DNA from: Candidatus Edwardsbacteria bacterium
Lineage (GTDB): Bacteria; Edwardsbacteria; AC1; EtOH8
Assembly: GCA_020053305.1 (NCBI GenBank)
Contig: JAGVNJ010000050.1
Location: 368-64,367, forward strand
Length of the DNA stretch: 64,000 bases
Direction: 5' to 3'
Part shown: positions 1 through 64,000 of the stretch, one piece after another
Layout: every line of letters starts with the position of its first letter
Numbering within the stretch: the stretch's first letter is position 1
The notes under the pieces: generated by a model
What the model saw: the letters and a program-made list of their open reading frames with translations, nothing else
Databases searched by the model: none
What the model was told of the DNA's origin: nothing
Translations under genes and position numbers: made by a program

Positions 1-1811
<1,811 letters not shown>

Positions 1812-1838
1812 TTTAAACAATCATTTTGGAGTATTATA

Positions 1839-2294
1839 ATGATCGAAGGCGTCAAGGCAAAAAAACTGAAGGTTATCCCCGACGAGCGCGGCCGGCTGAT
1901 GGAGATATTGCGCTGCGACGAGGAGGTCTTTGATAAGTTCGGACAGGTCTACCTGAGCACCACCTATCCCGGAGTGGTCAAGGGCTGGCATTATCACAAG
2001 GTCCAGACCGACAATATCGTTTGCGTAAAAGGGATGCTGAAGCTGGTGCTGTTCGACAACCGGGAAGGCTCGGCCACCAACGGAGAGGTCAACGAATTTT
2101 TTATCGGCGAGCATAACCCCTTGCTGGTGCAGGTTCCCAAGGGCGTCTACCACGGATGGAAATGCGTCTCCGGCGAGGAGGCTATGGTGATAAATTGTCC
2201 CTCCGAGGCCTACAATTATTCCCAGCCCGACGAATACCGGCTGGACCCCCACCAGAACGATATTCCATATAAATGGGAACGCAAGGACGGGTAA
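1839..2294 (+). CDS. dTDP-4-dehydrorhamnose 3,5-epimerase-like cupin (short RmlC-type sugar epimerase)
   Basis: About 150-aa cupin with the RmlC-like pattern (ERGRLMEI, GWHYHK, VYHGW). Sits between two dehydratase genes. Confidence 0.6.
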   Translation: MIEGVKAKKLKVIPDERGRLMEILRCDEEVFDKFGQVYLSTTYPGVVKGWHYHKVQTDNIVCVKGMLKLVLFDNREGSATNGEVNEFFIGEHNPLLVQVPKGVYHGWKCVSGEEAMVINCPSEAYNYSQPDEYRLDPHQNDIPYKWERKDG

Positions 2295-2372
2295 CTTTAA
2301 GGGGTCTGATCACAGGGAACAGATATTTGGGACCAAAAAACACTGAACCGTAAACATCTAGATGTATCAATC

Positions 2373-3383
2373 ATGGCCAAAACAATTTTAATTACCGGCG
2401 GGGCGGGGTTCATCGGCAGCAATTTCGTCCGCTTGATGCTTGGTAAATATCCCGATTATAATATAATCAATTTGGACAAGCTGACCTATGCCGGGAACTT
2501 AGAGAACCTAAAGGATATTCAATCCCATAAGAATTACCGGTTCGTCCAGGGCGATATCTGCGATGCCCAGCTAATCGACGGCCTGATGCAGGATGTTGAC
2601 TGGGTGGTCAATTTTGCCGCCGAGACCCATGTGGATCGCTCGGTGGACGATCCCTTCGTCTTCACCCTGACCAACGTCATCGGCACCCATACCCTGCTGG
2701 AATATGCCCGTCGCCACCGGGTCAAGGGGTTCATCCAGATCGGGACCGACGAGGTCTACGGCAGCGTGGAGACGGGCTCTTCCGTTGAGACCGATATTCT
2801 CGATCCCCGCAGCCCCTACTCGTCGTCCAAGGCGGCCGGGGATCTGCTGGCTCTTTCCTATCACACCACCTTCGGGATGGATGTCCGGGTAACCCGCTGC
2901 ACCAACAACTACGGGCCCTATCAATTCCCGGAGAAGCTGATCCCCTTCTTCGTCACCAACGCCCTGGAGGACCGGGAACTTCCCATCTACGGCGACGGCC
3001 GGAACGTCCGGGACTGGCTGTATGTGGAGGATCATTGCGATGCCATTGATTTTATCCTGCACCACGGGAGGGCCGGGGATATCTACAACATCGGGGGCGG
3101 GCAGGAGATGGAGAATATCCAGATTACCGATATCATACTTAAAGAGTTGAAAAAGCCCGAAACTCTAAAAAAATATGTCAAAGATAGGCCGGGACACGAC
3201 CGGCGGTATTCACTGGATATCTCCAAGATGCTTAAACTGGGCTGGAAGCCCCGGCATACTTTTGATGCAGCCATCAAGGAGACCATTCAATGGTACATCG
3301 TTAACGAGCAATGGTGGCGCAACATCAAGGATGGTAAACGGGAATTCAAGGATTTCAAGGATCGCTGGTACAAGGAAAGATAA
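2373..3383 (+). CDS. rfbB: dTDP-glucose 4,6-dehydratase
   Basis: Classic RmlB N-terminus ILITGGAGFIGSNFVR, followed by the YNIINLDKLTYAGNLENL motif, then the catalytic YSSSK. Confidence 0.85.
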   Translation: MAKTILITGGAGFIGSNFVRLMLGKYPDYNIINLDKLTYAGNLENLKDIQSHKNYRFVQGDICDAQLIDGLMQDVDWVVNFAAETHVDRSVDDPFVFTLTNVIGTHTLLEYARRHRVKGFIQIGTDEVYGSVETGSSVETDILDPRSPYSSSKAAGDLLALSYHTTFGMDVRVTRCTNNYGPYQFPEKLIPFFVTNALEDRELPIYGDGRNVRDWLYVEDHCDAIDFILHHGRAGDIYNIGGGQEMENIQITDIILKELKKPETLKKYVKDRPGHDRRYSLDISKMLKLGWKPRHTFDAAIKETIQWYIVNEQWWRNIKDGKREFKDFKDRWYKER

Positions 3384-3395
3384 CAATAAATTTAA

Positions 3396-4724
3396 ATGTA
3401 TATCAAGGTGTTTCCCATGGAACTTAAGCAAAAAATAGAGACCCGCCGCGCCAGAATAGCAGTAATAGGCCTGGGCTATGTTGGTTTGCCCCTGGCGGTG
3501 GAGTTTGCCAGGGCCGGCTTCGAGGTGCTGGGCATTGACCTGGACCAAAAAAAGGTTGCCAACATCAACAAGGGTAAGAATTACATCATCGATGTCAATG
3601 ATAAACACCTGAAGGATGTGGTCTCCCATGGCAAACTTAAGGCCACCACCGATTACGGCGTTCTCAAGAAATGCGATGCCGTCCACATCTGCGTCCCCAC
3701 GCCGTTCACCGCCACCAAGGATCCCGATATCAGCTATATAATCAATTCAGCCCAGGGCATTGCCAAACATCTTCACAAGGGGATGCTGGTGATCCTGAAA
3801 AGCACCACCTATCCGGAGACCACCACCAAGGTGGTCAAACCAATATTGGAGAAGACCGGCCTGGTGGCCGGCAAGGATTTTTACCTGGCCTTCTCCCCGG
3901 AGCGGATAGATCCCGGCAACCAGAAATTCACCACCGCCACCACCCCCACCGTGGTGGGGGGCTACACCCCGGCCTGCGGCCAGATGGCCAAACTGATGTA
4001 TAATCAGATCATCGAGAAGATAGTGATGGTCTCCTCGCCGTCCACCGCCGAGATGACCAAATTGCTGGAGAATATCTTTCGCAGCGTCAACATCGCCCTG
4101 GTCAACGAACTGGCCTGTCTGTGCGAAAGAATGGACCGGGTGGACATGTGGGAGGTGGTGGATGCCGCCGCCACCAAGCCCTACGGCTTCATGCCGTTCT
4201 ATCCCGGCCCCGGCCTGGGCGGACACTGCATTCCCATCGATCCCTACTATCTGGCCTGGAAGGCCAAGGAGTACGATTTTCACACCGATTTCATCGAGCT
4301 GGCGGCCGAGACCAATGAAAACATGCCCTATCATGTGGTCAACAAGGTGATCGCCGCCTTAAGCGACAAGGGAATGGCCGCCTCCAGGTCCAAGGTGCTG
4401 GTGCTGGGGGTGGCTTTCAAGCGGGACATTGACGATGTTCGCAGTTCCCCGGCCATCAAGATCATCGAGCTTTTGGCCCCCAAGGTGAAATCCCTGATCT
4501 ACAACGACCCGTTCGTACCGGAGCTGGAAACCGGATGGAAAAAAATGAGATCCACCAAGCTGACGCAACAACTGATCAAATCGGTCGATTGTATTCTGAT
4601 CACTACCGATCATACTTGTTATGATTTTAACATGATTGTCAAGAATGCCAAGCTGGTGGTGGACACCCGGAATGCCACCAAGAAGATAAAAAGCGGCAAG
4701 GTGGTCAAGATCGGCCGCAAATAA
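3396..4724 (+). CDS. Nucleotide-sugar dehydrogenase (UDP-N-acetyl-D-mannosamine/glucosamine dehydrogenase family)
   Basis: NAD-binding IAVIGLGYVGLP motif and catalytic GGHCIPID cysteine motif of the UDP-glucose/GDP-mannose dehydrogenase family. An alternative start at 3417 is possible. Confidence 0.8.
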   Translation: MYIKVFPMELKQKIETRRARIAVIGLGYVGLPLAVEFARAGFEVLGIDLDQKKVANINKGKNYIIDVNDKHLKDVVSHGKLKATTDYGVLKKCDAVHICVPTPFTATKDPDISYIINSAQGIAKHLHKGMLVILKSTTYPETTTKVVKPILEKTGLVAGKDFYLAFSPERIDPGNQKFTTATTPTVVGGYTPACGQMAKLMYNQIIEKIVMVSSPSTAEMTKLLENIFRSVNIALVNELACLCERMDRVDMWEVVDAAATKPYGFMPFYPGPGLGGHCIPIDPYYLAWKAKEYDFHTDFIELAAETNENMPYHVVNKVIAALSDKGMAASRSKVLVLGVAFKRDIDDVRSSPAIKIIELLAPKVKSLIYNDPFVPELETGWKKMRSTKLTQQLIKSVDCILITTDHTCYDFNMIVKNAKLVVDTRNATKKIKSGKVVKIGRK

Positions 4725-4739
4725 GCGCTTTGAGCCAAG

Positions 4740-4767
4740 GCATCCCGGATATCCGGGATGCCTTTTT
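4740..4767 (+). terminator. Rho-independent terminator after the sugar-nucleotide operon
   Basis: Perfect hairpin GCATCCCGGA-TA-TCCGGGATGC followed by TTTTTGTT, immediately 3' of the dehydrogenase stop codon. Confidence 0.8.
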
Positions 4768-4781
4768 GTTGAATAATTTAC

Positions 4782-4810
4782 TTGACAAAAAACGGTTTTT
4801 GGGATACAAT
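4782..4810 (+). promoter_or_regulatory. Consensus sigma-70-type promoter (TTGACA-N17-TACAAT) for the wza-wzz operon
   Basis: Exact -35 TTGACA and -10 TACAAT hexamers with a 17-nt spacer. Lies about 225 nt upstream of the wza ATG and right after the terminator. Confidence 0.7.
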
Positions 4811-5033
4811 CAGGTAAAGTTTAACAGTATGAGGGGAAACAAGTTGCTGTATTAAAGTTTGTGGTCCGGTCAATCAATTATAGTCGTGCTTTTCTGTTGT
4901 TCTATTTGATTGCTCTTTGCCGCAAGTTTTAATATGGCGCCCATAGAGTATTCCCAAATTAGTAATTAATTTGGCCGGGCGTCTATAGAAGCGTTCCGGC
5001 CATTTTATTATGCATTAACATAACGGAGGCAGA

Positions 5034-5951
5034 ATGTTATACAAGACAAAATTTATCATGGCTGTATTTCTGGCCGTGTTTGCCGGGGTGTCGGTTGCTC
5101 AGCAGAGGACCGATGGCAGGGATCTATATCAGCTGCGAAGCCAGCCGATGATGAAGATCCAGGTCCTGGGCCAGGTCCGCAATCCGGGCATACATTCACT
5201 GCCGGTGATGGATCGGGCCTCTTCGGCCCTGTCCGCGGCCGGCGGCACCAATGAACAGGGATCTCCCCGCAGTATCCAGCTTATCCGGCAGGGCCGGGTG
5301 GTGGACACCCTGGACATGTACCATTACCTCTATCAGAATCAGCAGTCCGAGAACCCGATTCTGGAGGACGGTGATGTACTGTTCGTTCCGGTGAACAGTA
5401 ACAACGTCAAAGTGGCGGGGCAGGTGTTCCGCCCCGGGATATTCGAGATAAAACCGGGCGAAAGGCTTTTGGACATCATCGAAATGGCCGGAGGCATCAC
5501 CCCGGTGGCCACCAAGGAGGAGATCAAGATCGAGAACGTGGCCACGCCGGACGTGGTGCAGAGCATCAGCTACCGGAGGCTGTTCATAGACGGCGACCAG
5601 AACCTGAATATCCTGTTAAAAGAAGGCGACGTGGTGACAGTGCCCACCGCACCCACCTCGGTGACGGTGGTGGGCCAGGTCCAGAAGGGCGGCACCTTTG
5701 TTTTCGAACCGGGCACGGTTTTAAGCTACTATCTGGGGATGGCCGGCGGCTACGGCGAGCGGGCCAGCACCGGCAACATCAAGATCAACCGCTGGGGCGG
5801 AAAAAGCCTGAAGGCCAGGGAGGATACCCCCATCGAACCCGGCGACGTGGTCATCGTGGGGGAGATGCAGATAAAGGGCTGGCGGGATTACATATCCATC
5901 ACCGGACAGTTGATGACCATGTTCTATATCGTCTGGACGGTTGCCAATTGA
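5034..5951 (+). CDS. wza: Polysaccharide export protein (Wza/KpsD-like, Poly_export + SLBB domains)
   Basis: Signal peptide (MAVFLAVFAGVSVAQQ). Poly_export-like NPGIHSLP region. Repeated SLBB-like GDVLFVP / GDVVTVP / GDVVIVG blocks. Confidence 0.8.
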   Translation: MLYKTKFIMAVFLAVFAGVSVAQQRTDGRDLYQLRSQPMMKIQVLGQVRNPGIHSLPVMDRASSALSAAGGTNEQGSPRSIQLIRQGRVVDTLDMYHYLYQNQQSENPILEDGDVLFVPVNSNNVKVAGQVFRPGIFEIKPGERLLDIIEMAGGITPVATKEEIKIENVATPDVVQSISYRRLFIDGDQNLNILLKEGDVVTVPTAPTSVTVVGQVQKGGTFVFEPGTVLSYYLGMAGGYGERASTGNIKINRWGGKSLKAREDTPIEPGDVVIVGEMQIKGWRDYISITGQLMTMFYIVWTVAN

Positions 5952-6013
5952 GCCTTGCCACAGAGTCACGGAGACACAGAGGGAAAACAAAATTTTACGG
6001 AGTTCGATAGAAT

Positions 6014-7198
6014 ATGATCAATAGCTTTTATGACCTGCTTTATATCCTGGTCAAGAACCGCAAGACCATATTTTGGATCACTTTCGGCTTCACGGTGTTT
6101 GCATTGGTCTTAAGCCTGCTGATCCCCAAGAAATATAAAGCCACCGCCACATTGATGCCCCCGGCCAGCCAGAGCATGAGCCTGATGAGCCTGGCCTTCA
6201 AGGCCGGCATGCCGTCAGATCCCGAAGTGGGCGGGGTGGGCTTTATGCCGGGAATGGTAACGCCGTCGGACATCTTTGCCTTTATGCTTAAGAACGGCGC
6301 CATTACCGGCCGGGTGATAGATCAGTGCGGCCTGGTTAATCATTATAAAAAGGAAAGGCAATGGACCAAGGATCCCAGAAAAGCATTATATGATGTGAAT
6401 AAAAAATTAGATAAGGCCACTGCCATAAAAGTAACCGAGGAACGTTTTATAACGGTCACCATTGAGGACAAAAGCCCGGACAAGGCCGCAGAGATCGCCA
6501 ATTGCTATGGGGACGTGCTGAACAGCATCTACAGCCAACTCAATATGTCGCAAGGGCAGAGAGCTAGGGAGTTCATCGAGAACCGGGTGGCCCAGGAGGA
6601 GGTTTTGTTAAGGGAGATGGAGGACTCCCTGAGGGTGTTCCAGAAACGCTTCCGGACGGTATCCATCACCGAGGAGATGAAGGCCCTGATAGAGATGTCG
6701 GCCAAAATTGAGGCGGATATCATGACCAAAAGAATAGAGCTGGAGGCACTTAAGTCCTACAACACCAAGGATAATTCCCAGATAAAAGTATTAACCACCG
6801 AGATAGACAAGGCTGAACAGCAGTTGAACAACCTGATGGTGGGGGGGAAAGACAAAACGCTGTTCATCCCCTTTGCCAAGGCCCCGGATATAGGCACCGA
6901 GTTGACCCGCCGGATGCGCGCAGTGAGGATACACCAGGAGGTATATGCCCTGTTGGTGGAACAGCTGGAGCATGCCAAGATATTAGAGGCCAAGGATACT
7001 CCCAAGATCCAGTTTCTGGAGAGGGCCGCGCCGCCGTGGAAAAAGAGTTGGCCGAAGAGGAGCTTGATAACATTGATAGGATTGTTTTTAGGTTTTGCTG
7101 TAGGTGTTATTTTGATTTTATTTAAAGAATGGATTTTTAATCTAAAACAAAGCGAAGAATATTTAATAAAATACAAGCTTATTTCAAAATTGTTATAA
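6014..7198 (+). CDS. wzz: Polysaccharide chain-length determinant (Wzz/PCP family, no kinase domain)
   Basis: N-terminal TM plus LLIPKKYKATATL motif. Long coiled-coil periplasmic region. C-terminal TM. The last ~120 nt of the ORF are AT-rich island DNA. Confidence 0.7.
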   Translation: MINSFYDLLYILVKNRKTIFWITFGFTVFALVLSLLIPKKYKATATLMPPASQSMSLMSLAFKAGMPSDPEVGGVGFMPGMVTPSDIFAFMLKNGAITGRVIDQCGLVNHYKKERQWTKDPRKALYDVNKKLDKATAIKVTEERFITVTIEDKSPDKAAEIANCYGDVLNSIYSQLNMSQGQRAREFIENRVAQEEVLLREMEDSLRVFQKRFRTVSITEEMKALIEMSAKIEADIMTKRIELEALKSYNTKDNSQIKVLTTEIDKAEQQLNNLMVGGKDKTLFIPFAKAPDIGTELTRRMRAVRIHQEVYALLVEQLEHAKILEAKDTPKIQFLERAAPPWKKSWPKRSLITLIGLFLGFAVGVILILFKEWIFNLKQSEEYLIKYKLISKLL

Positions 7199-7221
7199 AC
7201 CAAACAGCGAAGAATATTATA

Positions 7222-8601
7222 ATGTTCAATAATACTTTAGATTTGAATATTTCACAGCTAAATAATTATATACTGAAAAACAAATTATATTTTGTTTTAT
7301 CTTTTATTATTGTTTTACTTGGGATAGCTATTCTGGTTTTTGTAGCCTTTGAGAAATGGATAAATTTAATAATTTGTTTAAGTGTATTGTTGATAATGCC
7401 AATAATTTGGCTGTGTTTAAAAGCGCCAGATTTCATTATTTTTTTTGGTCTTGTAATTCATTTTACTCCGATTGAGGTACATTCTGGTCACTATTTGATT
7501 TTGTTCTTAATGTTAATTATGTTCATAAAAAACATATTATTAGATAGAAAGATATTTAAGTTTGATATTATAGTGACGTTGTGGTTTTTATTAATTGTAT
7601 TATCACTCATGACTTTTCCAAAATGGAATTCAATTTACAACGGATTCCGGGGATCATTATATTTGTACGTTTTGCCGTTGTCCATATATATATTATTTAA
7701 CAATAATTATATATCAAAAAATGGGTGCATTAGGTTTTTAAAATTTTATTATCCTTTGTTATTGGTTTATATTATTTTACAGATTACATATGTTTATTTA
7801 GTTGGTGAAGCTTCGCAATCAAACTACGTTATGTCTTACCATAGCGGTTTTAATCTTGTTTGGGGGCGTTCAAACTATACAGCTGCGGTACTAGCCTATT
7901 TGTCGATTATAGTATTTTCAACCAGGCGTTATTGGGTATCTTCATATGTAAACAAAATAATTATTTTCAGTTCATTATTTATTGCTTTAATAGGAATAAT
8001 TGCAATTATATCCAGGGGTACAATATTAGCACTATTTGCTGGCCTCATATCAATTTTAATAATTTATAGAAAACACATTATCAAATCTTGGTACTGGATA
8101 ATCGGAATTTCAACAATTAGCTTAATCGGGGGCTGGCTCGTGGTTGATTTTATAATCAAGACAATAGAACGTTTCAAATATATGAAGTTTGATTTATCTT
8201 TCTTAACCAGACTATATATGTATAAAGATTTATTAACTGTTTTGAAAAATAATATATTTATTGGTGTTGGGCCTGAACAATATAGATATACAGATTTTTA
8301 TTCTTATCAAAACGATCCGCATAATATATTTTTAAGCTATGGTATACCTTTTGGGATAGGCGGAATTATATTAATTTCACTGATATTAATAATGCCTTTT
8401 GCTAAATTATATAAAACCCGTAAAAGTCAAGCCCAAAACCTTCCGATTCTATTTTTTTTACCAGCGTTTATGACTGCAGTTGTACATAGCCTAGTTGAAC
8501 CAACTATAACGGCTTTTGGATACGGCATGCTTTTTTGGACTATGTATGCCTTAATGTTTAGGTACATAAAAGTACCAAATGAGCTGATTGGTTTGGCGTA
8601 A
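7222..8601 (+). CDS. O-antigen polymerase / O-antigen-ligase-family polytopic membrane protein (Wzy-like)
   Basis: About 11 predicted TM segments. Low-complexity hydrophobic protein with a larger loop near the C-terminal third. AT-rich codon usage. Confidence 0.55.
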   Translation: MFNNTLDLNISQLNNYILKNKLYFVLSFIIVLLGIAILVFVAFEKWINLIICLSVLLIMPIIWLCLKAPDFIIFFGLVIHFTPIEVHSGHYLILFLMLIMFIKNILLDRKIFKFDIIVTLWFLLIVLSLMTFPKWNSIYNGFRGSLYLYVLPLSIYILFNNNYISKNGCIRFLKFYYPLLLVYIILQITYVYLVGEASQSNYVMSYHSGFNLVWGRSNYTAAVLAYLSIIVFSTRRYWVSSYVNKIIIFSSLFIALIGIIAIISRGTILALFAGLISILIIYRKHIIKSWYWIIGISTISLIGGWLVVDFIIKTIERFKYMKFDLSFLTRLYMYKDLLTVLKNNIFIGVGPEQYRYTDFYSYQNDPHNIFLSYGIPFGIGGIILISLILIMPFAKLYKTRKSQAQNLPILFFLPAFMTAVVHSLVEPTITAFGYGMLFWTMYALMFRYIKVPNELIGLA

Positions 8602-8646
8602 TACATGCATTACGCCAAAATATAGTAGCAGAATAAAGCTTATAGA

Positions 8647-9906
8647 ATGTCTCACAAAAAAATTATAATCGAAAACTTGGCTTCTTTATTGGTTTTGCAA
8701 GGTGTAAATTATTTATTACCTTTAATTACTTTACCGTATCTTGTAAGAATTCTGGGAGCAGAAAAATATGGCCTGCTTTCTTTTGCCTTTGCCTTTGTAC
8801 AATACTTTGTGGTTTTTGTAGATTATGGATTTAATCTTTCAGCCACTCGACAGATATCGATATATCGAGATGACTCTCGAAAAGTATCAGAAATATTTTC
8901 TTCAGTAATGGTTATAAAAACCATATTGACAGCTATTAGCTGTCTGCTGTTTTGTTTATTAATAGCGGTTATCCCTAAATTCAGAAATGATTGGCTGATA
9001 TACTTGGCAAGTTTTATAGCTGTAATTGGGAATTTATTGTACCCGGTATGGTTCTATCAGGGTATGGAAAAAATGAAATATATTGCCGTAGTGAACTCTG
9101 TTGCTAAAATACTAATTACGTTAACAATATTTATTTTTGTAAAAAAACAATCGGATTTAATAGTGGCTGTTTTAATACAAAGTGCTGGAACGGTTTTTGC
9201 GGGTATTTTAGGAATATTGTTTGTAAAAGAAATATGCAGTTTGATCTATATTAAACCAACCCTAAAATCATTGAAAATTACATTGGATGAGGGGTGGCCC
9301 ATTTTTGTATCTTTAATGTCTGTTAACTTGTTTACTAATACAAATATATTTATTCTCGGAATATTTACCAATAACCAAACAGTAGGATATTTTTCGATAG
9401 GTTATAAAATTGTTTCAGTTATACACAATCTGGTTAATCCAATATCCAGCGCAATATTTCCAAGAGTAAGTACTCTTTTTCAGGAATCTAAAGAGGAAGC
9501 TCTAAGATTTTTAAGGAAAATCATGATACTGGGCAGCATTGTATTTGTTCTATTATCATTACTATTGTTTTTTGGGGCTGATATCGCAGTAAGAGTAATA
9601 ACGGGGCAATATATTAGTAAAATTAGTATATTAATACGGATTATGTCCTTGCTGCCAATTTTAACTTTTATTGATAATATTTATGGTACGCAAATAATGT
9701 TAAACAACAATATGAGTAAAATATTTATGCGCGCGTTAGTTATAGGTGGCATTTTTTCGATTGTTTCGGCGTTGTTATTAGTCCCCATAATGGATTCGTA
9801 TGGTGCCGCAATTGTATTGTTGCTTTCTGAAATAGTCGTTCTCTCGTTAATGTATTTCCCTGTAAAAAGAAAAAATATTATGCTGTTTTCCTTAAAATAT
9901 GAATAA
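8647..9906 (+). CDS. wzx: Oligosaccharide flippase (Wzx, MOP superfamily), AT-rich copy
   Basis: 12-TM pattern. N-terminal block LQGVNYLLPLITLPYLVRILGAEKYG...DYGFNLSATRQIS is typical of polysaccharide-biosynthesis flippases and is paralogous to the ORF at 17123. Confidence 0.8.
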   Translation: MSHKKIIIENLASLLVLQGVNYLLPLITLPYLVRILGAEKYGLLSFAFAFVQYFVVFVDYGFNLSATRQISIYRDDSRKVSEIFSSVMVIKTILTAISCLLFCLLIAVIPKFRNDWLIYLASFIAVIGNLLYPVWFYQGMEKMKYIAVVNSVAKILITLTIFIFVKKQSDLIVAVLIQSAGTVFAGILGILFVKEICSLIYIKPTLKSLKITLDEGWPIFVSLMSVNLFTNTNIFILGIFTNNQTVGYFSIGYKIVSVIHNLVNPISSAIFPRVSTLFQESKEEALRFLRKIMILGSIVFVLLSLLLFFGADIAVRVITGQYISKISILIRIMSLLPILTFIDNIYGTQIMLNNNMSKIFMRALVIGGIFSIVSALLLVPIMDSYGAAIVLLLSEIVVLSLMYFPVKRKNIMLFSLKYE

Positions 9907-10909
9907 GGTAATTATAATTATAATTAATTATAATAGAAGTAAAATAACAATAGAATGCCTTGAAAGTTTATTTCTTTTGACTTATAAACACTATCAAATA
10001 GTAGTGGTCGATAATAATTCACAAGATGCCTCTGTAAAAGAATTGAATGCTTGGTTGTATAATAAATATGATGAAAGTGAAAGGCGCAACGATAATCATG
10101 ATTATGGAATTAAGAATATACGATTGTATTATAATATAATTAAAGGAAAGAAAATATATAACAAGTCGGTTACGTTAATAGTGAACAAGAATAACTTTGG
10201 CTTTGCGGCAGGAAACAACATCGGGATTAGATATTATGCAAATAAATATGATTACGTTTGGCTTTTAAACAACGATACGATTGCAGAAAAGGATTCCTTG
10301 CTGCGGCTTTTAAATAAAATGCGTGAAGCACCTTATTTGGGAATATGTGGCTCAAAAATAATTAATTATTATACTGGCAAAATACAATCCATTGGTACAA
10401 AATTAAATAAATATACGGGCTTACTTGAAATCATTAATGACGAGAATAAAGTTAATAAGATTGATAGCATACAGGGCGCATCCTATTTCATTAGTAAAGA
10501 GTGTATTCAAAGCATGGGGCTTTTACCGGAGGAATATTTTTTATATTTCGAAGAATCCGACTACTGTTTAAATGCATTACAAAATGGTTTTTCTACAGGT
10601 GTGGCACTTGATTCAATAATATACCATAAAGAAGGAATTACCACAGGGGGGAGTACCAATTATAGAAAAAGAAATCTATTTATTGATGTATTGTGCCTGA
10701 GAAATCGTTTAATATTTGCAGACAAATATTTAAAAATAAAAATTTTTATGTATTCTGGCATGATTTGCTCTGCAATTATCCGTTTGCTAAGAGGTCAGCC
10801 AAAAGTATTTTTGATAATAATTAAATTTGTTTTTGTTGCTGGAAAAGGTATCGACCAGCTAAAGCAATCTTTTCCTATAGAAAAAATTAAAAATATGGTA
10901 AATAGTTAA
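9899..10909 (+). CDS. Glycosyltransferase family 2
   Basis: GT2 N-terminus IIIINYNRS...VVVDNNSQD and a DxD region. AT-rich. Confidence 0.8.
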   Translation: MNKVIIIIINYNRSKITIECLESLFLLTYKHYQIVVVDNNSQDASVKELNAWLYNKYDESERRNDNHDYGIKNIRLYYNIIKGKKIYNKSVTLIVNKNNFGFAAGNNIGIRYYANKYDYVWLLNNDTIAEKDSLLRLLNKMREAPYLGICGSKIINYYTGKIQSIGTKLNKYTGLLEIINDENKVNKIDSIQGASYFISKECIQSMGLLPEEYFLYFEESDYCLNALQNGFSTGVALDSIIYHKEGITTGGSTNYRKRNLFIDVLCLRNRLIFADKYLKIKIFMYSGMICSAIIRLLRGQPKVFLIIIKFVFVAGKGIDQLKQSFPIEKIKNMVNS

Positions 10910-10922
10910 AATACAGCCACCT

Positions 10923-12050
10923 ATGGGAAAAAATATTATTGCCTTAAATGGTACAATAATTAGCCCGCAAAGAAGTGATGGCTTTGGCAGGGTCACATAT
11001 GAAATTATCAAAATGGTTAAGTCTAAATATAGTGATGCACTGGTTTATACAAATAAGCAAAATGCACCATTATTTAAATTAAATAATGGTGTTGATATAA
11101 TTAATACAAAAATAAAATATTCGGAAAGCAATTTTACCGGGCATGTCTCTCGTTTTTTATGGCACCAGACAGTGTTGCCGATATCTTTAATAAATAATAA
11201 TATTAATTTATATTTTTCGCCGATCCCGGATGGAATGTTATTCCCCCCTTGTAAACAAATTATTACAATCTATGATTTGTTGCCAATACTATATCCACAA
11301 TCAAGTCCTAGAATTAAATATTATTATAAATATATCCTTCCTAAAATTATAAATTCTTCTTCGGCATTGATCACGGGTTCCGAATCAACAAAAGCGGATG
11401 TGTTAAGCTATTATAAAGATATTCCTTGCCCGATCTATGTTGTTTACCCGGGATATAAAAACGATATGTTTTTTAGGAGATCGCAACAGGAAATTAATAA
11501 TGTTAATGATAAATATAAACTGGATAAATATATAATAACTGTTGGGGAAATTAGACCCTACAAAAACATTAGACGTTTAGTGTCTGCTTTCACAAATATA
11601 AATAACAATCAACATGACCTTGTTATAGTTGGCAAGAAAAGCAGGTTGGAAAAAGATATTGAACAAATGCCAATAGATTTACATGTTAAAAAAAGAATTA
11701 AATATTTAGGCTATGTTTCGGATGTCGAATTGGCTTCTCTTTATTCTGGCGCGCAGATGATGGTTCATCCGTCACTATATGAAGGCTTTGGTTTACCTCC
11801 GTTGGAGGCTATGGCATGTGGATGCCCCGTAATAGTATCTAATTCTTCTTCTATACCAGAGGTGTGTGGAGATGCTGGATGTTATTTTGACCCTTATGAT
11901 GTAGATAACATAATTGATGCCATAAATGAGGTTTTAGGAAATAAATCGCTTCAAAAGGACTTGGCTCTAAAAGGTGTGGAGCGTGCAAAATATTTTAGTT
12001 ATGATAAGATGGTTGCCCAGTTAGTAAATATTTTTAATAGACTATCATAA
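10923..12050 (+). CDS. Glycosyltransferase family 4 (GT-B)
   Basis: C-terminal [21 protein letters not shown] signature of GT4 retaining glycosyltransferases. AT-rich. Confidence 0.85.
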
Positions 12051-12395
12051 AAATTAGAATCCGATTGCCGGGCGCTAAGCCAATTTACTGTCCTTACGGA
12101 GTAGAATTATATTTGGCCGAAAATACGCAAAATCCATGGCTTGGCTTGTATACCGGCCTTCTGGTTTCTGTGATTTTACGGATCAAACGGGGGCAAATTC
12201 AGAGAGCAGTCAAGTTTCTGGACATCATGACGAAATCCATTTTTAAACCGGATGACTTTATAAAAATCAACGGAATTGATTAGTTTCTGGGCAATTCACT
12301 GAATTCATGTCGATAGTTGAAATTCATTGTGGTTTTAATATTCTATAAACATAGATAGATATAAAACGGACGCGCCTATTTCATTTTTAAGGTCT

Positions 12396-13484
12396 ATGCC
12401 ACAACCTCCTGCTCACAATATCATCTTTGATGCCCGGATGTACCATCATTCCGGGATCGGCTCATATATCCGCAACCTGGTAGGGCAGTACGTCCAACAG
12501 GGCATTAGCCGTGATATGGTTCTCCTGGGAGACAGGGATATCCCCGACCACGGCCTGAAAACCAGGCATTGTCACTACAAAATCTACGGCTTGGCCGAGC
12601 AGACAATTTTGCCCTTTTCCGTCAGGGCAGCCAGCCTGTTCCATGCCCCGCATTACAACGCTCCGGTGCTTTTCCCGGGGAAATTAGTGGTCACCATCCA
12701 TGATCTGATTCATCTTAACTTTTACAACCAGTTGCCTACGATGCTTCACAAATTGTACGCCAAGATCATGATGGGTATAGTGGTCAACCGGGCTGATGCC
12801 ATTATGACCGACTCGGACTGGACCAGAAACGATATTTTGCGGAGATGGCCCCAGGCGGAATCGAAGATAAAAACGGTTTACTGTGGCGTGTCCGAACCAA
12901 TAGAGCATCCCAGCCCTAAAACTGTGCTGGACAGATACGGTGTTAACAAGCCGTATATCCTTTATCTGGGATTATTGAAAAGGCATAAGAATATAATTCG
13001 GTTGGTAAAATCATTTGAGACTGCCCAAAGATCTTTAAAAGGGAAATATCAACTGGTCATTGCCGGGGATGCCAAAAGCGATGATACGGGTTTGAAGCAG
13101 TATGTTGATGGCTGTGCCGCCAAACATTTGATCCGCCTGACAGGTTTCGTCCCCGGTGCCGATCTGCCGGCCTTGTACGGCCAGGCGGCAGTATTTGCTT
13201 TTCCTTCGACAGCCGAGGGTTTTGGTCTTCCACCGTTAGAAGCCATGTCCTACGGTGTTCCTGTGATATCCAGTAATGCCACCTGTCTGCCTGAGATCTT
13301 GAAGGATGCCCCGCTGTATTTCGATCCGTTCAATACCGATGATATGGCAGCCTGCCTGGAAAGGGCGGTCCGGAACGAAAGCTGGCGGCGCCAGGCCGTT
13401 GAAAAGGGAAGATCGGTGGCGGCCGGCTACCGATGGGAAAATACCGCCCGGGAGTGTCTTGACGTTTACCGGTCGCTTATCTGA
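12396..13484 (+). CDS. Glycosyltransferase family 4
   Basis: [22 protein letters not shown]4 signature. High-GC codon usage resumes here. Confidence 0.85.
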   Translation: MPQPPAHNIIFDARMYHHSGIGSYIRNLVGQYVQQGISRDMVLLGDRDIPDHGLKTRHCHYKIYGLAEQTILPFSVRAASLFHAPHYNAPVLFPGKLVVTIHDLIHLNFYNQLPTMLHKLYAKIMMGIVVNRADAIMTDSDWTRNDILRRWPQAESKIKTVYCGVSEPIEHPSPKTVLDRYGVNKPYILYLGLLKRHKNIIRLVKSFETAQRSLKGKYQLVIAGDAKSDDTGLKQYVDGCAAKHLIRLTGFVPGADLPALYGQAAVFAFPSTAEGFGLPPLEAMSYGVPVISSNATCLPEILKDAPLYFDPFNTDDMAACLERAVRNESWRRQAVEKGRSVAAGYRWENTARECLDVYRSLI

Positions 13485-13547
13485 GGAATCGTTTGGTGGG
13501 GGCTTGTTATTCTGACCAGCAAACATGGATGGAGAAAAGGAACGAAC

Positions 13548-14654
13548 GTGATGCCCGAAAAGCAACATAAGGTCGCCATTATACACGACTGGCTGACAGG
13601 GATGCGGGGCGGGGAGAAAGTGTTGGAATCGCTGTTGGATATTTATCCCGATTCAGATATCTTCACCTTGATTTGGTTAAAGGGAAGCGTCTCTGACAAG
13701 ATAGAGAAACAGAGGATCACCACATCCTTTTTGCATAAGGCACCTTTTATAAGGAACAATTACCGCAATTATCTACCATTATTCCCGATGGCGATAGAAA
13801 GCTTTGATCTTGCCGGCTACGACCTGATCATTTCCTCCAGCCATTGTGTGGCCAAAGGAGTTATTCCCCAGCCGGGAGCACGGCATATCTGCTATTGTTA
13901 TACGCCAATGCGTTATATCTGGGATATGTACTTTCAGTATTTTGGTAAACCTCGAAATCGGCTGGCCGGATTCATATACGGATCAGTTGCCAATTACCTG
14001 CGCATGTGGGATGTCACTGCCAGCAGCCGGGTGGATGAATTTATCGCCATCAGCAACCATGTGTCCCAGCGGATCAGGAGATATTACGGCAGGGCATCAA
14101 CGGTCATCTTCCCTCCGGTTGATAACGAATTTTACAGGCCTGTTTCCGATAAGCCTTTGGCTGAGCCTTATTATTTAGTTGTTTCCGGTCTGGTGCCGTA
14201 TAAAAGAATCGACCTGGCAATCGAGGCCTTTAATCAAACTGGAAAAAAATTGATCATAATAGGGGAAGGACCAGAAAAAAACAGGCTGATAAAAATGGCT
14301 AAAGGCAACATTTCATTTTTGGGCTGGGCCAGCAACCAGGACCTGCGGAAATGGTACAGCCATTGCGAAGCGCTGATCTTTCCCGGTGAGGAGGATTTTG
14401 GTATTGTGCCGGTGGAGGCTCAGGCCTGCGGCCGTCCGGTCGTTGCCTTTGGAAGAGGCGGAGCACTTGATACGATTATTCATGGAAGCACCGGCATTAT
14501 CTTTCCTGAACAAACTGCGGCCAGCTTGATTGAAGCTTTAGATACTCATGAAGCAACCAAATATAATACTAATACAATAATAGAAAATAGCCATCGGTTT
14601 TCCAAGAACGTTTTTATCGGTAAAATCCGCCAATATATTATGCAAAATTGCTAA
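13548..14654 (+). CDS. Glycosyltransferase family 4
   Basis: EDFGIVPVEAQACGRPVVAFGRGG GT4 signature. Confidence 0.85.
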   Translation: MMPEKQHKVAIIHDWLTGMRGGEKVLESLLDIYPDSDIFTLIWLKGSVSDKIEKQRITTSFLHKAPFIRNNYRNYLPLFPMAIESFDLAGYDLIISSSHCVAKGVIPQPGARHICYCYTPMRYIWDMYFQYFGKPRNRLAGFIYGSVANYLRMWDVTASSRVDEFIAISNHVSQRIRRYYGRASTVIFPPVDNEFYRPVSDKPLAEPYYLVVSGLVPYKRIDLAIEAFNQTGKKLIIIGEGPEKNRLIKMAKGNISFLGWASNQDLRKWYSHCEALIFPGEEDFGIVPVEAQACGRPVVAFGRGGALDTIIHGSTGIIFPEQTAASLIEALDTHEATKYNTNTIIENSHRFSKNVFIGKIRQYIMQNC

Positions 14655-14717
14655 ATATTAGATGAATTTCATTCATAATTATACCGGAATCAACCGTATG
14701 GAGCATAGGATTATAAA

Positions 14718-16133
14718 ATGAACCGCAGATGGCAGCTGACATATTCCGGGATAATCATGGCGGCCGATGTATTGGTCATCGCGCTGGCATTTATACTTTC
14801 ATTCTGGCTGCGGTTTGATTCCCATCTGTTGCCCATTCCCCTGGGCCGTCCGCCATTCCAGCCTTATTTGGTAGGCTCCTTGGTGGTGGCCTTTTTATGG
14901 GTCAGCATCTTCTGGCTGCTGGGCCTGTACGAAAACCGCAGCCGGTTCGCTCCCGACGAGGAGATCTACCGGGTGGCCAAGGGCACCTTTGTGGGTATTG
15001 TGGCCATCATGGCCTTTTCCTTTTTCTACCGGGAGGTGGTCTGGTCCCGGCTGGTGCTGGCCATGGCTTCGGTGTTATCATTCTTCCTGCTTTCGGCCCA
15101 GCGGATCGTGGCGGTGAGCCTTTTTAAGAGGATAGTAGCCAAGCATGGCGTCGGGCTAAGAAGGACCGCCATCATCGGCAGCGGGGATATCGCCCTGAAG
15201 ATCATCGAGCAATTGAAATTCAATCCCGAGTACGGCTATGGGATAGAATGCCTGATCTCGGCCAACGGCGTAGATGAACCGGCCTTCAGCGAGACATCCG
15301 TCAAAAAACTGGAGATCAAAAAGTACAGCGAGATCTCCCGGCTGATAGATGAATACCGGCTGGATGCCCTGTTCATAGTCCTGCCCCACGACATGCAGTC
15401 CGCTGTCATCGAGATCGTCAACTCCACCGAACACCGCCCGGTGGAATTGAAATTCGTTCCCGATCTGATGGATATGATCGGCCGGGACACCAGCATCTCC
15501 CAGCTGGGCAATATCCCGGTCATAGGCCTGCGGGAGCTGCCCCTGACCGAGTGGGACCTGATCAACAAAAGGATCTTCGACCTGACCGCCTCCACCCTGG
15601 GCCTGATCGTCCTTTCGCCGCTGTACCTGCTGCTGGCTGGGCTTATTAAATTCACTTCGCCGGGGCCGGTATTCTATGCCCAGGAGCGGGTGGGGTATGA
15701 CGGAGAGCCGTTCAATATGCTGAAATTCCGCTCCATGCGGATGGGGGCCGAGGAGAAGACCGGGCCGGTGTGGACCAAACAGAACGATGACCGCCGGACC
15801 CCGCTGGGCACTTTCCTGCGCAAATACAGCCTGGACGAGCTTCCCCAGCTTTTCAATGTCATTAGAGGGGATATGAGCCTGGTGGGGCCCCGGCCGGAAC
15901 GGCCGTTCTTTGTGGAAAAATTCAAGGACCAGATCCCCCGCTATGCCTCCCGGCACAGGATGAAATCCGGCGTCACCGGCTGGGCCCAGGTCAACGGCTG
16001 GAGGGGGGATACCTCGATCGTGGAGCGCACCAAATGCGATATCTTCTATATCGAGAACTGGTCGCTGTTCCTGGACATCAAGATACTGATCCGGACCGTG
16101 CTGCAGGTGATATTCCCCCGGAATGCCTATTGA
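14718..16133 (+). CDS. Undecaprenyl-phosphate sugar phosphotransferase, large polytopic (WbaP/exopolysaccharide priming PGT)
   Basis: Four to five N-terminal TM segments, followed by a CoA-binding-like region. C-terminal bacterial sugar-transferase core (KFRSM, DELPQLFNVIRGDMSLVGPRPE). Confidence 0.85.
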   Translation: MNRRWQLTYSGIIMAADVLVIALAFILSFWLRFDSHLLPIPLGRPPFQPYLVGSLVVAFLWVSIFWLLGLYENRSRFAPDEEIYRVAKGTFVGIVAIMAFSFFYREVVWSRLVLAMASVLSFFLLSAQRIVAVSLFKRIVAKHGVGLRRTAIIGSGDIALKIIEQLKFNPEYGYGIECLISANGVDEPAFSETSVKKLEIKKYSEISRLIDEYRLDALFIVLPHDMQSAVIEIVNSTEHRPVELKFVPDLMDMIGRDTSISQLGNIPVIGLRELPLTEWDLINKRIFDLTASTLGLIVLSPLYLLLAGLIKFTSPGPVFYAQERVGYDGEPFNMLKFRSMRMGAEEKTGPVWTKQNDDRRTPLGTFLRKYSLDELPQLFNVIRGDMSLVGPRPERPFFVEKFKDQIPRYASRHRMKSGVTGWAQVNGWRGDTSIVERTKCDIFYIENWSLFLDIKILIRTVLQVIFPRNAY

Positions 16134-16260
16134 AATCTGCTGAAGGGTATGGTACTGCCGTATGATTGCCTATAAAAGATTAAGGTTGATAACCCTGATT
16201 GGTGCTATTGAAACTATAAAGTGGAAGCGTTTTTGACCATTTAAGAAAGGAATTGATACC

Positions 16261-17079
16261 ATGTCCGAACAAGATAACGAAATGGCAACATTGTGGCGAA
16301 TTATTAAACCGCACTGGCTGTTAATCATCACATGCGGGATCATTCTATCAGCTATCGGCTTGTTCAGTCAGATGGCTTCACCCAAGGTTTTCCAAGGTGA
16401 AGTCCTGATTGCGCTACCCAAAGTTCCGGGAGCCAACCCGGACAACGAGGACACTACGTTTGTCAGCGTTCCCGAAACCAGGGCGGTAATCACCCAGCTT
16501 CAGAACCGGCTCCGACAAGGCGATGAGACTGACTTGAAATCGGATTCCCTTTTAAAGAAGCTTCATCTTGTCAGAATCGATGATATCCGAGGCTCAGGCA
16601 ACTACTTCAAGATGACAATCCGATCGCAAAGCGAACCACAGGCGGTCTTGGCCACTCTGGATCGCTTGGTAAGCTATTTGAATAATAGCCAGTTTCTAAT
16701 GAGTGGGTACGAACTTAAAAGAAGTGAAATGGAGGCCGGGTTCCAGGATGTTGCCCTGGCCATGGAAAGGGCCACCAAGCTTAAGGAGGTGGGTGATAGG
16801 TTGGTCAGGCAAAGGGCCAATGTGGGGTTCAATCCGGTAGAATTGGAAACCAAAATGAACGAATTGCAGGGAAGGTACCTCCGCCTTAAGACACAGTTAT
16901 CGCTGGTTCACAACTATCGGTATGTTGATCCCCCCTATGTTCGGAATAGTCCGATAAGCCCAAGGCCTTGGAGGACCTTTTTCCTTTACGGGTTCTTGGG
17001 CCTGATTCTAGGGCTAATGTTGACGATGCTTGCCCATTTTATCAGGACGGCTGTCTTGGGGCGGCAGGGTGAAAAATAA
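16261..17079 (+). CDS. Membrane protein with Wzz-like topology (second chain-length-determinant-like protein)
   Basis: TM near each terminus with a coiled-coil-rich central region. No catalytic motifs. Confidence 0.35.
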   Translation: MSEQDNEMATLWRIIKPHWLLIITCGIILSAIGLFSQMASPKVFQGEVLIALPKVPGANPDNEDTTFVSVPETRAVITQLQNRLRQGDETDLKSDSLLKKLHLVRIDDIRGSGNYFKMTIRSQSEPQAVLATLDRLVSYLNNSQFLMSGYELKRSEMEAGFQDVALAMERATKLKEVGDRLVRQRANVGFNPVELETKMNELQGRYLRLKTQLSLVHNYRYVDPPYVRNSPISPRPWRTFFLYGFLGLILGLMLTMLAHFIRTAVLGRQGEK

Positions 17080-17122
17080 ACCCCGGAAACTTGGGGCTGA
17101 AAATAAGCTGATGAGTGTCTGA

Positions 17123-18418
17123 ATGTATAGATTTAATATTAATCATTTATCCGCAAATTCTAAAAGGCTGGCTAGTAATTTCTTGTCTTTGTCCGTGCTG
17201 CAGGGAATGAATTATTTATTTCCGATAATAACTGCACCATATTTGATCAGGGTCATCGGCATCCAGAAATACGGGCTGTGGGCCACGGCCTCGGTGCTGC
17301 TGACCTATTTCCAGATGCTGACCGACTACGGCTTCAACCTCTCGGCCACCAAGGAAATATCCGTAAACCGCCACGACCTCAAAAAGACCTCGGAGATATT
17401 CAGCTCAGTGATGACTATCAAGAGCGGCTTATTCCTGGCCAGCATCATCCTGATGCTGGCTCTGACCTACAGCGTGCCCCTGTTTAAGGCTGATCACGTC
17501 TTCTATTTGGTGACCTTTTCCGGCCTGCTGGGCCACGTCCTGTTCCCCATCTGGTATTTTCAGGGTATAGAGCGGATGAAGTACATCACCTACCTCAACC
17601 TGGCCTCCCGGACGGCGGTGTTCATCCTGCTCTTCATCGTCATCCGGCAGGAGGGCGACTACCTAAAGTATGCGGCCCTCAACTCCGGCGCGTTGATCCT
17701 GACCGGGGCGTTAAGCCTTTGGGTCGTCCTCAATGACTTCGGGGTCAGGTACGTTATTCCCAGGGCCTCAAGCCTGAGGGCGAGCCTGGCAGAGGGCTGG
17801 CATATTTTCGTCTCCACCTTCAGCGTCAACCTCTACATGAACACCAACGTCCTGATTTTGCGGTTTTTCGCCAGCGAGGCGGCGGTGGGATATTATTATG
17901 TGGCCGACCGTTGCATTACGGCCTTAAGAAGTCTGGCCAGCATCATATTTCAGGCGATCTACCCCCATGTTTGCGCCCGGGCCGGGGAATCAAAGGAGCA
18001 GTTCAACCGGTTCTTCCGGAGGGCCTCGCTGCCCATCTTCGGGCTGTTCCTCATCGCCTGCACGGGCCTGTTTCTGCTGGCTGGTCCGGTGGTTTTCTTT
18101 TTCACCGGAAAACAGGCGGCGGAGGCTGTTACGGCCTTAAGGGTCCTGGGCTTCGTGCCGTTGGTGGTGGCGCTGAACATCCCGGCCTATCAGACCCTGC
18201 TGGCCTACGGCCTGAAGAAAAGCTACACCGCTGTCTTGGTATCGGGCTCGGCGCTCAATCTCGGCCTGAATTTCCTGCTGGCCCCCAAATATTACGGCGC
18301 CGGCACGGCCCTGGCGGTGCTGTTGACCGAGGCCTACATAACCCTGGGGCTTTACCTGATGATAGAGCTGAAGCATAAGGAACATTCACTATTGAGAACG
18401 GCGGAAGACAAGCCATGA
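17123..18418 (+). CDS. wzx: Oligosaccharide flippase (Wzx), GC-rich resident copy
   Basis: Same N-terminal signature block as 8647..9906 (LQGMNYLFPIITAPYLIRVIGIQKYG...DYGFNLSATKEIS). Multi-TM. Confidence 0.8.
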   Translation: MYRFNINHLSANSKRLASNFLSLSVLQGMNYLFPIITAPYLIRVIGIQKYGLWATASVLLTYFQMLTDYGFNLSATKEISVNRHDLKKTSEIFSSVMTIKSGLFLASIILMLALTYSVPLFKADHVFYLVTFSGLLGHVLFPIWYFQGIERMKYITYLNLASRTAVFILLFIVIRQEGDYLKYAALNSGALILTGALSLWVVLNDFGVRYVIPRASSLRASLAEGWHIFVSTFSVNLYMNTNVLILRFFASEAAVGYYYVADRCITALRSLASIIFQAIYPHVCARAGESKEQFNRFFRRASLPIFGLFLIACTGLFLLAGPVVFFFTGKQAAEAVTALRVLGFVPLVVALNIPAYQTLLAYGLKKSYTAVLVSGSALNLGLNFLLAPKYYGAGTALAVLLTEAYITLGLYLMIELKHKEHSLLRTAEDKP

Positions 18419-19116
18419 ACGACCGTACACAAAAATTCTACAACGCCAAGGACCGGGCCTATTACGCCCACGCCCGGACCGACATCACGGCAATGGTACA
18501 GGGGCGGGACTTAAAGGTGCTGGATGTCGGCTGCGGCCAGGGCGCCACCCTGCTTGAGTTGAAAAGATCGGGACAGGCCGCGGTGGTGGTGGGGGTGGAG
18601 ATCAATCCCGAGGCCGCCAGGGAGGCCGGGTACCTTTTGGACTGGGTGATCGTCGGGGACATAGAGAACCTGGATCTGAACTATCCCAACGGCTATTTCG
18701 ACCTGATAATCCTGTCGGACGTGCTAGAGCACCTGGTGGACCCTTGGAGTACTTTGAAGAAACTGAAAAAATATCTGGCCCATGAAGGCAGGGTGATCGC
18801 CAGCCTTCCCAACCTCAGGGAATTCGGGACAATTCGCCGGCTACTATTCCAAGGGGACTTCAAATATTCCCAGGCCGGGATAATGGATAAAACCCATCTG
18901 AGATTTTTCTGCAAAAAGAACATGGTGGAGCTTTTTCAGGACGGCTTCGAGATCACCGAGATCAAAACAGTCCCGGAGCTTTTAAGGGGCGAGGTGGCCC
19001 TGTTCAACCGGTTGACCTTCAGGATATTCGAGGAGTTTCTGGTCATCCAGTACATCATTGAAGCCCGGAACAAGATCATCCCCGGACAAGCGCCCGAAGG
19101 GGGCAGGAATGGCTGA
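18415..19116 (+). CDS. Class I SAM-dependent methyltransferase
   Basis: Motif I VLDVGCGQG and downstream acidic motif II (LIILSDVLEHL). Confidence 0.8.
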   Translation: MNDRTQKFYNAKDRAYYAHARTDITAMVQGRDLKVLDVGCGQGATLLELKRSGQAAVVVGVEINPEAAREAGYLLDWVIVGDIENLDLNYPNGYFDLIILSDVLEHLVDPWSTLKKLKKYLAHEGRVIASLPNLREFGTIRRLLFQGDFKYSQAGIMDKTHLRFFCKKNMVELFQDGFEITEIKTVPELLRGEVALFNRLTFRIFEEFLVIQYIIEARNKIIPGQAPEGGRNG

Positions 19117-19996
19117 CCGTCCGCTGGTCTACATCATCGTCCTGAACTACAACGGATGCCGGGACACCGAGGAATGCCTGGAGAGCCTGGAAGGGGTTTC
19201 CTACGGCAACTTCCGGGTGGTTGTGGTCGACAATTGCTCGGACGACGGCTCGGAAGCGGAGATCAAAGCCAAATATCCCGGGCATACTTTCATCCAGACC
19301 GGAAAGAACCTGGGATACGCCGGAGGTAACAATAAGGGGATTGGGTTGGCCCTGGAGAACCAGGCCGACTATATCTGTCTGCTGAATAACGACACCACCG
19401 TGATCCCGGATTTTTTGGAGCCTTTGGTAAATTTACTGGAGCAGGATAAGGCCGTCGGCATCGCCGGCCCCAAGGTCTGCGACTATTACGACCAGGAAAT
19501 CATCCAGGCCACCGGATCCAAGGCCGACCTGTTCCTGGGAAAATTCTACCAGCTCAACCGAGGCAAGAAAAAAGACCAGGTCCAGGGTGTGCTGGAGGTG
19601 GACTATGTGGCCGGGGCCTGCCTGCTGATCCGGAGCGGACTGATATCAAAGATCGGGCTGGTCCCGGAGGAATATTTCCTGTTCTTTGAGGAGACCGAGT
19701 GGTGTTTGAAGGCCAAACGGGCCGGGCAGAGGGTGGTCTGCGTCTGCGAAAGCCTGATCCACCACAAGGGGTCCAAGTCCACCGAGAAGGTCAGCGGGAT
19801 CCAGGAATATTACATGACTCGGAACCAGATCATTTTCGAAATTAGAAACGCCAGCGAAATCCAGTGGGTGGTTTTCTATTTATACCGGTTGTTCCAGATA
19901 GCCTTAAGCCTGGCCAAGGGCATTTTCACAGGTCGTTTTAACCGCGACATGCTGAAGGGATTCAGGGACGGCATGAGGTACCGCAGGGATGGATGA
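19109..19996 (+). CDS. Glycosyltransferase family 2
   Basis: YIIVLNYNG...VVVDNCSDDGS GT2 motifs. Start placed at the internal ATG that overlaps the methyltransferase stop. Confidence 0.8.
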   Translation: MADRPLVYIIVLNYNGCRDTEECLESLEGVSYGNFRVVVVDNCSDDGSEAEIKAKYPGHTFIQTGKNLGYAGGNNKGIGLALENQADYICLLNNDTTVIPDFLEPLVNLLEQDKAVGIAGPKVCDYYDQEIIQATGSKADLFLGKFYQLNRGKKKDQVQGVLEVDYVAGACLLIRSGLISKIGLVPEEYFLFFEETEWCLKAKRAGQRVVCVCESLIHHKGSKSTEKVSGIQEYYMTRNQIIFEIRNASEIQWVVFYLYRLFQIALSLAKGIFTGRFNRDMLKGFRDGMRYRRDG

Positions 19997-20906
19997 TAGG
20001 ATCAAAAATGCCAGGGAAGCGGCCAAGCCGGGGACCGGCCTTCCGGAAGGGACCGTCAGGGGACTGGTCAGTATCATAATCCCCACCCATAATTCAGAGG
20101 ACTACGTCTGCCAGGCGGTGGATTCCTGCCTCAGCCAGACCTACCGCCTGGTAGAGATAATAGTGGTGGACGACGGCTCCACCGACGGCACCAGGCAAAG
20201 GTTGAAAAGTTACGCCGACCGGGGGGAGATAATATACATATATCAGGAGAACGGGGAGCGCTCCCGGGCCCGTAACCGGGGGCTGAACCAGGCCCGGGGA
20301 GAGTTCATCCAGTTTCTGGACGATGACGACCTGCTGGAAAAGGAAAAACTGGAGAAGCAGGCCGCTTTCCTGAAAGAGAATCCCGGCTGCTTCGGGGTCT
20401 ATTGCGCCGCCTCCCATTTCGGGGAGGTGGAGGAAAAATTCCGGAGATATCCCCGGCCCCATGCCGGGGTGATCACCAGGGACATCATCCGGGGCAATTT
20501 CATCCTGATCAACACCATGCTGACCCGGAGGGCGGAGGTCAGATTCGACGAAAACTTTCGCACCCTGGAGGACTGGTACTATTGGTTCCAGATCAGCCTG
20601 GGGAGGAGGAAATTCGGATACATTGCTGAAAAGCTTTGCCGGGTCCGGAGGCATGTCGGGAACACATCGAAGGATGGGCTGGCCATGCTCCGGGGGGAGC
20701 TGGCGGTCCTGGACAAAATGGAGTCTGCCGGTGTTTTTTCAAGCGAGGTCAGGTATTACCGCTTCGAGCGGATGTACCTTTTGGGGATGAAAGGAAGCTG
20801 GCGGACAATGGGTAAGGCGGCAGCCATGGACGGCAGAAAGATATTTGCCTGCCTGGGGTTCCTGACCAAGACGGCCGCCAGAAAGATTTTAATCCGGAAA
20901 CAGTGA
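19989..20906 (+). CDS. Glycosyltransferase family 2
   Basis: SIIIPTHNSEDYV...VVDDGSTDGT GT2 motifs, followed by a DDDD region. Confidence 0.8.
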   Translation: MDDRIKNAREAAKPGTGLPEGTVRGLVSIIIPTHNSEDYVCQAVDSCLSQTYRLVEIIVVDDGSTDGTRQRLKSYADRGEIIYIYQENGERSRARNRGLNQARGEFIQFLDDDDLLEKEKLEKQAAFLKENPGCFGVYCAASHFGEVEEKFRRYPRPHAGVITRDIIRGNFILINTMLTRRAEVRFDENFRTLEDWYYWFQISLGRRKFGYIAEKLCRVRRHVGNTSKDGLAMLRGELAVLDKMESAGVFSSEVRYYRFERMYLLGMKGSWRTMGKAAAMDGRKIFACLGFLTKTAARKILIRKQ

Positions 20907-21011
20907 CTGCCAGATCCATGGCTGGCTGACACCCAAAATATCGGGAAGGCAAGCCGGCATGAAAAAACAATTGACGGGGAGAGGGATATTGTCGGAAACA
21001 AGGGGCAGGGG

Positions 21012-21875
21012 ATGAACATCACCGCGGTAGTGGTCCTGTACCAACTCCGGCCGGATCAGTCGCCCACCATCGCCACCCTAGCCCGCTCCTATCAGCGCAT
21101 AAGGGGAAGCGGGGCGGGAGTGTATCTGATCATTTTCGACAACAGCCCAAAACCGCAACAGGTGGACATCCCGCTGCCGTTCGAGCACCGGTATGTCCAT
21201 GACGCCACAAACGGTGGCCTGGCCCAAGCCTACAACTTCGCTCTGGACTCGGACCCCGGCAGCGCCAGCCAATGGCTGCTGCTTTTGGATCAGGACTCAA
21301 CGCTCCCCGATGATTTCCTGGAAGAGGTTTTTAAGGCCCTGGCCCTGATCGGGCAGGATGACTTGGTGGCGGCGGCGGTCCCCAAGGTCCTCCAGCACGG
21401 CCGTCCGATATCGCCGGCCCTGGTCAAAGGCGGCCGGATCAGACCGATCCCAAAACCCATCACGGGAGTCTGCCCGTTCCCGGTCACGGCCATAAATGCA
21501 GGCACCTTGATACGGAAAAATTTCCTGTACGCGATCGGAGGTTTCAACCGACAATTTAAACTGGATTACCTAGATCACTGGCTTTTCGCTGAGATCAAGC
21601 GGCGAGGGAAAAAAGTGTATATCACAGGGGCTGTCAGCAACCACGATCTATCGATAGGAAACACTAATCACCCGGTGTCAGCCGAACGCTATTTATCCAT
21701 CCTTAAGGCTGAGACCCTTTTCTACATGGCCTACAGTGATGGCGGCAATTATTTATGCCACCTATTCAACTTGGCTTTTAGGGCTGGACGACAATACTTG
21801 CTAGGGCAAGCGGAGTTTTCCCGATTGACCGTAAGGCATTTTCTCGGCACAATAAATAACCGATGGAATTCATGA
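21012..21875 (+). CDS. Glycosyltransferase family 2-like (rhamnosyltransferase-type)
   Basis: N-terminal AVVVLYQ...IFDNSP and LLLDQDS (DxDD-like) resemble GT2. Weaker match than the neighbours. Confidence 0.5.
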   Translation: MNITAVVVLYQLRPDQSPTIATLARSYQRIRGSGAGVYLIIFDNSPKPQQVDIPLPFEHRYVHDATNGGLAQAYNFALDSDPGSASQWLLLLDQDSTLPDDFLEEVFKALALIGQDDLVAAAVPKVLQHGRPISPALVKGGRIRPIPKPITGVCPFPVTAINAGTLIRKNFLYAIGGFNRQFKLDYLDHWLFAEIKRRGKKVYITGAVSNHDLSIGNTNHPVSAERYLSILKAETLFYMAYSDGGNYLCHLFNLAFRAGRQYLLGQAEFSRLTVRHFLGTINNRWNS

Positions 21876-23110
21876 ATAAATCGATGGTAATAATAGTTAC
21901 TATCTGTCTTTGGATCTATTGTTTTATAGCATATTTCGATCCTTCGGACCTTGTCTTGGGGGCTAAGCTGCCACTGTTTGCTTTGATCCTGCTGACCTTC
22001 CTGATAATTCGGCTTAAGAGCGGCGGAGCCCTGCCTCGAGATCTGCTAGTGAGGGTTTCTTTGATCGCCTTGATTATCCCAGCTTTCTACCTGGGTATCT
22101 TTCTGGTGCGGCACCCTGGGCAAAGCTTAGTTGACGGCCTGTCCCTGGCCAAAGGGCTTTTGGCTATTATGCTTGTACTGCCGGTTGTCACCTTGAGGAT
22201 TGACCTGAAAAAACCGGTGCTGCTCTGCAGCGGCCTTATGATTCTTTTCATTATTAGCCTTCAGGTTTGTTCCTCTTTGAATCCGTGGCTCTTTCAAAAA
22301 ATATCTGTCTTTCTAACAGGCAATTATGTGGCGCTGATTGGCTCCCGCAGTTTCGGGGAACTTAATTTTGCCATGATATTTTTTATCACTACTCCGCTTT
22401 TGGTCATTCCGGTGCCATTCCTGGTCGGGGCGGCCTTCGCTGTAAAAGGCGGCTGGTGGCGGAGATCCGGCGCCATTTCTTTTTTGCTCCTGATACTGCT
22501 AGCTTCCTTCTTCTCGGCATCAAGGGCGGTCTTCCTCGTGCTGCTGACGGAATGTCTGGCTTGTTTTTTGATTGCCGCCAGACACCGACCCGGGCTTTTT
22601 GCGGGGGGGGTGATGCTGTCTGTCACCTTCTCCTTGTTGGCTCTGCTGGTTCTTCATAGGTCATCGTTGTTTTCAGCGGAGGAACAGTCGAACATGATCA
22701 AAATAGCGCATTTTGAATCTTTTTTGGACCATATTGATGAAAAGCCCGTAATTCTGTTAACCGGAGATGGTCTGGGGGCCAGCTATAACAGCCGTGCCCC
22801 GGGGGTCAACCGTGAGGTATACCAGACTGAACTAACTTATCTTGATATTATCAGGTATTCAGGTTTAGCAGGATTTCTGATTTTCTTGCTGCTGCTAATA
22901 GTTCCTTTTTGCACCACGAAATTCGACTTTTTAAACCTTACTGGTTTTTTTGCTTACCTGCTGGTGGCCGGAAGCAACCCGCTTCTGTTCAACTCCACCG
23001 GGATGCTGGCGGTCACCTATTTTTGGTCTCAGCAATATTCTTTGGGACGAATGAAATGTCAGGGTAATCCTTCATGTACCTCAGTTGCCCCATATGGTGC
23101 TGTCCTATGA
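21863..23110 (+). CDS. Polytopic membrane protein, candidate O-antigen polymerase (Wzy-like)
   Basis: About 10 TM segments with a large loop in the C-terminal half. Sits between glycosyltransferases. No diagnostic motif. Confidence 0.45.
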   Translation: MEFMNKSMVIIVTICLWIYCFIAYFDPSDLVLGAKLPLFALILLTFLIIRLKSGGALPRDLLVRVSLIALIIPAFYLGIFLVRHPGQSLVDGLSLAKGLLAIMLVLPVVTLRIDLKKPVLLCSGLMILFIISLQVCSSLNPWLFQKISVFLTGNYVALIGSRSFGELNFAMIFFITTPLLVIPVPFLVGAAFAVKGGWWRRSGAISFLLLILLASFFSASRAVFLVLLTECLACFLIAARHRPGLFAGGVMLSVTFSLLALLVLHRSSLFSAEEQSNMIKIAHFESFLDHIDEKPVILLTGDGLGASYNSRAPGVNREVYQTELTYLDIIRYSGLAGFLIFLLLLIVPFCTTKFDFLNLTGFFAYLLVAGSNPLLFNSTGMLAVTYFWSQQYSLGRMKCQGNPSCTSVAPYGAVL

Positions 23111-24117
23111 GAACGGAACTGGCCGATCCGCGTATCAGCGTCATTATAGTAAACTGGAACGGTCTGTCCCTGCTTGAAGAATGCCTGCGATCTCTGGAAG
23201 GGCAGACATTTCGGGATTTCGAAATCATTCTGGTGGATAACGGCTCCAGCGATGGTTCGGCGGAATGGGTGCGCCGTAATTACCCTGAGGTGAGGTTGCT
23301 GGAACTGGAATCCAATACTGGCTTCAGCGCAGGGAACAACGCCGGGCTCAAGATAGCCAAAGGGGAATTCATCGCTTTGCTCAACAATGACACCAAGACC
23401 GACCCCGGCTGGCTGGAAGCCCTGGATAGCTGCATCCGATCCGATCCGAACATCGCCGCCTGTGATTCGATGATCCTCTATTACGACCAGCCACATTTAA
23501 TCTGGAGTTCCGGCGGCAGCTATACTGTGGCGGGGTCCGTTTTTGCCCGGTTAAACCGTGAACCGAATATGGGTAGTGAAAGAACACCGGTAGATGTTTT
23601 CATTGCAGTGGCCTGTGCCGCGCTTTACCGAAAAAAGGTAATTGATGAAATCGGTTTTTTTGATGAGGATTTTTTCAACGGATACGAGGACGTGGATTGG
23701 TCCTTCCGGGCCCACTTATTCGGCTATCGGATAGTCAACGAGCCCCGGGCCCGGGTCTATCACAAGGTTTCCTCCACTCAGGTGCATAACAGTCCGGAGT
23801 TCGTCTATAACGGACAACGCAATGTCAGCGCAGTTTTCATCAAGAATATGCCTCCCCCATTGCATTTTAAATATGGGCCCTTTCATTTGGCCTATACCCT
23901 GGGGAGCTGTCTCTATTTCGCCCGGACCGGCCAACTGCGGGCATTTTTGAGGGCCAAGAAGGATCTGGTCAGGATGCTTCCCGTCCTCTGGCAGAAAAGA
24001 AAAAGTATTCAGTCTAAGCGCCTCCTTGGGTCAAGGGAAGTTGACCGGTTGCTGGGAAAAAGGTGGCTGGGTGTGAAAGCCCGGAAATTCGGCAATAAAG
24101 ACCACGAGCTAAGCTAA
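23107..24117 (+). CDS. Glycosyltransferase family 2
   Basis: SVIIVNWNG...ILVDNGSSDGS GT2 motifs. ATGA start/stop overlap with the upstream gene. Confidence 0.8.
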   Translation: MRTELADPRISVIIVNWNGLSLLEECLRSLEGQTFRDFEIILVDNGSSDGSAEWVRRNYPEVRLLELESNTGFSAGNNAGLKIAKGEFIALLNNDTKTDPGWLEALDSCIRSDPNIAACDSMILYYDQPHLIWSSGGSYTVAGSVFARLNREPNMGSERTPVDVFIAVACAALYRKKVIDEIGFFDEDFFNGYEDVDWSFRAHLFGYRIVNEPRARVYHKVSSTQVHNSPEFVYNGQRNVSAVFIKNMPPPLHFKYGPFHLAYTLGSCLYFARTGQLRAFLRAKKDLVRMLPVLWQKRKSIQSKRLLGSREVDRLLGKRWLGVKARKFGNKDHELS

Positions 24118-24139
24118 AACCATTAATTAATGGATTTTA

Positions 24140-25381
24140 ATGAGACCGATCAGGGCAGTTTTCATTTGCCAGTACTATCCGCCGGAGCAGGCTCCCATCG
24201 GGGTGATGATCCGTGAACTGGCCGGGGATATGGTGAAAAACGGCCACCAGGTGACCGTGGTGACAGGTTTTCCCAACCATCCGGCAGGGATAATCTTTCC
24301 CGGTTACAGCCGAAGACTGGTCAGCGTATCTTGGGATGGCGGGGTCAAACTGATCCGGTGCTTTCTTCATATCTCGCCCCGCAAAACCATCTTCGGACGG
24401 CTGTTGAACTTCGCCAGCTTCGGGATCACCTCCTTTCTGGCGGTGCTGTTCTTGGAAAAACCTGACCTGATGCTGGTTGTGTCCCCCCCGTTGTCCAACG
24501 GCCTTACGGCCATGATGCTCAAGGGCCTTAAAGGGTGCCGCTATATATTCAACGTCCAGGACATCTATCCCGACGCCGCCGTGAGTGGGGGGGTGGTCAA
24601 GCACCGGGGACTGATTGGCCTTTTAACAAAGCTGGAGATGGCGATCTACCAAAGATCCCATAAGGTGACGGTCATCTCCGAGGGGTTCAAGGAAAATCTG
24701 ATCCTAAAGGGGATCGACCCAGCCAAGATAGACATAATCTACAACTGGATAGACGCCTCCGAGATCGGGCCCCAGCCCCGGGAAAATGATTTTTCCCTGA
24801 AGCAGGGACTGGCCGGAAAATTCGTGGTGCTGTACTCGGGGACCATCGGGGTGATATCAGGGGCGGAGATAATTATTGAGTGCGCCCTAAGGCTCAACCA
24901 CCATCCGGATATTTTATTTCTGCTGGTAGGGGAGGGCGTAGTCAAGGAGAGGATACGAAAGGCCGCCAGCCAGAAGGGCCTTAATAACATTCAATTTCTG
25001 CCTTTCCAGCCCCGGGAAATATTATCGGAGGTGCTTTCCAGCGCCGATATCACCATGGTTACCCTGGGGAAAAACAAGGGAAAAAGTTCGGTGCCCAGTA
25101 AAATACTGGGATATATGGCTGCGGCTAAGCCGGTGTTGGCCAGCCTCGATCTGGACAGCGATACCGCCAGGTTAATCGATAGGGCCCAATGCGGCATCTG
25201 TGTCTCAGCTGAAGATGCGGACAGCTTGTCCGCAGCGATCTCATCCATGTACGACGACCCGGTCCGGATCGGCAAGCTGGGGCAAAATGGGAGAGAATAC
25301 TTGCTGAAATACTGCGAACGAAAATCAGCCACCGCCCAGTACCGAAAACTGATGGAAGAATGTGTCAATCGGAAAACATGA
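24140..25381 (+). CDS. Glycosyltransferase family 4 (WcaI-like)
   Basis: N-terminus FICQYYPPEQAPIGVMIRELAGDMVKNGHQVTVVTGFPNHP is typical of the WcaI/GT4 subgroup. Confidence 0.75.
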   Translation: MRPIRAVFICQYYPPEQAPIGVMIRELAGDMVKNGHQVTVVTGFPNHPAGIIFPGYSRRLVSVSWDGGVKLIRCFLHISPRKTIFGRLLNFASFGITSFLAVLFLEKPDLMLVVSPPLSNGLTAMMLKGLKGCRYIFNVQDIYPDAAVSGGVVKHRGLIGLLTKLEMAIYQRSHKVTVISEGFKENLILKGIDPAKIDIIYNWIDASEIGPQPRENDFSLKQGLAGKFVVLYSGTIGVISGAEIIIECALRLNHHPDILFLLVGEGVVKERIRKAASQKGLNNIQFLPFQPREILSEVLSSADITMVTLGKNKGKSSVPSKILGYMAAAKPVLASLDLDSDTARLIDRAQCGICVSAEDADSLSAAISSMYDDPVRIGKLGQNGREYLLKYCERKSATAQYRKLMEECVNRKT

Positions 25382-25971
25382 TACGAAAAATGTCATTAAG
25401 GGATATTGACCCGGTGGTGCAGGCGCATCTTTTGAGTTTCCCGAAATTCTTTTTAAGCATTTTGGGCCCCAGGTTTTTGTCCCTGTACTATACGTTCCTG
25501 TGTTCGGATCCTGACGGTATCGCCCTGGTGGGACTTAACCAGACTGGTCGGATAACAGGGTTCGTGGCCGGGACCACCAACCCTAGGGGCTTTTATACCC
25601 GACTACTGAAAAAACAGTGGCTGAAATTCGCTGCAGCATCCTTTACGGCCGTGTTAAAAAAACCGTCGCTCATTCCACGACTGCTGGGAGCCTTGAACTA
25701 CCCAAAAGAAAATCCGGCTGGCCTGGATGTGGCCGGCCTATACTCGATAGGAATATTGCCCAGTGATCAGCAGCAGGGAATGGGGAGGCAGCTGGTGGCG
25801 GAGTTCCTTAAAGAAGCCCGGAATCTGGGGTGTCGGCAGGTATTTTTGACCACCGACCGGGACGATAACCAGAGAGTGAATAACTTTTATCAAAAAAATG
25901 GATTTACTGTCAAACGCCAATTTATTACACCCCAGGGGCGCCGGATGAACGAATATCGGACAGATCTATGA
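25360..25971 (+). CDS. GNAT family N-acetyltransferase
   Basis: Acetyl-CoA-binding motif QQQGMGRQLV and C-terminal NNFYQKNGF. Confidence 0.7.
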   Translation: MCQSENMIRKMSLRDIDPVVQAHLLSFPKFFLSILGPRFLSLYYTFLCSDPDGIALVGLNQTGRITGFVAGTTNPRGFYTRLLKKQWLKFAAASFTAVLKKPSLIPRLLGALNYPKENPAGLDVAGLYSIGILPSDQQQGMGRQLVAEFLKEARNLGCRQVFLTTDRDDNQRVNNFYQKNGFTVKRQFITPQGRRMNEYRTDL

Positions 25972-27176
25972 TGAACAAAGACAAGGCGGTAAATTTTCTG
26001 GATCAGACAACCCAACTGGCCATGGTGGGGTTCGTGGCCTCGCTTCCGGTGTCCATCGCCTTCACCCAAAGCTCGCTGTTCGTGGGCTGGGTGGCCTGGC
26101 TCTTGAAATGCCTGGTGGAAAAAAAATGGAATGGTTTCAAAACCCCGCTGGACCTAGCCGTTGGCCTGTTTTTGGTCTCGGCCCTGCTTTCGACAGCCTT
26201 TTCATTGTCCCCCGGGGAAAGTTTCATAAGTTTAAAAAAATTCTATCTGCTTTCGGCTGTTTATTTTATAGGGTTCAACGTCAAGAGCCCTGCCAGGCTG
26301 TTGGAATTGATAAAACTATTTTTGCTGATGACCGTATTAACGGGAGTATACGGCTTGGTGATGTTTGGATCCGGATACCAACCCCGGCTGCTGGCTGCCC
26401 AGGGAATGGCCATGACTTCCGGCGGGATATTCATGATGGCTGGATTGCTGGCTGTTGCATGGTGCCAATATTCATTTACATCGGTTGACAAACCAAACAG
26501 GATTTTATCTCTAATCTTCTCTGGTATGCTGTTTGTCTCCCTTATCCTAACACGAACGGTCAGTTCTTGGTTTGGGTTTATAGCCGGTGTTTCTGCATCA
26601 TTAAAAACTTGGAGAAAGCGGGCCGTCGTTTTGGGACTCGCCTTAGTAATGCTGGCTAGTGTAGTGATTGGCGTAAAAAATCTAAGATGGTCATTTATGC
26701 TATTTTACGGCAATAAATCTACTTCTTGGGATATGCGGCTGAGCATGTGGAGAATGGGGGGGGACCTAATCAAAGAGCATCCAGTATTGGGTACCGGCAT
26801 GGTGGATTTGGGCCTCCTGTTAAAAGCTAAAATGACGCCTGCCGATGAACTTGTTTGGCAAAATATTCCCATAGGCGGGCACTTGCATAACAATTTCATC
26901 CATATCGCCGTAACTAGGGGGCTTTTAGGTCTAACCGCTTTTATTTTTATATGGGTTTCTATTTTTGCAATGTTGATTAAGCTTATAAGATCAAAATCCC
27001 ATATTACAGTAATATTTGCAAGGGGGATTTTTTCAGTGGTAATCGGCTTTTTGATCAACGGGCTGGCCGAGTGGAATTTTGGTGATTCCGAAGTGGTAAC
27101 AATATTGTGGTTTGTTGCGGGGCTATCCCTGTCAATAGGGCATCTGGAGAAAATAAATGAGAATCATACTAAGTAA
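25968..27176 (+). CDS. O-antigen ligase family protein (Wzy_C domain; WaaL-like or PglL-like O-oligosaccharyltransferase)
   Basis: About 10 TM segments with a periplasmic loop containing the Wzy_C-like block (NNFIHIAVTRGLLGL). Lies immediately upstream of the PglC-PglF-PglE-PglD-like cassette. Confidence 0.6.
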   Translation: MMNKDKAVNFLDQTTQLAMVGFVASLPVSIAFTQSSLFVGWVAWLLKCLVEKKWNGFKTPLDLAVGLFLVSALLSTAFSLSPGESFISLKKFYLLSAVYFIGFNVKSPARLLELIKLFLLMTVLTGVYGLVMFGSGYQPRLLAAQGMAMTSGGIFMMAGLLAVAWCQYSFTSVDKPNRILSLIFSGMLFVSLILTRTVSSWFGFIAGVSASLKTWRKRAVVLGLALVMLASVVIGVKNLRWSFMLFYGNKSTSWDMRLSMWRMGGDLIKEHPVLGTGMVDLGLLLKAKMTPADELVWQNIPIGGHLHNNFIHIAVTRGLLGLTAFIFIWVSIFAMLIKLIRSKSHITVIFARGIFSVVIGFLINGLAEWNFGDSEVVTILWFVAGLSLSIGHLEKINENHTK

Positions 27177-27215
27177 GTGTAAATCATTGACTTTGCAGTC
27201 AACAATAGGTGGACA

Positions 27216-27770
27216 ATGAAAAGGATATTTGATATAATAACGTCGATAACATTGATTATCCTATTAACGCCATTTGCGATAGTAATCGCCCTTATAATTG
27301 CGTTGGAGTCACGGGGCGGTGTGTTTTTTACCCAGGATAGGGGTGGGATCAACGGTAGGGCATTTAAGATATTCAAATTCAGGACAATGATTCCAGGAGC
27401 CGAAAACAAGGGCCCTTTGCTGACGGTTAGAAATGACCCCAGAGTAACGAAAGTGGGCAGCTTTTTACGGAGGTGGAGCCTGGACGAACTGCCCCAGCTT
27501 TTTAATATTATCAAAGGGGATATGAGCTTAGTGGGACCGCGGCCGGAGATACTTCCAATAGTTAAAAATTACACCGAATGGCAAAGATTGGTTTTTCTTG
27601 TAAAACCCGGCTTGTCCGGGTTCTCACAGGTGATGGGCCGTGATGATCTGTCGATTGAAACCAAGCTGAGGCTGGATATATATTATATCCGGCATCATAG
27701 TTTCTGTTTTGATATGTGGATAATCTGGAAAACCGTGGTCATTGTCCTAACCGGGAAAGGCGCTTTTTAA
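27216..27770 (+). CDS. Small monotopic phosphoglycosyltransferase (PglC/WecP-like bacterial sugar transferase)
   Basis: Single N-terminal re-entrant helix followed by KIFKFRTM...DELPQLFNIIKGDMSLVGPRPE, the catalytic core of small PGTs. Confidence 0.8.
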   Translation: MKRIFDIITSITLIILLTPFAIVIALIIALESRGGVFFTQDRGGINGRAFKIFKFRTMIPGAENKGPLLTVRNDPRVTKVGSFLRRWSLDELPQLFNIIKGDMSLVGPRPEILPIVKNYTEWQRLVFLVKPGLSGFSQVMGRDDLSIETKLRLDIYYIRHHSFCFDMWIIWKTVVIVLTGKGAF

Positions 27771-27782
27771 TAATGAATCTGG

Positions 27783-29614
27783 TGGAGAGAAATCGTTGGT
27801 GGCTGGTTCTGGTTGACGCAATATTGATAAATATTGCGTTGTGGGGGGCATTGGCCCTACGGTTTGATTTCGCCATACCCTACAAAAGCAACTATTGGGA
27901 TATCGCCCTGTACATCACGGCCGTCCGGCTGGCCTTTCTGACATTTGCCGGTGCCTATAAAGGGGTCTGGCGTTACATCGGAATCAGCGATCTGATTGCC
28001 ATTTTCAAGGCGGTGACTTTGGGTTCGCTGGTGGTAGCGGCCACCTCGCTATTTTTGGCCCGGGAGTTGAGCTATCCCCGCAGCGTGATCATCATCGAGT
28101 GGCTGGGAGATATTATATTGATAGGGGGCTTAAGGTTCCTTGTGAGGATAGTCCATCAGCATAGCAAAATCTCCAAAACCAAAGGAGTTCCCCAGAAAAA
28201 GGTGTTGATAATCGGCGCCGGCGATGCCGGGGAGATGGTGGTCCGCCAGATGATGGCCCATCCGGAGTACGGGTATCAACCGATTGGTTTCATCGACGAC
28301 GACCCAAAGAAAAAGGGTAGAGAGATTCACCGGTTTCCGATCCTGGGCGGGAGGGCAGACATCGACCGCCTGGCGGAGGAAAATAAGATTCAGGAGATAA
28401 TAATCGCCATTCCTTCGGCGACCGGCTCGGTGGTCAGGGAGGTGATCGAGCAGTGCCATTCGGCCAGGCTGAAGTTCAAGATCGTCCCGGGGATAAAAGA
28501 GATAATCGAAGGCGGGGTCAGCATCAACCAGATCCGTGACATCGAACTTGAGGATCTCTTGCGGAGACCGTCGGTGAATATCGCGCTTGAAGAGATAGCA
28601 GGTTATCTGGCAAATAAAACCGTTATGGTCACCGGGGCCGGGGGCTCGATCGGCTCGGAGCTCTGCAGGCAGATCGTTTCCTTCAGCCCCGGGTCGCTGA
28701 TTCTGCTGGGCAAGGGCGAGAACAGCCTGTATGACATCTCCACTGAACTTTCCCGCAGCCATCCGGGACAAAAAACCGAGACCCTGATCTGCGACGTGGC
28801 TGACATCAAAAGGGTTGATCACATATTCGCCAAACATATACCCCAGGTGGTTTTTCACGCCGCGGCCCACAAACATGTTCCCATGATGGAGCATAACCCC
28901 GGCGAGGCGGTCAAGAATAACATCTTCGGCACCAAGGCGGTGGCCGAGGCGGCCCTGAAACACCGGGCTGAAAGATTCGTCATGATCTCCACCGACAAGG
29001 CGGTCAATCCCACCAGCGTGATGGGGGCCACCAAGCGCATCTCGGAAAAGGTGATAATGGCCCTGGTGGGCCGGGGCCGGACCAAATTCATGGCGGTGCG
29101 TTTCGGCAATGTTCTGGGGAGCCGCGGCAGTGTGGTCCCGCTGTTCAAAAAGCAGATTGCCGCCGGAGGGCCGGTCACGGTCACCCACCCGGATATGGAG
29201 CGTTATTTTATGACCATCCCCGAAGCAGTCCAATTGGTGATCCAGGCCGGGGCCATGGGACAGGGCGGGGAGGTGTTCGTGCTGGACATGGGCAAGCCGG
29301 TCAAGATAGTGGATCTGGCCCGGGACATGATCAAACTTTCGGGGTTCGATCCCGATTCGGAGATCAAGATCGAATTCACCGGGCTGCGGCCGGGTGAGAA
29401 GCTTTACGAAGAACTTCTGACCGCCGAGGAGGGGGTGGGAGCCACCAGGCATGCCCAGATATTCATGGTTAAGGGGAAACATGCCAGGCTAAAGGAACTG
29501 CCCCGGCTGCTGTCGCCCCTGCAGAGGACCGCAATATCCGGCGAGCCGGATGCGGTGGTGGAGGCCATCAAAAAAATATTGCCCAGCTTCAGGAATGATG
29601 AAAATGCCGGATGA
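27783..29614 (+). CDS. UDP-N-acetylglucosamine 4,6-dehydratase (PglF/CapD/WbpM-like polysaccharide biosynthesis protein)
   Basis: Four N-terminal TM segments, a Rossmann VLIIGAGDAGE and a second Rossmann VMVTGAGGSIGSEL. Typical WbpM/CapD architecture. Confidence 0.85.
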
Positions 29615-29645
29615 CAGATATTCCAACCGGTCCCGGAGGGAAAGT

Positions 29646-30794
29646 ATGCTGCCATTCTCCCCGCCCGATATCGGACAGGAGGAGATAGATGAGGTGGTCG
29701 ATTCCCTGCGTTCCGGCTGGATAACCACCGGTCCCAAGACCGCCAGATTTGAACAGGCGCTGAGAGAATATCTGGGTTGCGAAAATGTCATAGCTTTGAA
29801 TTCCGCCACCGCCGGACTGTTTCTGTGCCTTAAGGCTCTGGGCATCGGCCCGGGCGATGAGGTGATCACCACTCCCTACACTTTTGCCGCCACGGTCAAT
29901 ATCATTCTGCATGCCGGCGCGGTCCCGGTGCTGGTGGATGTCCGCCGTGAGGATTTCAACCTTGACCCGATCCGGGTCAAAGAGGCTGTGACCAAAAGAA
30001 CCAGGGCGGTGATCCCGGTGCATTTCGCCGGCCGAAGCTGCGATATGGACGCCATCGGTGCCATTGCCAAAAGGCATGATCTGGCTGTCATCGAGGACGC
30101 CGCCCACGCCATCGGCTCGGAATACCGGGGCCGGAAGATAGGCTCCATCAGCCGCTTCACCGTTTTCAGTTTCCATGCAGTAAAGAATCTGACCACCGGG
30201 GAGGGCGGTGCCGTAACCACCAACGACGGCGGCATGGCCGACCGGCTCCGGGCCATGGCCCTGCACGGGATGGACAAGGATGCTTGGAAAAGATTCGCCC
30301 CCGGCGGCCGGTGGCAGTATGATATCGTCACCCCGGGCTATAAATATAACATGATGGACTTACAGGCGGCCCTGGGCATCCACCAGCTGCGCAAATTGGA
30401 TGGCAATTTGATCAAGCGGAAAAATATTGTCGACCAATACCGCAATGGGCTGTCCGGAATTCCGCAGATCGCGCTGCCCGGGGATCCCGCCGACGGCCGC
30501 CATTGCTGGCACCTTTTCCCGTTGCTGATAGATTTCGCCAAACTGAAGATCGACCGGGATCGTTTCATCGAGCTGCTACAGCAGGAGAATATCAGCAGCA
30601 ATGTGCATTACCTGCCGGTGCATTTGTTCTCCTACTACCGCGAAACCCTGGGGTTCAAGCCCGGCGATCTCCCGGTGGCGGAGGATCTGTCGGCCAGGGA
30701 GATCACCCTGCCGCTGTATACCCGAATGACGCCGGGCGATGTGGGCGATGTTATTTGTGCGGTAAGAAAAATACTTTTCAATAATATAAAGTAA
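29646..30794 (+). CDS. DegT/DnrJ/EryC1/StrS-family PLP aminotransferase (PglE-like sugar 4-aminotransferase)
   Basis: Family hallmarks: FEQALREYLGCENVIALNSATAGL and the FSFHAVKNLTTGEGG lysine region. Confidence 0.85.
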   Translation: MLPFSPPDIGQEEIDEVVDSLRSGWITTGPKTARFEQALREYLGCENVIALNSATAGLFLCLKALGIGPGDEVITTPYTFAATVNIILHAGAVPVLVDVRREDFNLDPIRVKEAVTKRTRAVIPVHFAGRSCDMDAIGAIAKRHDLAVIEDAAHAIGSEYRGRKIGSISRFTVFSFHAVKNLTTGEGGAVTTNDGGMADRLRAMALHGMDKDAWKRFAPGGRWQYDIVTPGYKYNMMDLQAALGIHQLRKLDGNLIKRKNIVDQYRNGLSGIPQIALPGDPADGRHCWHLFPLLIDFAKLKIDRDRFIELLQQENISSNVHYLPVHLFSYYRETLGFKPGDLPVAEDLSAREITLPLYTRMTPGDVGDVICAVRKILFNNIK

Positions 30795-30805
30795 AAGGCG
30801 CTTAA

Positions 30806-31381
30806 ATGAGCGACTATTTTGTGCACGAAAGCGCATACGTAGATCAGCCGGCCGAGATCGGCAGCGGAACCAAGATCTGGCATTTTTGCCATGTGTCGAA
30901 AGGGGCCAAGATTGGTCGGGATTGTTCTCTGGGCCAGAATGTTTATGTGGGCAGTCGAGTAGAAATAGGCAATAACTGCAAGATACAGAACAATGTCTCG
31001 ATCTACGACCTGGTGACCCTGGAGGATAATGTATTCTGCGGGCCCTCCATGGTCTTTACCAATGACATGAACCCCCGGGCGGCTTTTCCCAAGGGCGGCA
31101 AATGGATTCCCACCCTGGTCAAGACCGGGGCCAGCCTGGGCGCCAACTGCACCATCGTCTGCGGCTACACCATAGGAAAACATGCCTTTGTGGCGGCCGG
31201 CTCGGTGGCCCGCTTCGATGTTCCCGATTATGCCATAGTGGCCGGGGTGCCGGCCAAAATAATCGGCTGGATGTGCGAATGCGGCGGACGGCTGGATTTC
31301 GGCAAAGCAACCGAGTGCGCCTGTGGGTCCTGCCAGAGAAAGTATCAGAAAAAAAGCGATAATTTGGTGGAAAAACTGTAA
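30806..31381 (+). CDS. Hexapeptide-repeat N-acetyltransferase (PglD/WbpD-like)
   Basis: Left-handed beta-helix hexapeptide repeats throughout ([27 protein letters not shown]). Immediately downstream of the aminotransferase. Confidence 0.75.
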
Positions 31382-32454
31382 TGATCGATCTGGATAATAT
31401 TGACTCCCAGTTGCTGGCCAGGCTGGATCCCTATGGCATGGGAAAGATAATCGCGGATTTTCCTTCGCAATGCCGCCGGGCCGTCGAGATCGCCCGGAAT
31501 GCTGATATCAAACTGCCCCGGACCGCCTATCGTAATATCGTGATCTGCGGGATGGGCGGCTCGGCCATCGCCGGGGACATCCTGGCTTCCTGCCTGGCAG
31601 AGGTGATGCCATCGGCGATCTTTGTCCAGCGCAACTACGGCCTGCCTGGGTGGGTGGGAAAGGACGACCTGGTGATAGCCAGCAGCTATTCCGGGGAGAC
31701 CGAGGAGACTTTGTCTGATTTTGAGGAGGCCCTGAAAAGGAAATCCACCGTGGCGGCCATAACCTCCGGCGGGAAATTAAAGGAAAGGTGCCTGTCTCTG
31801 GGCCTCCCGTTCATAACCATACCCGGGGGATTGCCGCCCCGGGGCGCTTTGGGCTACTCTTTTTTCACCCTGTTGGGATTGTTCAAATCAAGCGGCCTGA
31901 TATCCGATCAGGCAGAGGCCCTGGATGAGACATTGGCTATCCTGGGAAAAATGTCCGGCGACTATTCGGCTGACAAACCCGGCAGGGAGAATAAAGCCAA
32001 GCAGATCGCCACGGATATTTACGGATATATGCCGGTGGTCTATGCCTCTGCTGACCTGCTGACTCCGGCGGCCAGGCGCTGGGCCAACCAATTGAACGAG
32101 AACGCCAAAATACTTTCCTACTGGGCGGCCATGCCGGAATTGTGCCATAACGAGATCGTGGGCTGGGAAAAGCTGCCTGATGTCGGGTCGAAGGCTAAGA
32201 TTATTTTTCTGCAGGATTCCGGCGATCATCCCAGGAACAACTTGCGTTTTGATGTATTGCAGGGTATAATTAATTCCGAATCGGCCGGAATAATTAAAAT
32301 TCAAAGCCAAGGCAGATCAAAGTTGGCCCGGATGTTCTCTTTATTGTATCTGGCTGATTACATAAGTTATTATCTGGCGCTTTTAAACGAGGTGGATCCC
32401 ATGCCGGTAAAGAGGATCGACCGGCTGAAATCGGTGCTTAAGGAAAGAAGATGA
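31381..32454 (+). CDS. Bifunctional phosphoglucose/phosphomannose isomerase (SIS-domain, archaeal-type PGI/PMI)
   Basis: Two SIS-like halves with the characteristic GMGGSAIAGD motif and about 350-aa length. Confidence 0.65.
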   Translation: MIDLDNIDSQLLARLDPYGMGKIIADFPSQCRRAVEIARNADIKLPRTAYRNIVICGMGGSAIAGDILASCLAEVMPSAIFVQRNYGLPGWVGKDDLVIASSYSGETEETLSDFEEALKRKSTVAAITSGGKLKERCLSLGLPFITIPGGLPPRGALGYSFFTLLGLFKSSGLISDQAEALDETLAILGKMSGDYSADKPGRENKAKQIATDIYGYMPVVYASADLLTPAARRWANQLNENAKILSYWAAMPELCHNEIVGWEKLPDVGSKAKIIFLQDSGDHPRNNLRFDVLQGIINSESAGIIKIQSQGRSKLARMFSLLYLADYISYYLALLNEVDPMPVKRIDRLKSVLKERR

Positions 32455-33428
32455 AGGTAATAATTCCGGTGGCCGGGGCCGGGACCCGCTTGCGGCCCCA
32501 CACCCATACCACCCCCAAGGTCCTGATCTCGGTGGCGGGAAAGCCGATGATCGGCCACATACTGGACCAGTTGATCGGCCTGCCGATAGACCAGATCGTG
32601 ATGGTGGTGGGGCAGATGGGCGATCAGATAAAAGAATATGTGAGCGGCAACTATAAGTTCAAAGTAAGATACATCATCCAGCAGGAGGCCAAGGGTCTGG
32701 CCGATGCCATCTACCTTACCAGGGAGGCGGTCAAAAAGGACGACGCCCTGGTAATTCTGGGCGACACCATATTCAGCACCGATTTTAAAAAACTGCTGTC
32801 CAAAAAAAACAGCCAGATTGGGGTCAAGGAGGTCAGCGACCCCCGGCGTTTCGGGGTGGTGGAGCATCATCACGGCAAGATCACCAAACTGGTGGAGAAA
32901 CCGGAACATCCCCAGAGCAATCTGGCCATCGTCGGCATCTACCTGATGAAAGATATGCCGAGGCTGTATAGGGCCATCGGCACCCTGATGGAAAAGAACA
33001 TCAGGACCAAGGGCGAATACCAGCTGACCGACGCCCTGCAACTGCTGATAGACCGGGGGCAGACCATGGAGACCTTCGCCGTCGACGGCTGGTACGACTG
33101 CGGCAAGCCGGAGACCCTGCTGGATACCAACCGGCAGCTGCTGGACCTTTATCCCCAAAAATCCGCTAAAATAAAAGGGGCGGTGATCAACAGCCCGGTT
33201 TCCATAGACTCCTGCGCCCGGATCGAAAATTCGGTGATCGGGCCCTATGTGTCGGTGGCCGCCGGGAGCCGAATAAAGAACGCCATAATCAGCGATACCA
33301 TCATCGGCAAGAATGCATGCCTGGAATCGATCATGCTTCAAAAATCCATCATAGGCGACAACGCCGTGGTCAAGGGGAAACAGCGGAAACTGAGCGTGGG
33401 AGACGGCTCCGAAGTGGATATTTCATAA
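32451..33428 (+). CDS. Sugar-phosphate nucleotidyltransferase with C-terminal hexapeptide domain
   Basis: N-terminal IIPVAGAGTRLRPHT signature of the RmlA/GlmU/ManC NTP-transferase fold. C-terminal LbH repeats. Substrate (G1P vs M1P) not resolvable by eye. Confidence 0.7.
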   Translation: MKVIIPVAGAGTRLRPHTHTTPKVLISVAGKPMIGHILDQLIGLPIDQIVMVVGQMGDQIKEYVSGNYKFKVRYIIQQEAKGLADAIYLTREAVKKDDALVILGDTIFSTDFKKLLSKKNSQIGVKEVSDPRRFGVVEHHHGKITKLVEKPEHPQSNLAIVGIYLMKDMPRLYRAIGTLMEKNIRTKGEYQLTDALQLLIDRGQTMETFAVDGWYDCGKPETLLDTNRQLLDLYPQKSAKIKGAVINSPVSIDSCARIENSVIGPYVSVAAGSRIKNAIISDTIIGKNACLESIMLQKSIIGDNAVVKGKQRKLSVGDGSEVDIS

Positions 33429-33468
33429 ACAAGAACAAATATAAACCATAAAATCCAAGGAGTGTAAA

Positions 33469-34614
33469 ATGGCGGAGAGACACCTTTTGACTTCCGAGTC
33501 GGTGACCGAAGGACATCCCGATAAGATGTGCGACCAGGTATCGGATGCGATACTGGACGCCATCCTGGACCAGGATATAAACGGCCGGGTGGCCTGCGAG
33601 ACCCTGGTGACCACCGGGATGGTGCTGGTGGCCGGGGAGATTTCGACCAACTGCTACATCGACATCCCGCGGCTGGTCCGGGAGACCATCAAGGATATCG
33701 GCTATACCGACGCCAAGAGCGGGTTCGATTACGAAACCTGCGCGGTGGTGACCTCCATCCAGGAGCAGTCCTGCGACATTGCCATGGGGGTGGATACCGG
33801 CGGGGCCGGCGACCAGGGGATGATGTTCGGCTATGCCTGCAACGAGACCCCGGAGCTGATGCCGATGCCCATCAGCCTGGCCCACAAACTCTGCAAGAGG
33901 CTGTCCGAGGTCCGCAAAAAGGGCACCATGGATTACCTGCGCCCCGACGGCAAGTCCCAGGTGACCATCGAATACGTCAACGGCCTGCCCAAGAGGGTTG
34001 ACACCATCGTGGTCTCCACCCAGCATGATGCCAATGTCTCCGAGGACAAGGTCAAGCGGGATATCGTCAAGCATGTCATCAACCGGGTGGTGGACGGCAA
34101 GATGATGGACGACCGGACCAAGATCATGGTCAATCCCACCGGACGGTTCGTGATCGGCGGGCCCCAGGGCGACACCGGACTGACCGGGCGTAAGATCATC
34201 GTCGACACCTACGGAGGCATCGGACGCCACGGCGGCGGCTGCTTCTCGGGCAAGGATCCCACCAAGGTGGACCGCAGCGCGGCCTATGCCGCCAGGTATA
34301 TCGCCAAGAACATCGTGGCCGCCGGCCTGGCCCAGCGCTGCGAGATCCAACTGGCCTACGCCATCGGGGTGGCCGAGCCGGTGTCCATCATGGTGGACAC
34401 CTACGGCACCGGCAAGGTGGAGGATGCCAAGCTGACCAAGCTGATCCGGCAGTACTTCGACCTGACCCCCCACGGGATCATCACCATGCTCAAACTGCGC
34501 CAGCCCATATACCGCAAAACCGCCGCCTACGGCCATTTCGGCCGGGAGGAGGAGGGCTTCCCCTGGGAGAAGACCGACGTATCCGACAAACTGAAATCCG
34601 CAGCCAAGAAATAA
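33469..34614 (+). CDS. metK: S-adenosylmethionine synthetase
   Basis: Near-invariant MetK motifs: [25 protein letters not shown] and GGGAFSGKD (seen here as GGGCFSGKD). Confidence 0.95.
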
Positions 34615-34627
34615 TTAGGAGAAATAA

Positions 34628-35884
<1,257 letters not shown>

Positions 35885-35902
35885 AAAATATTTATCAAGC
35901 AG

Positions 35903-35934
35903 AATGCCTGACGGGTGAAGCCCGTCAGGCATTC
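35903..35934. terminator. Perfect 14-bp stem hairpin between convergent ahcY and lptFG units
   Basis: GAATGCCTGACGGG-tgaa-CCCGTCAGGCATTC directly after the ahcY stop. Could terminate either unit. Confidence 0.6.
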
Positions 35935-36068
35935 CATAAAAACAAGCCGGAGTATATTTAACGACCGATCAACGTAAGCGGTAACCACCGGGAAACTTTG
36001 TTAATCTGGCCCCCCATGACAATTGATTGTCCGGGGGCGGTGGTTATTGCTGGGCAGGATCGGTCTTT

Positions 36069-37157
36069 TTATTTGGGAGCCCGGTAGAGCAGGAAGGCTC
36101 CTATGGCCCCGAATATAATGTTGGGCAGCCAGGCCGCCAGGACGGGCGAAAGCATGGCGCTGTGCCCCAGGGCTCGTCCGGTCTGCAGCAGCCCCCAAAA
36201 AACAAAGCAGGTCAACAACGATATGGCAAAGCCCGAGGCCGTGCTGCCTTTGCGCGAATTGGACAGCAGGGGAAGGCCGAACAGCAGGATGATGAAATTG
36301 GCGAAGGGGAATGATAACTTGAGATACAGGTCCACCATTGATTGCTGGACCTGGTTGCCGGACCTCTTTAACCGGTCGATGAACTGGCGCAGCTCAAAGA
36401 AACCCATCTCATCGGGCAGCAGTTCGCGCTTGGAGAAGGAGGCCGGGGCCTCCTCATAGCCGGTGAGTTTTAATTGCTGAAGGCTGTCGGAAACCTCCGT
36501 TCCGTCGGGGCGGAAATTTCGGATTATGACCTTTTCCAGCAGCCAGGCGTCTCCGGTCCAGGCGCCTCTGACCGCGTCCACCCGCTGCAATATCCGGTTC
36601 TGCTGGTCGACCTGGAAAATGGAGACCGAGTCCATCACCGCTTTTTCCACGTTGTATCTTTTAATGAAGAACTGGCGGCCCTGGCTGCCGTCGTATAACA
36701 GGTTGAATCTGGTCTGGGGCTCCTGGGATAGTTGCTTCTTTATCCGGACCCTCTCCAGGCTGCCTTTTTTCTGGTTGGTGAACGGGACGATGGTTTCGCC
36801 GGCCGCCATCACCGCCAGGCTTATCAGCAGGCCCAGTATGAACAGGGGGGCGAATATCCGATAGAGGCTCAGCCCGGCGGCTTTCATGGCCACGATCTCG
36901 TGATGGCGGGCCATCTGGCTGATGGTGGCCATGCTGGCCAGCAGCATGGCCACCGGCAGGGTCAGGATCATTATGTAGGGTATCTGATAGATGTAAAACA
37001 GGGCCACCAGATGATAGGGCACCCGGTGGTCGATGAACATATCCAGCTTTTCGAAGATATCCACCAGGACGAAGATCAGCACAAAGGCGGTCTGCGAAAA
37101 GATCAGCGATTTCAGGAATTCCCGGGAGAGGTATTTATCCAGTATTTTTATCGGCAT
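36069..37157 (-). CDS. LPS export ABC permease (LptF/LptG, YjgP/YjgQ family)
   Basis: N-terminal ILDKYLSREF, six TM segments and a periplasmic beta-jellyroll region between TM3 and TM4. Start taken at the internal Met (MPIKILDKYL). Confidence 0.75.
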   Translation of the reverse strand: MPIKILDKYLSREFLKSLIFSQTAFVLIFVLVDIFEKLDMFIDHRVPYHLVALFYIYQIPYIMILTLPVAMLLASMATISQMARHHEIVAMKAAGLSLYRIFAPLFILGLLISLAVMAAGETIVPFTNQKKGSLERVRIKKQLSQEPQTRFNLLYDGSQGRQFFIKRYNVEKAVMDSVSIFQVDQQNRILQRVDAVRGAWTGDAWLLEKVIIRNFRPDGTEVSDSLQQLKLTGYEEAPASFSKRELLPDEMGFFELRQFIDRLKRSGNQVQQSMVDLYLKLSFPFANFIILLFGLPLLSNSRKGSTASGFAISLLTCFVFWGLLQTGRALGHSAMLSPVLAAWLPNIIFGAIGAFLLYRAPK

Positions 37158-38367
37158 AACGGTTCTTTTTAAAGCTGAATTCATAATTCTTCCAGAACAG
37201 CAGGATCAGGCCGCAGATTCCCAGCACCATGTTGGCGGCCCACATGGCCAGCACCGGGGAAAGGATCTGCCGGTCGGCCAGCTCCTCGCCGCCGATCAGG
37301 GCTATATAATACAGGACAAAGAATCCCAGCGACAGCCCGAAGCTGACCCCCAGGTTGCCCTTGCGGGTGATGATGCCCAGGGGGGCCCCGATCAGGATGA
37401 ATACCAGGCAGGCCGCTGGGATGGCCATCTTCTTCTGGATCTCCACCTGATAGCGCCTGATCTCCGATACCCGGTTGTGGACCTCGGAGGAAAGCTGGCT
37501 CAAACGGGGTGGGGGGAGGCTGGAGCTGTCGGCCAGCTGGGCCTGTAGGGGCTTCAGCTCGGTCCGGATATTGGCGATCACCAGTTTCATCATGGCCGAG
37601 GACATCTCCCGGTCGCTGCGGTAGGTCCGCACCTGATGCTGGATCTGGGGGTCCATCGGCAGGTATAAAATATGTTTTTTGAAACTGATGCGGTGGTAGC
37701 GGGTCTTGTCCTCCGGGTCCAATTGGTGGATCTCCCCGTTCATCAGTTCCAGCTTCAGCGAGGCGGCTTGGGGGGTCACCATCAGCCGACCCTTGGATGC
37801 CAGGATGGTCCGGGGCTGGGAGTTGCCCTTCTGCTCGTAGATGGTTATATTGCCCAGCTCCGAGGTCTTGGGGTCGATCCGCCGGATCAGAATATTATAG
37901 TCGGGAAAGTCGGTGATGAAGATGTTCTCCTTGAGCTGCAGGGTGGGCTTGGTCTCGGAGATGTCCATCAGCAGATTTTTGACCATATGGTTGGTCTCGG
38001 GCATCAGGCGGTCGTTGAATAAATACAGCCCGGCGGTCAGGATGATCCCGGCCAGGAAGGGAGCAATGATAAGCCTGATGAAAGGGGTCCCGCTGGACCG
38101 GATGGCCGTCAGCTCGTTGTCCTGGGCCAGCCGCCCGTAATTCATGATTACCGCCACCAGCACCGCCATGGGGACGGTCATGGTCAGCATGTAGGGGAGG
38201 CTCAGAAAAAATACCTTACTGACTATCAGGATCGGCACTTTTTTCTGGATGATCATATTGATAAGCTCGAACAGCCGGTCCATCAGCAGAACGAAGGTCA
38301 GCACCGTCAGGGCCAGAAAAAACGGAAGGGCATGGCCCTTTATCAGGTAGCGGTCGATTATCTTCAT
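37135..38367 (-). CDS. LPS export ABC permease (LptF/LptG, YjgP/YjgQ family)
   Basis: MKIIDRYLIKGHALPFF N-terminus is typical of LptF/LptG. Paired with the downstream paralog. Confidence 0.75.
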   Translation of the reverse strand: MKIIDRYLIKGHALPFFLALTVLTFVLLMDRLFELINMIIQKKVPILIVSKVFFLSLPYMLTMTVPMAVLVAVIMNYGRLAQDNELTAIRSSGTPFIRLIIAPFLAGIILTAGLYLFNDRLMPETNHMVKNLLMDISETKPTLQLKENIFITDFPDYNILIRRIDPKTSELGNITIYEQKGNSQPRTILASKGRLMVTPQAASLKLELMNGEIHQLDPEDKTRYHRISFKKHILYLPMDPQIQHQVRTYRSDREMSSAMMKLVIANIRTELKPLQAQLADSSSLPPPRLSQLSSEVHNRVSEIRRYQVEIQKKMAIPAACLVFILIGAPLGIITRKGNLGVSFGLSLGFFVLYYIALIGGEELADRQILSPVLAMWAANMVLGICGLILLFWKNYEFSFKKNRYADKNTG

Positions 38368-38451
38368 AGGTCTGTAATGTTATCCGGTATTGGCATAAAA
38401 AGCAAGAATTTTTTATTGAAGTTGTAACATAAGCTGTGATAAACTAACCAT

Positions 38452-41400
38452 ATGCTCCATAGAAAATCCAAAATATATTCGTTGTCTTTGGCTCTGATCC
38501 TGACGGCGTCGGCGCTGGACATCGCCGGGAAGGCCCGGGCCCAGGAATTCGGACCATTGGAGGATATCACGGCGGATTACAATGCCGAGAGCTTCCGGAA
38601 AAACGTCAGGACCGCCAGCTACAGCATAGACCACCGGCTGGGGCTGATGATAGAGCAGGAGCTGGTTTCCCAGCTGAGCTTTGGGGTCAGGTATTACAGC
38701 CTGCCCGCCTTTTTGGAAAAACTGCGAATCGAGGGTACGGACAGCGCCTGGGCGAGGAACAATCATGCCTTCTTGTCAAAGCCGCCTCAGGAGAGGACCG
38801 GGGAGGGGCTGATCCCCGACATCCAGATACCCATCCCGGGGCTGGGCAGGGCCTTCGGCTCCGGGGCCCAGATAAAGGTCAGCGGCAACCAGAAGATAAC
38901 CGCCGGATACGACCGGACCACCTACAACCAGATCGGCCGGGACCTGGACGCCAATGCCACAACCGATGACGACCGGATAAACATCAAGCAGGCGCAACGA
39001 GTGAATCTGGAGGGGGTGATCGGCGACCGGGTGCATGTGCTGATAGATTACGACAGCGAGGCCGATCCTGACAAACGTAGCAAGGTCCGCCTGCGATATG
39101 AAGGCCAGGAGGACGAGATCCTGCAGAGCCTGGAGGCTGGGGACACCGAATTTTCCCTAAGCGGCTCCTCTCTGGTGGGCGGGCTGACCACGGTCCACAA
39201 GGGCCTGTTCGGGCTTAAGGGGGTGGCCCGGCTGGGGGGCTTCGAGCTGACGGCCATCGCCAGCAAGGACGAGGGCCAGAGCCAGACCAGCTCGTTCGAC
39301 GGCTCGAATGTAACCTCCTCCGTCACCCACCTGGACAATGAATTCATGCAGTATACGGTATACGAGATCATCCCCGGCGGGCTATTGGGCGATACCATCG
39401 AGGCCATAAAGGTCTATATCAAGAATGATCATGTCACCCCCAATGCCGCCGCCCATTACCTGAAGGACCGGAGCTGGCGGGATTTCAGGGGAATTCCCCG
39501 GGATACGATTTACGGCCCGGTTAGAATGGATGTCAAGACCGAGATCACCGATTTCATCCTGGACGATGCCGTAACCGGCCGGATAATTCTGGCCGCCGGC
39601 ATCTACGATCAATCGGTGCTGGGGGTGGCCTATAAGACCAAAAAAGGCGGCTATTATCCCAGCAAATATAATTTCGACAACTCGGATACCCTGATGCTGG
39701 TGAAGCCGGCCAACTGCCAGCCCGCCGATACCATAAACGGCTATTGCTGGAATTATGAAAAAAGAAATTATTATTCCTTGAACGGCCGGGGCATTGATTT
39801 CTCCACCCTGACCATAAAGCTGCAATACCGCAAAGAGAATGAATGGGTGGATAATGATTCGGCCAGCCAGAAGACCTTCCTGGAACTGCTGGGCCTGGAG
39901 AATGCCGGGGCCCTGTATGATAATTATATCAACCAGGAGGAGGGCTATTATTTCTTCCCCCAGGCTCAGCCGTTCCTGTCCCCGGCTCTGCCTGACAGCT
40001 GTCCTGACATCTACCGGGTGAAGAATCTGACCAATTATTCCGCCAAATACCGCTTTATCATCACCTACAAATCCACCGTGGCGATGTATCCCCTGAACGC
40101 CCCGGGGCGCCTGCTGGAGGGCACGGTCAGCGTCACCCTGGACGGATCACCGGTCTCGTCCGGCGAATATACGGTGGATTACGAGATGGGGACGGTCACC
40201 TTCAACGACCGGATCAAAAACATACTGCAGAGCAATGCCGCCCTTAAGATAGATTATCAATACCTGCCAGCGTTCGCTTTGGGGTCCAAGACCCTGGCCG
40301 GCCTGAGGGGCATCTATAAATTCGGGGAGAGCGGCCAGCTGGGCGGCACCTGGCTGTACCGCAGCGAGCAGACCCCGGACGAAAAGCCCCGGCTGGGCGA
40401 GGAACCCCGCCGGATAATCGTGGCCGGGCTGGACGGGAGCTACCAGGCCGCCCCCGATTTTCTCACCAGCTGGACCAATGCCCTGCCGCTGGTGGAGACC
40501 GAGGCCCCGTCCAACTTCAAGCTGACCGGCGAGGTGGCCGGAAATTTCCCCAACCCCAATACCAAGGGCCAGGTGTACATAGACGATATGGACGGCAGCA
40601 AGGTGTCCGACGAGTTCAACCTGAGCCGCTCGGCCTGGGTGCGCTCCAGCGTCCCTCCGGGCAAGACCGATACCCTGCTGGCCAAAACATTTTATTGGTA
40701 CAACCCCACCACCCAGGTCACCATGAAAGAGATCAATCCCGCCATCACCGATGAGACCCAGAAGAACGAAACCATCAGAACATTATTTTTTAAGTATGAA
40801 TCCGGACATCAGGACTCCTTGAACTCCTGGGCCGGGGTCACCCAGCTGATAAGCAAGACCGGGCTTGATTTAAGCCAGAGCAAACTGCTTAACCTCTGGA
40901 TAAGGGGCACTAAAGGGATCGTCCACATAGATATCGGGCGGAATATTGACGAGGATCAGGTATGGTGGACCAAGAAGGGTCTGCACCCGCAAAATAAAAA
41001 AGTGGACTGCGAGCCCTTGAACCTCAACCGGGAGCCGGTCTATACCGATAACACCGACATCGGCCTGGACCGGGTAAGGGGGAATGACAGCACTTATTCA
41101 TCCGCGTCAAGCGAAGACGGGACCGACGATTATGTTGTTGACGTAAATAAACCCGACTACAGTAAAATAAACGGAACCGAGCGCAACGGCTATTACGACA
41201 CCGAGGACCTTAAGATGAACGGCCTGGATTCGATGGATGTGCCCCAGCTGGGCAATAATTATTACACCTTCCGTTTCGATCTCTCCCAAAGCCCGGCCAA
41301 TCAATACGGCTGGCGCCAGCTGTCGGCTTTGCTGGATACCGCCCAGCCGGTGGGGCCCCAGCTGGGCTGGAGCTCCATTCAGTATGCCCGGATCTGGGTG

Positions 41401-44091
41401 GACAGCTGTCCGGTCAACAGCACCGCTTTTGAGATTGCCATGATAGAGGTCAGCGGCAACCGCTGGCAGGAGGAGGGGGTGTTTTCCAACGACACCCTCG
41501 ATGCCGCCGATCCCTCCGAAAAGTTCACCATAGAGGTGAAAAACAACCGGGATAATTCCGATTATACCCTGCCCCCCAATACCGAACAGAAGGACGATCA
41601 GGGAAGGGTGGAGTTCGAGCAGAGCCTGGTTTTCAATATCGACAGCCTGCGCTCCGGGCATTACGTCAAAGCCGGAAAGATACTGCGGGGCAGGGAGAAT
41701 AATTATACCGGGTACGAAACACTGAAGATCTGGGCCCACAGCAACGACAGCACCAATGTCAAGAAATCATTCGCCCTGCGGCTGATCGGCAACGATCCCA
41801 ACAGCTACTACCAGTACAAACAAGCCCTGTATTCCGGCTGGCAGGAGATGACCATGGATATACTTAAGTTCAGCGACCTGAAAAAACTGCCCTTTCCCTC
41901 CGACACCACCGACAAGATCAGAGCCAGCGGCAACTACTCCCTGAAGGGGAATCCCAGCCTGAAGGAGCTTAACGGAATCGCTTTGTGCGTTTTCAACGAC
42001 GACACCGGCCGGATATTCAGCGACGAGGTCTGGTTCGACGAACTGCGGCTGGACGATGTCCGCCGGGACCGGGGCACCGCCATCGCCTCCAGCGCCTCGA
42101 TTAACTTTGCCGATCTGCTATCGCTCAATGCTTCATACAATAAGATCGGAAGCCACTGGTACGGGATCAATACCGACGGCACCGGCTCCGGGGTCAAGAG
42201 TATTAGCTATAACTTCAGCGGCAGTTTCAACGCCCACAAACTTTACCTGGAACGGCTGGGTTTAACCCTTCCCATCGGCTTCCGATACGGCGAATCACAA
42301 CAGTTCAGCGAATACGGGGCCGACGATATCAGGCTTACCGAGGAGGAGAGCCGGGCCCAGATGGCCCTCTCCCAGAATGCCGGGTTTGACGTCTCCTTCT
42401 CCAAGAGTATGACCCAATGGTGGCTGACCAACCTTACCATAGACCGAATATCCCCCCGGTTCACCTGGAGCCGCAGCGTCACCGACAGCCGGACGACGGC
42501 TGACAGCAGCACCAGAACCGATCTGAGTTTGGGTTACGGCTGGAGCGCCGGAGGAAAAAGATCCTTCAAGACCTGGCCGGGATTGCAATTTTATTATCTG
42601 CCCAGTTCCTTCGGCCTGGGCTGGTCCCGCCAGCAGGAAAAAAGATGGTATTGGGACAAGCTCACCGGGGTGGAGAACAACAACGGCAGCAGGGATACCC
42701 GAAGCGGCCAGGGACAGCTCTCATGGCAGCTGATGAACTCCCTGAGTTACTCCTTCAACACTGCCAGAAATCTGAAGGACCGGTTCTTCCAGGGAGACTG
42801 GGCCAGAAGGTTCGACCTGGGGTCCGAGACCTCCCGTTCCCAGAGGGTGAACTACAGCACCACCCTTGACTGGCTGAAGGTCATCAAGCCCAGCCTGGCG
42901 TTCTCCACCCAGTACAGCGAGGGCCACAGCCTGGCCGCCAAGCCCAGCATCGTGGACACCTTCCACCTGCTGAATGTCAGCAATTCCAACAGCCTGTCCC
43001 TGAACAGCAGCCTGGCTGTGGGCAAATGGCTGGCCAAAGTAACCGGCTTGCGCAACAAGGCCAAGGACGATTCGTCCGAGGTGGGAACCCCCCGCTGGCT
43101 GGTGACAAAGCTTGACTACCTGTTCAACAAGCTGGGTGGGGTGCAGGCTTCTTACAGCCGCGATAACTCCAGCCAGGCCTCGAACCTGCTGATGAGGCGC
43201 CCCGATATGTTGTATCAGTTCGGCCTGAAGCAGCAGGCCACGGATATCCCCCGGTATTTCCAGGCCAGCCCCGACCGCAATACCATCCGCAATTCATATT
43301 CCCTGGGCACCAGCCTGGAGTTGATGAGGCTGTCGCTGAACCTTTCCTTCCGCCGCAGCGACGACACCACCATCGTGGGCGAGGCCCGGAACTCCAGCCG
43401 CAGCGTCACCTGGCCGGAGCTGAGGGCCACCCTGGCCGGCCTGGAGAGATGGGGCCTGTGGAAAAAGTCCCTGACCAGCGCCAGCCTGACCTCCTCCTAC
43501 AGCCGGACCATCGACAAGACCTGGGAGAACCAGAAGGCGCTGGTCAGGATCGCCACCAAGAATAATTTCACCCCGATACTTTCGATGTCCGGACGATGGA
43601 AGAAAAACATCAGCACCAGCCTGAATTTCGATTACAGCAGCCAGAAGAGCGACGATGTTATCGGTCAGGGGCGTGACACCTACAACCAGAACTTTAAAAC
43701 CAGCAGCTCCGTTTCCTATTCCTTCAGCGCCCCCAAGGGATTCAAGCTCAATCTGTGGAAGCTGGGCAAAAAGCGGATAAAATTCAACAGCGAGCTCAGC
43801 TTGACCTCACTGTTCAGCTATTCCATCATCGGCGCCAGGAATGCCATTCCGGAGGGGGAGGTTGCCGCCATGTGGGAGCTGGTCACCGAGACCGATTATG
43901 AAAAGATAACCGATCTGGGCTATACTTCGCTGGTCCACGAATTTGCCATGTCGCCCAGCGCAAAATACAATTTCACCCGGAGCATCACCGGGTCGGCCTC
44001 GGTTGACTACAGCTTCACCCACGACAAGATTGCCAAGAGCAACAACCGCAACCGAACGGCCTTCAACGCCTCGGTGGAGATCAAGTTTTAA
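38452..44091 (+). CDS. Giant (1,879 aa) secreted outer-membrane beta-barrel-like protein; SprA-like candidate
   Basis: Cleavable signal peptide (LALILTASALDIAGKARAQE). C-terminal residue Phe preceded by an alternating hydrophobic beta-strand (ASVEIKF). The C-terminal about 900 aa are rich in S/T/N/Y/W/G/R with alternating hydrophobicity. No internal repeats. Confidence 0.55.
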   Translation: MLHRKSKIYSLSLALILTASALDIAGKARAQEFGPLEDITADYNAESFRKNVRTASYSIDHRLGLMIEQELVSQLSFGVRYYSLPAFLEKLRIEGTDSAWARNNHAFLSKPPQERTGEGLIPDIQIPIPGLGRAFGSGAQIKVSGNQKITAGYDRTTYNQIGRDLDANATTDDDRINIKQAQRVNLEGVIGDRVHVLIDYDSEADPDKRSKVRLRYEGQEDEILQSLEAGDTEFSLSGSSLVGGLTTVHKGLFGLKGVARLGGFELTAIASKDEGQSQTSSFDGSNVTSSVTHLDNEFMQYTVYEIIPGGLLGDTIEAIKVYIKNDHVTPNAAAHYLKDRSWRDFRGIPRDTIYGPVRMDVKTEITDFILDDAVTGRIILAAGIYDQSVLGVAYKTKKGGYYPSKYNFDNSDTLMLVKPANCQPADTINGYCWNYEKRNYYSLNGRGIDFSTLTIKLQYRKENEWVDNDSASQKTFLELLGLENAGALYDNYINQEEGYYFFPQAQPFLSPALPDSCPDIYRVKNLTNYSAKYRFIITYKSTVAMYPLNAPGRLLEGTVSVTLDGSPVSSGEYTVDYEMGTVTFNDRIKNILQSNAALKIDYQYLPAFALGSKTLAGLRGIYKFGESGQLGGTWLYRSEQTPDEKPRLGEEPRRIIVAGLDGSYQAAPDFLTSWTNALPLVETEAPSNFKLTGEVAGNFPNPNTKGQVYIDDMDGSKVSDEFNLSRSAWVRSSVPPGKTDTLLAKTFYWYNPTTQVTMKEINPAITDETQKNETIRTLFFKYESGHQDSLNSWAGVTQLISKTGLDLSQSKLLNLWIRGTKGIVHIDIGRNIDEDQVWWTKKGLHPQNKKVDCEPLNLNREPVYTDNTDIGLDRVRGNDSTYSSASSEDGTDDYVVDVNKPDYSKINGTERNGYYDTEDLKMNGLDSMDVPQLGNNYYTFRFDLSQSPANQYGWRQLSALLDTAQPVGPQLGWSSIQYARIWVDSCPVNSTAFEIAMIEVSGNRWQEEGVFSNDTLDAADPSEKFTIEVKNNRDNSDYTLPPNTEQKDDQGRVEFEQSLVFNIDSLRSGHYVKAGKILRGRENNYTGYETLKIWAHSNDSTNVKKSFALRLIGNDPNSYYQYKQALYSGWQEMTMDILKFSDLKKLPFPSDTTDKIRASGNYSLKGNPSLKELNGIALCVFNDDTGRIFSDEVWFDELRLDDVRRDRGTAIASSASINFADLLSLNASYNKIGSHWYGINTDGTGSGVKSISYNFSGSFNAHKLYLERLGLTLPIGFRYGESQQFSEYGADDIRLTEEESRAQMALSQNAGFDVSFSKSMTQWWLTNLTIDRISPRFTWSRSVTDSRTTADSSTRTDLSLGYGWSAGGKRSFKTWPGLQFYYLPSSFGLGWSRQQEKRWYWDKLTGVENNNGSRDTRSGQGQLSWQLMNSLSYSFNTARNLKDRFFQGDWARRFDLGSETSRSQRVNYSTTLDWLKVIKPSLAFSTQYSEGHSLAAKPSIVDTFHLLNVSNSNSLSLNSSLAVGKWLAKVTGLRNKAKDDSSEVGTPRWLVTKLDYLFNKLGGVQASYSRDNSSQASNLLMRRPDMLYQFGLKQQATDIPRYFQASPDRNTIRNSYSLGTSLELMRLSLNLSFRRSDDTTIVGEARNSSRSVTWPELRATLAGLERWGLWKKSLTSASLTSSYSRTIDKTWENQKALVRIATKNNFTPILSMSGRWKKNISTSLNFDYSSQKSDDVIGQGRDTYNQNFKTSSSVSYSFSAPKGFKLNLWKLGKKRIKFNSELSLTSLFSYSIIGARNAIPEGEVAAMWELVTETDYEKITDLGYTSLVHEFAMSPSAKYNFTRSITGSASVDYSFTHDKIAKSNNRNRTAFNASVEIKF

Positions 44092-44099
44092 CGCTTGAA

Positions 44100-44534
44100 T
44101 TGGCGGGAGAGATGTTTGGGTTGACCCCGGACGAAAAAAAAGTCATAATATTTTTTATTGCGGCCCTGGCGCTGGGCAATGCCGTACTGCTCTACAAGAA
44201 AATGCATCCGGACTCTGCCCCGGAGCTTAAATACGGCGGGCCGGAATTGCCCCGGGCCATCGAGCAGCCGGGGTCATTTCCGGCCGGCCCGGAAGCTGCG
44301 GCAAAAAATCAATGGCCGGTCAAAAAGCTCCCGGCCGGAAAGATAGACCTCAATCGGGCCGGCCCCCGGGACCTGCAGAGGCTGCCGGCCATCGGCCCGG
44401 CCATGGCCAAAAAAATAATTGATTTCAGGAAGGAATCAGGCGATTTCAAAAAAGTCGAGGACCTGATGAAGGTCAAGGGCATCGGCCATAAAAAATTCAA
44501 CCGGCTCCGGGAGCATGTCTTTGTAGACCATTAA
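44100..44534 (+). CDS. comEA: ComEA-like helix-hairpin-helix DNA-binding protein (competence DNA receptor)
   Basis: N-terminal TM (VIIFFIAALALGNAVLLY), Pro-rich linker and a C-terminal tandem HhH (IDLNRAGPRDLQRLPAIGPAMAKKIIDFRKESGDFKKVEDLMKVKGIGHKKF). Start is TTG at 44100 or ATG at 44112. Confidence 0.8.
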   Translation: MAGEMFGLTPDEKKVIIFFIAALALGNAVLLYKKMHPDSAPELKYGGPELPRAIEQPGSFPAGPEAAAKNQWPVKKLPAGKIDLNRAGPRDLQRLPAIGPAMAKKIIDFRKESGDFKKVEDLMKVKGIGHKKFNRLREHVFVDH

Positions 44535-44561
44535 GCGACATCATGTTAAAAGACAAATTGC

Positions 44562-44591
44562 TTGACATTTGCAACTTGCATATGCTATAGT
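44562..44591 (+). promoter_or_regulatory. Sigma-70-like promoter (TTGACA-N18-TATAGT) upstream of pilB1
   Basis: Exact -35 hexamer and near-consensus -10. GAGGGA ribosome-binding site before the ATG at 44614. Confidence 0.55.
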
Positions 44592-44613
44592 ATTTCAAAT
44601 TGAGGGAGACGCT

Positions 44614-46308
44614 ATGGGTTTGAAATTAGGCGATATGTTGGTGCAGTCCGGGCTGATAACCAAAGATCAGCTGGACAAGGCCCTGGCCGAGCAGAAAAGC
44701 TCCGGCGCCAAGCTGGGCTCCAGCATTATAAAGCTGGGATTTATGACCGAGGACGCCATCACCCAATTCCTGGGCAAGCAGCTCAACCTTCCCACGGTGA
44801 ATCTTTCCACCGCCGAACTGGATCCCCAGGTTTTAAAACTTATTCCCCCCGAGATAGCCCAGAAATTTCAGGTGATGCCGATCAAAAAAACCGGACGGAT
44901 CCTGTTTCTGGCCATGTCCAACGCCGCCGATGTGTTCATCATGGAGCAAATCTCTTTTCTCACCGGGATGGAGGTCAAGCCGGTGGTATGCGCCGAGACA
45001 TCGCTGGAGAAGGCTTTGGACAAATATTACGGCAGCACCACCCGGGCCGCGGCCCTGAAATCGGTGGAGCAGGAGATCGCCGCCGAGGACATGGAGCTGG
45101 TGGACAAGGATATTGAGGAGGTGGCCAGCCAGGCCGATATCGAATCCACCCCGGTGGTGAAATTAGTAAACAGCATAGTCATCGACGCCATCAAGCGCGG
45201 GGCCTCGGACATCCATATAGAGCCCTACGAAAAAATCCTCCGGGTGCGCTACCGGATAGACGGGGTGCTGCAGGAGACCATGTCGCCTCCCCGCCGGATC
45301 GCGGCGGCCCTGGCCTCGCGCATCAAGGTGCTTTCCAAATTGAACCTCACCGAACGGCGCCTGCCTCAGGACGGAAGGTTCTCCATCAAACTTATCGACC
45401 GGACGGTGGACCTGCGGGTGTCCACCATGCCCATCAAATACGGCGAGAAGATCGTCATCCGGGTGCTGGAGCAGACCAGCCTGGGCGGCGACCTGACCCA
45501 GCTGGGCATCGAGGGCAAGGCCCTGGATGATTTCCTGAAGGCCCTGGCCCGGCCCACCGGCATGATACTGGTCACCGGGCCCACCGGCTCGGGAAAGACC
45601 CGCACCCTTTATTCCGGCATCTCCCGCCTGAACAAGCCCGGGGTCAACATCGTCACCGCCGAGGATCCGGTGGAATACGACATCGTGGGGATCAACCAGG
45701 TCAACGTCCGCCCGGAGATCGGCTATACCTTTGCCAAGGCCCTCAAGGCCTTTTTGCGGCAGGATCCCAACATCGTGCTGGTGGGGGAGATTCGGGACCG
45801 GGAGACCGGCGAGATCGCCATGACCGCGGCCATGACCGGCCACCTGGTGCTGTCCACCCTGCACACCAATGACGCCCCCAGCTCGCTGAACCGGCTGCTG
45901 GATATGGAGATCCCGCCCTTCCTGATAGCCGCCACGGTGAACCTGATCGAAGCCCAGCGCTTAGTCCGGCGCATTTGTTCAAAGTGCAAGGAGCCGGAAA
46001 AAATATCGTCCGAGGAGATGATCAAGATGGGGGTGGATCCAGCCAGTTTCCAAGGGGTGGAGTTTTTCAAGGGCAAGGGATGCCTGGAGTGCAACAATAC
46101 CGGGTACAAGGGCCGGGTGGGCGTGTTTGAGATACTGCCGGTGAGTCCGGAGATAAGAAAACTGATAGTAACCCGGGCCTCCACCGATGAGATCCGGGAG
46201 ATGGCGGTCAAACTGGGGATGAAGACCCTGCGGGAGGATGCCCTGGATAAGGTCAGAAAAGGCATCACCACCATGGAGGCGGCCATCGTGGAGACGGCCT
46301 CGGATTGA
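44614..46308 (+). CDS. pilB: Type IV pilus/T2SS extension ATPase, PilB/GspE family, paralog 1 (N-terminal MshEN-type domain)
   Basis: N-terminal tandem motif KLGDMLVQSGLITKDQLDKALAEQ...KLGSSIIKLGFMTEDAITQFLGKQ. Walker A GPTGSGKTRT. Asp box AEDPVEY. Walker B VLVGEIRD. His box GHLVLSTLHTN. CxxC...CxxC zinc motif. Confidence 0.85.
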   Translation: MGLKLGDMLVQSGLITKDQLDKALAEQKSSGAKLGSSIIKLGFMTEDAITQFLGKQLNLPTVNLSTAELDPQVLKLIPPEIAQKFQVMPIKKTGRILFLAMSNAADVFIMEQISFLTGMEVKPVVCAETSLEKALDKYYGSTTRAAALKSVEQEIAAEDMELVDKDIEEVASQADIESTPVVKLVNSIVIDAIKRGASDIHIEPYEKILRVRYRIDGVLQETMSPPRRIAAALASRIKVLSKLNLTERRLPQDGRFSIKLIDRTVDLRVSTMPIKYGEKIVIRVLEQTSLGGDLTQLGIEGKALDDFLKALARPTGMILVTGPTGSGKTRTLYSGISRLNKPGVNIVTAEDPVEYDIVGINQVNVRPEIGYTFAKALKAFLRQDPNIVLVGEIRDRETGEIAMTAAMTGHLVLSTLHTNDAPSSLNRLLDMEIPPFLIAATVNLIEAQRLVRRICSKCKEPEKISSEEMIKMGVDPASFQGVEFFKGKGCLECNNTGYKGRVGVFEILPVSPEIRKLIVTRASTDEIREMAVKLGMKTLREDALDKVRKGITTMEAAIVETASD

Positions 46309-46343
46309 TAATCACCACATCAAAACTTTAAATAAGACATGAC

Positions 46344-48071
46344 ATGGCTTTAAAAGTCGGCGATATGCTGCTCAAGGCCGGGATGATCAGTCCGGAGCAG
46401 TTGGAACAGGCCCTCAAGGAGCAGCAGAGTTCGGGCCAGAGGCTGGGCTCCCTGCTGGTCAAGATGGGCTTTGTCACCGAGGACGAGGTGGTGGCCTTTC
46501 TCAGCAAGCAGTTCAACGTCCCCTCGGTCAACCTGAACGATTACAAGATCGACGAGCCCATCCTCAAACTGATACCGGCCCATATAGCCCAGAAGTACGG
46601 GCTGATCCCCCTGTCACGCCTGGGCCGGAGCGTGACCGTGGCCATGGTCAACCCCAACGATGTGCTGGCCATGGAGGACATAAAATTCTCCACCGGATTT
46701 GAGGTTCGCCCGGTGATAGCCTCCGAGGCCGCCATCTGGTCGGCCATCGACAAGCAATACGGGTCGGCCGGGATGCTGGAGGATGTGATGAAGGCCATGG
46801 ACCAGGCCGAGGGTGACGTCGAGGCCGGGGACCTGGAGATCCTGGAGGAGCAGCAGGAGGAAGGCGGAGATTCCGCCTCGGAGATGGCCGCGGCCATCGA
46901 GAGCAGCCCGGCGGCCAAATTGGTCAACGGCCTGATCGCCGAGGCGGTCAAGCGCAATGCCACCGACATCCACATCGAGCCCTATGAGAAGGAGATCCGG
47001 GTCCGGATGTCGGTCTACGGCGTGCTGCACGAAGTGATGTCGCCGCCCCTGCGGATGAAGAGCTCCATCGCGGCCCGGATAAAGATCATCGCCAAATTAA
47101 AGATCGAGGAAAAACGCTTTCCCCAGGACGGCCGCCTGCGGATGAACATCCAGGGCAAGCCCATAGACATCCGGGTGTCCATCATCCCCACCGCCTTCGG
47201 GGAGAAGGTGGCCCTGCGCATCCTGGACCGCAGCGCAGTGTCATTCGACCTGCCCACTCTGGGGTTTGAGCCTGAGCCGCTGAAGCACCTGTTGAAGGCG
47301 GTTCAGACGCCCTTCGGAATAGTGCTGGTCACCGGGCCCACCGGCTCCGGCAAGACCACCACCATGTACGCCTGCCTGGAGTCCATCAACCATCCGGACA
47401 CCAATATCATGACCGCCGAGGAGCCGGTGGAGTACAGCCTGATGGGAGTCAATCAGGTGGCGGTGCGCGAGGAAGGCGGCACCACTTTCGGCGCCGCCCT
47501 CAAGGCCTTTTTGCGGCAGGATCCCAACATCATCATGGTGGGAGAGATCCGCGACCGGCAGACCGCCGAGATCGCCATCCGGTCCTCGCTCACCGGCCAT
47601 CTGGTGCTGTCCACCGTCCATACCAACAGCGCCTCGCTGACCATCACCCGGCTGGTGGACATGGGGGTGGAGCCCTTCATGATCGCTTCCTCGTTGCTGC
47701 TGGTGGAGTCCCAGAGGCTGGTCCGCAAGATATGCTCCTACTGCAAGGAGCAGTACAGGCCGGAGGAAAAAATGCTGCGCGAATTCCTGGGGGGCCGGGC
47801 CGACATCACCGGCTTTACCGCCTTCCGGGGCAAGGGCTGCTCGGAATGCCGCAACACCGGATACAAGGGCCGGATCGGCCTGGCCGAGGTGCTGCCCGTC
47901 AGCCCGGGCATCCGGGACCTGATATTGGAGCGAGCCCCCACCTTCAAGATAGAGGCCAAGGCCGTGGAGGAAGGGATGGCCACCCTGCGGATGGACGGGA
48001 TCCACAAGGCCCGCAGCGGGGTGACCACCATCGAAGAGGTCATCAAGGAGACCGTGGCCGCCGCCGACTAA
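46344..48071 (+). CDS. PilB/GspE-family extension ATPase, paralog 2
   Basis: Same domain order and the same Asp/Walker B/His boxes. Walker A GPTGSGKTTT. Acidic linker EGDVEAGDLEILEEQQEEGGDS between the N-domain and the ATPase. Confidence 0.85.
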   Translation: MALKVGDMLLKAGMISPEQLEQALKEQQSSGQRLGSLLVKMGFVTEDEVVAFLSKQFNVPSVNLNDYKIDEPILKLIPAHIAQKYGLIPLSRLGRSVTVAMVNPNDVLAMEDIKFSTGFEVRPVIASEAAIWSAIDKQYGSAGMLEDVMKAMDQAEGDVEAGDLEILEEQQEEGGDSASEMAAAIESSPAAKLVNGLIAEAVKRNATDIHIEPYEKEIRVRMSVYGVLHEVMSPPLRMKSSIAARIKIIAKLKIEEKRFPQDGRLRMNIQGKPIDIRVSIIPTAFGEKVALRILDRSAVSFDLPTLGFEPEPLKHLLKAVQTPFGIVLVTGPTGSGKTTTMYACLESINHPDTNIMTAEEPVEYSLMGVNQVAVREEGGTTFGAALKAFLRQDPNIIMVGEIRDRQTAEIAIRSSLTGHLVLSTVHTNSASLTITRLVDMGVEPFMIASSLLLVESQRLVRKICSYCKEQYRPEEKMLREFLGGRADITGFTAFRGKGCSECRNTGYKGRIGLAEVLPVSPGIRDLILERAPTFKIEAKAVEEGMATLRMDGIHKARSGVTTIEEVIKETVAAAD

Positions 48072-48298
48072 ATATAATACTCGCCTTGGCAATAAACCAA
48101 AGACGAGCAAATCCTAAATCCGAAATCCCAAACAAATGTTAATGACCAAAGCCGTATAATATGGGCATTTTCGGATTTCTGGAATTTTAAAACTTGAGAT
48201 TTGTTTGGTATTTCGGTATTCGAATTTCGGATTTGCCAAAGTGGCAAATACACTCATGAAGAAGGCTCGTTTAAAAATTTAATTAAGCCATAAAACTT

Positions 48299-50065
48299 AT
48301 GCCGCAAAATATTGCCGACATGCTTTTGAAGATGGGACTCCTGACCAAGTCCCAGTACGATCAGGCCTCTCTGGAGCAGAAGAGCAGCAACGAGCCGCTG
48401 GCCGCCACCTTGGTCCGGATGGGGATGGTCACCGAGAACGTGGCCATGCAGTTCATGTCCCGGCAGTTCAATGTCCCGGCCATGGACCTGAGCAACTTCC
48501 AGGTGGAGCCGGCGGTGATAAAGCTGATCCGGCCGGACATCGCCAACAAATTCATGGTGATCCCGTTAAAGCGCCTGGGCCGGGCCCTGACCCTGGCCAT
48601 GATCGATCCCTCGGATTTCTTCGCCCTGGAGGATATCAAATTTCTCACCGGCCTGGACGTCAAGCCGGTGGTGGCCGGCTATTCGGCCGTCAAGAAACTG
48701 CTGGAGCAGCACTATCCGCTGGGCAAGGATGTTCAGGTGATCGCCTCCGGCGGCCAGCTGAGCCAGCTTAAGGACGAGGCCATCGAGAGCCTGCCCGATG
48801 ATGACTCGGCCCTGGAGGGGCTGGGGGGCGACATCGAGATGGAGATGGTGGACGATGTCGAGGAGGACATGGACCTGGCCGACGCCCAGCAGGCCGGCTC
48901 CTCCACCCCGGTGGTCAAAATGGTCAACTACATCATGACCGAGGCGGTGCGCCGCGGAGCCTCGGACATCCATGTGGAGCCCTATGAGAAGATCTTCCGG
49001 ATCCGATTGAGGCAGGACGGCGTGCTGCAGACCCTGATGGAGCCGCCCATGCGGATGAAGGCCCCGCTGGTCTCCCGCATAAAGATCATGTCCAAACTGG
49101 ACGTCACCGAGCGCCGCAAGCCGCAGGACGGCCGGATCGCCATCAAGGTGCTCAACAAGAAGATCGACCTCCGGGTGTCCACCCTGCCGGTGCTGTTCGG
49201 GGAGAAGGTGGTGATGCGTATTTTGGACGCCGGGTCGCTGACCCTGGATCTGGCCAATTTCGGCTTCACCGAACTGGCCCTGAAGAATTTCATGAAGGCC
49301 ATCCACGCCCCCTACGGCATAGTCCTGATCACCGGCCCCACCGGGTCGGGAAAGACCACCACCCTGTATTCCGCCCTCTCCCAGCTGAACACGCCGGACC
49401 GGCATATCCTGACCGTGGAGGATCCCATCGAATACAATCTGAAGGGGGTCAACCAGGTCCAGGCCGAGTTGGGGATAGGTTTCACCTTTGACGTGGCCCT
49501 CAGGGCCATGCTGCGGCAGGCTCCCAACATCATCATGCTGGGCGAGATCCGGGACGGCCCCACCGCCGCCATCGCGGTCAAGGCCGCCCTGACCGGGCAT
49601 CTGGTGTTGTCCACCCTGCATACCAACGACGCTCCGTCGTCGGTCAGCCGTCTGATCGACATGGGGATCGAGCCGTTCCTGGTGGCCTCCTCGACCGTGC
49701 TGATCCAGGCCCAGCGCCTGGTCCGCCGGATATGCAAGGCCTGCAAGGAGCCGTTCCATGTCAATCCCCAGTCCCTGATCGACATGGGCTTCAAAGCCGA
49801 GGAGGTGGCCGGGGTCACCTATTACAAGGGCAAGGGCTGCCCCATCTGCAGCAATACCGGATACAAGGGCCGGGTGGGTCTCTACGAGGTGATGCCCATC
49901 ACTCCCGAGATCCGGGACCTGATACTGAACCGGGAGGCGGTGACCTCCATCAGGGCCAAGGCGGTGGAACAGGGGATGCTGACCCTGCGGATGGACGCCT
50001 GGGGCAAGGTCAAGCAGGGCATGACCACGGTGGAGGAGATGTTCCGCGAAACCGCCGAGGGATAG
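48299..50065 (+). CDS. PilB/GspE-family extension ATPase, paralog 3
   Basis: Same architecture. Walker A GPTGSGKTTT. Acidic linker DDDSALEGLGGDIEMEMVDDVEEDMD. Tetracysteine motif CKACKEP...CPICSNTG. Confidence 0.85.
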   Translation: MPQNIADMLLKMGLLTKSQYDQASLEQKSSNEPLAATLVRMGMVTENVAMQFMSRQFNVPAMDLSNFQVEPAVIKLIRPDIANKFMVIPLKRLGRALTLAMIDPSDFFALEDIKFLTGLDVKPVVAGYSAVKKLLEQHYPLGKDVQVIASGGQLSQLKDEAIESLPDDDSALEGLGGDIEMEMVDDVEEDMDLADAQQAGSSTPVVKMVNYIMTEAVRRGASDIHVEPYEKIFRIRLRQDGVLQTLMEPPMRMKAPLVSRIKIMSKLDVTERRKPQDGRIAIKVLNKKIDLRVSTLPVLFGEKVVMRILDAGSLTLDLANFGFTELALKNFMKAIHAPYGIVLITGPTGSGKTTTLYSALSQLNTPDRHILTVEDPIEYNLKGVNQVQAELGIGFTFDVALRAMLRQAPNIIMLGEIRDGPTAAIAVKAALTGHLVLSTLHTNDAPSSVSRLIDMGIEPFLVASSTVLIQAQRLVRRICKACKEPFHVNPQSLIDMGFKAEEVAGVTYYKGKGCPICSNTGYKGRVGLYEVMPITPEIRDLILNREAVTSIRAKAVEQGMLTLRMDAWGKVKQGMTTVEEMFRETAEG

Positions 50066-50165
50066 AACGAATATCAAAAATAAAATATAAAAAACTCAAA
50101 GGGTTAATCCTGGGTGTTTTTCTGTCCCGGTGGTAAAATGAATATAAAATAAGGATGGGCAAAGC

Positions 50166-51236
50166 ATGTTGACTCTTACCCAACTCTTGGAGGAGATGAT
50201 CCAGAAGAAGGGGACCGACCTGCACCTGACGGTGGGGATCCCGCCGGTGATCCGGGTGGACGGCGAGCTGATGCAGACCTCCCACGAGACGCTGACCCCC
50301 CAGATGACCGAACAGCTGGCCTACAGCATACTGAAGGACACCCAGAAGAAGCGCTTTGAGACCGAACGGGAGCTGGACCTGTCCATCGGCATTCAGGGGC
50401 TCTCCCGCTTCCGGGGCAACATCTTTCTGCAGCGGGGCTGCGTGGCCATGGCCATGCGGGTGATCCCCTGGGAGATCCGCTCCTTCCAGGCCCTGGGCCT
50501 ACCGCCCATCGCCGCTGCCCTGGCCGACAAACCCAAGGGACTGGTGCTGGTCACCGGGCCCACCGGCTCGGGCAAATCCACCACCCTGGCCACCATGATC
50601 GACAAGATCAACAGCGAGCGGCGGGGTCACATCATCACCGTCGAGGACCCCATCGAGTACATCCATCATCACAAGAAATGCATCATCAACCAGCGGGAGC
50701 TGGAGTCGGACACCAAGAGCTTCAAGAACGCCCTGAAATACGCCCTGCGGCAGGACCCCGACGTGGTGCTGGTGGGCGAGATGCGGGACCTGGAGACCGT
50801 GGAGTCGGCCCTGCACATCTCCGAGACCGGCCACCTGACCCTGGCCACCCTGCACACCAACTCGGCGGCCGAATCCATCCACCGCATCATCGACGTCTTT
50901 CCGCCCTATCAGCAGCCCCAGGTGCGGGCCCAGCTGGCCTTCGTGCTGGAGGGGGTGATGACCCAGCAGCTGATACCCATGACCCGGGGCGGCCGGGCCC
51001 TGTGCCTGGAGATCATGGTCTGCACCCCGGCCATCAAGGCCCTGATCCGGGACGACAAGGTCCACCAGATATATTCCTCGATGCAGGCCGGGCAGAAGTA
51101 CGGCATGCAGACCATGAACCAGTCGCTGGCCAATCTTTTCTTCGAGAAGAAGGTCTCGCTGGACACCGCCTTCGACCACACCTCCAACGTGGAGGAGCTG
51201 GACCAGATGATCAAGAAACGCCAGGCCGTGGTGTGA
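50166..51236 (+). CDS. pilT: Twitching-motility retraction ATPase
   Basis: PilT length (356 aa). Walker A GPTGSGKSTT. AIRNLIRE-like motif (AIKALIRDDK). No MshEN N-domain. Confidence 0.9.
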   Translation: MLTLTQLLEEMIQKKGTDLHLTVGIPPVIRVDGELMQTSHETLTPQMTEQLAYSILKDTQKKRFETERELDLSIGIQGLSRFRGNIFLQRGCVAMAMRVIPWEIRSFQALGLPPIAAALADKPKGLVLVTGPTGSGKSTTLATMIDKINSERRGHIITVEDPIEYIHHHKKCIINQRELESDTKSFKNALKYALRQDPDVVLVGEMRDLETVESALHISETGHLTLATLHTNSAAESIHRIIDVFPPYQQPQVRAQLAFVLEGVMTQQLIPMTRGGRALCLEIMVCTPAIKALIRDDKVHQIYSSMQAGQKYGMQTMNQSLANLFFEKKVSLDTAFDHTSNVEELDQMIKKRQAVV

Positions 51237-51534
51237 TAATATTGGGAACTTTGCACACAGATGAACACAGATTAGTACAGATTTTCTCGGATTTAATTTT
51301 ATGATTTTGGGTTAACAAGTAACGTCCGTGCAAATCCGGTCCAATCAGTGAAATCCGTGTGCCATAAGCCCCCCGTCCGATTCCCGATCTCAATTCCACT
51401 CAGGGCAGGCTTATCGTCTTCCCCGCCACCGTCCGCCTCCGGCGGAGCGGTGATTGAATTCCAATGACTACAATTAATCGCTCGGATTAATAATTCCTTA
51501 GAAAAGAATAAATATTTTACAAGGAGCAATAAAG

Positions 51535-52746
51535 ATGCCACTATATCTCTGGAAAGGGCGCGATTCCAAAGCCGGTTTGGTCTCCGGAGAGCTGACCGCC
51601 GAAAGCGAAGGCGCGGTCATCGAGGCGTTGCGCAAGAAAAATATAATAGTGTCCTCGGTGCGGGTCAAGCCCAAGGAGATCACCCTCAGCTTTATGCAAC
51701 CCAAGGTGAGCAACAAGGACCTGTCGATCTTCACCCGGCAGTTCGCCACCATGATCAACGCCGGCCTGCCGCTGGTTTCCTGCCTGGAGATCCAGGCCCA
51801 GCAGCAGGAGAACCCCACCTTCAAGAAGGTGCTGGAGACCATCAAGTCCGATGTGGAGGGCGGCTCCACTTTGGCCGAGGCCCTGAAGCGGCAGAAACAG
51901 GTGTTCAGCGAACTGTATATCAACATGGCGGCGGCCGGCGAGGCCGGCGGTATCTTAGACAACATTTTGATGCGCCTGGCGGTATATCTGGAAAAGGCCG
52001 AGGCCCTGGTATCCAAGGTCAAAAGGGCCATGATCATGCCGGTGATTTTGACCACCGTAGCGGTGGGAGCGGCGGCGGTGTTGCTGATATTCGTGATCCC
52101 CATCTTCGAGAAGATGTTCGCCGGTATGGGGGCCAAGCTGCCGGGCCCCACCCTGTTCGTGGTGGGGCTCTCCAAGTTCCTGCAGAAATTCATCATCCCC
52201 ATCATCATCGTGGCCGCGGCCGCCATATTTGCCATTCAGCGGTGGTACAAGACCGACAAGGGAGAGCTGTACCTGGACTCCCTGATGCTTAAAATACCCA
52301 TCCTGGGCAATCTCCAGCAGAAATCGGCCGTGGCCCGTTTCGCCCGGACCCTGGGCACTCTTCTGGCCAGCGGCGTGGCCATCCTGGACGCCCTGGAGAT
52401 CACCGCCAAGACCGCCGGCAACCGGGTGGTGCAGGACGCCATCATGTCGGCCCGCAAGTCCATCGGAGGCGGCGAGACCATCTCGGCCCCCTTAAAGACC
52501 ATGAAGATATTTCCGCCCATGGTGGTGCAGATGATCTCGGTGGGCGAGGCCACCGGCGGTCTGGACGAGATGCTCAATAAGATCGCCGACTTCTACGACG
52601 AGGAGGTGGACGGAGCGGTGGAGGGACTGACCGCGGCCATGGAGCCGATCATCATGGTGGTGCTGGGGCTGGGCATCGGCGGCATGGTGGTAGCCATGTA
52701 TCTGCCGATATTCACCATGACCTCGGCCCTGATGGGCGGTCACTAA
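51535..52746 (+). CDS. pilC: Type IV pilus inner-membrane platform protein (PilC/GspF family)
   Basis: Duplicated GspF domain. Three TM segments. Typical N-terminus MPLYLWKGRDSKAG. 403 aa. Confidence 0.9.
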   Translation: MPLYLWKGRDSKAGLVSGELTAESEGAVIEALRKKNIIVSSVRVKPKEITLSFMQPKVSNKDLSIFTRQFATMINAGLPLVSCLEIQAQQQENPTFKKVLETIKSDVEGGSTLAEALKRQKQVFSELYINMAAAGEAGGILDNILMRLAVYLEKAEALVSKVKRAMIMPVILTTVAVGAAAVLLIFVIPIFEKMFAGMGAKLPGPTLFVVGLSKFLQKFIIPIIIVAAAAIFAIQRWYKTDKGELYLDSLMLKIPILGNLQQKSAVARFARTLGTLLASGVAILDALEITAKTAGNRVVQDAIMSARKSIGGGETISAPLKTMKIFPPMVVQMISVGEATGGLDEMLNKIADFYDEEVDGAVEGLTAAMEPIIMVVLGLGIGGMVVAMYLPIFTMTSALMGGH

Positions 52747-52766
52747 TCCCTACCGATTGAAACATA

Positions 52767-54941
52767 ATGAGATCAACTTTCCTGAAGGATAACCCGGTGA
52801 TGTTTTGGGGCCGGGTGGTAATCGTGGCATTGATGACGGGAAGCGCTGCGGTGTTAAAAACACTGGGGGCGCTTCCCCTGTCTTTTCCGGGCATCATCCT
52901 CCTGTCTATCATCTTCCTGCTGCTGACGGCCTTTGCTAAGTATCTTAATCATCGGCGGCCGGGCTGGCGGTGGGATTATGCCCAAATGGTGCTGGACATC
53001 GGCTGGATCGCCGCCTTCATCCATATGACCGGCGGGGCGGAGAACCCCTTTACCCTGCTGTTCTTCATAGCCATTATTGCCGCCGCCAATGTCCGCTTTG
53101 CTAAGGGAGCAATTTTCACCGCCACCTTATCCAGCCTGACCCTGGCCGCTTTGATATATTTGGATTACCGCAGTTTAAGGACCGGACTGTTGCTGGGCCG
53201 GGACCAGGATTTCGTGACTGCTTTCACTACCGAGTTTGTTTTCCGGGGATACCTCTATGCCATCTGCTTCTATCTGGTGGCGGCCTTCTCCGGCTACCTG
53301 GCCGAAAGGCTCAGGCTGAAGGGGAGGCAGCTGGAGGACACCGCCCGGGCCCTGGAGGAGTTCAAGCTGTCCACCGGCGATATCCTGGAGAAGATGGGCA
53401 GCGGCCTGCTGACCATCAATGAAAAAGGGCAGATCGTATACTGCAACCTTTCCGGCCTGCAGATACTGGGCCTGGAAAAAAGCGAGATCATCGGCCGCAA
53501 TGTCTCCCAGGTAGCCGTCGAGGGCCGGGAATCCCTGGGGAGCATTCTGGCCCCGGATAATGCCCCAAGGGAAGGCCGCTCCCAGCGGATGGAGATAAAA
53601 ATATCGCGGGGCCGGGAGGAGGGCATTCCGGTGGGGGTCAGCACCACCTCGGTCTATGGCAGCCAGGGGAAACTGGAGGGCATCATCGCCATCTTCCAGG
53701 ACCTGAGCGCGGTCAAAACGCTGGAGAACCGGATGATCGAGATGGAACAGCTGGAGACCTCCAAGGAGCTGACCAAATCCCTGCTGAAGCTTCTGCATCC
53801 CTACCTTTCCGAGATAAATGCCACCATCTCCGAACTGATGAGGGAGAATGAGGTGGACCCGGTCATCATCGCCAAGATCTCCCGGGTTAAGGAGAAGACC
53901 GAGTATATCCGCAAGACCATCGATGACTTTGCCAGGTTCGCCCATATCGAAATCCCGGGAGCCGATATGGTCCAGCAGGCCGGCCGGGAATATGACAGCC
54001 GGATAATTGGCCGGTCGCCGAATTTCGTCGAGATCATGAACATGGTCCAGCAGGTGGCCCCCACCGACAGCACGGTGCTGGTCTGCGGGGAGTCCGGCAC
54101 CGGCAAGGAACTGCTGGCCCGGGAGCTGCACCGCCTGAGCGGTCGGGGCAAAGGACCATTCGTCAGCATCAACTGCGCCGCCCTGCCCGAGACCCTGCTG
54201 GAATCGGAGCTGTTCGGCCATGTCAAGGGATCGTTCACCGGGGCGATGCGCGACAAGGACGGCCTGTTCCGGGTGGCCTCCGGCGGCACCTTTTTCTTAG
54301 ACGAGGTGTCCGAGACCTCTCCGGCCATTCAGGTTAAGCTGCTGCGGGTGCTGCAGGAACGGGAGATCGTGCCGGTGGGAGGCACCCGTCCCATCAAGGT
54401 GGATGTCAGGGTGATCTCGGCCACCAACAGCGATCTGGCAAAGGCGGTGGAGATGAATAAATTCAGGATGGATCTGTTCTACCGCCTTAACGTCATCCAG
54501 ATCACCATCCCTCCGCTGAGGGACCGCAAAGACGACGTGCTGCTGCTGGCCGATGAGATCATCGCCAATTATTGCCGGAAGCAGAATCTCCCGGTTAAGC
54601 TGATGTCTTCCGGGGCCAGGGATTTTTTGATGCAATACAATTGGCCCGGCAACGTCAGGGAATTGGAGAATGTCTTGGAGCGGGCCATCATCCTGGAGAC
54701 CGGACCGGTGATAGAAAAAAACAGCCTGCCGGACGAGGTATTGAAGTTCGGGTCCGACATTAAAAAGGCGCCGTTACCGGAAACGGCCAACGGGGGGAAT
54801 TTAAAGGACAAGGAAAAGCAGACCATTCTTAAGGTATTGACCGAATGCCATAACAATAAGGCCTTGGCGGCCAAAAAGCTGGGTATTCACTACGCCACTT
54901 TGTACCGGAAATTGAAAAGCTATAATATTACGGATGAATAA
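52767..54941 (+). CDS. Membrane-anchored sigma-54-dependent transcriptional activator (polytopic TM sensor - PAS - AAA+ - Fis HTH; no receiver domain)
   Basis: Four to six N-terminal TM helices containing a PilS/AlgZ-like HMTGGAENPF segment. PAS-like region. Sigma-54 interaction domain (VLVCGESGTGKELLAREL, GSFTGA variant of GAFTGA, RVISATN). C-terminal HTH (ALAAKKLGIHYATLYRKL). Confidence 0.8.
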   Translation: MRSTFLKDNPVMFWGRVVIVALMTGSAAVLKTLGALPLSFPGIILLSIIFLLLTAFAKYLNHRRPGWRWDYAQMVLDIGWIAAFIHMTGGAENPFTLLFFIAIIAAANVRFAKGAIFTATLSSLTLAALIYLDYRSLRTGLLLGRDQDFVTAFTTEFVFRGYLYAICFYLVAAFSGYLAERLRLKGRQLEDTARALEEFKLSTGDILEKMGSGLLTINEKGQIVYCNLSGLQILGLEKSEIIGRNVSQVAVEGRESLGSILAPDNAPREGRSQRMEIKISRGREEGIPVGVSTTSVYGSQGKLEGIIAIFQDLSAVKTLENRMIEMEQLETSKELTKSLLKLLHPYLSEINATISELMRENEVDPVIIAKISRVKEKTEYIRKTIDDFARFAHIEIPGADMVQQAGREYDSRIIGRSPNFVEIMNMVQQVAPTDSTVLVCGESGTGKELLARELHRLSGRGKGPFVSINCAALPETLLESELFGHVKGSFTGAMRDKDGLFRVASGGTFFLDEVSETSPAIQVKLLRVLQEREIVPVGGTRPIKVDVRVISATNSDLAKAVEMNKFRMDLFYRLNVIQITIPPLRDRKDDVLLLADEIIANYCRKQNLPVKLMSSGARDFLMQYNWPGNVRELENVLERAIILETGPVIEKNSLPDEVLKFGSDIKKAPLPETANGGNLKDKEKQTILKVLTECHNNKALAAKKLGIHYATLYRKLKSYNITDE

Positions 54942-54959
54942 GAAACAGGGTAGTCGGTA

Positions 54960-55150
54960 TGGCAATAATAGTCATCCTGAGATTCTTCGGCTTGCCGGGC
55001 AGGATGCAGGACTCAGAATGACGAAATGGTTTGCTGTCACGTCATCCTGAAAGCGACAACAGTTTTCACAATGTCATTCCCTCGAAAGAGGGTATCTATG
55101 TTTTTGCTGGATTCCCGCCTATGCGGGAATGACACAGAATTGAAGGATCT
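54960..55150. repeat. Hairpin-rich intergenic repeat cluster (GTCATCCTGA x2; TGTCATTCCC...GGGAATGACA 10-bp inverted repeat)
   Basis: Direct and inverted copies of a GTCATYCC / GGAATGAC core. Small perfect hairpins (CCCTC-gaaa-GAGGG, TCCCGC-ctat-GCGGGA). Related copy at 60927-61035. Confidence 0.6.
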
Positions 55151-55201
55151 GCGCCTATAGGAGGTGTTCAGGAGGCTATCTTGGGCTATCCTCCTGACTT
55201 T

Positions 55202-55217
55202 AGGCACGATAATTGCT
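55202..55217 (+). promoter_or_regulatory. Sigma-54 (-24/-12) promoter upstream of the HAMP-pilin gene
   Basis: AGGCACGATAATTGCT matches TGGCACG-N4-TTGCW with correct GG/GC spacing. About 36 nt upstream of the ATG at 55253. Confidence 0.65.
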
Positions 55218-55252
55218 TATATTATCTGCATAACAGACATTAAGGAATTGAT

Positions 55253-56338
55253 ATGGCTCAAAATCGAAGACGAAAAATACTGGCCCACAAGGATATGCAG
55301 ATCAGGATCGTCATTCAGATCTTGGCAATGGTGGCCGGCGGAATGCTGCTGGTGGGCGGGGCGATATATCTGATCATCTGGCAGGGCATCACCAGCCCGG
55401 CCTTTGCTTCGGGTCAAACATCAATAATCAGCATCTTTGACCAGGTGCATAAATTGCTTTTTATAGTTATTCCGGTTCTTATCTTGATAATGGGCTGGAT
55501 CGCAATAATTATCTCACATCGTATAGCCGGACCTTTGGTAAACCTGAACAAGGGCATGAGAGACCTGGAGAGCGGCCAGTGGCCGGAGCGGCCCATGAAA
55601 TTCCGCAAAGGGGATGAGGGCCATCACCTGGCAGAGCAGTTCAACAGCATGGTGGAGAAAGTAAAATTGCAGATGGAACACGAAAGAAACAGGATGGACT
55701 CCATGCTGACTGAAGTGGAATCCGTTTCAGCCAAGTTAAAGCAGGAGAAAAAGACCGAACAGGAAATCATAAAGGAATTGGATTCATTGCAGGAAAAAAT
55801 CAAAAAATCCGCTCAGCAGGGCTTCACCCTGATAGAATTGATGATCGTGGTGGTGATAATAGGCATACTGGCCGCCATAGCCGTGCCCAATTACATGAGT
55901 ATGCGCAGCCGGGCTATGGAAGCCTCTACCAAATCAAATATGCATACTCTGCAATTAGTGATTGAAGATTTTGCGGTGAGGGTTGACGGCTTTTACCCCG
56001 ATAACTTGGATACAAAATTATCGGATATTAACGCATCATTATCTGCCGTTTCGATTGCCGAAGGCGTGCGTATCCCGCCATTCCCGGCCGCTGCCTTGAT
56101 ATGTCCGCACTTGGGTTATGTCAATCCGTTTAATCCTGCGGCCAACGCTTTGGACGATCTCCCGGGCGGCCCGCCAGCACCGGCGGCGGGCCCCAGCGGA
56201 GATGTTTTTTATACCAGTTATGATGTTGACGGCAACCTGAACGGAGGCACCAATCCAGCCGCTAGGGGGTATAGAATATGTGCATATGGTAAAACTGACC
56301 CCGTGATCCTGATTTTAACTGGAGGCACGGGAAATTAG
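55253..56338 (+). CDS. 2TM-HAMP-coiled-coil protein fused in-frame to a type IV prepilin (or two unresolved genes with the pilin starting at an internal TTG)
   Basis: Residues 1-90: two TM helices with a short loop. Residues 90-140: HAMP-like (HRIAGPLVNLNKGMRDLESGQW...DEGHHLAEQFNSMVEKV). Then about 50 aa of coiled coil. Then the canonical prepilin motif KKSAQQG|FTLIELMIVVVIIGILAAIAVPNY and a pilin globular domain paralogous to 56518..57018. No stop codon separates the two parts. Confidence 0.55.
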   Translation: MAQNRRRKILAHKDMQIRIVIQILAMVAGGMLLVGGAIYLIIWQGITSPAFASGQTSIISIFDQVHKLLFIVIPVLILIMGWIAIIISHRIAGPLVNLNKGMRDLESGQWPERPMKFRKGDEGHHLAEQFNSMVEKVKLQMEHERNRMDSMLTEVESVSAKLKQEKKTEQEIIKELDSLQEKIKKSAQQGFTLIELMIVVVIIGILAAIAVPNYMSMRSRAMEASTKSNMHTLQLVIEDFAVRVDGFYPDNLDTKLSDINASLSAVSIAEGVRIPPFPAAALICPHLGYVNPFNPAANALDDLPGGPPAPAAGPSGDVFYTSYDVDGNLNGGTNPAARGYRICAYGKTDPVILILTGGTGN

Positions 56339-56437
56339 TCGTCTATTGCAATAATATCGCATAATGCAAAGTAAATAAATTTGAACTATCATTGCGTAAC
56401 CGTTTATATACAATAAACTTGTCAACGCATTTATTTT

Positions 56438-56453
56438 TGGCATGATTTATGCT
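56438..56453 (+). promoter_or_regulatory. Sigma-54 (-24/-12) promoter upstream of pilA
   Basis: TGGCATGATTTATGCT fits TGGCAC-N5-TTGCW in spacing. About 65 nt upstream of the pilA ATG. Confidence 0.65.
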
Positions 56454-56517
56454 GCCATATTTAAGTCATAAGACTACAAAAAAAATCAATCCAACTAAAT
56501 TTTAAAAGGAGACCAAA

Positions 56518-57018
56518 ATGAACAACAAAGGCTTTACCCTGATCGAGTTGATGATCGTGGTGGTCATCATCGGTATCCTGGCGGCCATCGCCATTCCCAA
56601 CTTTATGTCCATGCAGGACCGGGCCAAGGAAGGTTCCGTCAAGGCTAATATGCATACCCTGCAGTTGGCGTCCGAGGATTTCTCTACCCAAGCTGATGGG
56701 ATTTATGCAGGAAACCTCGCTAGCACAATTGCTGATGCTAACGCCCTGTCTGCCAGCGTGTCTACTATTCCATTGTTATTGCCGGGCAATTTTAAGAACC
56801 CGTTTTTAGGTACAACGGGCGTAGGGGGTGGTTTGGCACTTAACGACGGCGGCGCGGAGCCGGCAGTATTTGCGGTTGCTGATAGAGGCATAGTATATTA
56901 TAACGGCTTGGATGTGGCTGGCGCATATGTTGGGGCAGTGGGTCCGGCAGTATCCTACGCAATCTATGGCGCAGGCAAAACTGACATTATTATCCTTAGG
57001 CTTACTTCGGGCCAGTAG
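56518..57018 (+). CDS. pilA: Type IV major pilin (PilA-like)
   Basis: MNNKG|FTLIELMIVVVIIGILAAIAIPNF prepilin leader and N-terminal helix. 166 aa. Confidence 0.85.
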   Translation: MNNKGFTLIELMIVVVIIGILAAIAIPNFMSMQDRAKEGSVKANMHTLQLASEDFSTQADGIYAGNLASTIADANALSASVSTIPLLLPGNFKNPFLGTTGVGGGLALNDGGAEPAVFAVADRGIVYYNGLDVAGAYVGAVGPAVSYAIYGAGKTDIIILRLTSGQ

Positions 57019-57035
57019 CGCTAATTGTTAAAAAA

Positions 57036-57067
57036 GGTAGGCTGTGCAATACGGCCTGCCTTTTTTT
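57036..57067 (+). terminator. Rho-independent terminator after pilA
   Basis: A-run, GGTAGGC-(11 nt loop)-GCCTGCC stem, then TTTTTTT. Confidence 0.7.
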
Positions 57068-57128
57068 ATGAGGGGTGGAATGGTTAAATTCGCAGGGGTA
57101 AAACATTTCGTAGGGGTAGGGGCAAGTC

Positions 57129-57530
57129 ATGAATTGCCCCTACATAAGACATTTGAAAAAAAATGTAACAATAATTTTGCTGTTCCTCTTCTGCGGTTGT
57201 GCAAATACAGATAAGACCCCGGAGGCGGCGGTAAGATATTTCTGGGCGGCCATGGCCAAGGGCGACAAAGCGGAGGTGCTCAAAACCCAGATATATTATA
57301 AAACAGGCATGACCTCCGAATTCATAAATATCCCGGAAAACATCGAGTGGCTTTATTTAGACAGCATGACCACTGTTTACAAAAGCGATTCCCGGGCAGA
57401 TGTTTATTACCAGGTGGTATTCAGGAAGAATAACGGCACAAAAACTGTCCGTTATAAAACCGGGACCCTGGCCATTAAAAAGAACAATAATTGGATGATA
57501 GCAAGGGTGATAGGAGCTAAAAAAGAATGA
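57129..57530 (+). CDS. Small lipoprotein of unknown function
   Basis: Lipobox LFLFCGC after a positively charged N-terminus. ATGA overlap with the downstream ABC ATPase. Confidence 0.45.
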   Translation: MNCPYIRHLKKNVTIILLFLFCGCANTDKTPEAAVRYFWAAMAKGDKAEVLKTQIYYKTGMTSEFINIPENIEWLYLDSMTTVYKSDSRADVYYQVVFRKNNGTKTVRYKTGTLAIKKNNNWMIARVIGAKKE

Positions 57531-58456
57531 CGGCCGTCATACAGATAAAGGGGTTATATAAAACCTACCAAAAACATTTCTGGATGCCCCGGCAAACCGT
57601 GCTTAAGGGCTTGAACCTGGAGGTGGAGGCGGGACAGATATTCGGTTTCCTCGGCCCCAACGGGGCCGGCAAGACCACCACCATCAAAACATTGATGGGC
57701 ATCATCCGGCCCAGCGCCGGCCGGGCCTTGCTTTTCGGCAAAGACCCCTGGGATATCGAGCCCAAACAGAGGATCGGCTTTCTGCCGGAATCCCCATATT
57801 TCTATGATTATCTGACCGGCCTCGAGTTCCTGGTATTTTGCGGCCGACTGTTCAATATAAGCAGTGTCGTTTTAAAGAGCAGGATCCAGGAACTGCTGGC
57901 CTTAGTCAACTTGAGTTATGCCGCCGATCTGCAGATGCGCAAATACTCCAAGGGCATGCTGCAGCGGATAGGGCTGGCCCAAGCCCTGATCAACGACCCC
58001 CAGCTGGTGGTGCTGGACGAACCGCTGACCGGCTTGGACCCGCTGGGCCGCAAGGAATTCAAGGACATCATTCTGAATTTAAAGGCCCGGGGCAAGACGG
58101 TTTTTTTCAGCTCCCATATCCTGCCGGACGCCGAGATGGTCTGCGATGCCGTGGCCATAATCAACAAAGGGAAACTTCTGCAGGTGGGAAATCTGGCCGA
58201 TCTCCTTAACGCCCGGATCAAAGCGATTGAATTAAACTGCCGGAATATTCCCGAGGAAACGGCCGGCAAAATGAAAAGCCGGTCGCTTTCGTCAAATACC
58301 ATCAACGGGCAATGGCAGTTCAATTTAAAGGCCGAGGCCGACATTTCCGGGGCGATAGATCTGGTGAAGGCCGCTGGCGGGGATATTATAAGTGTCATCC
58401 CCCAAAAGGAAAGCCTGGAGGAATATTTTTCCCGGGAGGTGGCCGGCGATGCGTAA
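57527..58456 (+). CDS. ABC transporter ATP-binding protein (ABC-2 exporter type)
   Basis: Walker A GPNGAGKTTT, signature YSKGMLQR and Walker B VVLDEPLTGLD. Confidence 0.85.
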   Translation: MTAVIQIKGLYKTYQKHFWMPRQTVLKGLNLEVEAGQIFGFLGPNGAGKTTTIKTLMGIIRPSAGRALLFGKDPWDIEPKQRIGFLPESPYFYDYLTGLEFLVFCGRLFNISSVVLKSRIQELLALVNLSYAADLQMRKYSKGMLQRIGLAQALINDPQLVVLDEPLTGLDPLGRKEFKDIILNLKARGKTVFFSSHILPDAEMVCDAVAIINKGKLLQVGNLADLLNARIKAIELNCRNIPEETAGKMKSRSLSSNTINGQWQFNLKAEADISGAIDLVKAAGGDIISVIPQKESLEEYFSREVAGDA

Positions 58457-59216
58457 AATAAGAGCCATAGCCTATAATACCTTTACCGAGGGCATCAGGT
58501 CCAAAACGCTCTATGCCTTGCTGATCTATATAATGCTGATTCTGTTCAGCGTCACCGCCCTGGTGCCGTTGACTTTGGGAGAGCATTCCCGCATCCTGCG
58601 GGATTTCGGCTTGTCCGGCATAGAATTTTTAAGCGTGATGCTGGCCATCGTTATCGGGACCACATTGGTCTATAAGGAGGTTGAGAAGAGGACGATCTAT
58701 GTTATCGCCTCCAAACCGGTGGAGAGGTTCGAATTTCTGCTGGGCAAATATTTGGGAATGGAGCTGCTGTTGGGCCTGGTGATATTTTTGATGGCCGTGA
58801 TATTCACTTTGGGGGTGCTGTTCCTGGACGGCAAATTCACCTTTATCCTGCTATTGCCGGTGACCATGATCTTCGTAAAAGTGTCGGTGATCAACATCAT
58901 TGCCCTTTTCTTCTCCAGCCTGTCCTCGCCGGTCTTGGGCGCGGTCTTCACATTTTGCTTTTATCTGGCCGGAACCCTAAGCCGGGATATTTTACGCCTG
59001 GTCCAGCGCCTGTCGGAGGGGCCCCTGAAAATTATTCTCAAAATATTTTATTACCTCCTGCCCAATATGGGGAATATGGACCTTAAGAATCAGGCGGTTT
59101 ACGATACGGCTGTTTTATGGCCCCAGGTTTGGTGGGCGCTGTCCTACAGCGGGGCCTATATTCTGGCGATGCTGATGATAACCTCGCTGATCTTTGAAAA
59201 GAAGGATTTCAAGTGA
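58449..59216 (+). CDS. ABC-2 family transporter permease
   Basis: Six TM segments. Immediately follows the ATPase with overlap. Confidence 0.6.
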   Translation: MRKIRAIAYNTFTEGIRSKTLYALLIYIMLILFSVTALVPLTLGEHSRILRDFGLSGIEFLSVMLAIVIGTTLVYKEVEKRTIYVIASKPVERFEFLLGKYLGMELLLGLVIFLMAVIFTLGVLFLDGKFTFILLLPVTMIFVKVSVINIIALFFSSLSSPVLGAVFTFCFYLAGTLSRDILRLVQRLSEGPLKIILKIFYYLLPNMGNMDLKNQAVYDTAVLWPQVWWALSYSGAYILAMLMITSLIFEKKDFK

Positions 59217-60088
59217 TGAAGGCAGGGGGTTTAATAAAAGGCAGTCCGGTCCGGTATGTATTGATGCTATTGGGAGGATGCCTGGTGTTCTTCAGCCAGG
59301 TTAAGATAGACCTGATGCTGAAAACCGAACGGCAGGGCGAATTGATGTATTTCCCCAATGCGGCGGTGACCAAGGCCGCCGCATTCGGATACGACAACCT
59401 GGCCGGCGACTGGATTTGGCTGCAGACCATCCAATATTACGGCCAGCATACTTTAACCGACCGGCAGTACCAATATTTGGGCCATATGTTCGATGTTTTA
59501 AGCGTTCTGTCCCCAAATTTCAGGGTGGCCTATAACTTCGGGGCCCTGCTGCTGGCCCATGACGCCGCCGATGTCCCGGCCGCCGACCGGCTGATGAAAA
59601 AGGGAATGGAGAACAATCCGGAAGACTGGTCCATCCCCTTTTTCCGGGGCTTCGTTCACTTCGTATTTGCCCGTAATTACCGGGAAGCCGGCCGGTGGTT
59701 CACCATCTCCTCCCGCCGGCCCGGGGCTCCGGAAATGCCGGGCCGTTTTGCCGCCTTTGCCCTGCAGAAAGGCAAGGACCCGGAAACTTCCCGGGCCTTG
59801 TGGGTGGAACTAATGAATAAGACCGAAAACAAAACGGAAAAATCCATAGCCCAGTATTATATCAGTAAAATCGACCGGGAAATAATACTGGGGCAGCTTC
59901 GGGAAGCTGCGGGTAATTTCCAAAAGGAAAATAACCGGACGATAATTTCGCTAAAAGACCTGATACTATGGGGCTATATTAAACAGATTCCCGACGATCC
60001 ATTGGGCGGGTATTTTTACTGGGACCCTGATAAAAAAACAGTGATGACAGAAGGCGGGCAAAGCATAAGCAAAAAAGCGGGTTTATAA
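59213..60088 (+). CDS. Hypothetical membrane-anchored protein
   Basis: N-terminal TM (VLMLLGGCLVFFS). No recognisable motif. Confidence 0.35.
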   Translation: MMKAGGLIKGSPVRYVLMLLGGCLVFFSQVKIDLMLKTERQGELMYFPNAAVTKAAAFGYDNLAGDWIWLQTIQYYGQHTLTDRQYQYLGHMFDVLSVLSPNFRVAYNFGALLLAHDAADVPAADRLMKKGMENNPEDWSIPFFRGFVHFVFARNYREAGRWFTISSRRPGAPEMPGRFAAFALQKGKDPETSRALWVELMNKTENKTEKSIAQYYISKIDREIILGQLREAAGNFQKENNRTIISLKDLILWGYIKQIPDDPLGGYFYWDPDKKTVMTEGGQSISKKAGL

Positions 60089-60101
60089 GAACCCGCTTTT
60101 T
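60075..60101 (+). terminator. Rho-independent terminator
   Basis: AAGCGGGTT-tataag-AACCCGCTT perfect 9-bp stem plus TTTT. The stop codon lies in the loop. Confidence 0.7.
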
Positions 60102-60180
60102 GCTTGGTGTCGCAGTGAATTCTTTGATTGACTTAACTTCTTTAATGTTATATTATTATGTCTCGTTTTAACTGAACTGG

Positions 60181-60640
60181 AACAATCCGCAGATTACGCA
60201 GATGATCACAGATAAAGCTAAAAGCAAGGGTACTGATAAAAGGGATTTAGAGACCTATGCAATCATCGGTGCGGCTATGGCGGTACATAAAGAGCTGGGG
60301 AATGGTTTCTTAGAGCCGGTTTATCAGGAAGCTTTAGCAATCGAAATGAAAAAGCTTGATATTCCGTACCAGAGAGAAGCCAGCCTGCCTGTATTTTATC
60401 AGGGGAAACAGTTGAATGTATCGTATCGGGCTGATTTTATTTGCTTTGGCACTATAATTCTAGAATTAAAAGCATTGTCAAATATGAGCGGCACGGAAGA
60501 ATCTCAAGTGATAAATTATCTAAAAGCTACCGGACTTAAGAAAGCTTTATTGCTTAATTTCGGTAAACCAAGTTTAGACTATAAACGTTTTGTCTTAAGT
60601 TAGTGAATCTGTGGCAATCTGTGTAATCTGCGGATTAATA
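60181..60640 (+). mobile_element. Inverted-repeat-bracketed mini-element carrying a GxxExxY gene
   Basis: Left arm AATCCGCAGATTACGCAGATGATCACAGAT (60183-60212). Reverse complement of the right arm AATCCGCAGATTACACAGATTGCCACAGATTC (60607-60638). About 27 of 30 positions match. Confidence 0.5.
60202..60603 (+). CDS. GxxExxY family protein (PD-(D/E)xK nuclease-like)
   Basis: Literal family signature G-F-L-E-P-V-Y in ...HKELGNGFLEPVYQEALAIEM..., plus the downstream ADFICFGTIILELK core. 133 aa, typical size. Confidence 0.8.
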   Translation: MITDKAKSKGTDKRDLETYAIIGAAMAVHKELGNGFLEPVYQEALAIEMKKLDIPYQREASLPVFYQGKQLNVSYRADFICFGTIILELKALSNMSGTEESQVINYLKATGLKKALLLNFGKPSLDYKRFVLS

Positions 60641-60653
60641 TTAAAGGAAAGAG

Positions 60654-60926
60654 ATGAACTGGAAGATATTCGGGATGGCCTTCCTGACCCTGTTCCTGGC
60701 CGAGCTGGGCGACAAGACCCAGCTGGCGGTCATCACCATGAGCGCCGAGTCCAAAAGCTGGCTGTCGGTGTTTCTGGGCGGCAGCCTGGCTCTGATCTGC
60801 GTGACCCTGATCGGGGCGCTGTTCGGCCAGGCCATCATCAAGGTGATCCCCCAGAACATTATGCACTACATCGCCGGGGGGCTGTTCATCGTGATGGGCG
60901 TCCTGGCCATACTGGGGAAACTATAA
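60654..60926 (+). CDS. UPF0016 (GDT1/TMEM165/MneA-like) half-size cation transporter
   Basis: E-x-G-D-K-T signature (AELGDKTQLAV), three TM segments, 90 aa. Single-domain bacterial form. Confidence 0.7.
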   Translation: MNWKIFGMAFLTLFLAELGDKTQLAVITMSAESKSWLSVFLGGSLALICVTLIGALFGQAIIKVIPQNIMHYIAGGLFIVMGVLAILGKL

Positions 60927-61035
60927 ATCCGGTGTCATGCCTGCGGAGGCAGGCATCCATGGATCAGCGTCAGTGTTTTTCCTGGAGTCCAGCCTACGCT
61001 GGAATGACCACAAGGCCGGGGAATGACAGTCATTA
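60927..61035. repeat. Second copy of the GGAATGAC-core hairpin repeat
   Basis: GTCATGCCTGC-ggag-GCAGGCATCC perfect hairpin, then GGAATGACCACAAGGCCGGGGAATGACAGTCATT. Shares the GGGAATGACA/GTCAT core with 54960-55150. Confidence 0.55.
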
Positions 61036-61055
61036 TTATTTTGAAAGGATAGAGG

Positions 61056-62225
61056 ATGAAGTTTGCAGCCAAGATGGAGAAACTGAAGGTCGAGACCGCC
61101 TTCGAGATGATGGCCAAGGCCAAGAAACTGGAGGCCGATGGCAAGAAGATCATCCACCTGGAGATCGGCGAGCCGGATTTTGACACCCCCAAGAACATCA
61201 AAGAGGCCGCCAAGAAGGCCCTGGATGCCGGCCAGACCCACTACGGGCCCTCGGCCGGCCTGCCCGAGCACCGCAAGGCCATCGCCGAGTATTATTCCCA
61301 GCAGATCGGCGTCCCCTACGGGCCGGAGAACGTGGTGGTGACCCCGGGCGCCAAGCCCATCATGTCCTTCGCCATCACCGCCCTGTTGGAGGAGGGCGAC
61401 GAATGCCTGGTGCCGGATCCCGGCTTTCCCATCTACCAGTCCATGGTCAAGTTCAACGGCGGGGTGCCGGTTCCGCTGCCGCTCCGGGAGGAGAACGATT
61501 TCCGGCTGGACGTCAATGAGCTGAAATCCAAGATCACCAAGAAGACCAAGCTGATCATCATCAACTCGCCCCATAATCCCACCGGGGGTATTTTGACCAA
61601 GGAAGATCTGAAGGCGGTGGCCGATATATCCGTCAACCATGACATCCCGGTGCTGTCCGATGAGATCTACGACCGGATGATCTACGATGGCAAATTCGAG
61701 AGCATCGCCCAGTTTCCCGGCATGAAGGAGCGGACCATCATCCTGAACGGCTACTCCAAGACCTACGCCATGACCGGCTGGCGGGTGGGCTACGGACTGA
61801 TGCCGGTGGAGCTGGTGGAGCACATGGCCCAGCTGATGACCAACATCAACTCCTGCACCGCCACCTTCAGCCAGATCGCCTGCATCGAAGCCCTGAAGGG
61901 GCCGCAGGACGAGGTGGACGCCATGCTGGCCGAGTTCAAGAAGCGGCGCAATTTCATAGTCAAGGGCCTCAACCAGATACCGGGCCTTTCCTGCCGGATG
62001 CCGGCCGGGGCCTTTTACGCCTTCGTCAACATCAAAAAGACCGGGATGACCTCCAAGCAGATGACCGAGTTCCTGCTGACCGAGGCCGGGGTCTGCGCCC
62101 TGGGCGGGTCCAACTTCGGGGCGGCCGGGGAGGGGTATATCCGCTTTTCCTACGCCAACTCCATAGAGAACATCGGGCAGGCGCTGGAGCAGATAGCCAA
62201 GGCTTTGGCGTCCAGAAAACAATAA
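61056..62225 (+). CDS. Pyridoxal-phosphate-dependent aminotransferase, class I/II (aspartate/aromatic aminotransferase-like)
   Basis: Conserved NSPHNPTGG block and the YSKTYAMTGWRVGY PLP-lysine region. Confidence 0.85.
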   Translation: MKFAAKMEKLKVETAFEMMAKAKKLEADGKKIIHLEIGEPDFDTPKNIKEAAKKALDAGQTHYGPSAGLPEHRKAIAEYYSQQIGVPYGPENVVVTPGAKPIMSFAITALLEEGDECLVPDPGFPIYQSMVKFNGGVPVPLPLREENDFRLDVNELKSKITKKTKLIIINSPHNPTGGILTKEDLKAVADISVNHDIPVLSDEIYDRMIYDGKFESIAQFPGMKERTIILNGYSKTYAMTGWRVGYGLMPVELVEHMAQLMTNINSCTATFSQIACIEALKGPQDEVDAMLAEFKKRRNFIVKGLNQIPGLSCRMPAGAFYAFVNIKKTGMTSKQMTEFLLTEAGVCALGGSNFGAAGEGYIRFSYANSIENIGQALEQIAKALASRKQ

Positions 62226-62242
62226 AAGCTGTTCTTTAACAT

Positions 62243-63364
62243 ATGGAAACCAACTATCTGGCTTGGTTCAAGGCCATCGACATCGCCCTGCAGACACGTA
62301 AGGATTGCTTTCAGTTGCTGTCCAGCAATGTCTACGAGCCCTTGGATATTCTGGAGCGACATATCAAACAGAATTGGGACGAGCTTCGTCGGCTCCAGTC
62401 ATACAACAATGACTGGGGTCATCCGGTTCTTAAACAGAGGATAGCGGCCAGGCATGGGGTCAAGACCGCGGAGATACTGCTGACCAATGGCTGCACCAAC
62501 GCCACCTATCTTTCCATAATCTCCCAGGTCAAGCCGGGCGATGCCGTCATCTGCGAGACCCCGGCCTACCAGCCGATGTGGCAGACCGCCAGACTGTTGG
62601 GAGCAAAGATCAAATGGCTGAAGCGCCGGCCCCCGCACTACCGCGCCGATCCCGATGAACTGGCTGGTCTGGTCGACAAGAAGACCAGCCTGGTGATCCT
62701 GACCAATCTGCACAACCCCAGCGGGGCGCATCTATGCAAAAAGGAATTGGCGGATATTGCCCGGGCGGTGCGGAGGAAGAACAAAAAGACCCGGATCCTG
62801 ATGGACGAAGTGTTCCGCGATTTCGCGCCGGATAAACCGGCCAGCACGGTGGATCCGATATACATCTCCACCGGCAGCCTGTCCAAGGTCTACGGGCTGA
62901 GCCACCTGAAATGTGGTTGGATCCTGGCCGATAAAAAGACCATTGACCGTATCTCTCCGTACTTCGTCCTGTCCGACGGCAACGGCTCGCGTTATCTGGA
63001 GGCCATGTCAGCGGTGGTCTTTGATCATCTCGACCGGTACCTGTCCCGGTCCCAGGATATCGTGGCCCGCAACCGCAAGGAGCTGGTCAAGGCCGCCGGG
63101 CCGCTGATGAAAGAAGGCCTGATCTCGGGGGACATTCCGGACCAAGGCTGCATCTGGTTCCCAAAAGTGGCCGGGTTCAGGAATGCCGATAAACTGTCTG
63201 AGCTGCTGGCCAAGAGACATAAGGTCTATGTGGTGCCGGGCAGATTCTTTGGCGACGCCGGCAGGATAAGGATCGGCTTCGGGGGAGAGTCTGTAACGGT
63301 TTCCCGGAACCTGGAAAAATTCACCAGCGCTTTGCGGTCCGAAGAAAATCATAAAACGAGGTGA
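62243..63364 (+). CDS. Class I/II PLP-dependent aminotransferase, divergent
   Basis: NLHNPSG and SLSKVYGLSHLKCGW (PLP lysine) motifs. Confidence 0.65.
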   Translation: METNYLAWFKAIDIALQTRKDCFQLLSSNVYEPLDILERHIKQNWDELRRLQSYNNDWGHPVLKQRIAARHGVKTAEILLTNGCTNATYLSIISQVKPGDAVICETPAYQPMWQTARLLGAKIKWLKRRPPHYRADPDELAGLVDKKTSLVILTNLHNPSGAHLCKKELADIARAVRRKNKKTRILMDEVFRDFAPDKPASTVDPIYISTGSLSKVYGLSHLKCGWILADKKTIDRISPYFVLSDGNGSRYLEAMSAVVFDHLDRYLSRSQDIVARNRKELVKAAGPLMKEGLISGDIPDQGCIWFPKVAGFRNADKLSELLAKRHKVYVVPGRFFGDAGRIRIGFGGESVTVSRNLEKFTSALRSEENHKTR

Positions 63365-63367
63365 GCC

Positions 63368-63913
63368 ATGCCTAAGACCAAGGGAACCGGAATCGTCTGG
63401 CTGCGCGAACTGATAGAGTATAAAGGGGCTGAGGCCGAACAGCAAATGGCCCAAACGCTCTCGCCTGAGGATTTCAAAAATTACCGGATCGCCATGCCCA
63501 TCAACTGGATCTCCGAGGAATCGGCCACCAACATCTACCGGGCAGCAGGGACCATCCTTTTTGCCGACAAGCCCAATGTGATAGAGGAGGTGGGCCGGGG
63601 GATGGCCAAGAACAACATGACCGGAATCTACAGCATCTTCCTCAAATTCGTCACCATTCCCTTCATGCTCAAGCAGGCCTCCCGGCTGTGGAAGACCTAC
63701 CATGACACCGGAAAAACATCGCTCGAGGAGGCGCCGGGTGAGAACCGGATCACCTTCAAAGTGTCAGAATTTCCCGAACTGCCCAGGGATATGAGGCAGG
63801 TTCTGAGGGGTTATATCCTTGGTCTGTCGGATCTGGTGAAGGCCCAGAACACCCGGGTCGAGCTTGACGAATCAGATCCCCAGGGATGGAAATGGCTCAT
63901 CACCTGGCAGTGA
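63368..63913 (+). CDS. Hypothetical protein
   Basis: 181-aa ORF with coding-like GC3 pattern. No motif recognised. Confidence 0.4.
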   Translation: MPKTKGTGIVWLRELIEYKGAEAEQQMAQTLSPEDFKNYRIAMPINWISEESATNIYRAAGTILFADKPNVIEEVGRGMAKNNMTGIYSIFLKFVTIPFMLKQASRLWKTYHDTGKTSLEEAPGENRITFKVSEFPELPRDMRQVLRGYILGLSDLVKAQNTRVELDESDPQGWKWLITWQ

Positions 63914-64000
63914 AGTCATCTTCAGCCATATAAAATATATTGATAATTGGCCATAAGTTTGATATCATTATCTCTTGGTTGTCAGGTTTTGGTTATTGGA

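Follow-up and report, generated by a model that had tools for sequence, protein, structure and literature searches.

A wzy-wzx-glycosyltransferase cassette with its left seam inside wzz: probable allele exchange in a surface-polysaccharide locus of Candidatus Edwardsbacteria

Background

In a 64-kb stretch of DNA from Candidatus Edwardsbacteria (the window; positions below are those of this stretch unless a related locus is named), a run of AT-rich genes stands in the middle of a putative surface-polysaccharide locus, and its left edge falls within the coding sequence of the chain-length gene wzz. Low GC content of wzx, wzy and transferase genes is a long-standing puzzle. Here the question is how such a block came to lie in this locus, and whether it is a unique foreign insert or one variant of something more general. 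Our analysis argues strongly that the locus is of the Wzx/Wzy-dependent type and that its hypervariable, presumably serotype-determining centre, window 7064-12395, was exchanged by recombination.

Results and discussion

Base composition and gene content of the locus

Maximum-likelihood change-point analysis found that GC content falls from 0.51 to 0.28 at position 7064 (2-log support 7055-7081; log-likelihood gain 71) and rises from 0.34 to 0.51 at position 12391 (support 12361-12451); the 300-nt GC profile was concordant with both change points. GC at third codon positions (GC3), computed per gene, was 0.70-0.77 in the left-flank genes and the N-part of wzz, 0.20 over the terminal 135 nt of wzz, 0.27-0.28 for the four genes wzy, wzx, GT2 and GT4, 0.47 in an orphan ORF near the right edge, 0.51-0.59 in the two GT4 genes of the right flank and 0.78 in the initiating transferase. 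The cassette genes have a GC content of 28-33%, against about 55% for the genome. Across the window, the lowest 5-kb GC value was 0.306, starting at 7001, whereas all 5-kb segments free of cassette overlap reached at least 0.484 (mean 0.546, sd 0.031). The first-pass annotation had reported a GC step at both cassette edges, with the switch about 120 nt before the wzz stop codon; computation bore out both steps (GC3 from 0.70-0.77 to 0.20-0.28) and placed the switch 135 nt upstream of the stop, at residue 351. A membrane-protein effect was rejected as the cause of the GC drop, as within the same wzz GC3 is 0.71 in the first transmembrane helix (TM1) and 0.18 in the second (TM2), and GC3 reaches 0.76 in another wzx of the window, at 17123-18418.

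The genes of the locus and their Pfam matches are as follows.

5034-5951, + strand: left-flank export-like protein with three SLBB domains (SLBB, 1.4e-28)
6014-7198, + strand: wzz, polysaccharide co-polymerase of Wzz/GNVR type, 394 aa, without kinase domain (Wzz, 6.5e-10; GNVR, 1.5e-9)
7222-8601, + strand: wzy, repeat-unit polymerase (Wzy_C, 1.1e-15; 58 bits versus a cut-off of 31.7)
8647-9906, + strand: wzx, flippase (Polysacc_synt, 7.5e-57)
9899-10909, + strand: GT2 glycosyltransferase (Glycos_transf_2, 8.3e-20)
10923-12050, + strand: GT4 glycosyltransferase (Glycos_transf_1, 1e-36)
12396-16133, + strand: conserved right flank, comprising a pair of GT4 genes and the initiating phosphoglycosyl transferase (Glycos_transf_1, Bac_transf)
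12396-13484 and 13548-14654, + strand: the right-flank GT4 genes (Glycos_transf_1)
14718-16133, + strand: initiating phosphoglycosyl transferase (Bac_transf, 7.9e-71)

The cargo wzy-wzx-GT2-GT4 proposed for the cassette was confirmed by these matches. The Wzy-type polymerase, Wzx-type flippase and initiating phosphoglycosyl transferase predicted here, together with variable gene sets and a low-GC centre, are the features of such a locus. The conserved left-flank product of 305 aa, 80-94% identical in protein sequence among the relatives compared, is probably an outer-membrane export-like protein and a candidate member of the Wza (OPX) family; a Poly_export domain was not found in it by Pfam at an E of 0.01 or better. 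On the right, flank DNA is 80-91% identical to that of the related loci L009, L010 and L011.

The mosaic wzz gene

Hydropathy analysis placed two hydrophobic helices in Wzz, at residues about 18-38 and 350-372, and the GC switch at residue 351 corresponds to the first residue of the C-terminal one. As is characteristic of the PCP family, a Pro-rich motif is followed by GxxxG at the start of TM2 (APPWKKSWPKRSLITLIGLFLG). The closest solved structure is that of E. coli K30 Wzc (7NHR), with an alignment covering residues 121-382, TM2 included. Assignment to PCP-2a (Wzc-type with kinase) was rejected, as Pfam revealed no tyrosine kinase domain and Wzz ends 23 residues past TM2; PCP-2b was likewise rejected, a cognate tyrosine kinase gene being absent among the ORFs scanned across the 64-kb window. 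The gene was divided into three parts.

6014-7036, + strand: native backbone-type part with TM1, periplasmic domain and the larger share of the Pro-rich motif (GC3 0.70)
7037-7063, + strand: left crossover interval, codons for PPWKKSWPKRS (informative sites, affinity switch and blastn ends)
7064-7198, + strand: cassette-borne end with TM2 and the cytoplasmic tail (GC 0.21, GC3 0.20)

At the DNA level the first part is 86-90% identical to L004, L007, L008, L009, L010 and L011 and 77% identical to L001, while in an ungapped comparison the last part is 90.5% identical to L001 versus 45-52% to the other relatives. The synonymous difference (pS) between the window and L001 is 0.22 in the wzz tail and 0.79 in the remainder of the gene. 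Informative sites (alignment A3) change from L007/L010-type to L001-type bases between 7036 and 7042, the switch of affinity was located in 45-nt windows 7019-7108, and blastn matches to the six relatives (86-91% identical) stop at 7056-7120, beyond which similarity is gone. Both earlier claims about this gene therefore stand: wzz is a recombinant mosaic, its left part nearest to six relatives and its tail nearest to L001 in a reciprocal switch, and the C-terminal helix, from residue 351 onward, is encoded by cassette DNA with a GC3 of 0.20.

Wzz sequence is kept in all homologues as far as the Pro-rich part of the motif. Among 51 Wzz homologues, the median identity of the tail is about 30% regardless of the identity of the rest of the protein, and a tail is common to just 11% of the pairs with N-parts at least 90% identical.

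One allele among many in related loci

A reading of the block as a singular insert of foreign DNA in GC-rich surroundings did not hold, since different AT-rich cassettes were found at the same site in 11 distinct related loci of Candidatus Edwardsbacteria, TA06 and UBP2 (L001/L023, L004, L007-L011, L013, L021, L022 and the window itself). The gene order export gene - wzz - wzy - wzx - transferases - Bac_transf is common to all of them, as far as each fetched stretch reaches, and in each the GC content drops from about 50-55% to 27-35%. The change point lies 15-54 nt past the first codon of KKSWPK, a conserved wzz motif directly ahead of TM2, in the window and seven relatives, and 61 nt past it in L013; for L021 and L022 the drop is visible in the 500-nt profile only, at the 3' end of wzz. 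The exception is L014, a relative with 65-70% GC, which has no GC drop. Gene tables, blastn and identity matrices revealed that the gene sets between the conserved flanks differ across the related loci. The first interpretation of the block was largely right but needs recasting: the block is one variant of a central region that is highly variable between loci and AT-rich in every one of the 11.

Within this allele, Wzy is 82% identical in protein sequence to that of L001 and 28-38% to those of other relatives (pS to L001 0.34), and Wzx is 77% identical to L001 and 44-49% to other relatives (pS 0.60). GT2 and GT4 are 62% and 66% identical to their L001 counterparts. Between the window and L001, pS is 0.56-0.79 in the flanks and 0.60-0.70 in wzx, GT2 and GT4. 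The identity to L001 is uneven along the cassette, and therefore more than one event is needed for the whole pattern.

The right junction and the orphan ORF

Four features were distinguished at the right edge.

12047-12088, + strand: 5' remnant of the glycosyltransferase gene that comes next in the donor type, about 14 codons, start codon lost (L001 alignment)
12078-12089, + strand: probable right junction of the last exchange, short shared stretch GCCAATTTAC (blastn, three-way alignment)
12079-12283, + strand: 3' remnant of the resident GT2 gene (L010 match; 204 nt)
12284-12395, + strand: intergenic spacer also present in L010, extending to the right-hand limit of the variable region in the lineage as a whole (continuous L010 alignment)

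The first remnant aligns to the first about 42 nt of L001 gene 16022-17143, with ATG changed to ATA and a 1-nt indel. By blastn, L001 (flanks 77% identical) aligns without break through to 12088, where its similarity stops, and similarity to L010 starts at 12079; it resumes at 12415 for L011, 12426 for L009 and 14715 for L008. The L010 match continues from the remnant into the right flank, with 91% DNA identity between window 12079-12500 and L010 16811-17227. Of this match, the remnant takes up L010 16811-17014, where an intact 308-aa GT2 gene ends; it differs from that gene by a 1-nt indel, and the last about 50 residues are colinear.

The window has a 72-codon orphan ORF at 12065-12283, for which no Pfam match was found. 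Judged from these alignments, it is in all probability a chimeric scar of about 40 nt of a donor transferase 5' end and an L010-like GT2 3' end, and in annotation it would be better treated as a recombination scar than as a gene. With the 3'-terminal part of the L010 GT2 gene it has 91% DNA identity, which supports the suggestion that it was left over from displaced sequence. The last exchange, earlier put to end at 12390, stops instead at 12078-12089 (L001 end 12088, L010 start 12079); position 12390 marks an older boundary, where the variable region ends on the right across the lineage. Because L001 and L010 are relatives of the true donor and recipient (86-91% DNA identity in tail and wzy, 91% in the remnant), the crossover bases and the extent of shared sequence at the right junction are approximate.

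Origin of the cassette

A search for homologues did not find the low-GC donor lineage that had been expected; the nearest cassette homologues lie within the same lineage. After the window's own GT4, the best homologues are those of L001 (66%), one at 55% and several at about 49%, of which two lie on contigs equal in length to contigs with the same Wzz family; those in named other phyla have 37-47% identity. These values speak against recent import from a distant low-GC phylum, for example Bacteroidota- or Bacillota-like, before drift to host composition. Such an import would fit the GC3 of 0.27 in the cassette versus 0.75 in host genes, and atypical GC is the classical argument for a foreign origin of O-antigen genes (PMC3715488); the ultimate source of the AT-rich pool of this lineage is left undecided by these comparisons. 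However, the cassette carries a lineage-specific wzz end, in frame with an Edwardsbacteria-type wzz, and all related loci of 50-55% GC hold different AT-rich cassettes. Furthermore, synonymous sites of wzx, GT2 and GT4 are saturated between the window and L001, yet both cassettes have about 30% GC; low GC is therefore long-lived in the pool of this lineage. We consider a recent distant import unlikely.

Assembly and other explanations

The exact pairing of flank and cassette is recorded on one contig only, of 64,566 bp, and no same-species genome (above 95% identity) was found for a presence/absence comparison. A metagenome assembler might in principle have fused two strains or organisms at shared sequence; the left junction falls within 25 nt that are conserved from one cassette type to another, and a strain switch in the assembly graph is conceivable there. 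The right junction, however, shares only about 10-12 nt with either relative, an overlap too short for an assembler graph join. It also contains decayed remnants, with a lost start codon and two 1-nt indels, as expected of a genuine event that took place some time ago. The wzz frame is intact and encodes a normal TM2, the layout from wzz into AT-rich DNA was seen in every related locus recovered, from different samples, and the L001 type recurs without difference in four data sets, one of them a 2.68-Mb contig. An assembly chimera is thus very unlikely.

Rapid, AT-biased evolution of the wzz tail and downstream genes in place, without replacement, was also considered, as transmembrane helices and short cytoplasmic tails are permissive to many substitutions and tail identity is low in most Wzz pairs. 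It is highly improbable given that the step is abrupt (about 30 nt) and affects third codon positions, that the tail and wzy of the window are nearer to the distant L001 than to near relatives, that the loci differ in gene content, and that truncated gene remnants are the mark of a physical join. Insertion of a mobile element or genomic island by integrase, transposase or phage would give a block of atypical composition with sharp edges, but can practically be dismissed, as four biosynthetic genes fill the block and leave no room for an integrase or transposase ORF, none of which is present, the left edge is an in-frame gene replacement and not an insertion, no tRNA was found at the cassette, and the only direct or inverted repeats at its ends were chance matches of AT-rich sequence.

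A model of the exchange

The locus consists of a conserved left arm (nucleotide-sugar genes, export protein and most of wzz) and a conserved right arm (two GT4 genes and the initiating transferase), between which lie AT-rich gene sets differing among related genomes. Under the favoured explanation, cassette exchange, an ancestor of this genome would have had an L010-like centre, about 5 kb of which was swapped for an L001-like segment. This segment carried wzz helix 2 and tail, the genes wzy, wzx, GT2 and GT4, and the first 14 or so codons of a third glycosyltransferase gene. On the left, crossing over was probably homologous, in the conserved Pro-rich wzz motif (7037-7063), with the reading frame kept. 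The right join at 12078-12089 may have been illegitimate, or made through a short shared stretch only; it would have severed both the incoming gene and the resident GT2 gene, the fused remnants giving the orphan ORF. The new polymerase, flippase and two transferases, working with the conserved initiating transferase, flank GT4s, co-polymerase and exporter, would produce a structurally altered repeat unit, in effect a predicted surface-antigen switch.

Wzz helix 2 and Wzy as a possible unit

Wzz helix 2 with the cytoplasmic tail and Wzy might form a co-adapted unit that is obligatorily exchanged together, an idea we regard as tentative and somewhat doubtful. The youngest part shared by the window and L001 is the tail and wzy (pS 0.22 and 0.34, versus 0.60-0.70 for wzx and the transferases). 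L007 and L008 have wzx in common (81%) but not wzy (33%) or the tail (33%), L021 and L022 keep tail-wzy-wzx together with a different transferase block, and no shared tail beside an unrelated wzy was seen among the loci compared. All these hints are equally predicted by simple adjacency. If such a unit did exist, the fixed boundary at the Pro-rich motif would show, by natural experiment, which part of co-polymerases determines Wzy specificity; as a corollary, low cassette GC would be upheld within the lineage, either through selection or because the AT-rich gene pool is closed, and would not be a fresh foreign signature.

In the WzzE-WzyE complex, TM2 of Wzz faces the membrane cavity housing Wzy, and the C-terminal Wzz helix appears to be in contact with Wzy (PMC10030265). 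In Shigella Wzz TM2 chimeras, a TM2 swap between WzzB and WzzE disturbs chain-length control (PMC10030265). In keeping with this pairing, natural recombination here moves exactly TM2 and the tail along with wzy. The co-inheritance seen here may, however, be plain physical linkage, and the co-polymerase is closer in sequence to Wzc than to enterobacterial Wzz.

Comparison with known systems

If correctly interpreted, these data indicate that polysaccharide switching by cassette exchange, with low-GC wzx, wzy and transferase genes, also takes place in a candidate phylum of uncultured environmental bacteria. Neither cassette exchange nor low GC would then be peculiar to host-associated pathogens under immune pressure, and the driving pressure would probably come from phages or predators. 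Because its position at the beginning of helix 2 is fixed, the seam offers a set of natural domain-swap chimeras for co-polymerase-polymerase recognition.

Homology-facilitated illegitimate recombination, described for naturally transformable bacteria, uses a homologous anchor at one end and a very short shared stretch at the other, with genes truncated on both sides. The anchor in wzz and the right join of about 10-12 nt between two truncated genes could reflect this process; the one-anchor mechanism and the length of the shared stretch are deduced here from parents known only through relatives.

Salmonella O-antigen wzx, wzy and GT genes have 28-37% GC in a genome of 51-52%, and junctions lie in the adjacent rml genes (PMC3715488). 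As in the galactose-initiated serogroups of Salmonella enterica (PMC3715488), wzx, wzy and the transferases are low in GC here (28-33% versus about 55%), alleles appear to be exchanged by recombination with junctions within adjoining conserved genes, and GC is graded close to the edges. In Salmonella, however, the junctions are in rml and wzz is outside the cluster, whereas here the left boundary is at one fixed motif within the co-polymerase gene. Unlike Salmonella, the present lineage belongs to a candidate phylum sampled from the environment and not grown in culture.

Similarly, the K loci of Klebsiella pneumoniae and Acinetobacter have conserved export and co-polymerase genes (wza-wzb-wzc) beside a variable centre (PMC5359410). 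In Klebsiella, wzc and gnd, which adjoin the centre, are the most recombined genes and are thought to serve as homology arms (PMC5359410). In Klebsiella Wzc, TM2 is followed by a tyrosine kinase domain, and the variable region accordingly starts past the whole gene; here, by contrast, the co-polymerase stops 23 residues past TM2, and TM2 is within the swapped part. The swap of a surface-polysaccharide cassette is a known kind of event, an ordinary bacterial route in a new lineage, and its unusual detail is the left seam, which lies consistently at the last membrane helix of the chain-length protein.

Genes of the locus and adjacent regions

Searches against Pfam bore out the gene calls of the first-pass annotation, and the genes of the locus are as follows (all with Pfam matches except the orphan ORF):

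5034-5951, export-like protein with SLBB domains
6014-7198, Wzz/GNVR co-polymerase (wzz)
7222-8601, Wzy_C polymerase (wzy)
8647-9906, Wzx flippase (wzx)
9899-10909, GT2 glycosyltransferase
10923-12050, GT4 glycosyltransferase
12065-12283, orphan ORF of 72 codons, no Pfam match
12396-14654, two further GT4 genes
14718-16133, Bac_transf initiating enzyme

Nucleotide-sugar genes lie 5′ of these genes; on the 3′ side come another Wzy-dependent gene set, next LptF/G and then a cluster for a type IV pilus. No tyrosine kinase gene was found among the window genes scanned. Wzz has two hydrophobic helices, TM1 (residues 18-38) and TM2 (residues 350-372), and its closest solved structure is Wzc of E. 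coli K30, with an alignment extending through TM2. The 43-aa "representative" of the Wzz protein cluster, P0210, was discarded as unrelated noise. A near-perfect palindrome of 14+14 nt (TTTGGCGTAATACA/TGCATTACGCCAAA; 8592-8619) is located in the wzy-wzx spacer, exactly at the wzy stop codon, and may form a hairpin affecting read-through or transcript stability.

The second Wzx/Wzy-type polysaccharide gene set, directly 3′ of the locus (16261-31400), encodes a short Wzz-like protein (272 aa), Wzx, a methyltransferase, several GT2 and GT4 enzymes, two Wzy_C proteins (21863-23110 and 25968-27176), a small Bac_transf of 184 aa, a PglF-like dehydratase, an aminotransferase and an acetyltransferase. 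GC in this set is close to that of the host, falling to 0.45-0.46 at 26000-28000. Between lptF/lptG and the pilus genes is a 1879-aa ORF (38452-44091, + strand) with no Pfam family at E <= 1e-5. The pilus stretch (44569-52746 and 55253-57018) has three tandem PilB-like ATPase genes, followed by genes for PilT-like and PilC-like proteins and one for a regulator of the PilS/sigma-54 type. Two pilin-like genes that carry N-terminal methylation motifs occur where GC is lower (0.47), which is possibly another variable surface-structure region.

A sharp composition step within wzz

The abrupt change in composition reported in the first-pass annotation held up as a genuine, sharp step. In a two-segment likelihood scan, GC falls from 0.51 to 0.28 at 7064 on the left (support 7055-7081), and the right change point is 12391 (support 12361-12451); the 300-nt GC profile was concordant with both. 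The left step corresponds to Wzz residue 351, directly after the motif PPWKKSWPKRS. The left-flank genes and the initial 1050 nt of wzz had a GC3 of 0.70-0.77. For the final 135 nt of wzz, which encode TM2 and the cytoplasmic end (hereafter the tail), the value was 0.20, and for the wzy, wzx, GT2 and GT4 genes that follow it was 0.27-0.28. Across the 64-kb window, the 5-kb GC minimum was 0.306, at start 7001, and GC was always at least 0.484 in 5-kb windows outside the AT-rich block. Within the one wzz gene, TM1 and TM2 differ in GC3 (0.71 and 0.18, respectively), and the window's other wzx (17123-18418) has a GC3 of 0.76. Therefore, the amino-acid composition of membrane proteins was ruled out as the cause of the low GC.

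Left junction and history of the cassette

Blastn comparison found that six relatives match the window at 86-91% identity up to 7056-7120, beyond which similarity was undetectable. L001, a relative with a similar cassette and distant flanks (only about 77% identical), aligned without a break over 4770-12088. When identity is scored in steps of 45 nt, the affinities change over at 7019-7108. On the left side the six relatives are closer to the window (86-90%, against 77% for L001); on the right side L001 is at 90.5% and the others are at 45-52%. Reading of the informative alignment sites placed the crossover between 7036 and 7042.

Between the window and L001, synonymous difference (pS) was 0.79 for the N-terminal part of wzz. 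It was lower for the tail (0.22) and wzy (0.34) and went back up to 0.60-0.70 for wzx, GT2 and GT4. It follows that the tail and wzy came to be shared after the two genomes split, and that the cassette has a composite history. Codon bias was rejected as the reason for the low pS in the tail and wzy, as wzx, GT2 and GT4 are equally biased yet near saturation.

Right junction and the orphan ORF

The right boundary, previously set at about 12390, had to be corrected, as similarity to L001 already ends at 12088. Similarity to L010, a relative with an intact GT2 gene at this junction, begins at 12079 (blastn), and 12079-12283 is the 3′ end of that 308-aa GT2 gene (91% DNA identity around the remnant, with a 1-nt indel; the last ~50 residues are colinear). 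By alignment, 12047-12088 corresponds to the beginning (~42 nt) of L001's third transferase gene, with the start codon now ATA and a 1-nt indel. The orphan ORF is therefore two gene stumps joined where some 10-12 nt are shared (GCCAATTTAC), and the earlier view of it as a remnant was correct, its source being the 3′ end of an L010-type GT2 gene. Similarity to two further relatives resumes at 12415 (L011) and 12426 (L009); the compositional edge at 12391 is the older edge of the variable region in the group of the window, L009, L010 and L011.

The AT-rich block in related genomes

Wzz homologues with 84-91% identity carried the source name Candidatus Edwardsbacteria, and more distant ones were labelled TA06 or UBP2. 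In an alignment of 15 sequences, all were conserved through KKSWPK(R/K) and diverged completely over the final ~45 residues. Among 51 homologues, median tail identity was about 30% irrespective of the identity of the N-terminal part, and only 11% of the pairs with N-terminal parts at least 90% identical had a common tail. Gene order was the same in all fetched relatives: the sugar genes come first, followed by the export gene, wzz, wzy and wzx, then by transferases and modifying enzymes that vary between loci, and last by the initiating transferase, scored only where the fetched stretch extends to it.

All relatives with genomes of 50-55% GC fall to 27-35% GC over 5-8 kb, beginning at the 3′ end of wzz. 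Seven of eight loci measured together have their change point 15-24 nt past the first KKSWPK codon; it is 54 nt past this codon in the eighth (L009) and 61 nt past it in a further locus, L013; for the TA06-labelled L021 and L022 the drop was read from a 500-nt profile only. Therefore, the AT-rich block is a region that is polymorphic across the lineage and constant in its left edge, and not the singular insertion proposed in the first-pass annotation. The drop is absent from the distant Candidatus Edwardsbacteria Prado126 (L014; 65-70% GC), whose homologous wzz is 57% identical, and the AT-rich cassette pool thus seems restricted to the 50-55% GC clade. A genome scan with the Wzz alignment yielded only two new useful loci, and a metagenome scan with Wzy recovered only the L001 organism again. 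The Wzy homology search returned only the query itself and also missed a relative of 82% identity, as low-complexity words filled its candidate cap.

L021 (13984-18532) and L022 (13984-17571) have the tail, wzy and wzx in common (88-91% protein identity) and differ in the next transferase block, which indicates a second, internal recombination boundary 3′ of wzx.

Another presence/absence spot lies between the UDP-glucose dehydrogenase and export genes (window 4725-5033). One or two genes of 263-553 aa without Pfam match occupy it in L001 (7096-8757), L007 (7037-8749), L008 (7260-8759) and L010 (7130-8746); L004, L009, L011 and the window have none, the window spacer being 310 nt with a GC of 0.41-0.45. 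L009 (9032-9937) and L011 (9175-9975) have a methyltransferase gene between the export gene and wzz, which the window and the remaining loci lack.

Origin of the cassette

A low-GC donor lineage had been proposed for the cassette. The best GT4 homologues, after the window's own protein, were that of L001 (66%), one at 55% and several at about 49%, two of which are possibly on contigs carrying the same Wzz family; matches named for other phyla reached 37-47%. The cassette-borne end of wzz continues the lineage's own wzz in frame, and the window and L001 cassettes are both about 30% GC despite near synonymous saturation in wzx, GT2 and GT4. These findings do not support recent import of the cassette from a low-GC phylum. 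Where the AT-rich pool ultimately comes from is a question shared with Salmonella (PMC3715488).

Probable mechanism of exchange

The exact combination of flank and cassette was found in one contig only (64,566 bp): exact look-ups with the Wzz and GT4 proteins returned no encoding contig, and the protein-cluster look-up listed this contig alone. An assembly chimera is very unlikely: the sequence shared at the right join is too short to connect an assembly graph, the gene remnants there are decayed, the wzz reading frame is intact, the architecture is the same in independent assemblies, and the L001 type is identical across four data sets. A mobile element was rejected because no recombinase was found at the block, the tRNA scan found no tRNA, the Rfam scan gave no informative match and the repeat scan showed at the ends only such matches as AT-rich DNA gives by chance.

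On the best reading this is an allelic replacement, with a homologous crossover on the left, within the conserved part of wzz, and a right join that was illegitimate or guided by the short shared stretch only. We infer a resemblance of the right join to homology-facilitated illegitimate recombination, the parents here being known through relatives only. The first-pass interpretation is partly supported, in its mosaic wzz, its cassette cargo and the orphan remnant, but not in its right boundary, uniqueness or donor.

Comparison with known systems

The tail travels with wzy in three comparisons (window versus L001, L007 versus L008, and L021 versus L022), which is equally predicted by adjacency alone. 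TM2 is reported to face the cavity holding Wzy, and TM2 swaps to disturb chain-length control (PMC10030265). That helix 2 and Wzy form an exchange unit is a testable side hypothesis.

The locus fits the classical model of how O-antigen and capsule loci are built. In Salmonella, wzx, wzy and the transferase genes have very low GC and the junctions lie in adjacent conserved genes (PMC3715488), and wzc and gnd are the proposed homology arms of the Klebsiella K loci (PMC5359410). Particular to the lineage of the window is a boundary inside the co-polymerase itself, exactly at the start of TM2.

Follow-up and report, generated by a model that had tools for sequence, protein, structure and literature searches.

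In the model organisms of the type IVa pilus (T4aP), the genes pilMNOPQ and pilD lie apart from pilB, pilT, pilC, pilS, pilR and pilA. ComEA is the periplasmic DNA receptor in natural transformation, and the proteins of the SprA/Sov family form a 36-strand barrel with a lateral opening. [quoted passage not shown] In P. aeruginosa, PilS senses pilin via six transmembrane (TM) helices and PilR acts together with sigma-54 at pilA (PMC6058289). The extension ATPases of type IV pili can also be regulated and can occur in more than one copy: V. cholerae MshE and M. xanthus PilB are MshEN extension ATPases gated by c-di-GMP, and in A. baylyi two extension motors, PilB and TfpB, serve one pilus machine (PMC11656802). 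Literature searches returned no report on pili or T9SS in TA06/Edwardsbacteria. The present analysis concerns a stretch of 64,000 nt from a Candidatus Edwardsbacteria bacterium (GCA_020053305.1, JAGVNJ010000050.1:368-64,367, forward strand), which is referred to as the window.

Layout of the array and its transcription units

Ten genes, all intact as open reading frames (ORFs) with Pfam/NCBIfam matches, occupy positions 38452-57018 of the + strand (Table 1). They are those listed in a preliminary description of this DNA (an sprA-like gene, comEA, three pilB, pilT, pilC, an activator and two pilins), each of which was found intact and co-directional; at the end of the run, where that description had placed a strong terminator, a strong hairpin followed by U7 is predicted. 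Polysaccharide synthesis genes fill 1-33.4 kb of the window, and the order polysaccharide genes, metK, ahcY, lptFG, sprA, comEA, three pilB, pilT, pilC and activator forms a collinear block that is held in relatives down to 42-44% SprA identity. The position of the ABC-2 transporter genes 3' of the pilins is kept in a distant relative (L008), and matches the arrangement in G. sulfurreducens. An Rfam scan of 36-58 kb matched no RNA family.

The idea of one 18.6-kb array is correct as regards the co-directional run, but no single operon is predicted, given a conserved promoter in front of pilB1. The hexamers of this promoter (TTGACA-N17/18-TATAGT) are kept in six related loci (L001, L002, L009, L003, L010 and L005), though spacers and flanks have diverged. 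In L005, comEA is followed by a hairpin with a T-run; L003 and L010 have similar hairpins at this position. The window itself has no hairpin between comEA and pilB1, so that read-through from sprA is possible; promoters and terminators are, in any case, predictions. With this proviso, sprA-comEA appears to be transcribed separately from the pil genes. Within the run, terminator-like sites are no commoner than in shuffled sequence, and the long inverted repeat between pilB2 and pilB3 sits in a window-specific insertion of ~190 nt, the same gap measuring 38 nt in L001 and 35 nt in L002.

The 18.6-kb run is probably composed of two neighbouring modules, sprA-comEA and a T4aP engine and control cluster, rather than of the parts of one machine. 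In the first module, sprA and the comEA-like gene would be read together, divergently from lptFG. The second would provide the inner-membrane engine of a type IVa pilus (three PilB, one PilT and one PilC) and its control circuit, under a sigma-70-type promoter of its own.

Table 1. Coordinates of genes and predicted elements of the window (positions within the 64,000 nt; cut-offs of the PilB models are given in the text).
Feature	Position	Strand	Evidence and remarks
lptF/lptG pair	36069..38367	-	PF03739, E 2.7e-81 and 8.5e-85; divergent from sprA
sprA/sov orthologue, 1,879 aa, T9SS outer-membrane translocon (by homology)	38452..44091	+	TIGR04189, 358.3 bits vs cut-off 200
comEA-like gene: N-terminal TM anchor and C-terminal HhH domain	44112..44534 (or TTG 44100)	+	PF12836 HHH_3, 74 bits, cut-off 27
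Predicted sigma-70-type promoter for pilB1, TTGACA-18-TGnTATAGT	44562..44591	+	11/12 positions match
pilB1, extension ATPase	44614..46308	+	TIGR02538 694.7 bits; NF053729 69.7 bits; MshEN motifs intact
pilB2, extension ATPase	46344..48071	+	TIGR02538 666.8 bits; NF053729 73.9 bits; MshEN motifs intact
Long imperfect inverted repeat, pilB2-pilB3 gap	48107..48236	.	-43.1 kcal/mol, z -4.1; TTTCGGATTT three times
pilB3, extension ATPase	48299..50065	+	TIGR02538 676.5 bits; NF053729 37.5 bits; core intact, MshEN motifs degenerate
pilT, retraction ATPase	50166..51236	+	TIGR01420 484.5 bits, cut-off 319; Walker A GPTGSGKS, AIKALIRD motif
pilC, platform protein, sole copy in array	51535..52746	+	PF00482 twice, 204 bits; NF052606 493 bits
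PilS-PilR fusion	52767..54941	+	6TM_PilS, PAS, helical linker, sigma-54 AAA+ (GSFTGA loop), AAA_lid, HTH_8
Candidate activator-binding inverted repeat TGTCATTCCC...GGGAATGACA	55072..55134	.	70-130 nt 5' of sigma-54 promoter
Sigma-54 promoter-like site AGGCACGATAATTGCT	55202..55217	+	35 nt 5' of ATG 55253
2TM-HAMP-coiled-coil and type IV prepilin, in frame, 361 aa	55253..56338	+	N_methyl 186-210; HAMP 87-137
Sigma-54 promoter-like site TGGCATGATTTATGCT	56438..56453	+	64 nt 5' of pilin 2
Short type IVa-like prepilin, 166 aa	56518..57018	+	MNNKG|FTLIELM; PF07963, TIGR02532
Predicted intrinsic terminator, hairpin and U7	57030..57067	+	-29.3 kcal/mol, z -5.27
ABC-2 transporter, ATPase and permease	57527..59216	+	PF00005, PF12679; downstream of pilins, context only

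Extension ATPases and their platform

The ORF of pilB1 is open from 44569, and its true start is very probably the ATG at 44614, which gives a protein of 564 aa, like its orthologues. As had been claimed, three intact extension ATPases are encoded: each combines an MshEN with a T2SSE domain and carries Walker A (GPTGSGKT), Asp box, Walker B, His box and four Cys, and all three fall under the GspE cut-off and score as PilB (cut-offs 675.65 bits for TIGR02538, with PilB2 just under it, and 38 bits for NF053729). The N-terminal domain is thus of MshEN type in every case, but the c-di-GMP motifs of PilB3 are degenerate. The motif pattern applied consists of two tandem 24-residue motifs, xLGxx(L/V/I)2xxG(L/V/I)2x4Lx3Lx2Q; both are present in PilB1 (KLG and KLG) and in PilB2 (KVG and RLG). 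PilB3 has NIA and PLA in place of xLG, and the LG of both motifs is lost in all its orthologues, while the PF05157 fold is kept. Identity amounts to 70-95% within each orthologue group across genomes and to ~50% between paralogues, and the three paralogues are, judged by their sequences, old. Two PilBs of Aegiribacteria could not be resolved in a neighbour-joining tree as orthologues of particular Edwardsbacteria paralogues. Three tandem bacterial PilBs were not found described in literature searches.

Beside the three PilBs there is one PilC (under the cut-offs of the PilC equivalog models, 493 bits against 700) and one PilT, both in the window and in L001, L002, L003, L005 and L010, that is, in all relatives that have the complete array. 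The earlier suggestion of three differently gated motors on one platform agrees with the single PilC and with the divergent motifs of PilB3, the sharing being read from gene content only. The three PilBs would dock on this PilC in turn or as mixed hexamers. Differential gating is plausible, with PilB1 and PilB2 as candidates for c-di-GMP-responsive motors acting via MshEN and PilB3 as a motor that would be c-di-GMP-blind. If this reading is true, two motors would answer to c-di-GMP and one would not, and the locus would offer a natural system in which to study how several extension ATPases share one platform, a question that arises from A. baylyi PilB/TfpB.

The tandem could also be the record of duplications, the three PilBs driving three distinct type IV filament machines (e.g. 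a motility pilus, a competence pseudopilus and a T2SS-like exporter) with platforms and pilins encoded elsewhere. Most bacteria that have multiple extension ATPases use each for a separate machine and show no complementation by a non-cognate ATPase (PMC11656802), archaeal PilB paralogues come in pairs with PilC paralogues (PMC6491452), and ComEA and two different pilins are encoded nearby. This arrangement is nevertheless unlikely here in view of the sole PilC and sole PilT in every full-array relative, the scoring of all three proteins as PilB and under the GspE cut-off, and the persistence of the tandem under one conserved promoter even at 42-44% SprA identity. Three motors sharing one platform remain the preferred reading.

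Pfam scans of the 64-kb window, run on its larger ORFs of the + strand, detected no PilQ secretin, PilMNOP or PilD. The M13 pIV secretin, used as a phmmer query, matched nothing among all stop-to-stop ORFs of the window of at least 80 aa and no secretin in a set of 6,897 ORFs from the window plus 88 related loci; because this phage secretin is a distant query, a nearby secretin is excluded only at limited sensitivity. The absence of these genes from the window, noted before, is upheld, and the label 'secretin-less' holds for the window only and is unproven for the genome. Secretin, PilMNOP and PilD would be expected elsewhere in the genome, an expectation that follows precedent because only the window sequence could be searched.

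Pilin genes and their control

Both pilin genes encode a class III signal peptide (G|FTLIE) and match PF07963 and TIGR02532. The two proteins described before as pilins do carry prepilin motifs, but the first is no plain pilin: it is a 2TM-HAMP fusion with the cleavage motif G|FTLIELM at residues 190/191. Its full-length homologues measure 332-362 aa and are 49-78% identical, and literature searches did not find HAMP-prepilin fusions described. An AlphaFold2 model is of such low confidence (pLDDT 53, pTM 0.27) that it can be used for secondary structure only. The proposed topology begins N-in and comprises two TM helices, a cytoplasmic HAMP domain and a pilin helix running from N-in to C-out; the G|F site would thereby lie at the cytoplasmic face, so that cleavage by prepilin peptidase would yield an ordinary pilin. 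Such a fusion suggests signal-gated supply or processing of pilin. The 598-aa P0150 looks like an activator fused to a pilin, but was dismissed as a read-through gene call rather than a real protein.

It is doubtful that the HAMP-pilin is really two proteins, i.e. a pilin starting at an internal TTG near 55787 (M-QEKIKKSAQQG|F) and, upstream of it, a small HAMP protein that has lost its stop codon. The pilin motif is indeed preceded by a TTG and a possible AAGGA Shine-Dalgarno sequence, and the 2TM-HAMP module is also widespread as a stand-alone protein of ~190 aa. On the other hand, the junction is in frame and stop-free in 14 aligned homologues (down to ~50% identity) even where the linker differs by 24 residues, in a separate cluster (P0318) the module has been joined independently to a prepilin-like segment, and the topology of the fused protein is self-consistent. 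The single fused protein is hence retained as our reading.

The activator gene had been described as encoding a membrane sigma-54 activator; it does encode a sigma-54 activator with six TM helices, and can be defined more closely as a fusion of PilS and PilR. A domain search of this protein found no HisKA, HATPase or REC. Lacking kinase core and receiver, it is no two-component system, and its working would be PilSR-like. This architecture was seen only in Edwardsbacteria-type matches; beyond these, the N-terminal 410 aa are most closely related to true PilS kinases. Among distant matches there are genuine PilS/PilR pairs, and in Aegiribacteria, too, PilS and PilR are separate proteins. In the proposed circuit the six-helix PilS-type sensor and PAS domain would act directly on the sigma-54 AAA+ domain, free of any phosphorelay; the fused regulator would read the pool of pilin in the inner membrane and activate both sigma-54 promoters before the pilin genes. 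It would then represent minimal, phosphorelay-free autoregulation of pilin through a membrane-tethered sigma-54 activator.

Matches to the sigma-54 consensus are not above chance in the whole window (22 observed, 31 expected), so the two sites before the pilins rest on their position, which is at a fitting distance from both genes. A perfect TGGCACTTCGATTGCA, likewise suitably spaced, precedes the orthologous short pilin in L008. PilR sites of the TGTC type are known in P. aeruginosa, and by analogy with these the inverted repeat upstream of the first sigma-54 site is inferred to be a candidate activator-binding site. Sigma-54 sites do precede the pilins, as the phrase 'sigma-54-wired' implied, but such control of pilin is canonical rather than special (PMC6058289). 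By gene order and predicted elements, the pil genes form a canonical pilB-pilT-pilC-pilS/R-pilA cluster whose pilins have sigma-54 promoters. Three peculiarities, namely the three PilBs, the PilS-activator fusion and the HAMP-prepilin, have so far been found only in Candidatus Edwardsbacteria-type genomes.

SprA, ComEA and comparison with known systems

The giant outer-membrane protein, which had been described as beta-barrel-like and as a possible substitute for, or supplement to, the secretin, is by homology clearly a genuine SprA/Sov orthologue and no novel barrel. Its TIGR04189 score is well above the cut-off; as a single sequence it matches F. johnsoniae SprA (PDB 6h3i) with E 2.5e-29, and a 13-sequence SprA profile matches 6h3i with E 5e-195 over positions 78-1667. 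PF14349 (SprA_N) is present in homologues, and, read by eye, the protein has an N-terminal signal peptide (MLHRKSKIYSLSLALILTASALDIAGKARAQ...) and ends in ...VEIKF, i.e. in a terminal Phe. No gene for a T9SS cargo with C-terminal sorting domain (CTD) lies in the 64-kb window. In L009, whose SprA is 78% identical, a gene of 1,429 aa with such a domain (PF18962, 29.3 bits vs cut-off 27; also CHU_C) sits inside the pilB array, and phmmer with this CTD gave CTD-like matches in 29 more ORFs of other FCB loci around sprA. Evidence of T9SS, i.e. translocon and CTD cargo, thereby reaches an uncultured candidate phylum.

The start of comEA lies 8-20 nt behind the sprA stop, depending on the start codon, and no comEC or further competence gene occurs within the window. 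Among 72 loci of the FCB superphylum (Fibrobacterota-Chlorobiota-Bacteroidota and allies), 19, from several phylum-level lineages, have a comEA, pilB or pilM-like gene immediately 3' of sprA (comEA 13, pilB 12, pilM-like 5); these lineages include Zixibacteria, Gemmatimonadota/Latescibacterota-labelled and Aegiribacteria/Fermentibacteria metagenome-assembled genomes. The two-module reading does not explain this recurrence of T4P-type genes. In other phyla the order sprA-comEA-pilM-like continues into rsmD, coaD and obg, a housekeeping string and no pilus operon. In 38 of 65 FCB loci lptFG stands divergently upstream of sprA, while the genes 3' of sprA vary, and at most loci sprA beside lptFG has no T4P-related genes downstream. 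The synteny comparison speaks against SprA as a stand-in for the secretin, since sprA keeps its lptFG partner without the pil genes in many FCB phyla; judged from gene order, lptFG<>sprA(-comEA) is an ancient syntenic unit, now documented as reaching deep into the superphylum.

The close succession of sprA, comEA and pil genes, the 19 of 72 loci and the lack of a secretin match to the distant M13 pIV query in the window and 88 related loci could be read as coupling, with the SprA barrel, alone or with a secretin, replacing or supplementing PilQ as outer-membrane passage for a ComEA-PilB-PilT-PilC-pilin pilus or DNA-uptake machine, but this is very improbable: the protein is orthologous to the T9SS translocon across almost its entire length, the lineage has T9SS cargo (L009), a conserved promoter and, in relatives, terminators part sprA-comEA from the pil genes, other phyla run from sprA-comEA-pilM-like into housekeeping genes, the majority of loci have sprA and lptFG with no T4P-related gene downstream, and model organisms as a rule have no pilQ in their pilB/T/C/S/R/A cluster. 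The claim that the giant protein stands in for the secretin is therefore unsupported, given SprA orthology, separate units with a conserved pilB1 promoter and old FCB synteny with lptFG, and two neighbouring modules remain the preferred reading.

With known SprA/Sov proteins the window protein shares full-length homology, the signal peptide, the C-terminal Phe and, in a near relative, CTD cargo; it is ~500 residues shorter than SprA of Bacteroidota, and, unlike that of F. johnsoniae, its gene directly precedes comEA in a host from a candidate phylum in which T9SS is unstudied. The ComEA-like protein resembles ComEA in its N-terminal membrane anchor and C-terminal HHH_3 domain, but falls under both NCBIfam ComEA cut-offs (TIGR00426, 51.4 vs 53.1; TIGR01259, 67.8 vs 152), and its gene is tied to sprA in several FCB phyla. 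As in MshE and other MshEN ATPases, both motifs are present in PilB1 and PilB2, which also pass NF053729, whereas PilB3 lacks the LG in each of them; c-di-GMP binding is only predicted. The locus shares with A. baylyi PilB and TfpB more than one intact extension ATPase, a single platform protein and proposed differential regulation. It differs in having three motors instead of two, which are tandem paralogues ~50% identical to one another, and which score 417-457 bits on the TfpB model against a cut-off of 850. Finally, the Geobacter/Myxococcus-type T4aP clusters have the same gene order (pilB-pilT-pilC-pilS-pilR-pilA), sigma-54 promoters before the pilins and a PilS sensing domain of the 6TM type, but here three PilBs stand in place of a single one, PilS is fused to PilR without kinase and receiver, and a pilin carries a 2TM-HAMP module.

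Gene content of the run and of the window

Ten ORFs succeed one another on the + strand between 38,452 and 57,018, and Pfam and NCBIfam assignments identify all ten, which confirms the run of genes reported in the preliminary description. Likewise, its three extension ATPases prove intact, each possessing Walker A, Asp box, Walker B, His box and tetracysteine motif (the PilB model TIGR02538 has a cut-off of 675.65 bits), and the strong terminator expected at the end of the run is borne out by a convincing predicted hairpin. The remainder of the window is devoted to polysaccharide synthesis (1-33.4 kb), metK, ahcY, lptFG, an ABC-2 transporter, a PD-(D/E)XK protein and aminotransferases. Within the polysaccharide cluster, GC content falls to 30-39%, from about 55% in the flanking DNA, over an island of Wzz, Wzy, flippase and glycosyltransferase genes that resembles a serotype-type cassette subject to horizontal exchange; two flippase genes and three Wzy_C genes are present in the window.

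Features of the window with their positions, strands and lengths
Feature	Position	Strand	Length	Remarks
Low-GC island	6000-12000			
Flippase genes	8647-9906; 17123-18418			
SprA-family protein		+	1,879 aa	First ORF of the run
ComEA-like HhH protein		+	144 aa	
Predicted pilB1 promoter	44562-44591			Sigma-70 type, TTGACA-18-TGnTATAGT
Three PilB ATPases		+		MshEN plus T2SSE; TIGR02538, 694.7, 666.8 and 676.5 bits
Imperfect inverted repeat	48107-48236			-43 kcal/mol, z -4.1
PilT		+		Pfam/NCBIfam
PilC		+		Pfam/NCBIfam
Sigma-54 activator		+	724 aa	
Predicted sigma-54 site	55202			GG-N10-GC consensus match, 35 nt before first pilin gene
Predicted sigma-54 site	56438			GG-N10-GC consensus match, 64 nt before second pilin gene
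Two proteins with prepilin N-methylation motifs		+		Pfam/NCBIfam
Predicted terminator	57030-57067			Hairpin and U7, -29.3 kcal/mol, z -5.3
ABC-2 transporter region	57129-60088			
PD-(D/E)XK nuclease-family gene	60202-60603			PF13366, E 1.6e-38

SprA and its neighbourhood in FCB genomes

The 1,879-aa protein scores 358 bits on the curated SprA/Sov model (cut-off 200) and matches F. johnsoniae SprA in the PDB, and a profile of 13 homologues aligns with SprA over positions 78-1667 (E 5e-195); an orphan barrel is thereby ruled out. PF14349 is found in homologues from TA06, Edwardsbacteria, Zixibacteria, WOR-3, Gemmatimonadota and other lineages of the FCB superphylum (Fibrobacterota-Chlorobiota-Bacteroidota and allies), across whose phyla type IX secretion (T9SS) is thought to be present (PMC11285876). 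On the simplest reading, the protein would be the T9SS translocon of the organism, which the names carried by the most similar proteins suggest is probably Candidatus Edwardsbacteria. The lineage does have T9SS cargo: in a related locus (L009, SprA 78% identical) pilB1 and pilB2 are parted by an inserted gene (18052-22341) for a 1,429-aa product with a T9SS sorting domain (PF18962, CHU_C) at its C-terminus, so the pilB array also tolerates interruption. This C-terminal domain, used as a phmmer query, gave similar matches in 29 more ORFs of other FCB loci fetched around sprA.

The run probably comprises two modules, sprA-comEA with the T9SS translocon gene and, beside it, a separately transcribed T4aP cluster (pilB1-3, pilT, pilC, activator and pilins). 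Both hexamers of a promoter just upstream of pilB1 (probable start, 44614) are kept in six relatives while the intergenic sequence has otherwise diverged, and comEA is followed by a clear hairpin and T-run in L005 and by similar hairpins in L003 and L010. The two groups are therefore predicted to be separate transcription units. Among close relatives whose SprA identity falls as low as 42-44%, the block is collinear from the polysaccharide genes through metK, ahcY, lptFG, sprA, comEA, three pilB, pilT and pilC to the activator, but this is general synteny, unrelated housekeeping genes included.

When genomes were scanned with the SprA alignment, 80 further FCB loci were recovered. In 38 of 65 loci, which span many FCB phyla, sprA is preceded by divergent lptFG (lptG-lptF; with sprA, 36069-44091 in the window), and metK-ahcY are frequently close by; no description of this deep synteny of LPS export permease genes with the translocon gene was found in the literature searched. 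Downstream of sprA, comEA occurs in 13, pilB in 12 and a pilM-like gene in five of 72 FCB loci (any of these, 19/72), a recurrence across phyla that is real and unexplained. In Aegiribacteria and Fermentibacteria the order is sprA-pilB-pilB-pilT-pilC-pilS-pilR, with no comEA. Zixibacteria and MAGs that carry a Gemmatimonadota or Latescibacterota label share a recurring string, sprA-comEA-pilM-like (L015, L022, L037, L061, L078); coaD and/or obg come next, and two of the loci (Zixibacteria and one unclassified MAG) have rsmD as well. The lone PilM-like actin-fold gene of this string matches PF11104 in L015 and L022, Pfam gave no match for the diverged copies of the other three, and no PilN/O/P/Q adjoins it; the genes beside it have housekeeping functions and do not form a pilus operon.

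The preliminary description had regarded the array as secretin-less. The 64-kb window indeed encodes no secretin, PilMNOP or PilD, and, with a distant secretin as query, no secretin turned up in the ~25 kb that surround sprA in 88 loci. In model T4aP organisms, however, pilMNOPQ and pilD are not clustered with pilB/T/C/S/R/A, so an absence observed in the window and the sprA loci is so far unremarkable; secretin, alignment complex and peptidase would be encoded elsewhere in the genome. That SprA itself serves as a pilus or DNA conduit is very improbable, given its SprA/Sov membership and the T9SS cargo of the lineage; the earlier interpretation is supported in part.

Motors, regulator and pilins

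The pilus module, canonical in gene order and sigma-54 control, is a T4aP cluster of motor and regulator genes that shows three innovations specific to the lineage. The first is the triple motor. PilB1, PilB2 and PilB3 are 48-52% identical to one another, each orthologue group being 70-95% identical across genomes, which indicates an old triplication maintained by purifying selection. The array holds just a single PilC and a single PilT beside them. Both MshEN c-di-GMP motifs are intact in PilB1 and PilB2, while in PilB3 each motif has lost its LG, a loss common to all orthologues; the three might act on the single PilC with differing c-di-GMP dependence. Two gaps in the run (48071-48299 and 51236-51535) are longer by about 190-240 nt than in the close relatives L001/L002 (35-57 nt) and may contain small inserted repeat elements; the former holds a long inverted repeat and TTTCGGATTT three times.

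The second is the activator, in which 6TM_PilS, PAS, a helical linker, a sigma-54 AAA+ domain (GSFTGA loop) and HTH_8 are present and HisKA, HATPase and REC are not, so that it would resemble PilSR in action while being one-component and membrane-tethered. With residues 1-410 as query, this architecture was retrieved in Edwardsbacteria-type proteins only, the next relatives being true PilS kinases. It may sense membrane pilin and turn on the pilin promoters; a perfect sigma-54 site also precedes the orthologous pilin in L008.

The third is the first pilin (361 aa), in which a 2TM-HAMP-coiled-coil module (...SHRIAGPLV...PMKFRKGDE.HHLAEQFN.M...) continues in frame into KKSAQQG/FTLIELM.... As with the activator, the fusion is conserved, its frame being kept in 14 homologues despite differing linker length. 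By its topology the protein would present its cleavage site on the cytoplasmic side, where prepilin peptidase needs it, and PilD could cleave there; the low-confidence AlphaFold model backs the helix layout only. Elsewhere the module is widespread as a free-standing protein of ~190 aa (54 cluster representatives, E<1e-10), and a second, independent fusion to a prepilin-like segment occurs in an unrelated cluster (P0318, 401 aa; GFTITELLVSLAIMMIL), which hints that this small family is tied functionally to type IV pilins generally.

Comparison with known systems

The chief interest lies in these innovations, the PilS-activator fusion being phosphorelay-free, and in the unexplained sprA-comEA/T4P neighbourhood across FCB phyla. 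After the pilins come a short ORF, the ATPase and permease of an ABC-2 transporter, and a 291-aa protein with no known function, recalling Geobacter, where an ABC exporter adjoins pilA; the transporter keeps its position in L008 (11053-14298; SprA 44% identical). The nuclease-family gene stands by itself, with the transporter on one side and two aminotransferase genes on the other, and the matching place in L008 holds a DUF559 fragment.

PilS-PilR acting with sigma-54 at pilA is the textbook arrangement (PMC6058289), and Aegiribacteria encode PilS and PilR separately at the position of the fused activator; their second PilB shows a similar MshEN degeneracy. The closest precedent for the three PilBs is the PilB/TfpB pair of A. 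baylyi, in which two motors serve one machine (PMC11656802); none of the three is a TfpB orthologue.

Follow-up and report, generated by a model that had tools for sequence, protein, structure and literature searches.

The gene described here lies in a stretch of 64 kb from Candidatus Edwardsbacteria (hereafter, the window) and encodes a single protein that is, by its sequence, a natural merger of PilS and PilR in which both phosphorylation modules have been lost. We consider it quite probable that this single-polypeptide descendant of a pilS-pilR pair is a phosphorylation-free, membrane-tethered activator of pilin transcription, perhaps gated by pilin. Because the protein has neither a HATPase_c domain, nor a phospho-accepting histidine, nor the receiver domain that would carry the aspartate, signalling by phosphotransfer is impossible. 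The gene and its segments are as follows:

52767..54941, + strand: PilS-PilR fusion gene, 724 aa (open reading frame listing, Pfam, relatives)
52806..53321, + strand: PilS-type six-helix membrane domain, aa 14-185 (Pfam, hydropathy, colinearity with PilS, pN far below pS)
53364..53714, + strand: cytoplasmic PAS domain, aa 200-316 (Pfam PAS_9/PAS/PAS_4, fragment model, PDB fold matches)
53715..53945, + strand: degenerate DHp (HisKA-derived) helical hairpin, aa 317-393 (BLASTP, hhalign, model, folds, dN/dS)
53946..54002, + strand: flexible junction of 19 aa, aa 394-412 (pLDDT, dN/dS, junction alignment)
54003..54746, + strand: sigma-54 interaction AAA+ domain and lid, aa 413-660 (Pfam, alignment with PilR, PDB matches)
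54804..54923, + strand: Fis-type HTH_8 DNA-binding domain, aa 680-719 (Pfam; LGIHYATL invariant in the family)

A first-pass annotation had read a polytopic membrane domain, a PAS domain, a sigma-54 AAA+ domain and a Fis-type HTH in one open reading frame, and Pfam recovers all of them in that order. The PilS-type membrane domain (6TM_PilS, PF25323) is matched above the gathering score at aa 16-184 (E 3e-10; 40.6 bits, cutoff 27), and the match covers positions 19-184 of the 189 in the profile; it is followed by matches to PAS (aa 206-316), Sigma54_activat (aa 413-579, E 5e-69), AAA_lid_14 (aa 585-660) and HTH_8 (aa 680-719, E 2.6e-11). The same annotation had seen neither a kinase nor a receiver, and Response_reg, HisKA and HATPase_c indeed give no Pfam match in the fusion protein even at E<=1; OmpR-type Trans_reg_C has no Pfam match either. 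The Walker A (GESGTGKE) and Walker B (FFLDEV) motifs and the sigma-54 contact loop (GSFTGA) are invariant across the fusion family, and the AAA+/HTH core matches ZraR, NtrC4 and NtrC1 in the PDB at E values of 1e-69 to 4e-85. Translation probably starts at the upstream ATG, since divergent relatives keep the first 11 residues as protein sequence.

The N-terminal part of the protein has about six hydrophobic segments by hydropathy. Loops rich in Lys and Arg, at aa 59-70, aa 109-114 and past aa 178, suggest an N-in/C-in topology, as read from hydropathy and charged loops. The TGGAENPF loop lies between membrane helices 3 and 4. The HMTGGAENPF segment, earlier likened to the PilS membrane region, aligns with the TGGxxSP motif of true PilS kinases.

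A direct joint of PAS to AAA+ had been proposed, but the DHp hairpin and the 19-residue linker lie in between. Likewise, the claim that HisKA is skipped holds for the phospho-His and for the Pfam match, both of which are gone, but not for the hairpin, which is kept: aa 317-393 align without gaps to the DHp/HisKA region of PilS (hhalign 97.7%, E 1.5e-12), and BLASTP finds the two colinear. The predicted structure places the helices of the hairpin at aa 314-359 and 365-394. Lys341 occupies the phospho-His column, which holds K, Q or A across the fusion family and E in its distant member P0086. The histidine required in the H-box (H-E-x-R-N-P-L) is thus missing, nearby His344 is unconserved, and so are, family-wide, the H-box and the adjacent phosphatase-motif residues. 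The fragment model of the PAS domain reaches a pLDDT of 85-93, and the best PDB fold matches of the PAS and DHp fragment are PAS/LOV-histidine kinases, over 205-233 columns. A profile of the linker run against PDB sequences gave only insignificant coiled-coil matches and one histidine kinase at E 0.066, which says little by itself. The full-length AlphaFold model (pLDDT 58) is too poor for domain packing or for a fold search of the membrane and AAA+ parts; in both the full-length and the fragment models the junction, where PilS-derived and PilR-derived sequence meet, falls below a pLDDT of 50. A cryptic receiver between PAS and AAA+, which the first-pass annotation had named as a finding that would refute its reading, was ruled out, the segment consisting of two long helices homologous to DHp and not of an alpha/beta receiver.

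The selective constraint on the protein extends over its length. Judged by pN, which lies far below pS in each of the 6TM, PAS, DHp-like, AAA+ and HTH segments, every module is under purifying selection. The dN/dS of the DHp-like hairpin is 0.11-0.26; the junction, at 0.21-0.46, is the least constrained segment. Many polar residues of the membrane loops, the PAS core and the DHp-like hairpin are invariant in the fusion family.

Both halves of the protein can be traced to their sources. The N-terminal 393 residues are homologous to, and colinear with, PilS kinases, and the PilS alignment found by BLASTP spans residues 72-393 of the fusion and ends at aa 393. A canonical PilR aligns to aa 411-719 with 56% identity, beginning at the AAA+ domain; over the C-terminal 310 residues, identity to PilR-type activators with a receiver is 56-62%. 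The nearest non-fusion relatives of this half have Response_reg without exception, and JGI names some of them PilR. Moreover, two loci of the closest canonical relatives (L014 and L015) have the order HHH-pilB-pilT-pilC-pilS-pilR-pilA-ABC_tran-ABC2_membrane, and the neighbourhood of the fusion loci is identical except that one gene replaces pilS and pilR between pilC and pilA. As a single gene fills the pilS/pilR slot, gene order settles the descent of the fusion from adjacent pilS and pilR genes, and the first-pass view of a short-circuited PilSR is upheld by homology and by position alike. The segments lost, as read from the alignments, are the HATPase_c domain of PilS and the receiver and coiled-coil linker of PilR, and their loss is in frame.

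The fusion architecture is rare among 1.84 billion representative proteins. About 25 proteins have it, mostly from Candidatus Edwardsbacteria-like MAGs, and the family has members only in uncultured lineages of which little is known (Candidatus Edwardsbacteria and relatives). A search of contigs with a single-protein query returned one true relative (L004) and unrelated PAS proteins. The sensor half of P0086 has 39% raw identity to a true kinase and by that measure is nearer to it than to the fusion family. In neighbour-joining trees of both halves, however, P0086 groups with the fusion family (bootstrap 70 and 65, against 100 and 96 for the core family), and it matches the family in the length of the junction and in the 'IE' motif that follows the DHp hairpin. 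A single origin is mildly favoured by this placement and these common features over a second, independent fusion.

The fusion gene begins 20 nt past the pilC stop codon and so is probably co-transcribed with pilB, pilT and pilC. The surrounding features are:

44569..52746, + strand: upstream pilus genes, whole block (Pfam; order matched in relatives)
44569-46308, + strand: pilB, first of three paralogues
46344-48071, + strand: pilB, second of three paralogues
48299-50065, + strand: pilB, third of three paralogues
50166-51236, + strand: pilT
51535-52746, + strand: pilC
55202..55217, + strand: -24/-12 (sigma-54 type) promoter AGGCACGATAATTGCT, 36 nt 5' of the HAMP-pilin open reading frame
55253..56338, + strand: HAMP-pilin open reading frame, 361 aa (Pfam N_methyl at aa 186-210, weak HAMP)
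56357..56369, no strand: palindrome TCGCATAATGCAA, consensus TTGCA-N3-TGCAA, 81 bp upstream of the pilA -24 element
56438..56453, + strand: -24/-12 promoter TGGCATGATTTATGCT, 65 nt before pilA
56518..57018, + strand: major-pilin-type gene pilA, 166 aa, leader MNNKGFTLIELM (open reading frame listing, Pfam)

The two pilin genes had been described as flanking the regulator; both in fact lie downstream of it. The -24/-12 elements reported before each of them are present, and their positions are conserved in relatives. Counterparts of the element before the HAMP-pilin gene occur at the equal position in L001 (TGGCCTAATTATTGCA) and L004 (GGGCACGATAACTGCA), and the pilA promoter is conserved in L001, L004, L009, L002, L012 and L018 as well as in the canonical L014 and L015. 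Matches to the -24/-12 consensus show no excess over chance in the window (22 seen, 31 expected), so that the reality of these promoters rests on their conserved position in relatives. A scan for sigma-70 promoters and terminators around the fusion gene gave nothing exceeding chance. The product of the HAMP-pilin gene has two TM helices, a HAMP-like segment and a coiled coil, followed by the prepilin motif GFTLIELM (Gly at aa 190); its open reading frame is kept in frame in L001, L004 and L018, and there are N-terminal matches in L016 and L017. The leader of this pilin, with its two TM helices and HAMP, is about 190 residues long.

The palindrome occurs in all seven fusion loci that include pilA, where the chance expectation is about 0.003-0.005 per locus, and it lies about 80-110 bp upstream of the pilA promoter across loci. 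Promoter and palindrome thus precede pilA in every pilA-containing fusion locus, the distant L012 included. A palindrome-like site is also found upstream of pilA in the canonical loci, with one mismatch in L014 and two in L015, and exact matches lie upstream of pilB in both. We regard the palindrome as a candidate enhancer (UAS) for the HTH domain; its half-site TTGCA resembles a -12 element, and its recurrence could therefore partly reflect promoter-like sequence. pilA is the probable main target of the fusion regulator, and the HAMP-pilin gene a probable further one. The window holds no other two-component or sigma-54 activator gene among open reading frames of at least 150 aa, and no rpoN.

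How might such a protein work? In our preferred scheme, the fusion protein would reside in the inner membrane as a dimer held together by its DHp hairpins, and its HTH domains would bind TTGCA-N3-TGCAA, which precedes the -24/-12 promoter of pilA by some 80-110 bp. An AAA+ ring would then be built from these dimers and would spend ATP on opening the sigma-54 promoter complexes of pilA and the HAMP-pilin gene. No phosphotransfer would be involved: the membrane and PAS sensor would control AAA+ assembly by way of the DHp helical bundle, whose dimer would thereby stand in for the receiver/coiled-coil dimer that keeps activators of the NtrC1/DctD type inactive. Judging by the analogy of PilS, the signal read by the membrane domain is probably the inner-membrane pool of pilin, which would place pilin synthesis under feedback, this step and its sign being the least supported of the scheme. 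A literature search for a PilS-PilR fusion or a transmembrane sigma-54 activator found no description of either. We put forward, tentatively and at somewhat less than even likelihood, that this is the first recognised polytopic-membrane sigma-54 enhancer-binding protein, that its 6TM-PAS-DHp part drives assembly of the AAA+ ring without a phosphoryl group, and that it may sense pilin together with the HAMP-pilin as a regulated membrane ligand of the PilS-like domain.

The protein could instead be a membrane precursor that a protease cuts, for example within aa 394-412 or between TM6 and PAS, freeing a soluble activator (AAA+-HTH or PAS-DHp-AAA+-HTH) that acts like PspF or a receiver-less NtrC1; the membrane-integrated regulator CadC is reportedly activated by proteolysis, to judge from the title of PMC11484849. 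The disorder and weak constraint of the junction would suit such a cut, and receiver-less AAA+ cores of the NtrC1/DctD type are expected to be assembly-competent (PMC2941729). Regulated release is nevertheless unlikely, because the strong conservation of the PAS domain and the DHp-like hairpin suggests continuous allosteric coupling over a simple tether, and neither a protease gene nor a cleavage motif was found adjoining the fusion gene. It is also distinctly improbable that loss of the receiver has left the AAA+ domain always active, with the PilS half only localising the protein (to the membrane or the pole) or dimerising it and sensing nothing, although the title of a paper by Ethier and Boyd in 2000, cited in PMC6058289, ties the PilS membrane domain to polar targeting. 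Removal of a negative receiver and its coiled-coil linker should unlock assembly (PMC2941729), and the junction alignment shows a helical linker of that kind in canonical PilR relatives. A passive anchor is, however, hard to reconcile with membrane loops, a PAS core and a DHp-like hairpin that are constrained as strongly as other functional domains. DHp domains are the usual docking surface of receiver domains, yet a phosphorelay or partner switch, in which the His-less DHp docks a stand-alone receiver or heterodimerises with a true PilS and the partner controls the AAA+ domain, is very improbable indeed, since no receiver or kinase gene was found in the 52 kb upstream and the 9 kb downstream of the fusion gene, or in flanks of 8-10 kb around seven related loci, and since the H-box region is unconserved.

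If the membrane-tethered, phosphorylation-free activator works as we infer, a histidine-kinase sensor is able to control an AAA+ activator directly, by its conformational output. The modules are all familiar and it is their wiring that is unusual: the gene clearly exemplifies, in nature, the collapse of a two-component system into a one-component system, the phosphotransfer modules deleted in frame and the dimeric signalling helix of the kinase kept. It also poses a mechanistic problem, in that six-helix membrane domains would tether a ring-forming sigma-54 activator that has both to assemble and to find its enhancer. In classical PilS, membrane sensing is hard to separate from the balance of kinase and phosphatase; the fusion would provide a phosphorylation-free readout of PilS-type membrane sensing, the proposed signal being inner-membrane pilin.

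The closest known system is PilS-PilR of Pseudomonas aeruginosa, in which PilS, a six-TM kinase, contacts PilA directly for autoregulation and PilR activates pilA with sigma-54 (PMC6058289). The fusion shares with that pair, and with the canonical L014 and L015, the 6TM_PilS and PAS domains, the DHp fold, the sigma-54 AAA+ domain and HTH_8, as well as the position between pilC and pilA and the sigma-54 promoter before pilA; similar palindromes occur in canonical relatives. It differs in being one polypeptide without HATPase_c, the phospho-His, the receiver Asp domain or the coiled-coil linker between receiver and AAA+, and in that the activator itself is predicted to be integral to the membrane. 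Activators of the NtrC1/DctD type, which are kept as inactive dimers by the receiver and the coiled-coil linker, have a closely related AAA+/HTH core, and the proposed analogy is a helical dimerising element N-terminal to AAA+ (PMC2941729); in the fusion, however, that element comes from a kinase, as a DHp hairpin with a membrane and PAS sensor feeding into it, and is not a phosphorylatable receiver. The receiver-less one-component activators NorR, DmpR/XylR, NifA and PspF also combine sensor and AAA+ in one protein, or have no sensor, and use no phosphorylation (PMC2941729; for the prevalence of one-component enhancer-binding proteins, PMC6615313). These proteins are soluble, with GAF, V4R, PAS and similar sensory domains, whereas the fusion has a polytopic membrane sensor; in a survey of Clostridiales, most sensory domains of enhancer-binding proteins had no transmembrane regions (PMC6615313). 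Finally, the membrane-integrated one-component activators ToxR, CadC and TcpP (PMC7888679, PMC6320335) resemble the fusion in that sensing and DNA binding reside in one membrane-anchored protein that meets its promoter at the membrane. ToxR, CadC and TcpP have a single TM helix and an N-terminal OmpR-type winged helix and act on sigma-70 promoters by recruitment, whereas the fusion, with six TM helices and its Fis-type HTH at the C-terminus, has to build an AAA+ ring that hydrolyses ATP for sigma-54.

The fusion regulator is a protein of 724 residues (52767..54941, +, from the ORF listing) that likely starts at the first ATG, because the first 11 residues are kept as protein in divergent relatives; no Shine-Dalgarno sequence was found upstream of this codon. 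Its Pfam matches are:

aa 16-184, 6TM_PilS (PF25323)
aa 206-316, PAS
aa 413-579, Sigma54_activat
aa 585-660, AAA_lid_14
aa 680-719, HTH_8

Response_reg, HisKA and HATPase_c gave no Pfam match in the protein at a threshold of E<=1, and NCBIfam returned many named activators, each matched under its curated cut-off and in its AAA+/HTH part alone. PilS is a six-TM kinase (PMC6058289). Hydropathy reveals about six hydrophobic segments in the fusion regulator, and both termini would be cytoplasmic (N-in/C-in), judging from the Lys/Arg-rich loops at aa 59-70, at aa 109-114 and past aa 178. The polytopic PilS-like N-domain recognized in the first-pass annotation is supported by these segments, by the 6TM_PilS match and by BLASTP, in which the aa 1-412 query runs colinear with true PilS kinases, starting in the membrane domain and reaching aa 392.

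This colinearity spans the HisKA domain of the kinases and stops at the 'FLxFAR' motif that closes helix 2 of the DHp, the HisKA-derived helical hairpin. Moreover, hhalign finds a gapless match (97.7%, E 1.5e-12) between the family profile of aa 308-412 and one built from four PilS DHp regions, with Lys341 at the position of the phospho-accepting His; family members have K, Q or A there, and the nearby His344 is not conserved. AlphaFold models (fragment pLDDT 77) predict a helix at 314-359, a short loop, a helix at 365-394 and then disorder to aa 412, and in the PDB the aa 190-420 model finds its closest folds among PAS/LOV-histidine kinases (8a3u, 4gcz, 4i5s and a WalK model; E 1e-10 to 4e-7), the 205-233 aligned columns taking in both PAS and DHp. 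By these alignments and models, the PAS-to-AAA+ segment is a DHp remnant. The HisKA colinearity, the profile alignment, the two-helix models and the kinase fold matches therefore rule out a hidden receiver, and the earlier view of a regulator with neither receiver nor kinase stands; that of a PAS joined directly to the AAA+ domain has to be abandoned, since the hairpin and the disordered stretch intervene.

The fusion architecture is common to about 25 proteins from independent metagenomes and MAGs, several of them labelled Candidatus Edwardsbacteria, with 46-87% identity in the sensor half. Walker A, Walker B, the GSFTGA loop and the HTH are invariant, as are many residues of the membrane domain, the PAS and the DHp-like hairpin. 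In all modules pN lies far below pS (Nei-Gojobori, fusion regulator against four relatives); the DHp remnant has a dN/dS of 0.11-0.26 where dS is unsaturated, comparable with that of the 6TM and PAS modules, and constraint is loosest in the 19-residue junction (0.21-0.46). On these sequence comparisons the fusion regulators are a real gene family under selection, and the family is also rare. Among the best 150 matches of a sensor-half profile to 1.84 billion representative proteins, two of the seven Pfam-scanned proteins (P0029 and the distant P0086) are full-length fusions and the remaining single-stretch matches are kinase-sized, mostly 450-625 aa (5/5 scanned are PilS kinases); longer multi-stretch matches cover the PAS region only, and two more (P0019 and P0022, one labelled Edwardsbacteria) are fragments known from the first homologue search. 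Database labels of the fusion proteins read only 'sigma 54-interacting transcriptional regulator' or 'response regulator HydG'. The distant member is encoded as follows:

L012, 110-2263, P0086, distant fusion-family member

In P0086 the H-box is better kept (VRxPL) and Glu replaces the phospho-His; the protein also has the family's junction length and 'IE' motif. It clusters with the family in neighbour-joining trees of the sensor and activator halves with modest support (70% and 65%, against 100% and 96% for the core family), and a single ancestral fusion that includes P0086 is the mildly favoured reading.

Outside the family, the closest relatives of the N-terminal half are PilS kinases (6TM_PilS-PAS-HisKA-HATPase_c), and those of the C-terminal half are receiver-bearing NtrC-family regulators of about 460 aa (57-62% identical) from related candidate phyla, some named PilR by JGI. 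Two of the latter lie in canonical loci, L014 and L015, ordered HHH-pilB-pilT-pilC-pilS-pilR-pilA-ABC_tran-ABC2_membrane; the window has pilB x3-pilT-pilC-[fusion regulator]-HAMP-pilin-pilA-(133-aa ORF)-ABC_tran-ABC2_membrane, the last label being taken from orthologues in relatives. Residues 72-393 of the fusion regulator correspond to L014 PilS 74-384, and residues 411-719 to L014 PilR 142-448 (56% identity). The simplest reading is that the regulator arose by an in-frame deletion within pilS-pilR, which would have removed about 170 PilS residues (HATPase_c) and about 125-140 PilR residues (receiver and helical linker). The three tandem PilB-type ATPase paralogues (44569-50065, +) each have an MshEN N-terminal domain; a lone pilB is present in L014 and L015 as well as in L010, a divergent fusion locus.

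In the window and the relatives' loci, pilC always precedes the regulator gene, and -24/-12 elements lie before pilA:

window, 56438
L001, TGGCATGTATTTTGCT
L004, TGGCATGCATATTGCT
L009, TGGCACGCACTTTGCT
L002, TGGCACGATAATTGTA
L018, TGGCATTAAATTTGCG
L012 (distant), TGGTATGAAAATTGCA
L014 and L015 (canonical), present

Because -24/-12 matches within the window alone are no more than expected by chance, it is the conserved position that counts as evidence, and it bears out the first-pass assignment of such promoters to the pilin genes; HAMP-pilin is preceded by a separate one in L001 and L004 as in the window. Each of the seven pilA-containing fusion loci has the palindrome TTGCA-N3-TGCAA (<=1 mismatch) at 80-110 bp before the -24 element (chance, about 0.003-0.005 per locus); in L012 a perfect TTGCATTTTGCAA palindrome, the -24/-12 element and a pilin gene lie directly 3' of the P0086 gene. 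Between pilR and pilA, L014 has the palindrome with one mismatch and L015 a two-mismatch version only, and both have exact palindromes 190-245 bp upstream of pilB. Since canonical PilSR loci have similar sites, we take the palindrome as an inherited PilR-type candidate enhancer. The exact palindromes of L014 are separated from pilB by a -24/-12 element. Upstream of the first pilB of the window is a sigma-70-like promoter (TTGACA, 18 nt, TATAGT; 44563-44598) with the palindrome-like TTGCAACTTGCAT (44569-44581) inside its spacer, a 13-mer also present in L001, 45 bp before pilB1; the regulator could repress or autoregulate the pilB-pilC-regulator operon in the window. From the regulator stop to the first -24/-12 promoter runs a repeat-rich spacer of about 250 bp (54942-55200), with two copies of GTCATCCTGA and a 25-nt inverted repeat at 55072-55134; the L004 promoter is within 10 bp of the stop codon, and the spacer therefore looks like a small inserted element.

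The HAMP-pilin was found solely beside the fusion regulator:

55253-56338, +, HAMP-pilin ORF of 361 aa, prepilin motif GFTLIELM at residue 190 only
L001 16353-17435; L004 10238-11317; L018 4001-5089, HAMP-pilin in relatives

Two TM helices, a HAMP-like segment and a coiled coil precede the motif, making this a pilin with a membrane-anchored 'leader' of about 190 residues. Its reading frame is conserved and an internal start is not; given the topology, prepilin peptidase could cut the protein on the cytoplasmic side, and the PilS-like domain may have it as a ligand or partner. L002 and L009 have a normal short-leader pilin (182 aa) at this position, with homology seen for L002. The contigs of L010 and L011 end about 100-200 bp 3' of the regulator gene, perhaps because the assemblies broke in a pilin region that is variable or repeated. 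Elsewhere in the window, a 1879-aa ORF (38452-44091, +) has no Pfam match at E<=0.001, and the ORF at the equivalent position in L002 matches SprA_N, a type IX secretion component. A low-GC island at about 6000-12000 (GC 0.31-0.39 vs about 0.55 elsewhere), within a 35-kb polysaccharide biosynthesis cluster, encodes Wzz-, Wzy- and flippase-type proteins and glycosyltransferases and looks like a horizontally exchanged O-antigen/EPS cassette.

We infer a mechanism in which membrane and PAS sensing would alter the DHp bundle, the bundle would permit or prevent assembly of the AAA+ ring at the enhancer, and the assembled ring would activate pilA and the HAMP-pilin gene. No rpoN gene lies within the 64-kb window. 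The regulator gene is 0.3-1.5 kb from its target promoters in the window and up to about 5 kb in L001; by analogy with CadC/ToxR-type regulators, we speculate that such linkage might help a membrane-tethered activator find its site. Release of the activator by proteolysis seems improbable, a tethered activator that is constitutively active even less probable, and a hidden partner the least probable. The modules and the regulatory logic of the preferred, DHp-gated reading are already known; what sets the fusion regulator apart from every described system found in the literature searched is its architecture, which joins a sigma-54 AAA+ activator to a polytopic membrane sensor and a DHp that lacks the phospho-His. 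In activators of the NtrC1/DctD type, the receiver dimer and a coiled-coil linker keep the AAA+ domain as an inactive dimer until phosphorylation (PMC2941729), whereas in the fusion regulator a kinase DHp hairpin and about 19 flexible residues stand in place of this receiver/coiled-coil module.

Follow-up and report, generated by a model that had tools for sequence, protein, structure and literature searches.

Two neighbouring pilin-type genes in a member of the uncultured Candidatus Edwardsbacteria are probably both read from sigma-54 (RpoN)-dependent -24/-12 promoters, the second of which is likely opened by the enhancer-binding protein (EBP) encoded next to them, acting through a conserved palindrome. 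This is a real and well-known kind of pilus control, in which the activator and the target are unusual. The two promoters, P1 and P2, lie in a window of 64 kb (the whole stretch of DNA analysed, from a contig of about 64.6 kb), and every sequence that a preliminary description of this window had singled out is found in its place. Of the interpretation given there, the sigma-54 promoters stand and the proposed box at the second pilin gene stands in part, while a box shared by both promoters and an enhancer role for an inverted repeat do not.

Two -24/-12 elements and their conservation

We scored both strands of the window with a position-weight matrix for sigma-54 promoters, an approximate one based on published compilations. 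Among 127,970 positions, P1 (AGGCACGATAATTGCT, 55202-55217, forward strand, with GG at 55203-55204 and GC at 55215-55216) ranked first with a score of 15.8 and P2 (T-TGGCATGATTTATGCT, 56437-56453, forward strand, with GG at 56439-56440 and GC at 56451-56452) ranked second with 15.0. Both 16-mers (that of P2 spans 56438-56453) show the GG-N10-GC spacing attributed to them, and the claim that they precede a pilin start by 35-65 nt is borne out by distances of 35 nt (start codon at 55253) and 64 nt (start codon at 56518), counted from the last base of the 16-mer. That each follows immediately upon the EBP gene is true of P1 alone, which begins 261 nt past the EBP stop codon, and not of P2. Both elements reside in non-coding DNA in the orientation of the downstream gene, and the predicted start sites are near 55228 for P1 and near 56464 for P2. 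The third- and fourth-ranked matrix matches were discarded as promoters: that at 51525 (minus strand, 14.8), kept in loci L006, L009 and L012, is the pilC start (ATGCCA) read on the opposite strand, and that at 54115 is located inside the EBP coding sequence (ELLARELH).

Counting matches to the bare consensus TGGCACG-N4-TTGCW, from which P1 departs at one position and P2 at two, gave no more than chance in the window, with eight matches at up to two mismatches versus 9.2 expected and one match at up to one mismatch versus 0.46 expected, and we count this against sigma-54 control. We also count against it that no rpoN gene is present among the genes of the window, the intact EBP being at most indirect evidence for one in this genome; Rfam and tRNA scans of the window both came back empty. 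Since plain consensus counting proved uninformative, we used the matrix ranking together with a comparison across loci in its place. We compared ten orthologous loci (L006-L015), in which the relatives' protein is 49-78% identical; counts out of eleven given below add the window to the ten. Querying genome contigs with the EBP as a single protein gave distant AAA+ or PAS matches only (L001-L005), and these were excluded. The gene order pilC-EBP-pilins is kept in nine of the ten.

A -24/-12 motif precedes the start codon of the first gene by 30-37 nt in eight of the ten loci and that of the second gene by 53-75 nt in all ten. Equivalents scoring at least 11.5 at the matching distance were recovered for P1 in 8/10 loci and for P2 in 9/10, the P2 copy of L013 being weaker. 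With a background rate of 1.3e-4 per position for a motif of this score, the binomial probability of 8/10 is ~4e-14 when the related loci are treated as independent. In anchored alignments the conserved columns are GGCA and TGC only, held in a fixed 16-nt geometry; at P2, TTGGCA is invariant in 11/11 loci and TGC is present in 10/11, and the flanks are unalignable. In an unrelated high-GC lineage (L136), a similar pilin gene located downstream of an EBP is preceded, at 91 nt, by a perfect TGGCACGCGCATTGCT. Three departures count against the assignment: GT replaces GC at -12 in the P2 of L013, P1 is missing in L014, and the first base of P1 is A or G, not T, in most loci. In L006, P1 has been pushed away by an insertion, and what had looked like a second P1 closer to the gene there is only a GG-N12-GC sequence.

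Could the -24/-12 likeness be fortuitous or secondary, with transcription starting instead from sigma-70-type (or FCB-group sigma-A-type) promoters in A+T-rich DNA? Apart from the unenriched bare consensus, such promoters are suggested by CTGACT-N18-TATATT overlapping P1 and TTGTCA-N16-CATGAT at P2, by TTGACT-N18-TATAAT overlapping P2 in L014 and by an extended -10 element (TGATATAAT) in L010. We nevertheless regard this as very improbable: sigma-70-type matches in this region are at chance (5 versus 4.6 expected), their hexamers and spacing are not conserved across loci, TTGGCA is a mere 11-15 nt from the A+T-rich hexamers, the columns that are conserved are exactly those of a -24/-12 element, and encoded alongside is an EBP, a protein able to act only with sigma-54. 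Dual promoters are possible, since many loci have A+T-rich, -10-like hexamers after the -12 element and the L014 hexamers lie over P2. The matrix ranks, the intergenic and gene-oriented placement, the position kept in orthologous loci amid diverged flanks and the adjoining EBP gene all argue for sigma-54 dependence of P1 and P2, as originally proposed.

The palindrome upstream of P2 and the repeats upstream of P1

Candidate enhancers had been proposed at both promoters, in the form of a TKGCAATAATA box upstream of each and a perfect 10-bp inverted repeat in the first region. At P2, the second box copy (TTGCAATAATA), which ends at 56356 and not at 56358 (56346-56356), abuts a palindrome, TTGCA-N3-TGCAA, that is the only element conserved across loci upstream of the promoters. 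Nine of the ten related loci have it in exact form, and L013 departs from it at one base, as does the copy of the window (TCGCATAATGCAA, 56357-56369), the latter mismatch counting against it. Each 9-kb locus has roughly one copy of the palindrome, which without exception lies in the intergenic region upstream of P2. Its centre precedes the predicted second start by 95-147 bp (about -101 in the window), or by 249 bp in a locus that carries an insertion. Upstream of P2 there are also 2-8 half-sites per 250 nt versus a background of 0.35, an enrichment of about 12-fold, and TGCAATA is present there in 11/11 loci. The spacer between palindrome and P2 is A+T-rich throughout (61-84% across loci, 75% in the window). 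Judging from this comparison, the conserved unit is the palindrome together with extra TGCAA half-sites, and not TKGCAATAATA. We designate 56346-56369, composed of the half-site TTGCAA within the second box and the palindrome and assigned to neither strand, a candidate upstream activating sequence.

NtrC-type enhancers are palindromes, placed about 100-150 bp ahead of glnAp2, that are read by a Fis-type helix-turn-helix (HTH). The element described here resembles them as a short TGCA-containing palindrome at about 100-150 bp, and action at a distance could also explain P1; it differs from them in sequence and spacing, and in that the EBP is predicted to be membrane-anchored.

Nothing comparable is conserved at P1: no upstream element emerged when half-sites were counted, when 6- and 7-mers common to the loci were sought, or when palindromes were searched with relaxed criteria between -400 and +1100. 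The first box copy (TGGCAATAATA, 54960-54970, forward strand) sits where it had been reported but has no TTGCA core, and among the related loci L009 alone has a counterpart (TGGCGATAATA); the intergenic region that corresponds to it has shrunk to 55-62 nt in L007, L010 and L015. The pattern TKGCAATAATA does occur twice in the window versus 0.12 expected, a statistic that is post hoc because the pattern was drawn from those same two copies. Directly after this copy, GTCATCCTGAG...CTCAGAATGAC (54971-55023, forward strand) folds as a hairpin and is followed by a third copy of GTCATCCTGA at 55041-55050; GTCATYCTGA occurs three times in the window, each time within this hairpin-repeat segment after the EBP gene.

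The inverted repeat itself (TGTCATTCCC/GGGAATGACA) exists and is perfect over 10 bp, and its TGTC motifs recall the GTCT elements near Pseudomonas PilR sites (PMC6058289). It extends, however, to 25-nt arms at 55072-55096 and 55110-55134, one of which equals, with two mismatches, the consensus of a dispersed hairpin family, TGTCATTCCCGC-N3-GGCGGGAATC, so that 55072-55134 (no strand assigned) is a head-to-head pair of this repeat. Exact matches to the family pattern, which has 22 specified bases, occur in at least 120 unrelated metagenome contigs, several of them in the same head-to-head pairing. Among the matches listed, the contigs range from 29 to 67% GC, the flanks are unrelated, and of 18 strong sigma-54-like matches 0 fall within 300 nt of a copy. 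Two copies in L006 are placed differently, between promoter and gene. GGCRATAAT, considered as a further part of the dispersed repeat, was present in 0/83 flanks and was dropped. One more inverted repeat, a short GC-rich hairpin (TCAGGAGGCTA / TATCCTCCTGA, 55168-55197, forward strand), is directly upstream of P1, and the segment 55160-55201 that includes it folds at -17.2 kcal/mol (z = -2.6).

The family is reminiscent of REP- and MITE-like repeats, which are likewise short, GC-rich palindromic intergenic units found in many copies, in unrelated contexts and in head-to-head pairs; unlike these, it spans contigs of very different GC content, and no transposase or target-site pattern was identified for it. 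We conclude that the repeats lying between the EBP gene and P1 are hairpin repeats that were inserted there, and not enhancers. That the shared box and the inverted repeat serve as enhancers for the EBP at both promoters is barely credible and, on the comparison across loci, already largely refuted.

The enhancer-binding protein and the two pilin genes

The EBP gene (52767-54941, forward strand) is predicted to encode a protein of 724 residues matching the Pfam families 6TM_PilS (3e-10; 40.6 bits against a cut-off of 27), PAS_9 (3.6e-11; 43.7 bits), Sigma54_activat (5e-69) and HTH_8 (2.6e-11). Its domains are, in order, a PilS-like six-helix membrane region (6TM), a PAS domain, a linker that stays collinear with PilS as far as a degenerate H-box, an AAA+ sigma-54 interaction domain and a Fis-type HTH. 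The translation contains the Walker A motif GESGTGKE and, at residue 488, GSFTGA, a variant of GAFTGA. Both motifs are present in all 10 EBP orthologs, across which the HTH sequence LGIHYATLYRKLK is invariant. With its AAA+ domain, Walker A motif, GSFTGA loop and C-terminal HTH, the protein belongs to the NtrC/AAA+ enhancer-binding proteins.

Searches with the N-terminal half retrieved fused EBPs first and then true PilS kinases. By BLAST, residues 16-360 are collinear with a PilS kinase (29% identity over 346 residues) in an alignment that reaches the H-box, where the position of the PilS phospho-acceptor His is occupied by Lys in the EBP. No HisKA or HATPase match to Pfam was obtained in the EBP, even with the linker searched up to an E value of 10, and a vestigial HisKA in the linker, for which the collinear alignment with Lys at the His position was all that spoke, was abandoned. 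Nor does the EBP give a Response_reg match, the AAA+ domain coming directly after the PilS-like linker. By its predicted domains, the EBP is a PilS sensor half fused straight to a sigma-54 ATPase and HTH, with neither kinase nor receiver. A predicted membrane-anchored EBP must still reach DNA and assemble an active ring, a demand that we count against the model.

Of the two genes taken for pilin genes in the preliminary description, the second fits that label, while the first (55253-56338, forward strand) encodes a fusion of 361 residues, consisting of two transmembrane helices (2TM), a HAMP domain, a coiled coil and a pilin, with an internal class III signal motif (G190|FTLIELM) so that the pilin motif starts only at residue 190. 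Pfam places HAMP at residues 87-137 and N_methyl at residues 186-210. The 189 residues before Gly-1, comprising the two transmembrane helices and HAMP, are kept in the same reading frame in 14 orthologs, and the pilin part shares 47% identity with the second pilin. Stand-alone homologs of the N-terminal module are numerous; one of them (L137) lies outside any pilus locus. An AlphaFold model of the HAMP-pilin had a mean pLDDT of 52 and was rejected as input for a fold search.

The second gene (56518-57018, forward strand) is preceded by the Shine-Dalgarno sequence AAAGGAG (56505-56511) and encodes a type IV pilin of 166 residues with a 5-residue leader (MNNKG|FTLIELM) and an N_methyl match; it is probably the major pilin, and its best NCBIfam match, under the cut-off, is a Myxococcus-type PilA. 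Both proteins carry G|FTLIELMIVVVIIGILAAIA, with N_methyl at 1.7e-9 and 6.7e-10, and both have Gly-1, Phe+1, Glu+5 and a hydrophobic stretch of about 21 residues. A class III signal peptide has a short hydrophilic leader of 6-26 residues (PMC4471445), and by the short-leader criterion the second pilin (5 residues) is included and the product of 55253-56338 is not. An intrinsic terminator, with its stem between an A-run and a T-run, follows the second pilin gene (57030-57066, forward strand; -24.6 kcal/mol, z = -4.4). The intergenic region between the two genes (56339-56437) shows neither RNA structure nor anything comparable to this terminator (z = 0.1), so transcripts from P1 may read into the second pilin gene.

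A model for pilin transcription and its relation to known systems

According to the model we favour, sigma-54 holoenzyme would form a closed complex at P2, and the neighbouring EBP, its invariant Fis-type HTH docked on the palindrome cluster at 56346-56369, would open it. Located about 100 bp upstream and separated from the promoter by a spacer of 75% A+T that would favour looping, the bound EBP would drive open-complex formation by AAA+ ATP hydrolysis via its GSFTGA loop. The resulting mRNA would start with a leader of some 54 nt containing a strong Shine-Dalgarno sequence and stop at the terminator (57030-57066). P1 has no upstream site of its own; its activator is probably also this EBP, acting from the palindrome 1.1 kb downstream, or else a different EBP. 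If it behaves like PilS, the EBP may take the pool of pilin in the membrane as its signal.

Alternatively, the promoters could depend on sigma-54 while the adjacent EBP is not their activator, or the palindrome could be bound by a repressor, a nucleoid protein or another EBP. We consider this unlikely. It would account for a P1 with no palindrome and for L010, where no EBP gene adjoins the pilin pair, yet both promoters and the palindrome are retained, and what ties the HTH to the palindrome is their co-location and shared invariance. Against it, the EBP gene is adjacent in 9/10 loci, the palindrome is at the classical enhancer distance, and EBP genes often adjoin their targets (PMC2725144). 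The self-contained regulon suggested in the preliminary description is plausible for the second promoter. A more tentative possibility, which we judge to have some but limited likelihood, is an autoregulation of pilin free of any phosphorelay, in which the membrane EBP senses pilin helices and directly switches on the sigma-54 promoters. Its conserved first target would be the pilin with a 189-residue 2TM-HAMP "leader", which prepilin peptidase might split into pilin and a remnant HAMP stub, or which might stay uncut and act as a pilin-mimicking signalling partner of the EBP. The architectures of the EBP and of the HAMP-pilin are evident from their predicted domains, and a functional coupling of the two is speculation.

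A sigma-54-dependent pilA that follows pilR is established in Xanthomonas and Pseudomonas (PMC8657755; PMC6058289). As in the PilS-PilR/RpoN systems of Pseudomonas aeruginosa (pilA), Xanthomonas oryzae (PilRX-RpoN2) and Dichelobacter nodosus (fimA), the pilin is predicted here to be read from a -24/-12 promoter, an NtrC-family AAA+ activator with a Fis-type HTH is encoded in the pilus cluster, and the sensor has a PilS-type six-helix membrane domain and a PAS domain. In contrast to PilS-PilR, one polypeptide here combines the sensor half of PilS with the output half of PilR, and it has neither HisKA/HATPase nor a receiver. The PilR site of P. aeruginosa comprises TGT-N11-AGA and nearby GTCT elements upstream of the promoter (PMC6058289), whereas the conserved upstream element here is TTGCA-N3-TGCAA.

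In Geobacter sulfurreducens, pilR is followed by a sigma-54-dependent pilA (PMC2725144), and the locus described here likewise has an EBP gene directly before a pilin gene with an RpoN-dependent promoter, predicted in our case, and a similar gene order, pilB-pilT-pilC-regulator-pilin. Unlike the EBP, PilR of Geobacter works as a response regulator with a partner kinase, and here there are two sigma-54 promoters and two paralogous pilin modules, one of them fused to a HAMP module. In commensal Neisseria, pilE transcription needs RpoN and the activator Npa, and also IHF, for which no site was established here (PMC6528607); that system has bent or A+T-rich DNA between activator site and promoter, as found here, and two-component response regulator hallmarks in Npa, which the EBP does not share. 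Our literature search returned nothing relevant on Edwardsbacteria pili, HAMP-prepilin fusions or membrane-anchored EBPs.

Control of pilins by sigma-54 and PilR-type activators is textbook knowledge in Proteobacteria, and the case of Candidatus Edwardsbacteria mainly widens the range of such control, offering a testable promoter-plus-enhancer pair for an uncultured phylum and a precise conserved candidate site, TTGCA-N3-TGCAA, for an uncharacterised EBP. The comparison across loci also illustrates how easily promoter-adjacent hairpin repeats are taken for enhancers. The first target of the system would be a pilin behind a HAMP module, outside the usual definition of a prepilin leader, and its activator appears to be PilS-PilR collapsed into a single membrane protein without phosphotransfer, which, if it works, must activate sigma-54 from the membrane.

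Predicted sigma-54 promoters of the two pilin genes

The preliminary description had assigned a sigma-54 promoter to each of two pilin genes. Both of its 16-mers, AGGCACGATAATTGCT (P1, 55202-55217, plus strand) and TGGCATGATTTATGCT (P2, 56438-56453, plus strand), were correctly located and have GG-N10-GC geometry, their 3' ends lying 35 nt before the ATG at 55253 and 64 nt before the ATG at 56518, respectively. A plain consensus scan of the window is no proof of promoters: TGGCACG-N4-TTGCW gave 8 matches versus 9.2 expected at up to two mismatches, and 1 versus 0.46 at up to one. An approximate weight matrix modelled on published sigma-54 compilations ranked P1 first (15.8) and P2 second (15.0) among the 127,970 positions on both strands of the window. 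Two runners-up were discarded: the minus-strand match at 51525 corresponds to the pilC start codon read on the opposite strand, and the one at 54115 lies inside the coding sequence of the sigma-54 enhancer-binding protein (EBP).

The 361-aa protein encoded by the first gene has full-length orthologs of 49-78% identity, and ten ortholog loci (L006-L015) served for comparison. The order pilC, EBP, pilins is retained in nine of the ten, two of which carry an inserted glycosyltransferase gene; the two pilin genes have exchanged positions in L014, and the pilin pair is located away from pilC-EBP in L010. Matrix matches of at least 11.5 occur 30-37 nt 5' of the first gene in 8/10 loci (an insertion in L006 has moved the motif by 467 nt, and L014 lacks it) and 53-75 nt 5' of the second gene in 9/10 (the L013 copy is weaker, its -12 element reading GT). 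With a background of 1.3e-4 matches per position, 8/10 within 100 nt has P ~4e-14, related loci being counted as independent. In anchored alignments the only conserved columns are GGCA and TGC at P1 and TTGGCA and TGC at P2, within unalignable flanks. Because the motif is conserved across loci and sigma-70-like matches around it are at chance level, with spacing that varies between loci, we accept both P1 and P2 as predicted sigma-54 promoters; the genes of the 64-kb window do not include rpoN. An unrelated, high-GC lineage (L136) carries a perfect TGGCACGCGCATTGCT at 4247-4262, upstream of a similar pilin gene. The gene caller had fused EBP and downstream pilin there into one 598-aa "protein" (P0079, 3001-4797), and this perfect consensus lies in the DNA between them.

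No terminator was found between the two pilin genes, so P1 transcripts may read through into the second; a strong terminator with an A-run and a T-run on its sides follows the second gene (57030-57066). The second pilin gene and its orthologs have 5' leaders (56454-56517 in the window) that are CA-rich, of the AACCAAC type, in most loci and end with a strong Shine-Dalgarno sequence of the AAAGGAG type.

The region encodes three PilB paralogs, PilT, PilC, the EBP, the 361-aa ORF and a 166-aa pilin, and its best protein matches are named Candidatus Edwardsbacteria. The PilB-type extension ATPases (579, 575 and 588 aa; 44569-50065) are in tandem, followed by pilT and pilC. In the stretch 38452-44534, a 1879-aa protein without a Pfam match has an NCBIfam match to the T9SS translocon SprA/Sov (8e-107), and a ComEA-like HHH_3 protein comes next after it. 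Within a polysaccharide cluster (Wzy-like, flippase, GT2, GT4), the low GC of an island at 7000-12000 (28-32% vs ~55% elsewhere) suggests a horizontally exchanged cassette. Beyond the pilin genes, 57129-57530 encodes a small lipoprotein-like ORF (133 aa, LFCGC lipobox, no family match); unannotated ORFs occupy the equivalent place in L006, L008 and L014, that of L014 sharing sequence with it and those of L006 and L008 being likened by position alone.

A palindrome at P2 and dispersed hairpins at P1

Directly 3' of the preceding gene's stop codon, TGCAA/TTGCA half-sites cluster upstream of P2 in 11/11 loci (2-8 per 250 nt vs a background of 0.35), and the 7-mer TGCAATA is present in all 11. The cluster core is the palindrome TTGCA-N3-TGCAA, exact in 9/10 relatives and with one mismatch both in L013 and in the window copy, TCGCATAATGCAA (56357-56369). 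Each 9-kb locus has roughly one copy and no others at that stringency, and exact matches average 0.035 in shuffled copies of the 64-kb window. The palindrome is centred 95-147 bp upstream of the predicted P2 start (249 bp in L006, owing to an insertion), across a spacer of 61-84% A+T, and the palindrome-bearing intergenic DNA has no significant RNA fold. A further one-mismatch copy, TTGCAACTTGCAT (44569-44581), lies at the start of the first PilB-type paralog.

The proposal of enhancer-like repeats, comprising a TKGCAATAATA box shared by both promoters and a 10-bp inverted repeat, was half right. The second box (56346-56356) is an additional half-site adjoining the conserved palindrome, window TTGCAATAATATCGCATAATGCAA corresponding to TTGCAACAATATTGCATATTGCAA in L006. 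Nothing comparable exists upstream of P1, where the loci have only 0-2 half-sites, no common k-mer and no relaxed palindrome, and where the intergenic region is only 55-62 nt in L007, L010 and L015; the first box, TGGCAATAATA at 54960, recurs in L009 only. The stretch 54942-55200 folds as three hairpins (z = -3.0), and the inverted repeat forms the outer portion of two units TGTCATTCCCGC-N3-GGCGGGAATC arranged head to head. At least 120 metagenome contigs carry exact matches to this unit, several as the same head-to-head pairs; the fetched stretches are of 29-67% GC with unrelated flanks, and 0/18 strong sigma-54-like matches in repeat-bearing contigs fall within 300 nt of the element. The inverted repeat is a dispersed repeat and very probably not an enhancer. 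Two copies bracket ~190 bp between promoter and gene in L006.

Differing GC-rich hairpin repeats (types GTCATCCTGAG, GTCATTGCGAGG and TGTCATTCCCGC) make the intergenic DNA 3' of the EBP gene a repeat hotspot, seen at 54942-55200 in the window, 3600-3850 in L006 and 3770-3900 in L009, their kind and location differing among relatives.

A fused EBP and its putative HAMP-pilin target

In the EBP (52767-54941), a six-helix membrane domain of PilS type is joined to PAS, sigma-54 AAA+ (GESGTGKE, GSFTGA) and Fis-type HTH domains; domain searches of the protein found neither a kinase core nor a receiver domain. In one word-limited search, the closest matches to its first 410 residues were all EBPs with this fused domain layout, some of them (several) named Candidatus Edwardsbacteria and others unclassified "bacterium", and no other matches had the fusion; next came true PilS kinases (22-29% identity). 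One PilS is collinear with the EBP through residue 360, reaching the H-box, which in the EBP is degenerate, with Lys aligned to the phospho-acceptor His of that PilS. Ten orthologs share the HTH recognition region LGIHYATLYRKLK without change, and we pair it with the invariant palindrome; from co-location, we infer putative EBP binding to TTGCA-N3-TGCAA. PilS senses PilA within the membrane in P. aeruginosa (Kilmury and Burrows 2016, cited in PMC6058289), and a similar input to the EBP would be no more than an analogy.

The first "pilin" ORF (55253-56338) encodes two TM helices, HAMP, a coiled coil of variable length, the cleavage motif G190/FTLIELM and a pilin domain with 47% identity to the second pilin. 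Ahead of the Gly-1 cleavage motif stand 189 residues; the prepilin leader length stated in reviews is 6-26 residues (PMC4471445). The in-frame HAMP-pilin fusion is kept in at least 14 orthologs, its linker varying through in-frame deletions. More than 2,000 homologs match the N-terminal 185 residues, the best-scoring being mostly stand-alone (140-210 aa), and all four stand-alone homologs scanned have HAMP above the Pfam cut-off; outside such fusions the module is a small HAMP protein that is widespread on its own. P0248 is a separate, different fusion of this module to a prepilin-like protein. Since the topology would place the site after Gly190 in the cytoplasm, processing is possible; the AlphaFold model was too low in quality for use.

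The top matrix ranks and positional conservation in relatives thus favour the predicted sigma-54 promoters at both genes. This central claim is right, and ordinary, since sigma-54 pilin promoters with a neighbouring PilR-type EBP are well documented in Geobacter (PMC2725144), Pseudomonas (PMC6058289), Xanthomonas (PMC8657755) and commensal Neisseria (PMC6528607). What is unusual here is a PilS-EBP fusion that lacks a phosphorelay, together with a new palindrome and a HAMP-pilin as putative target.
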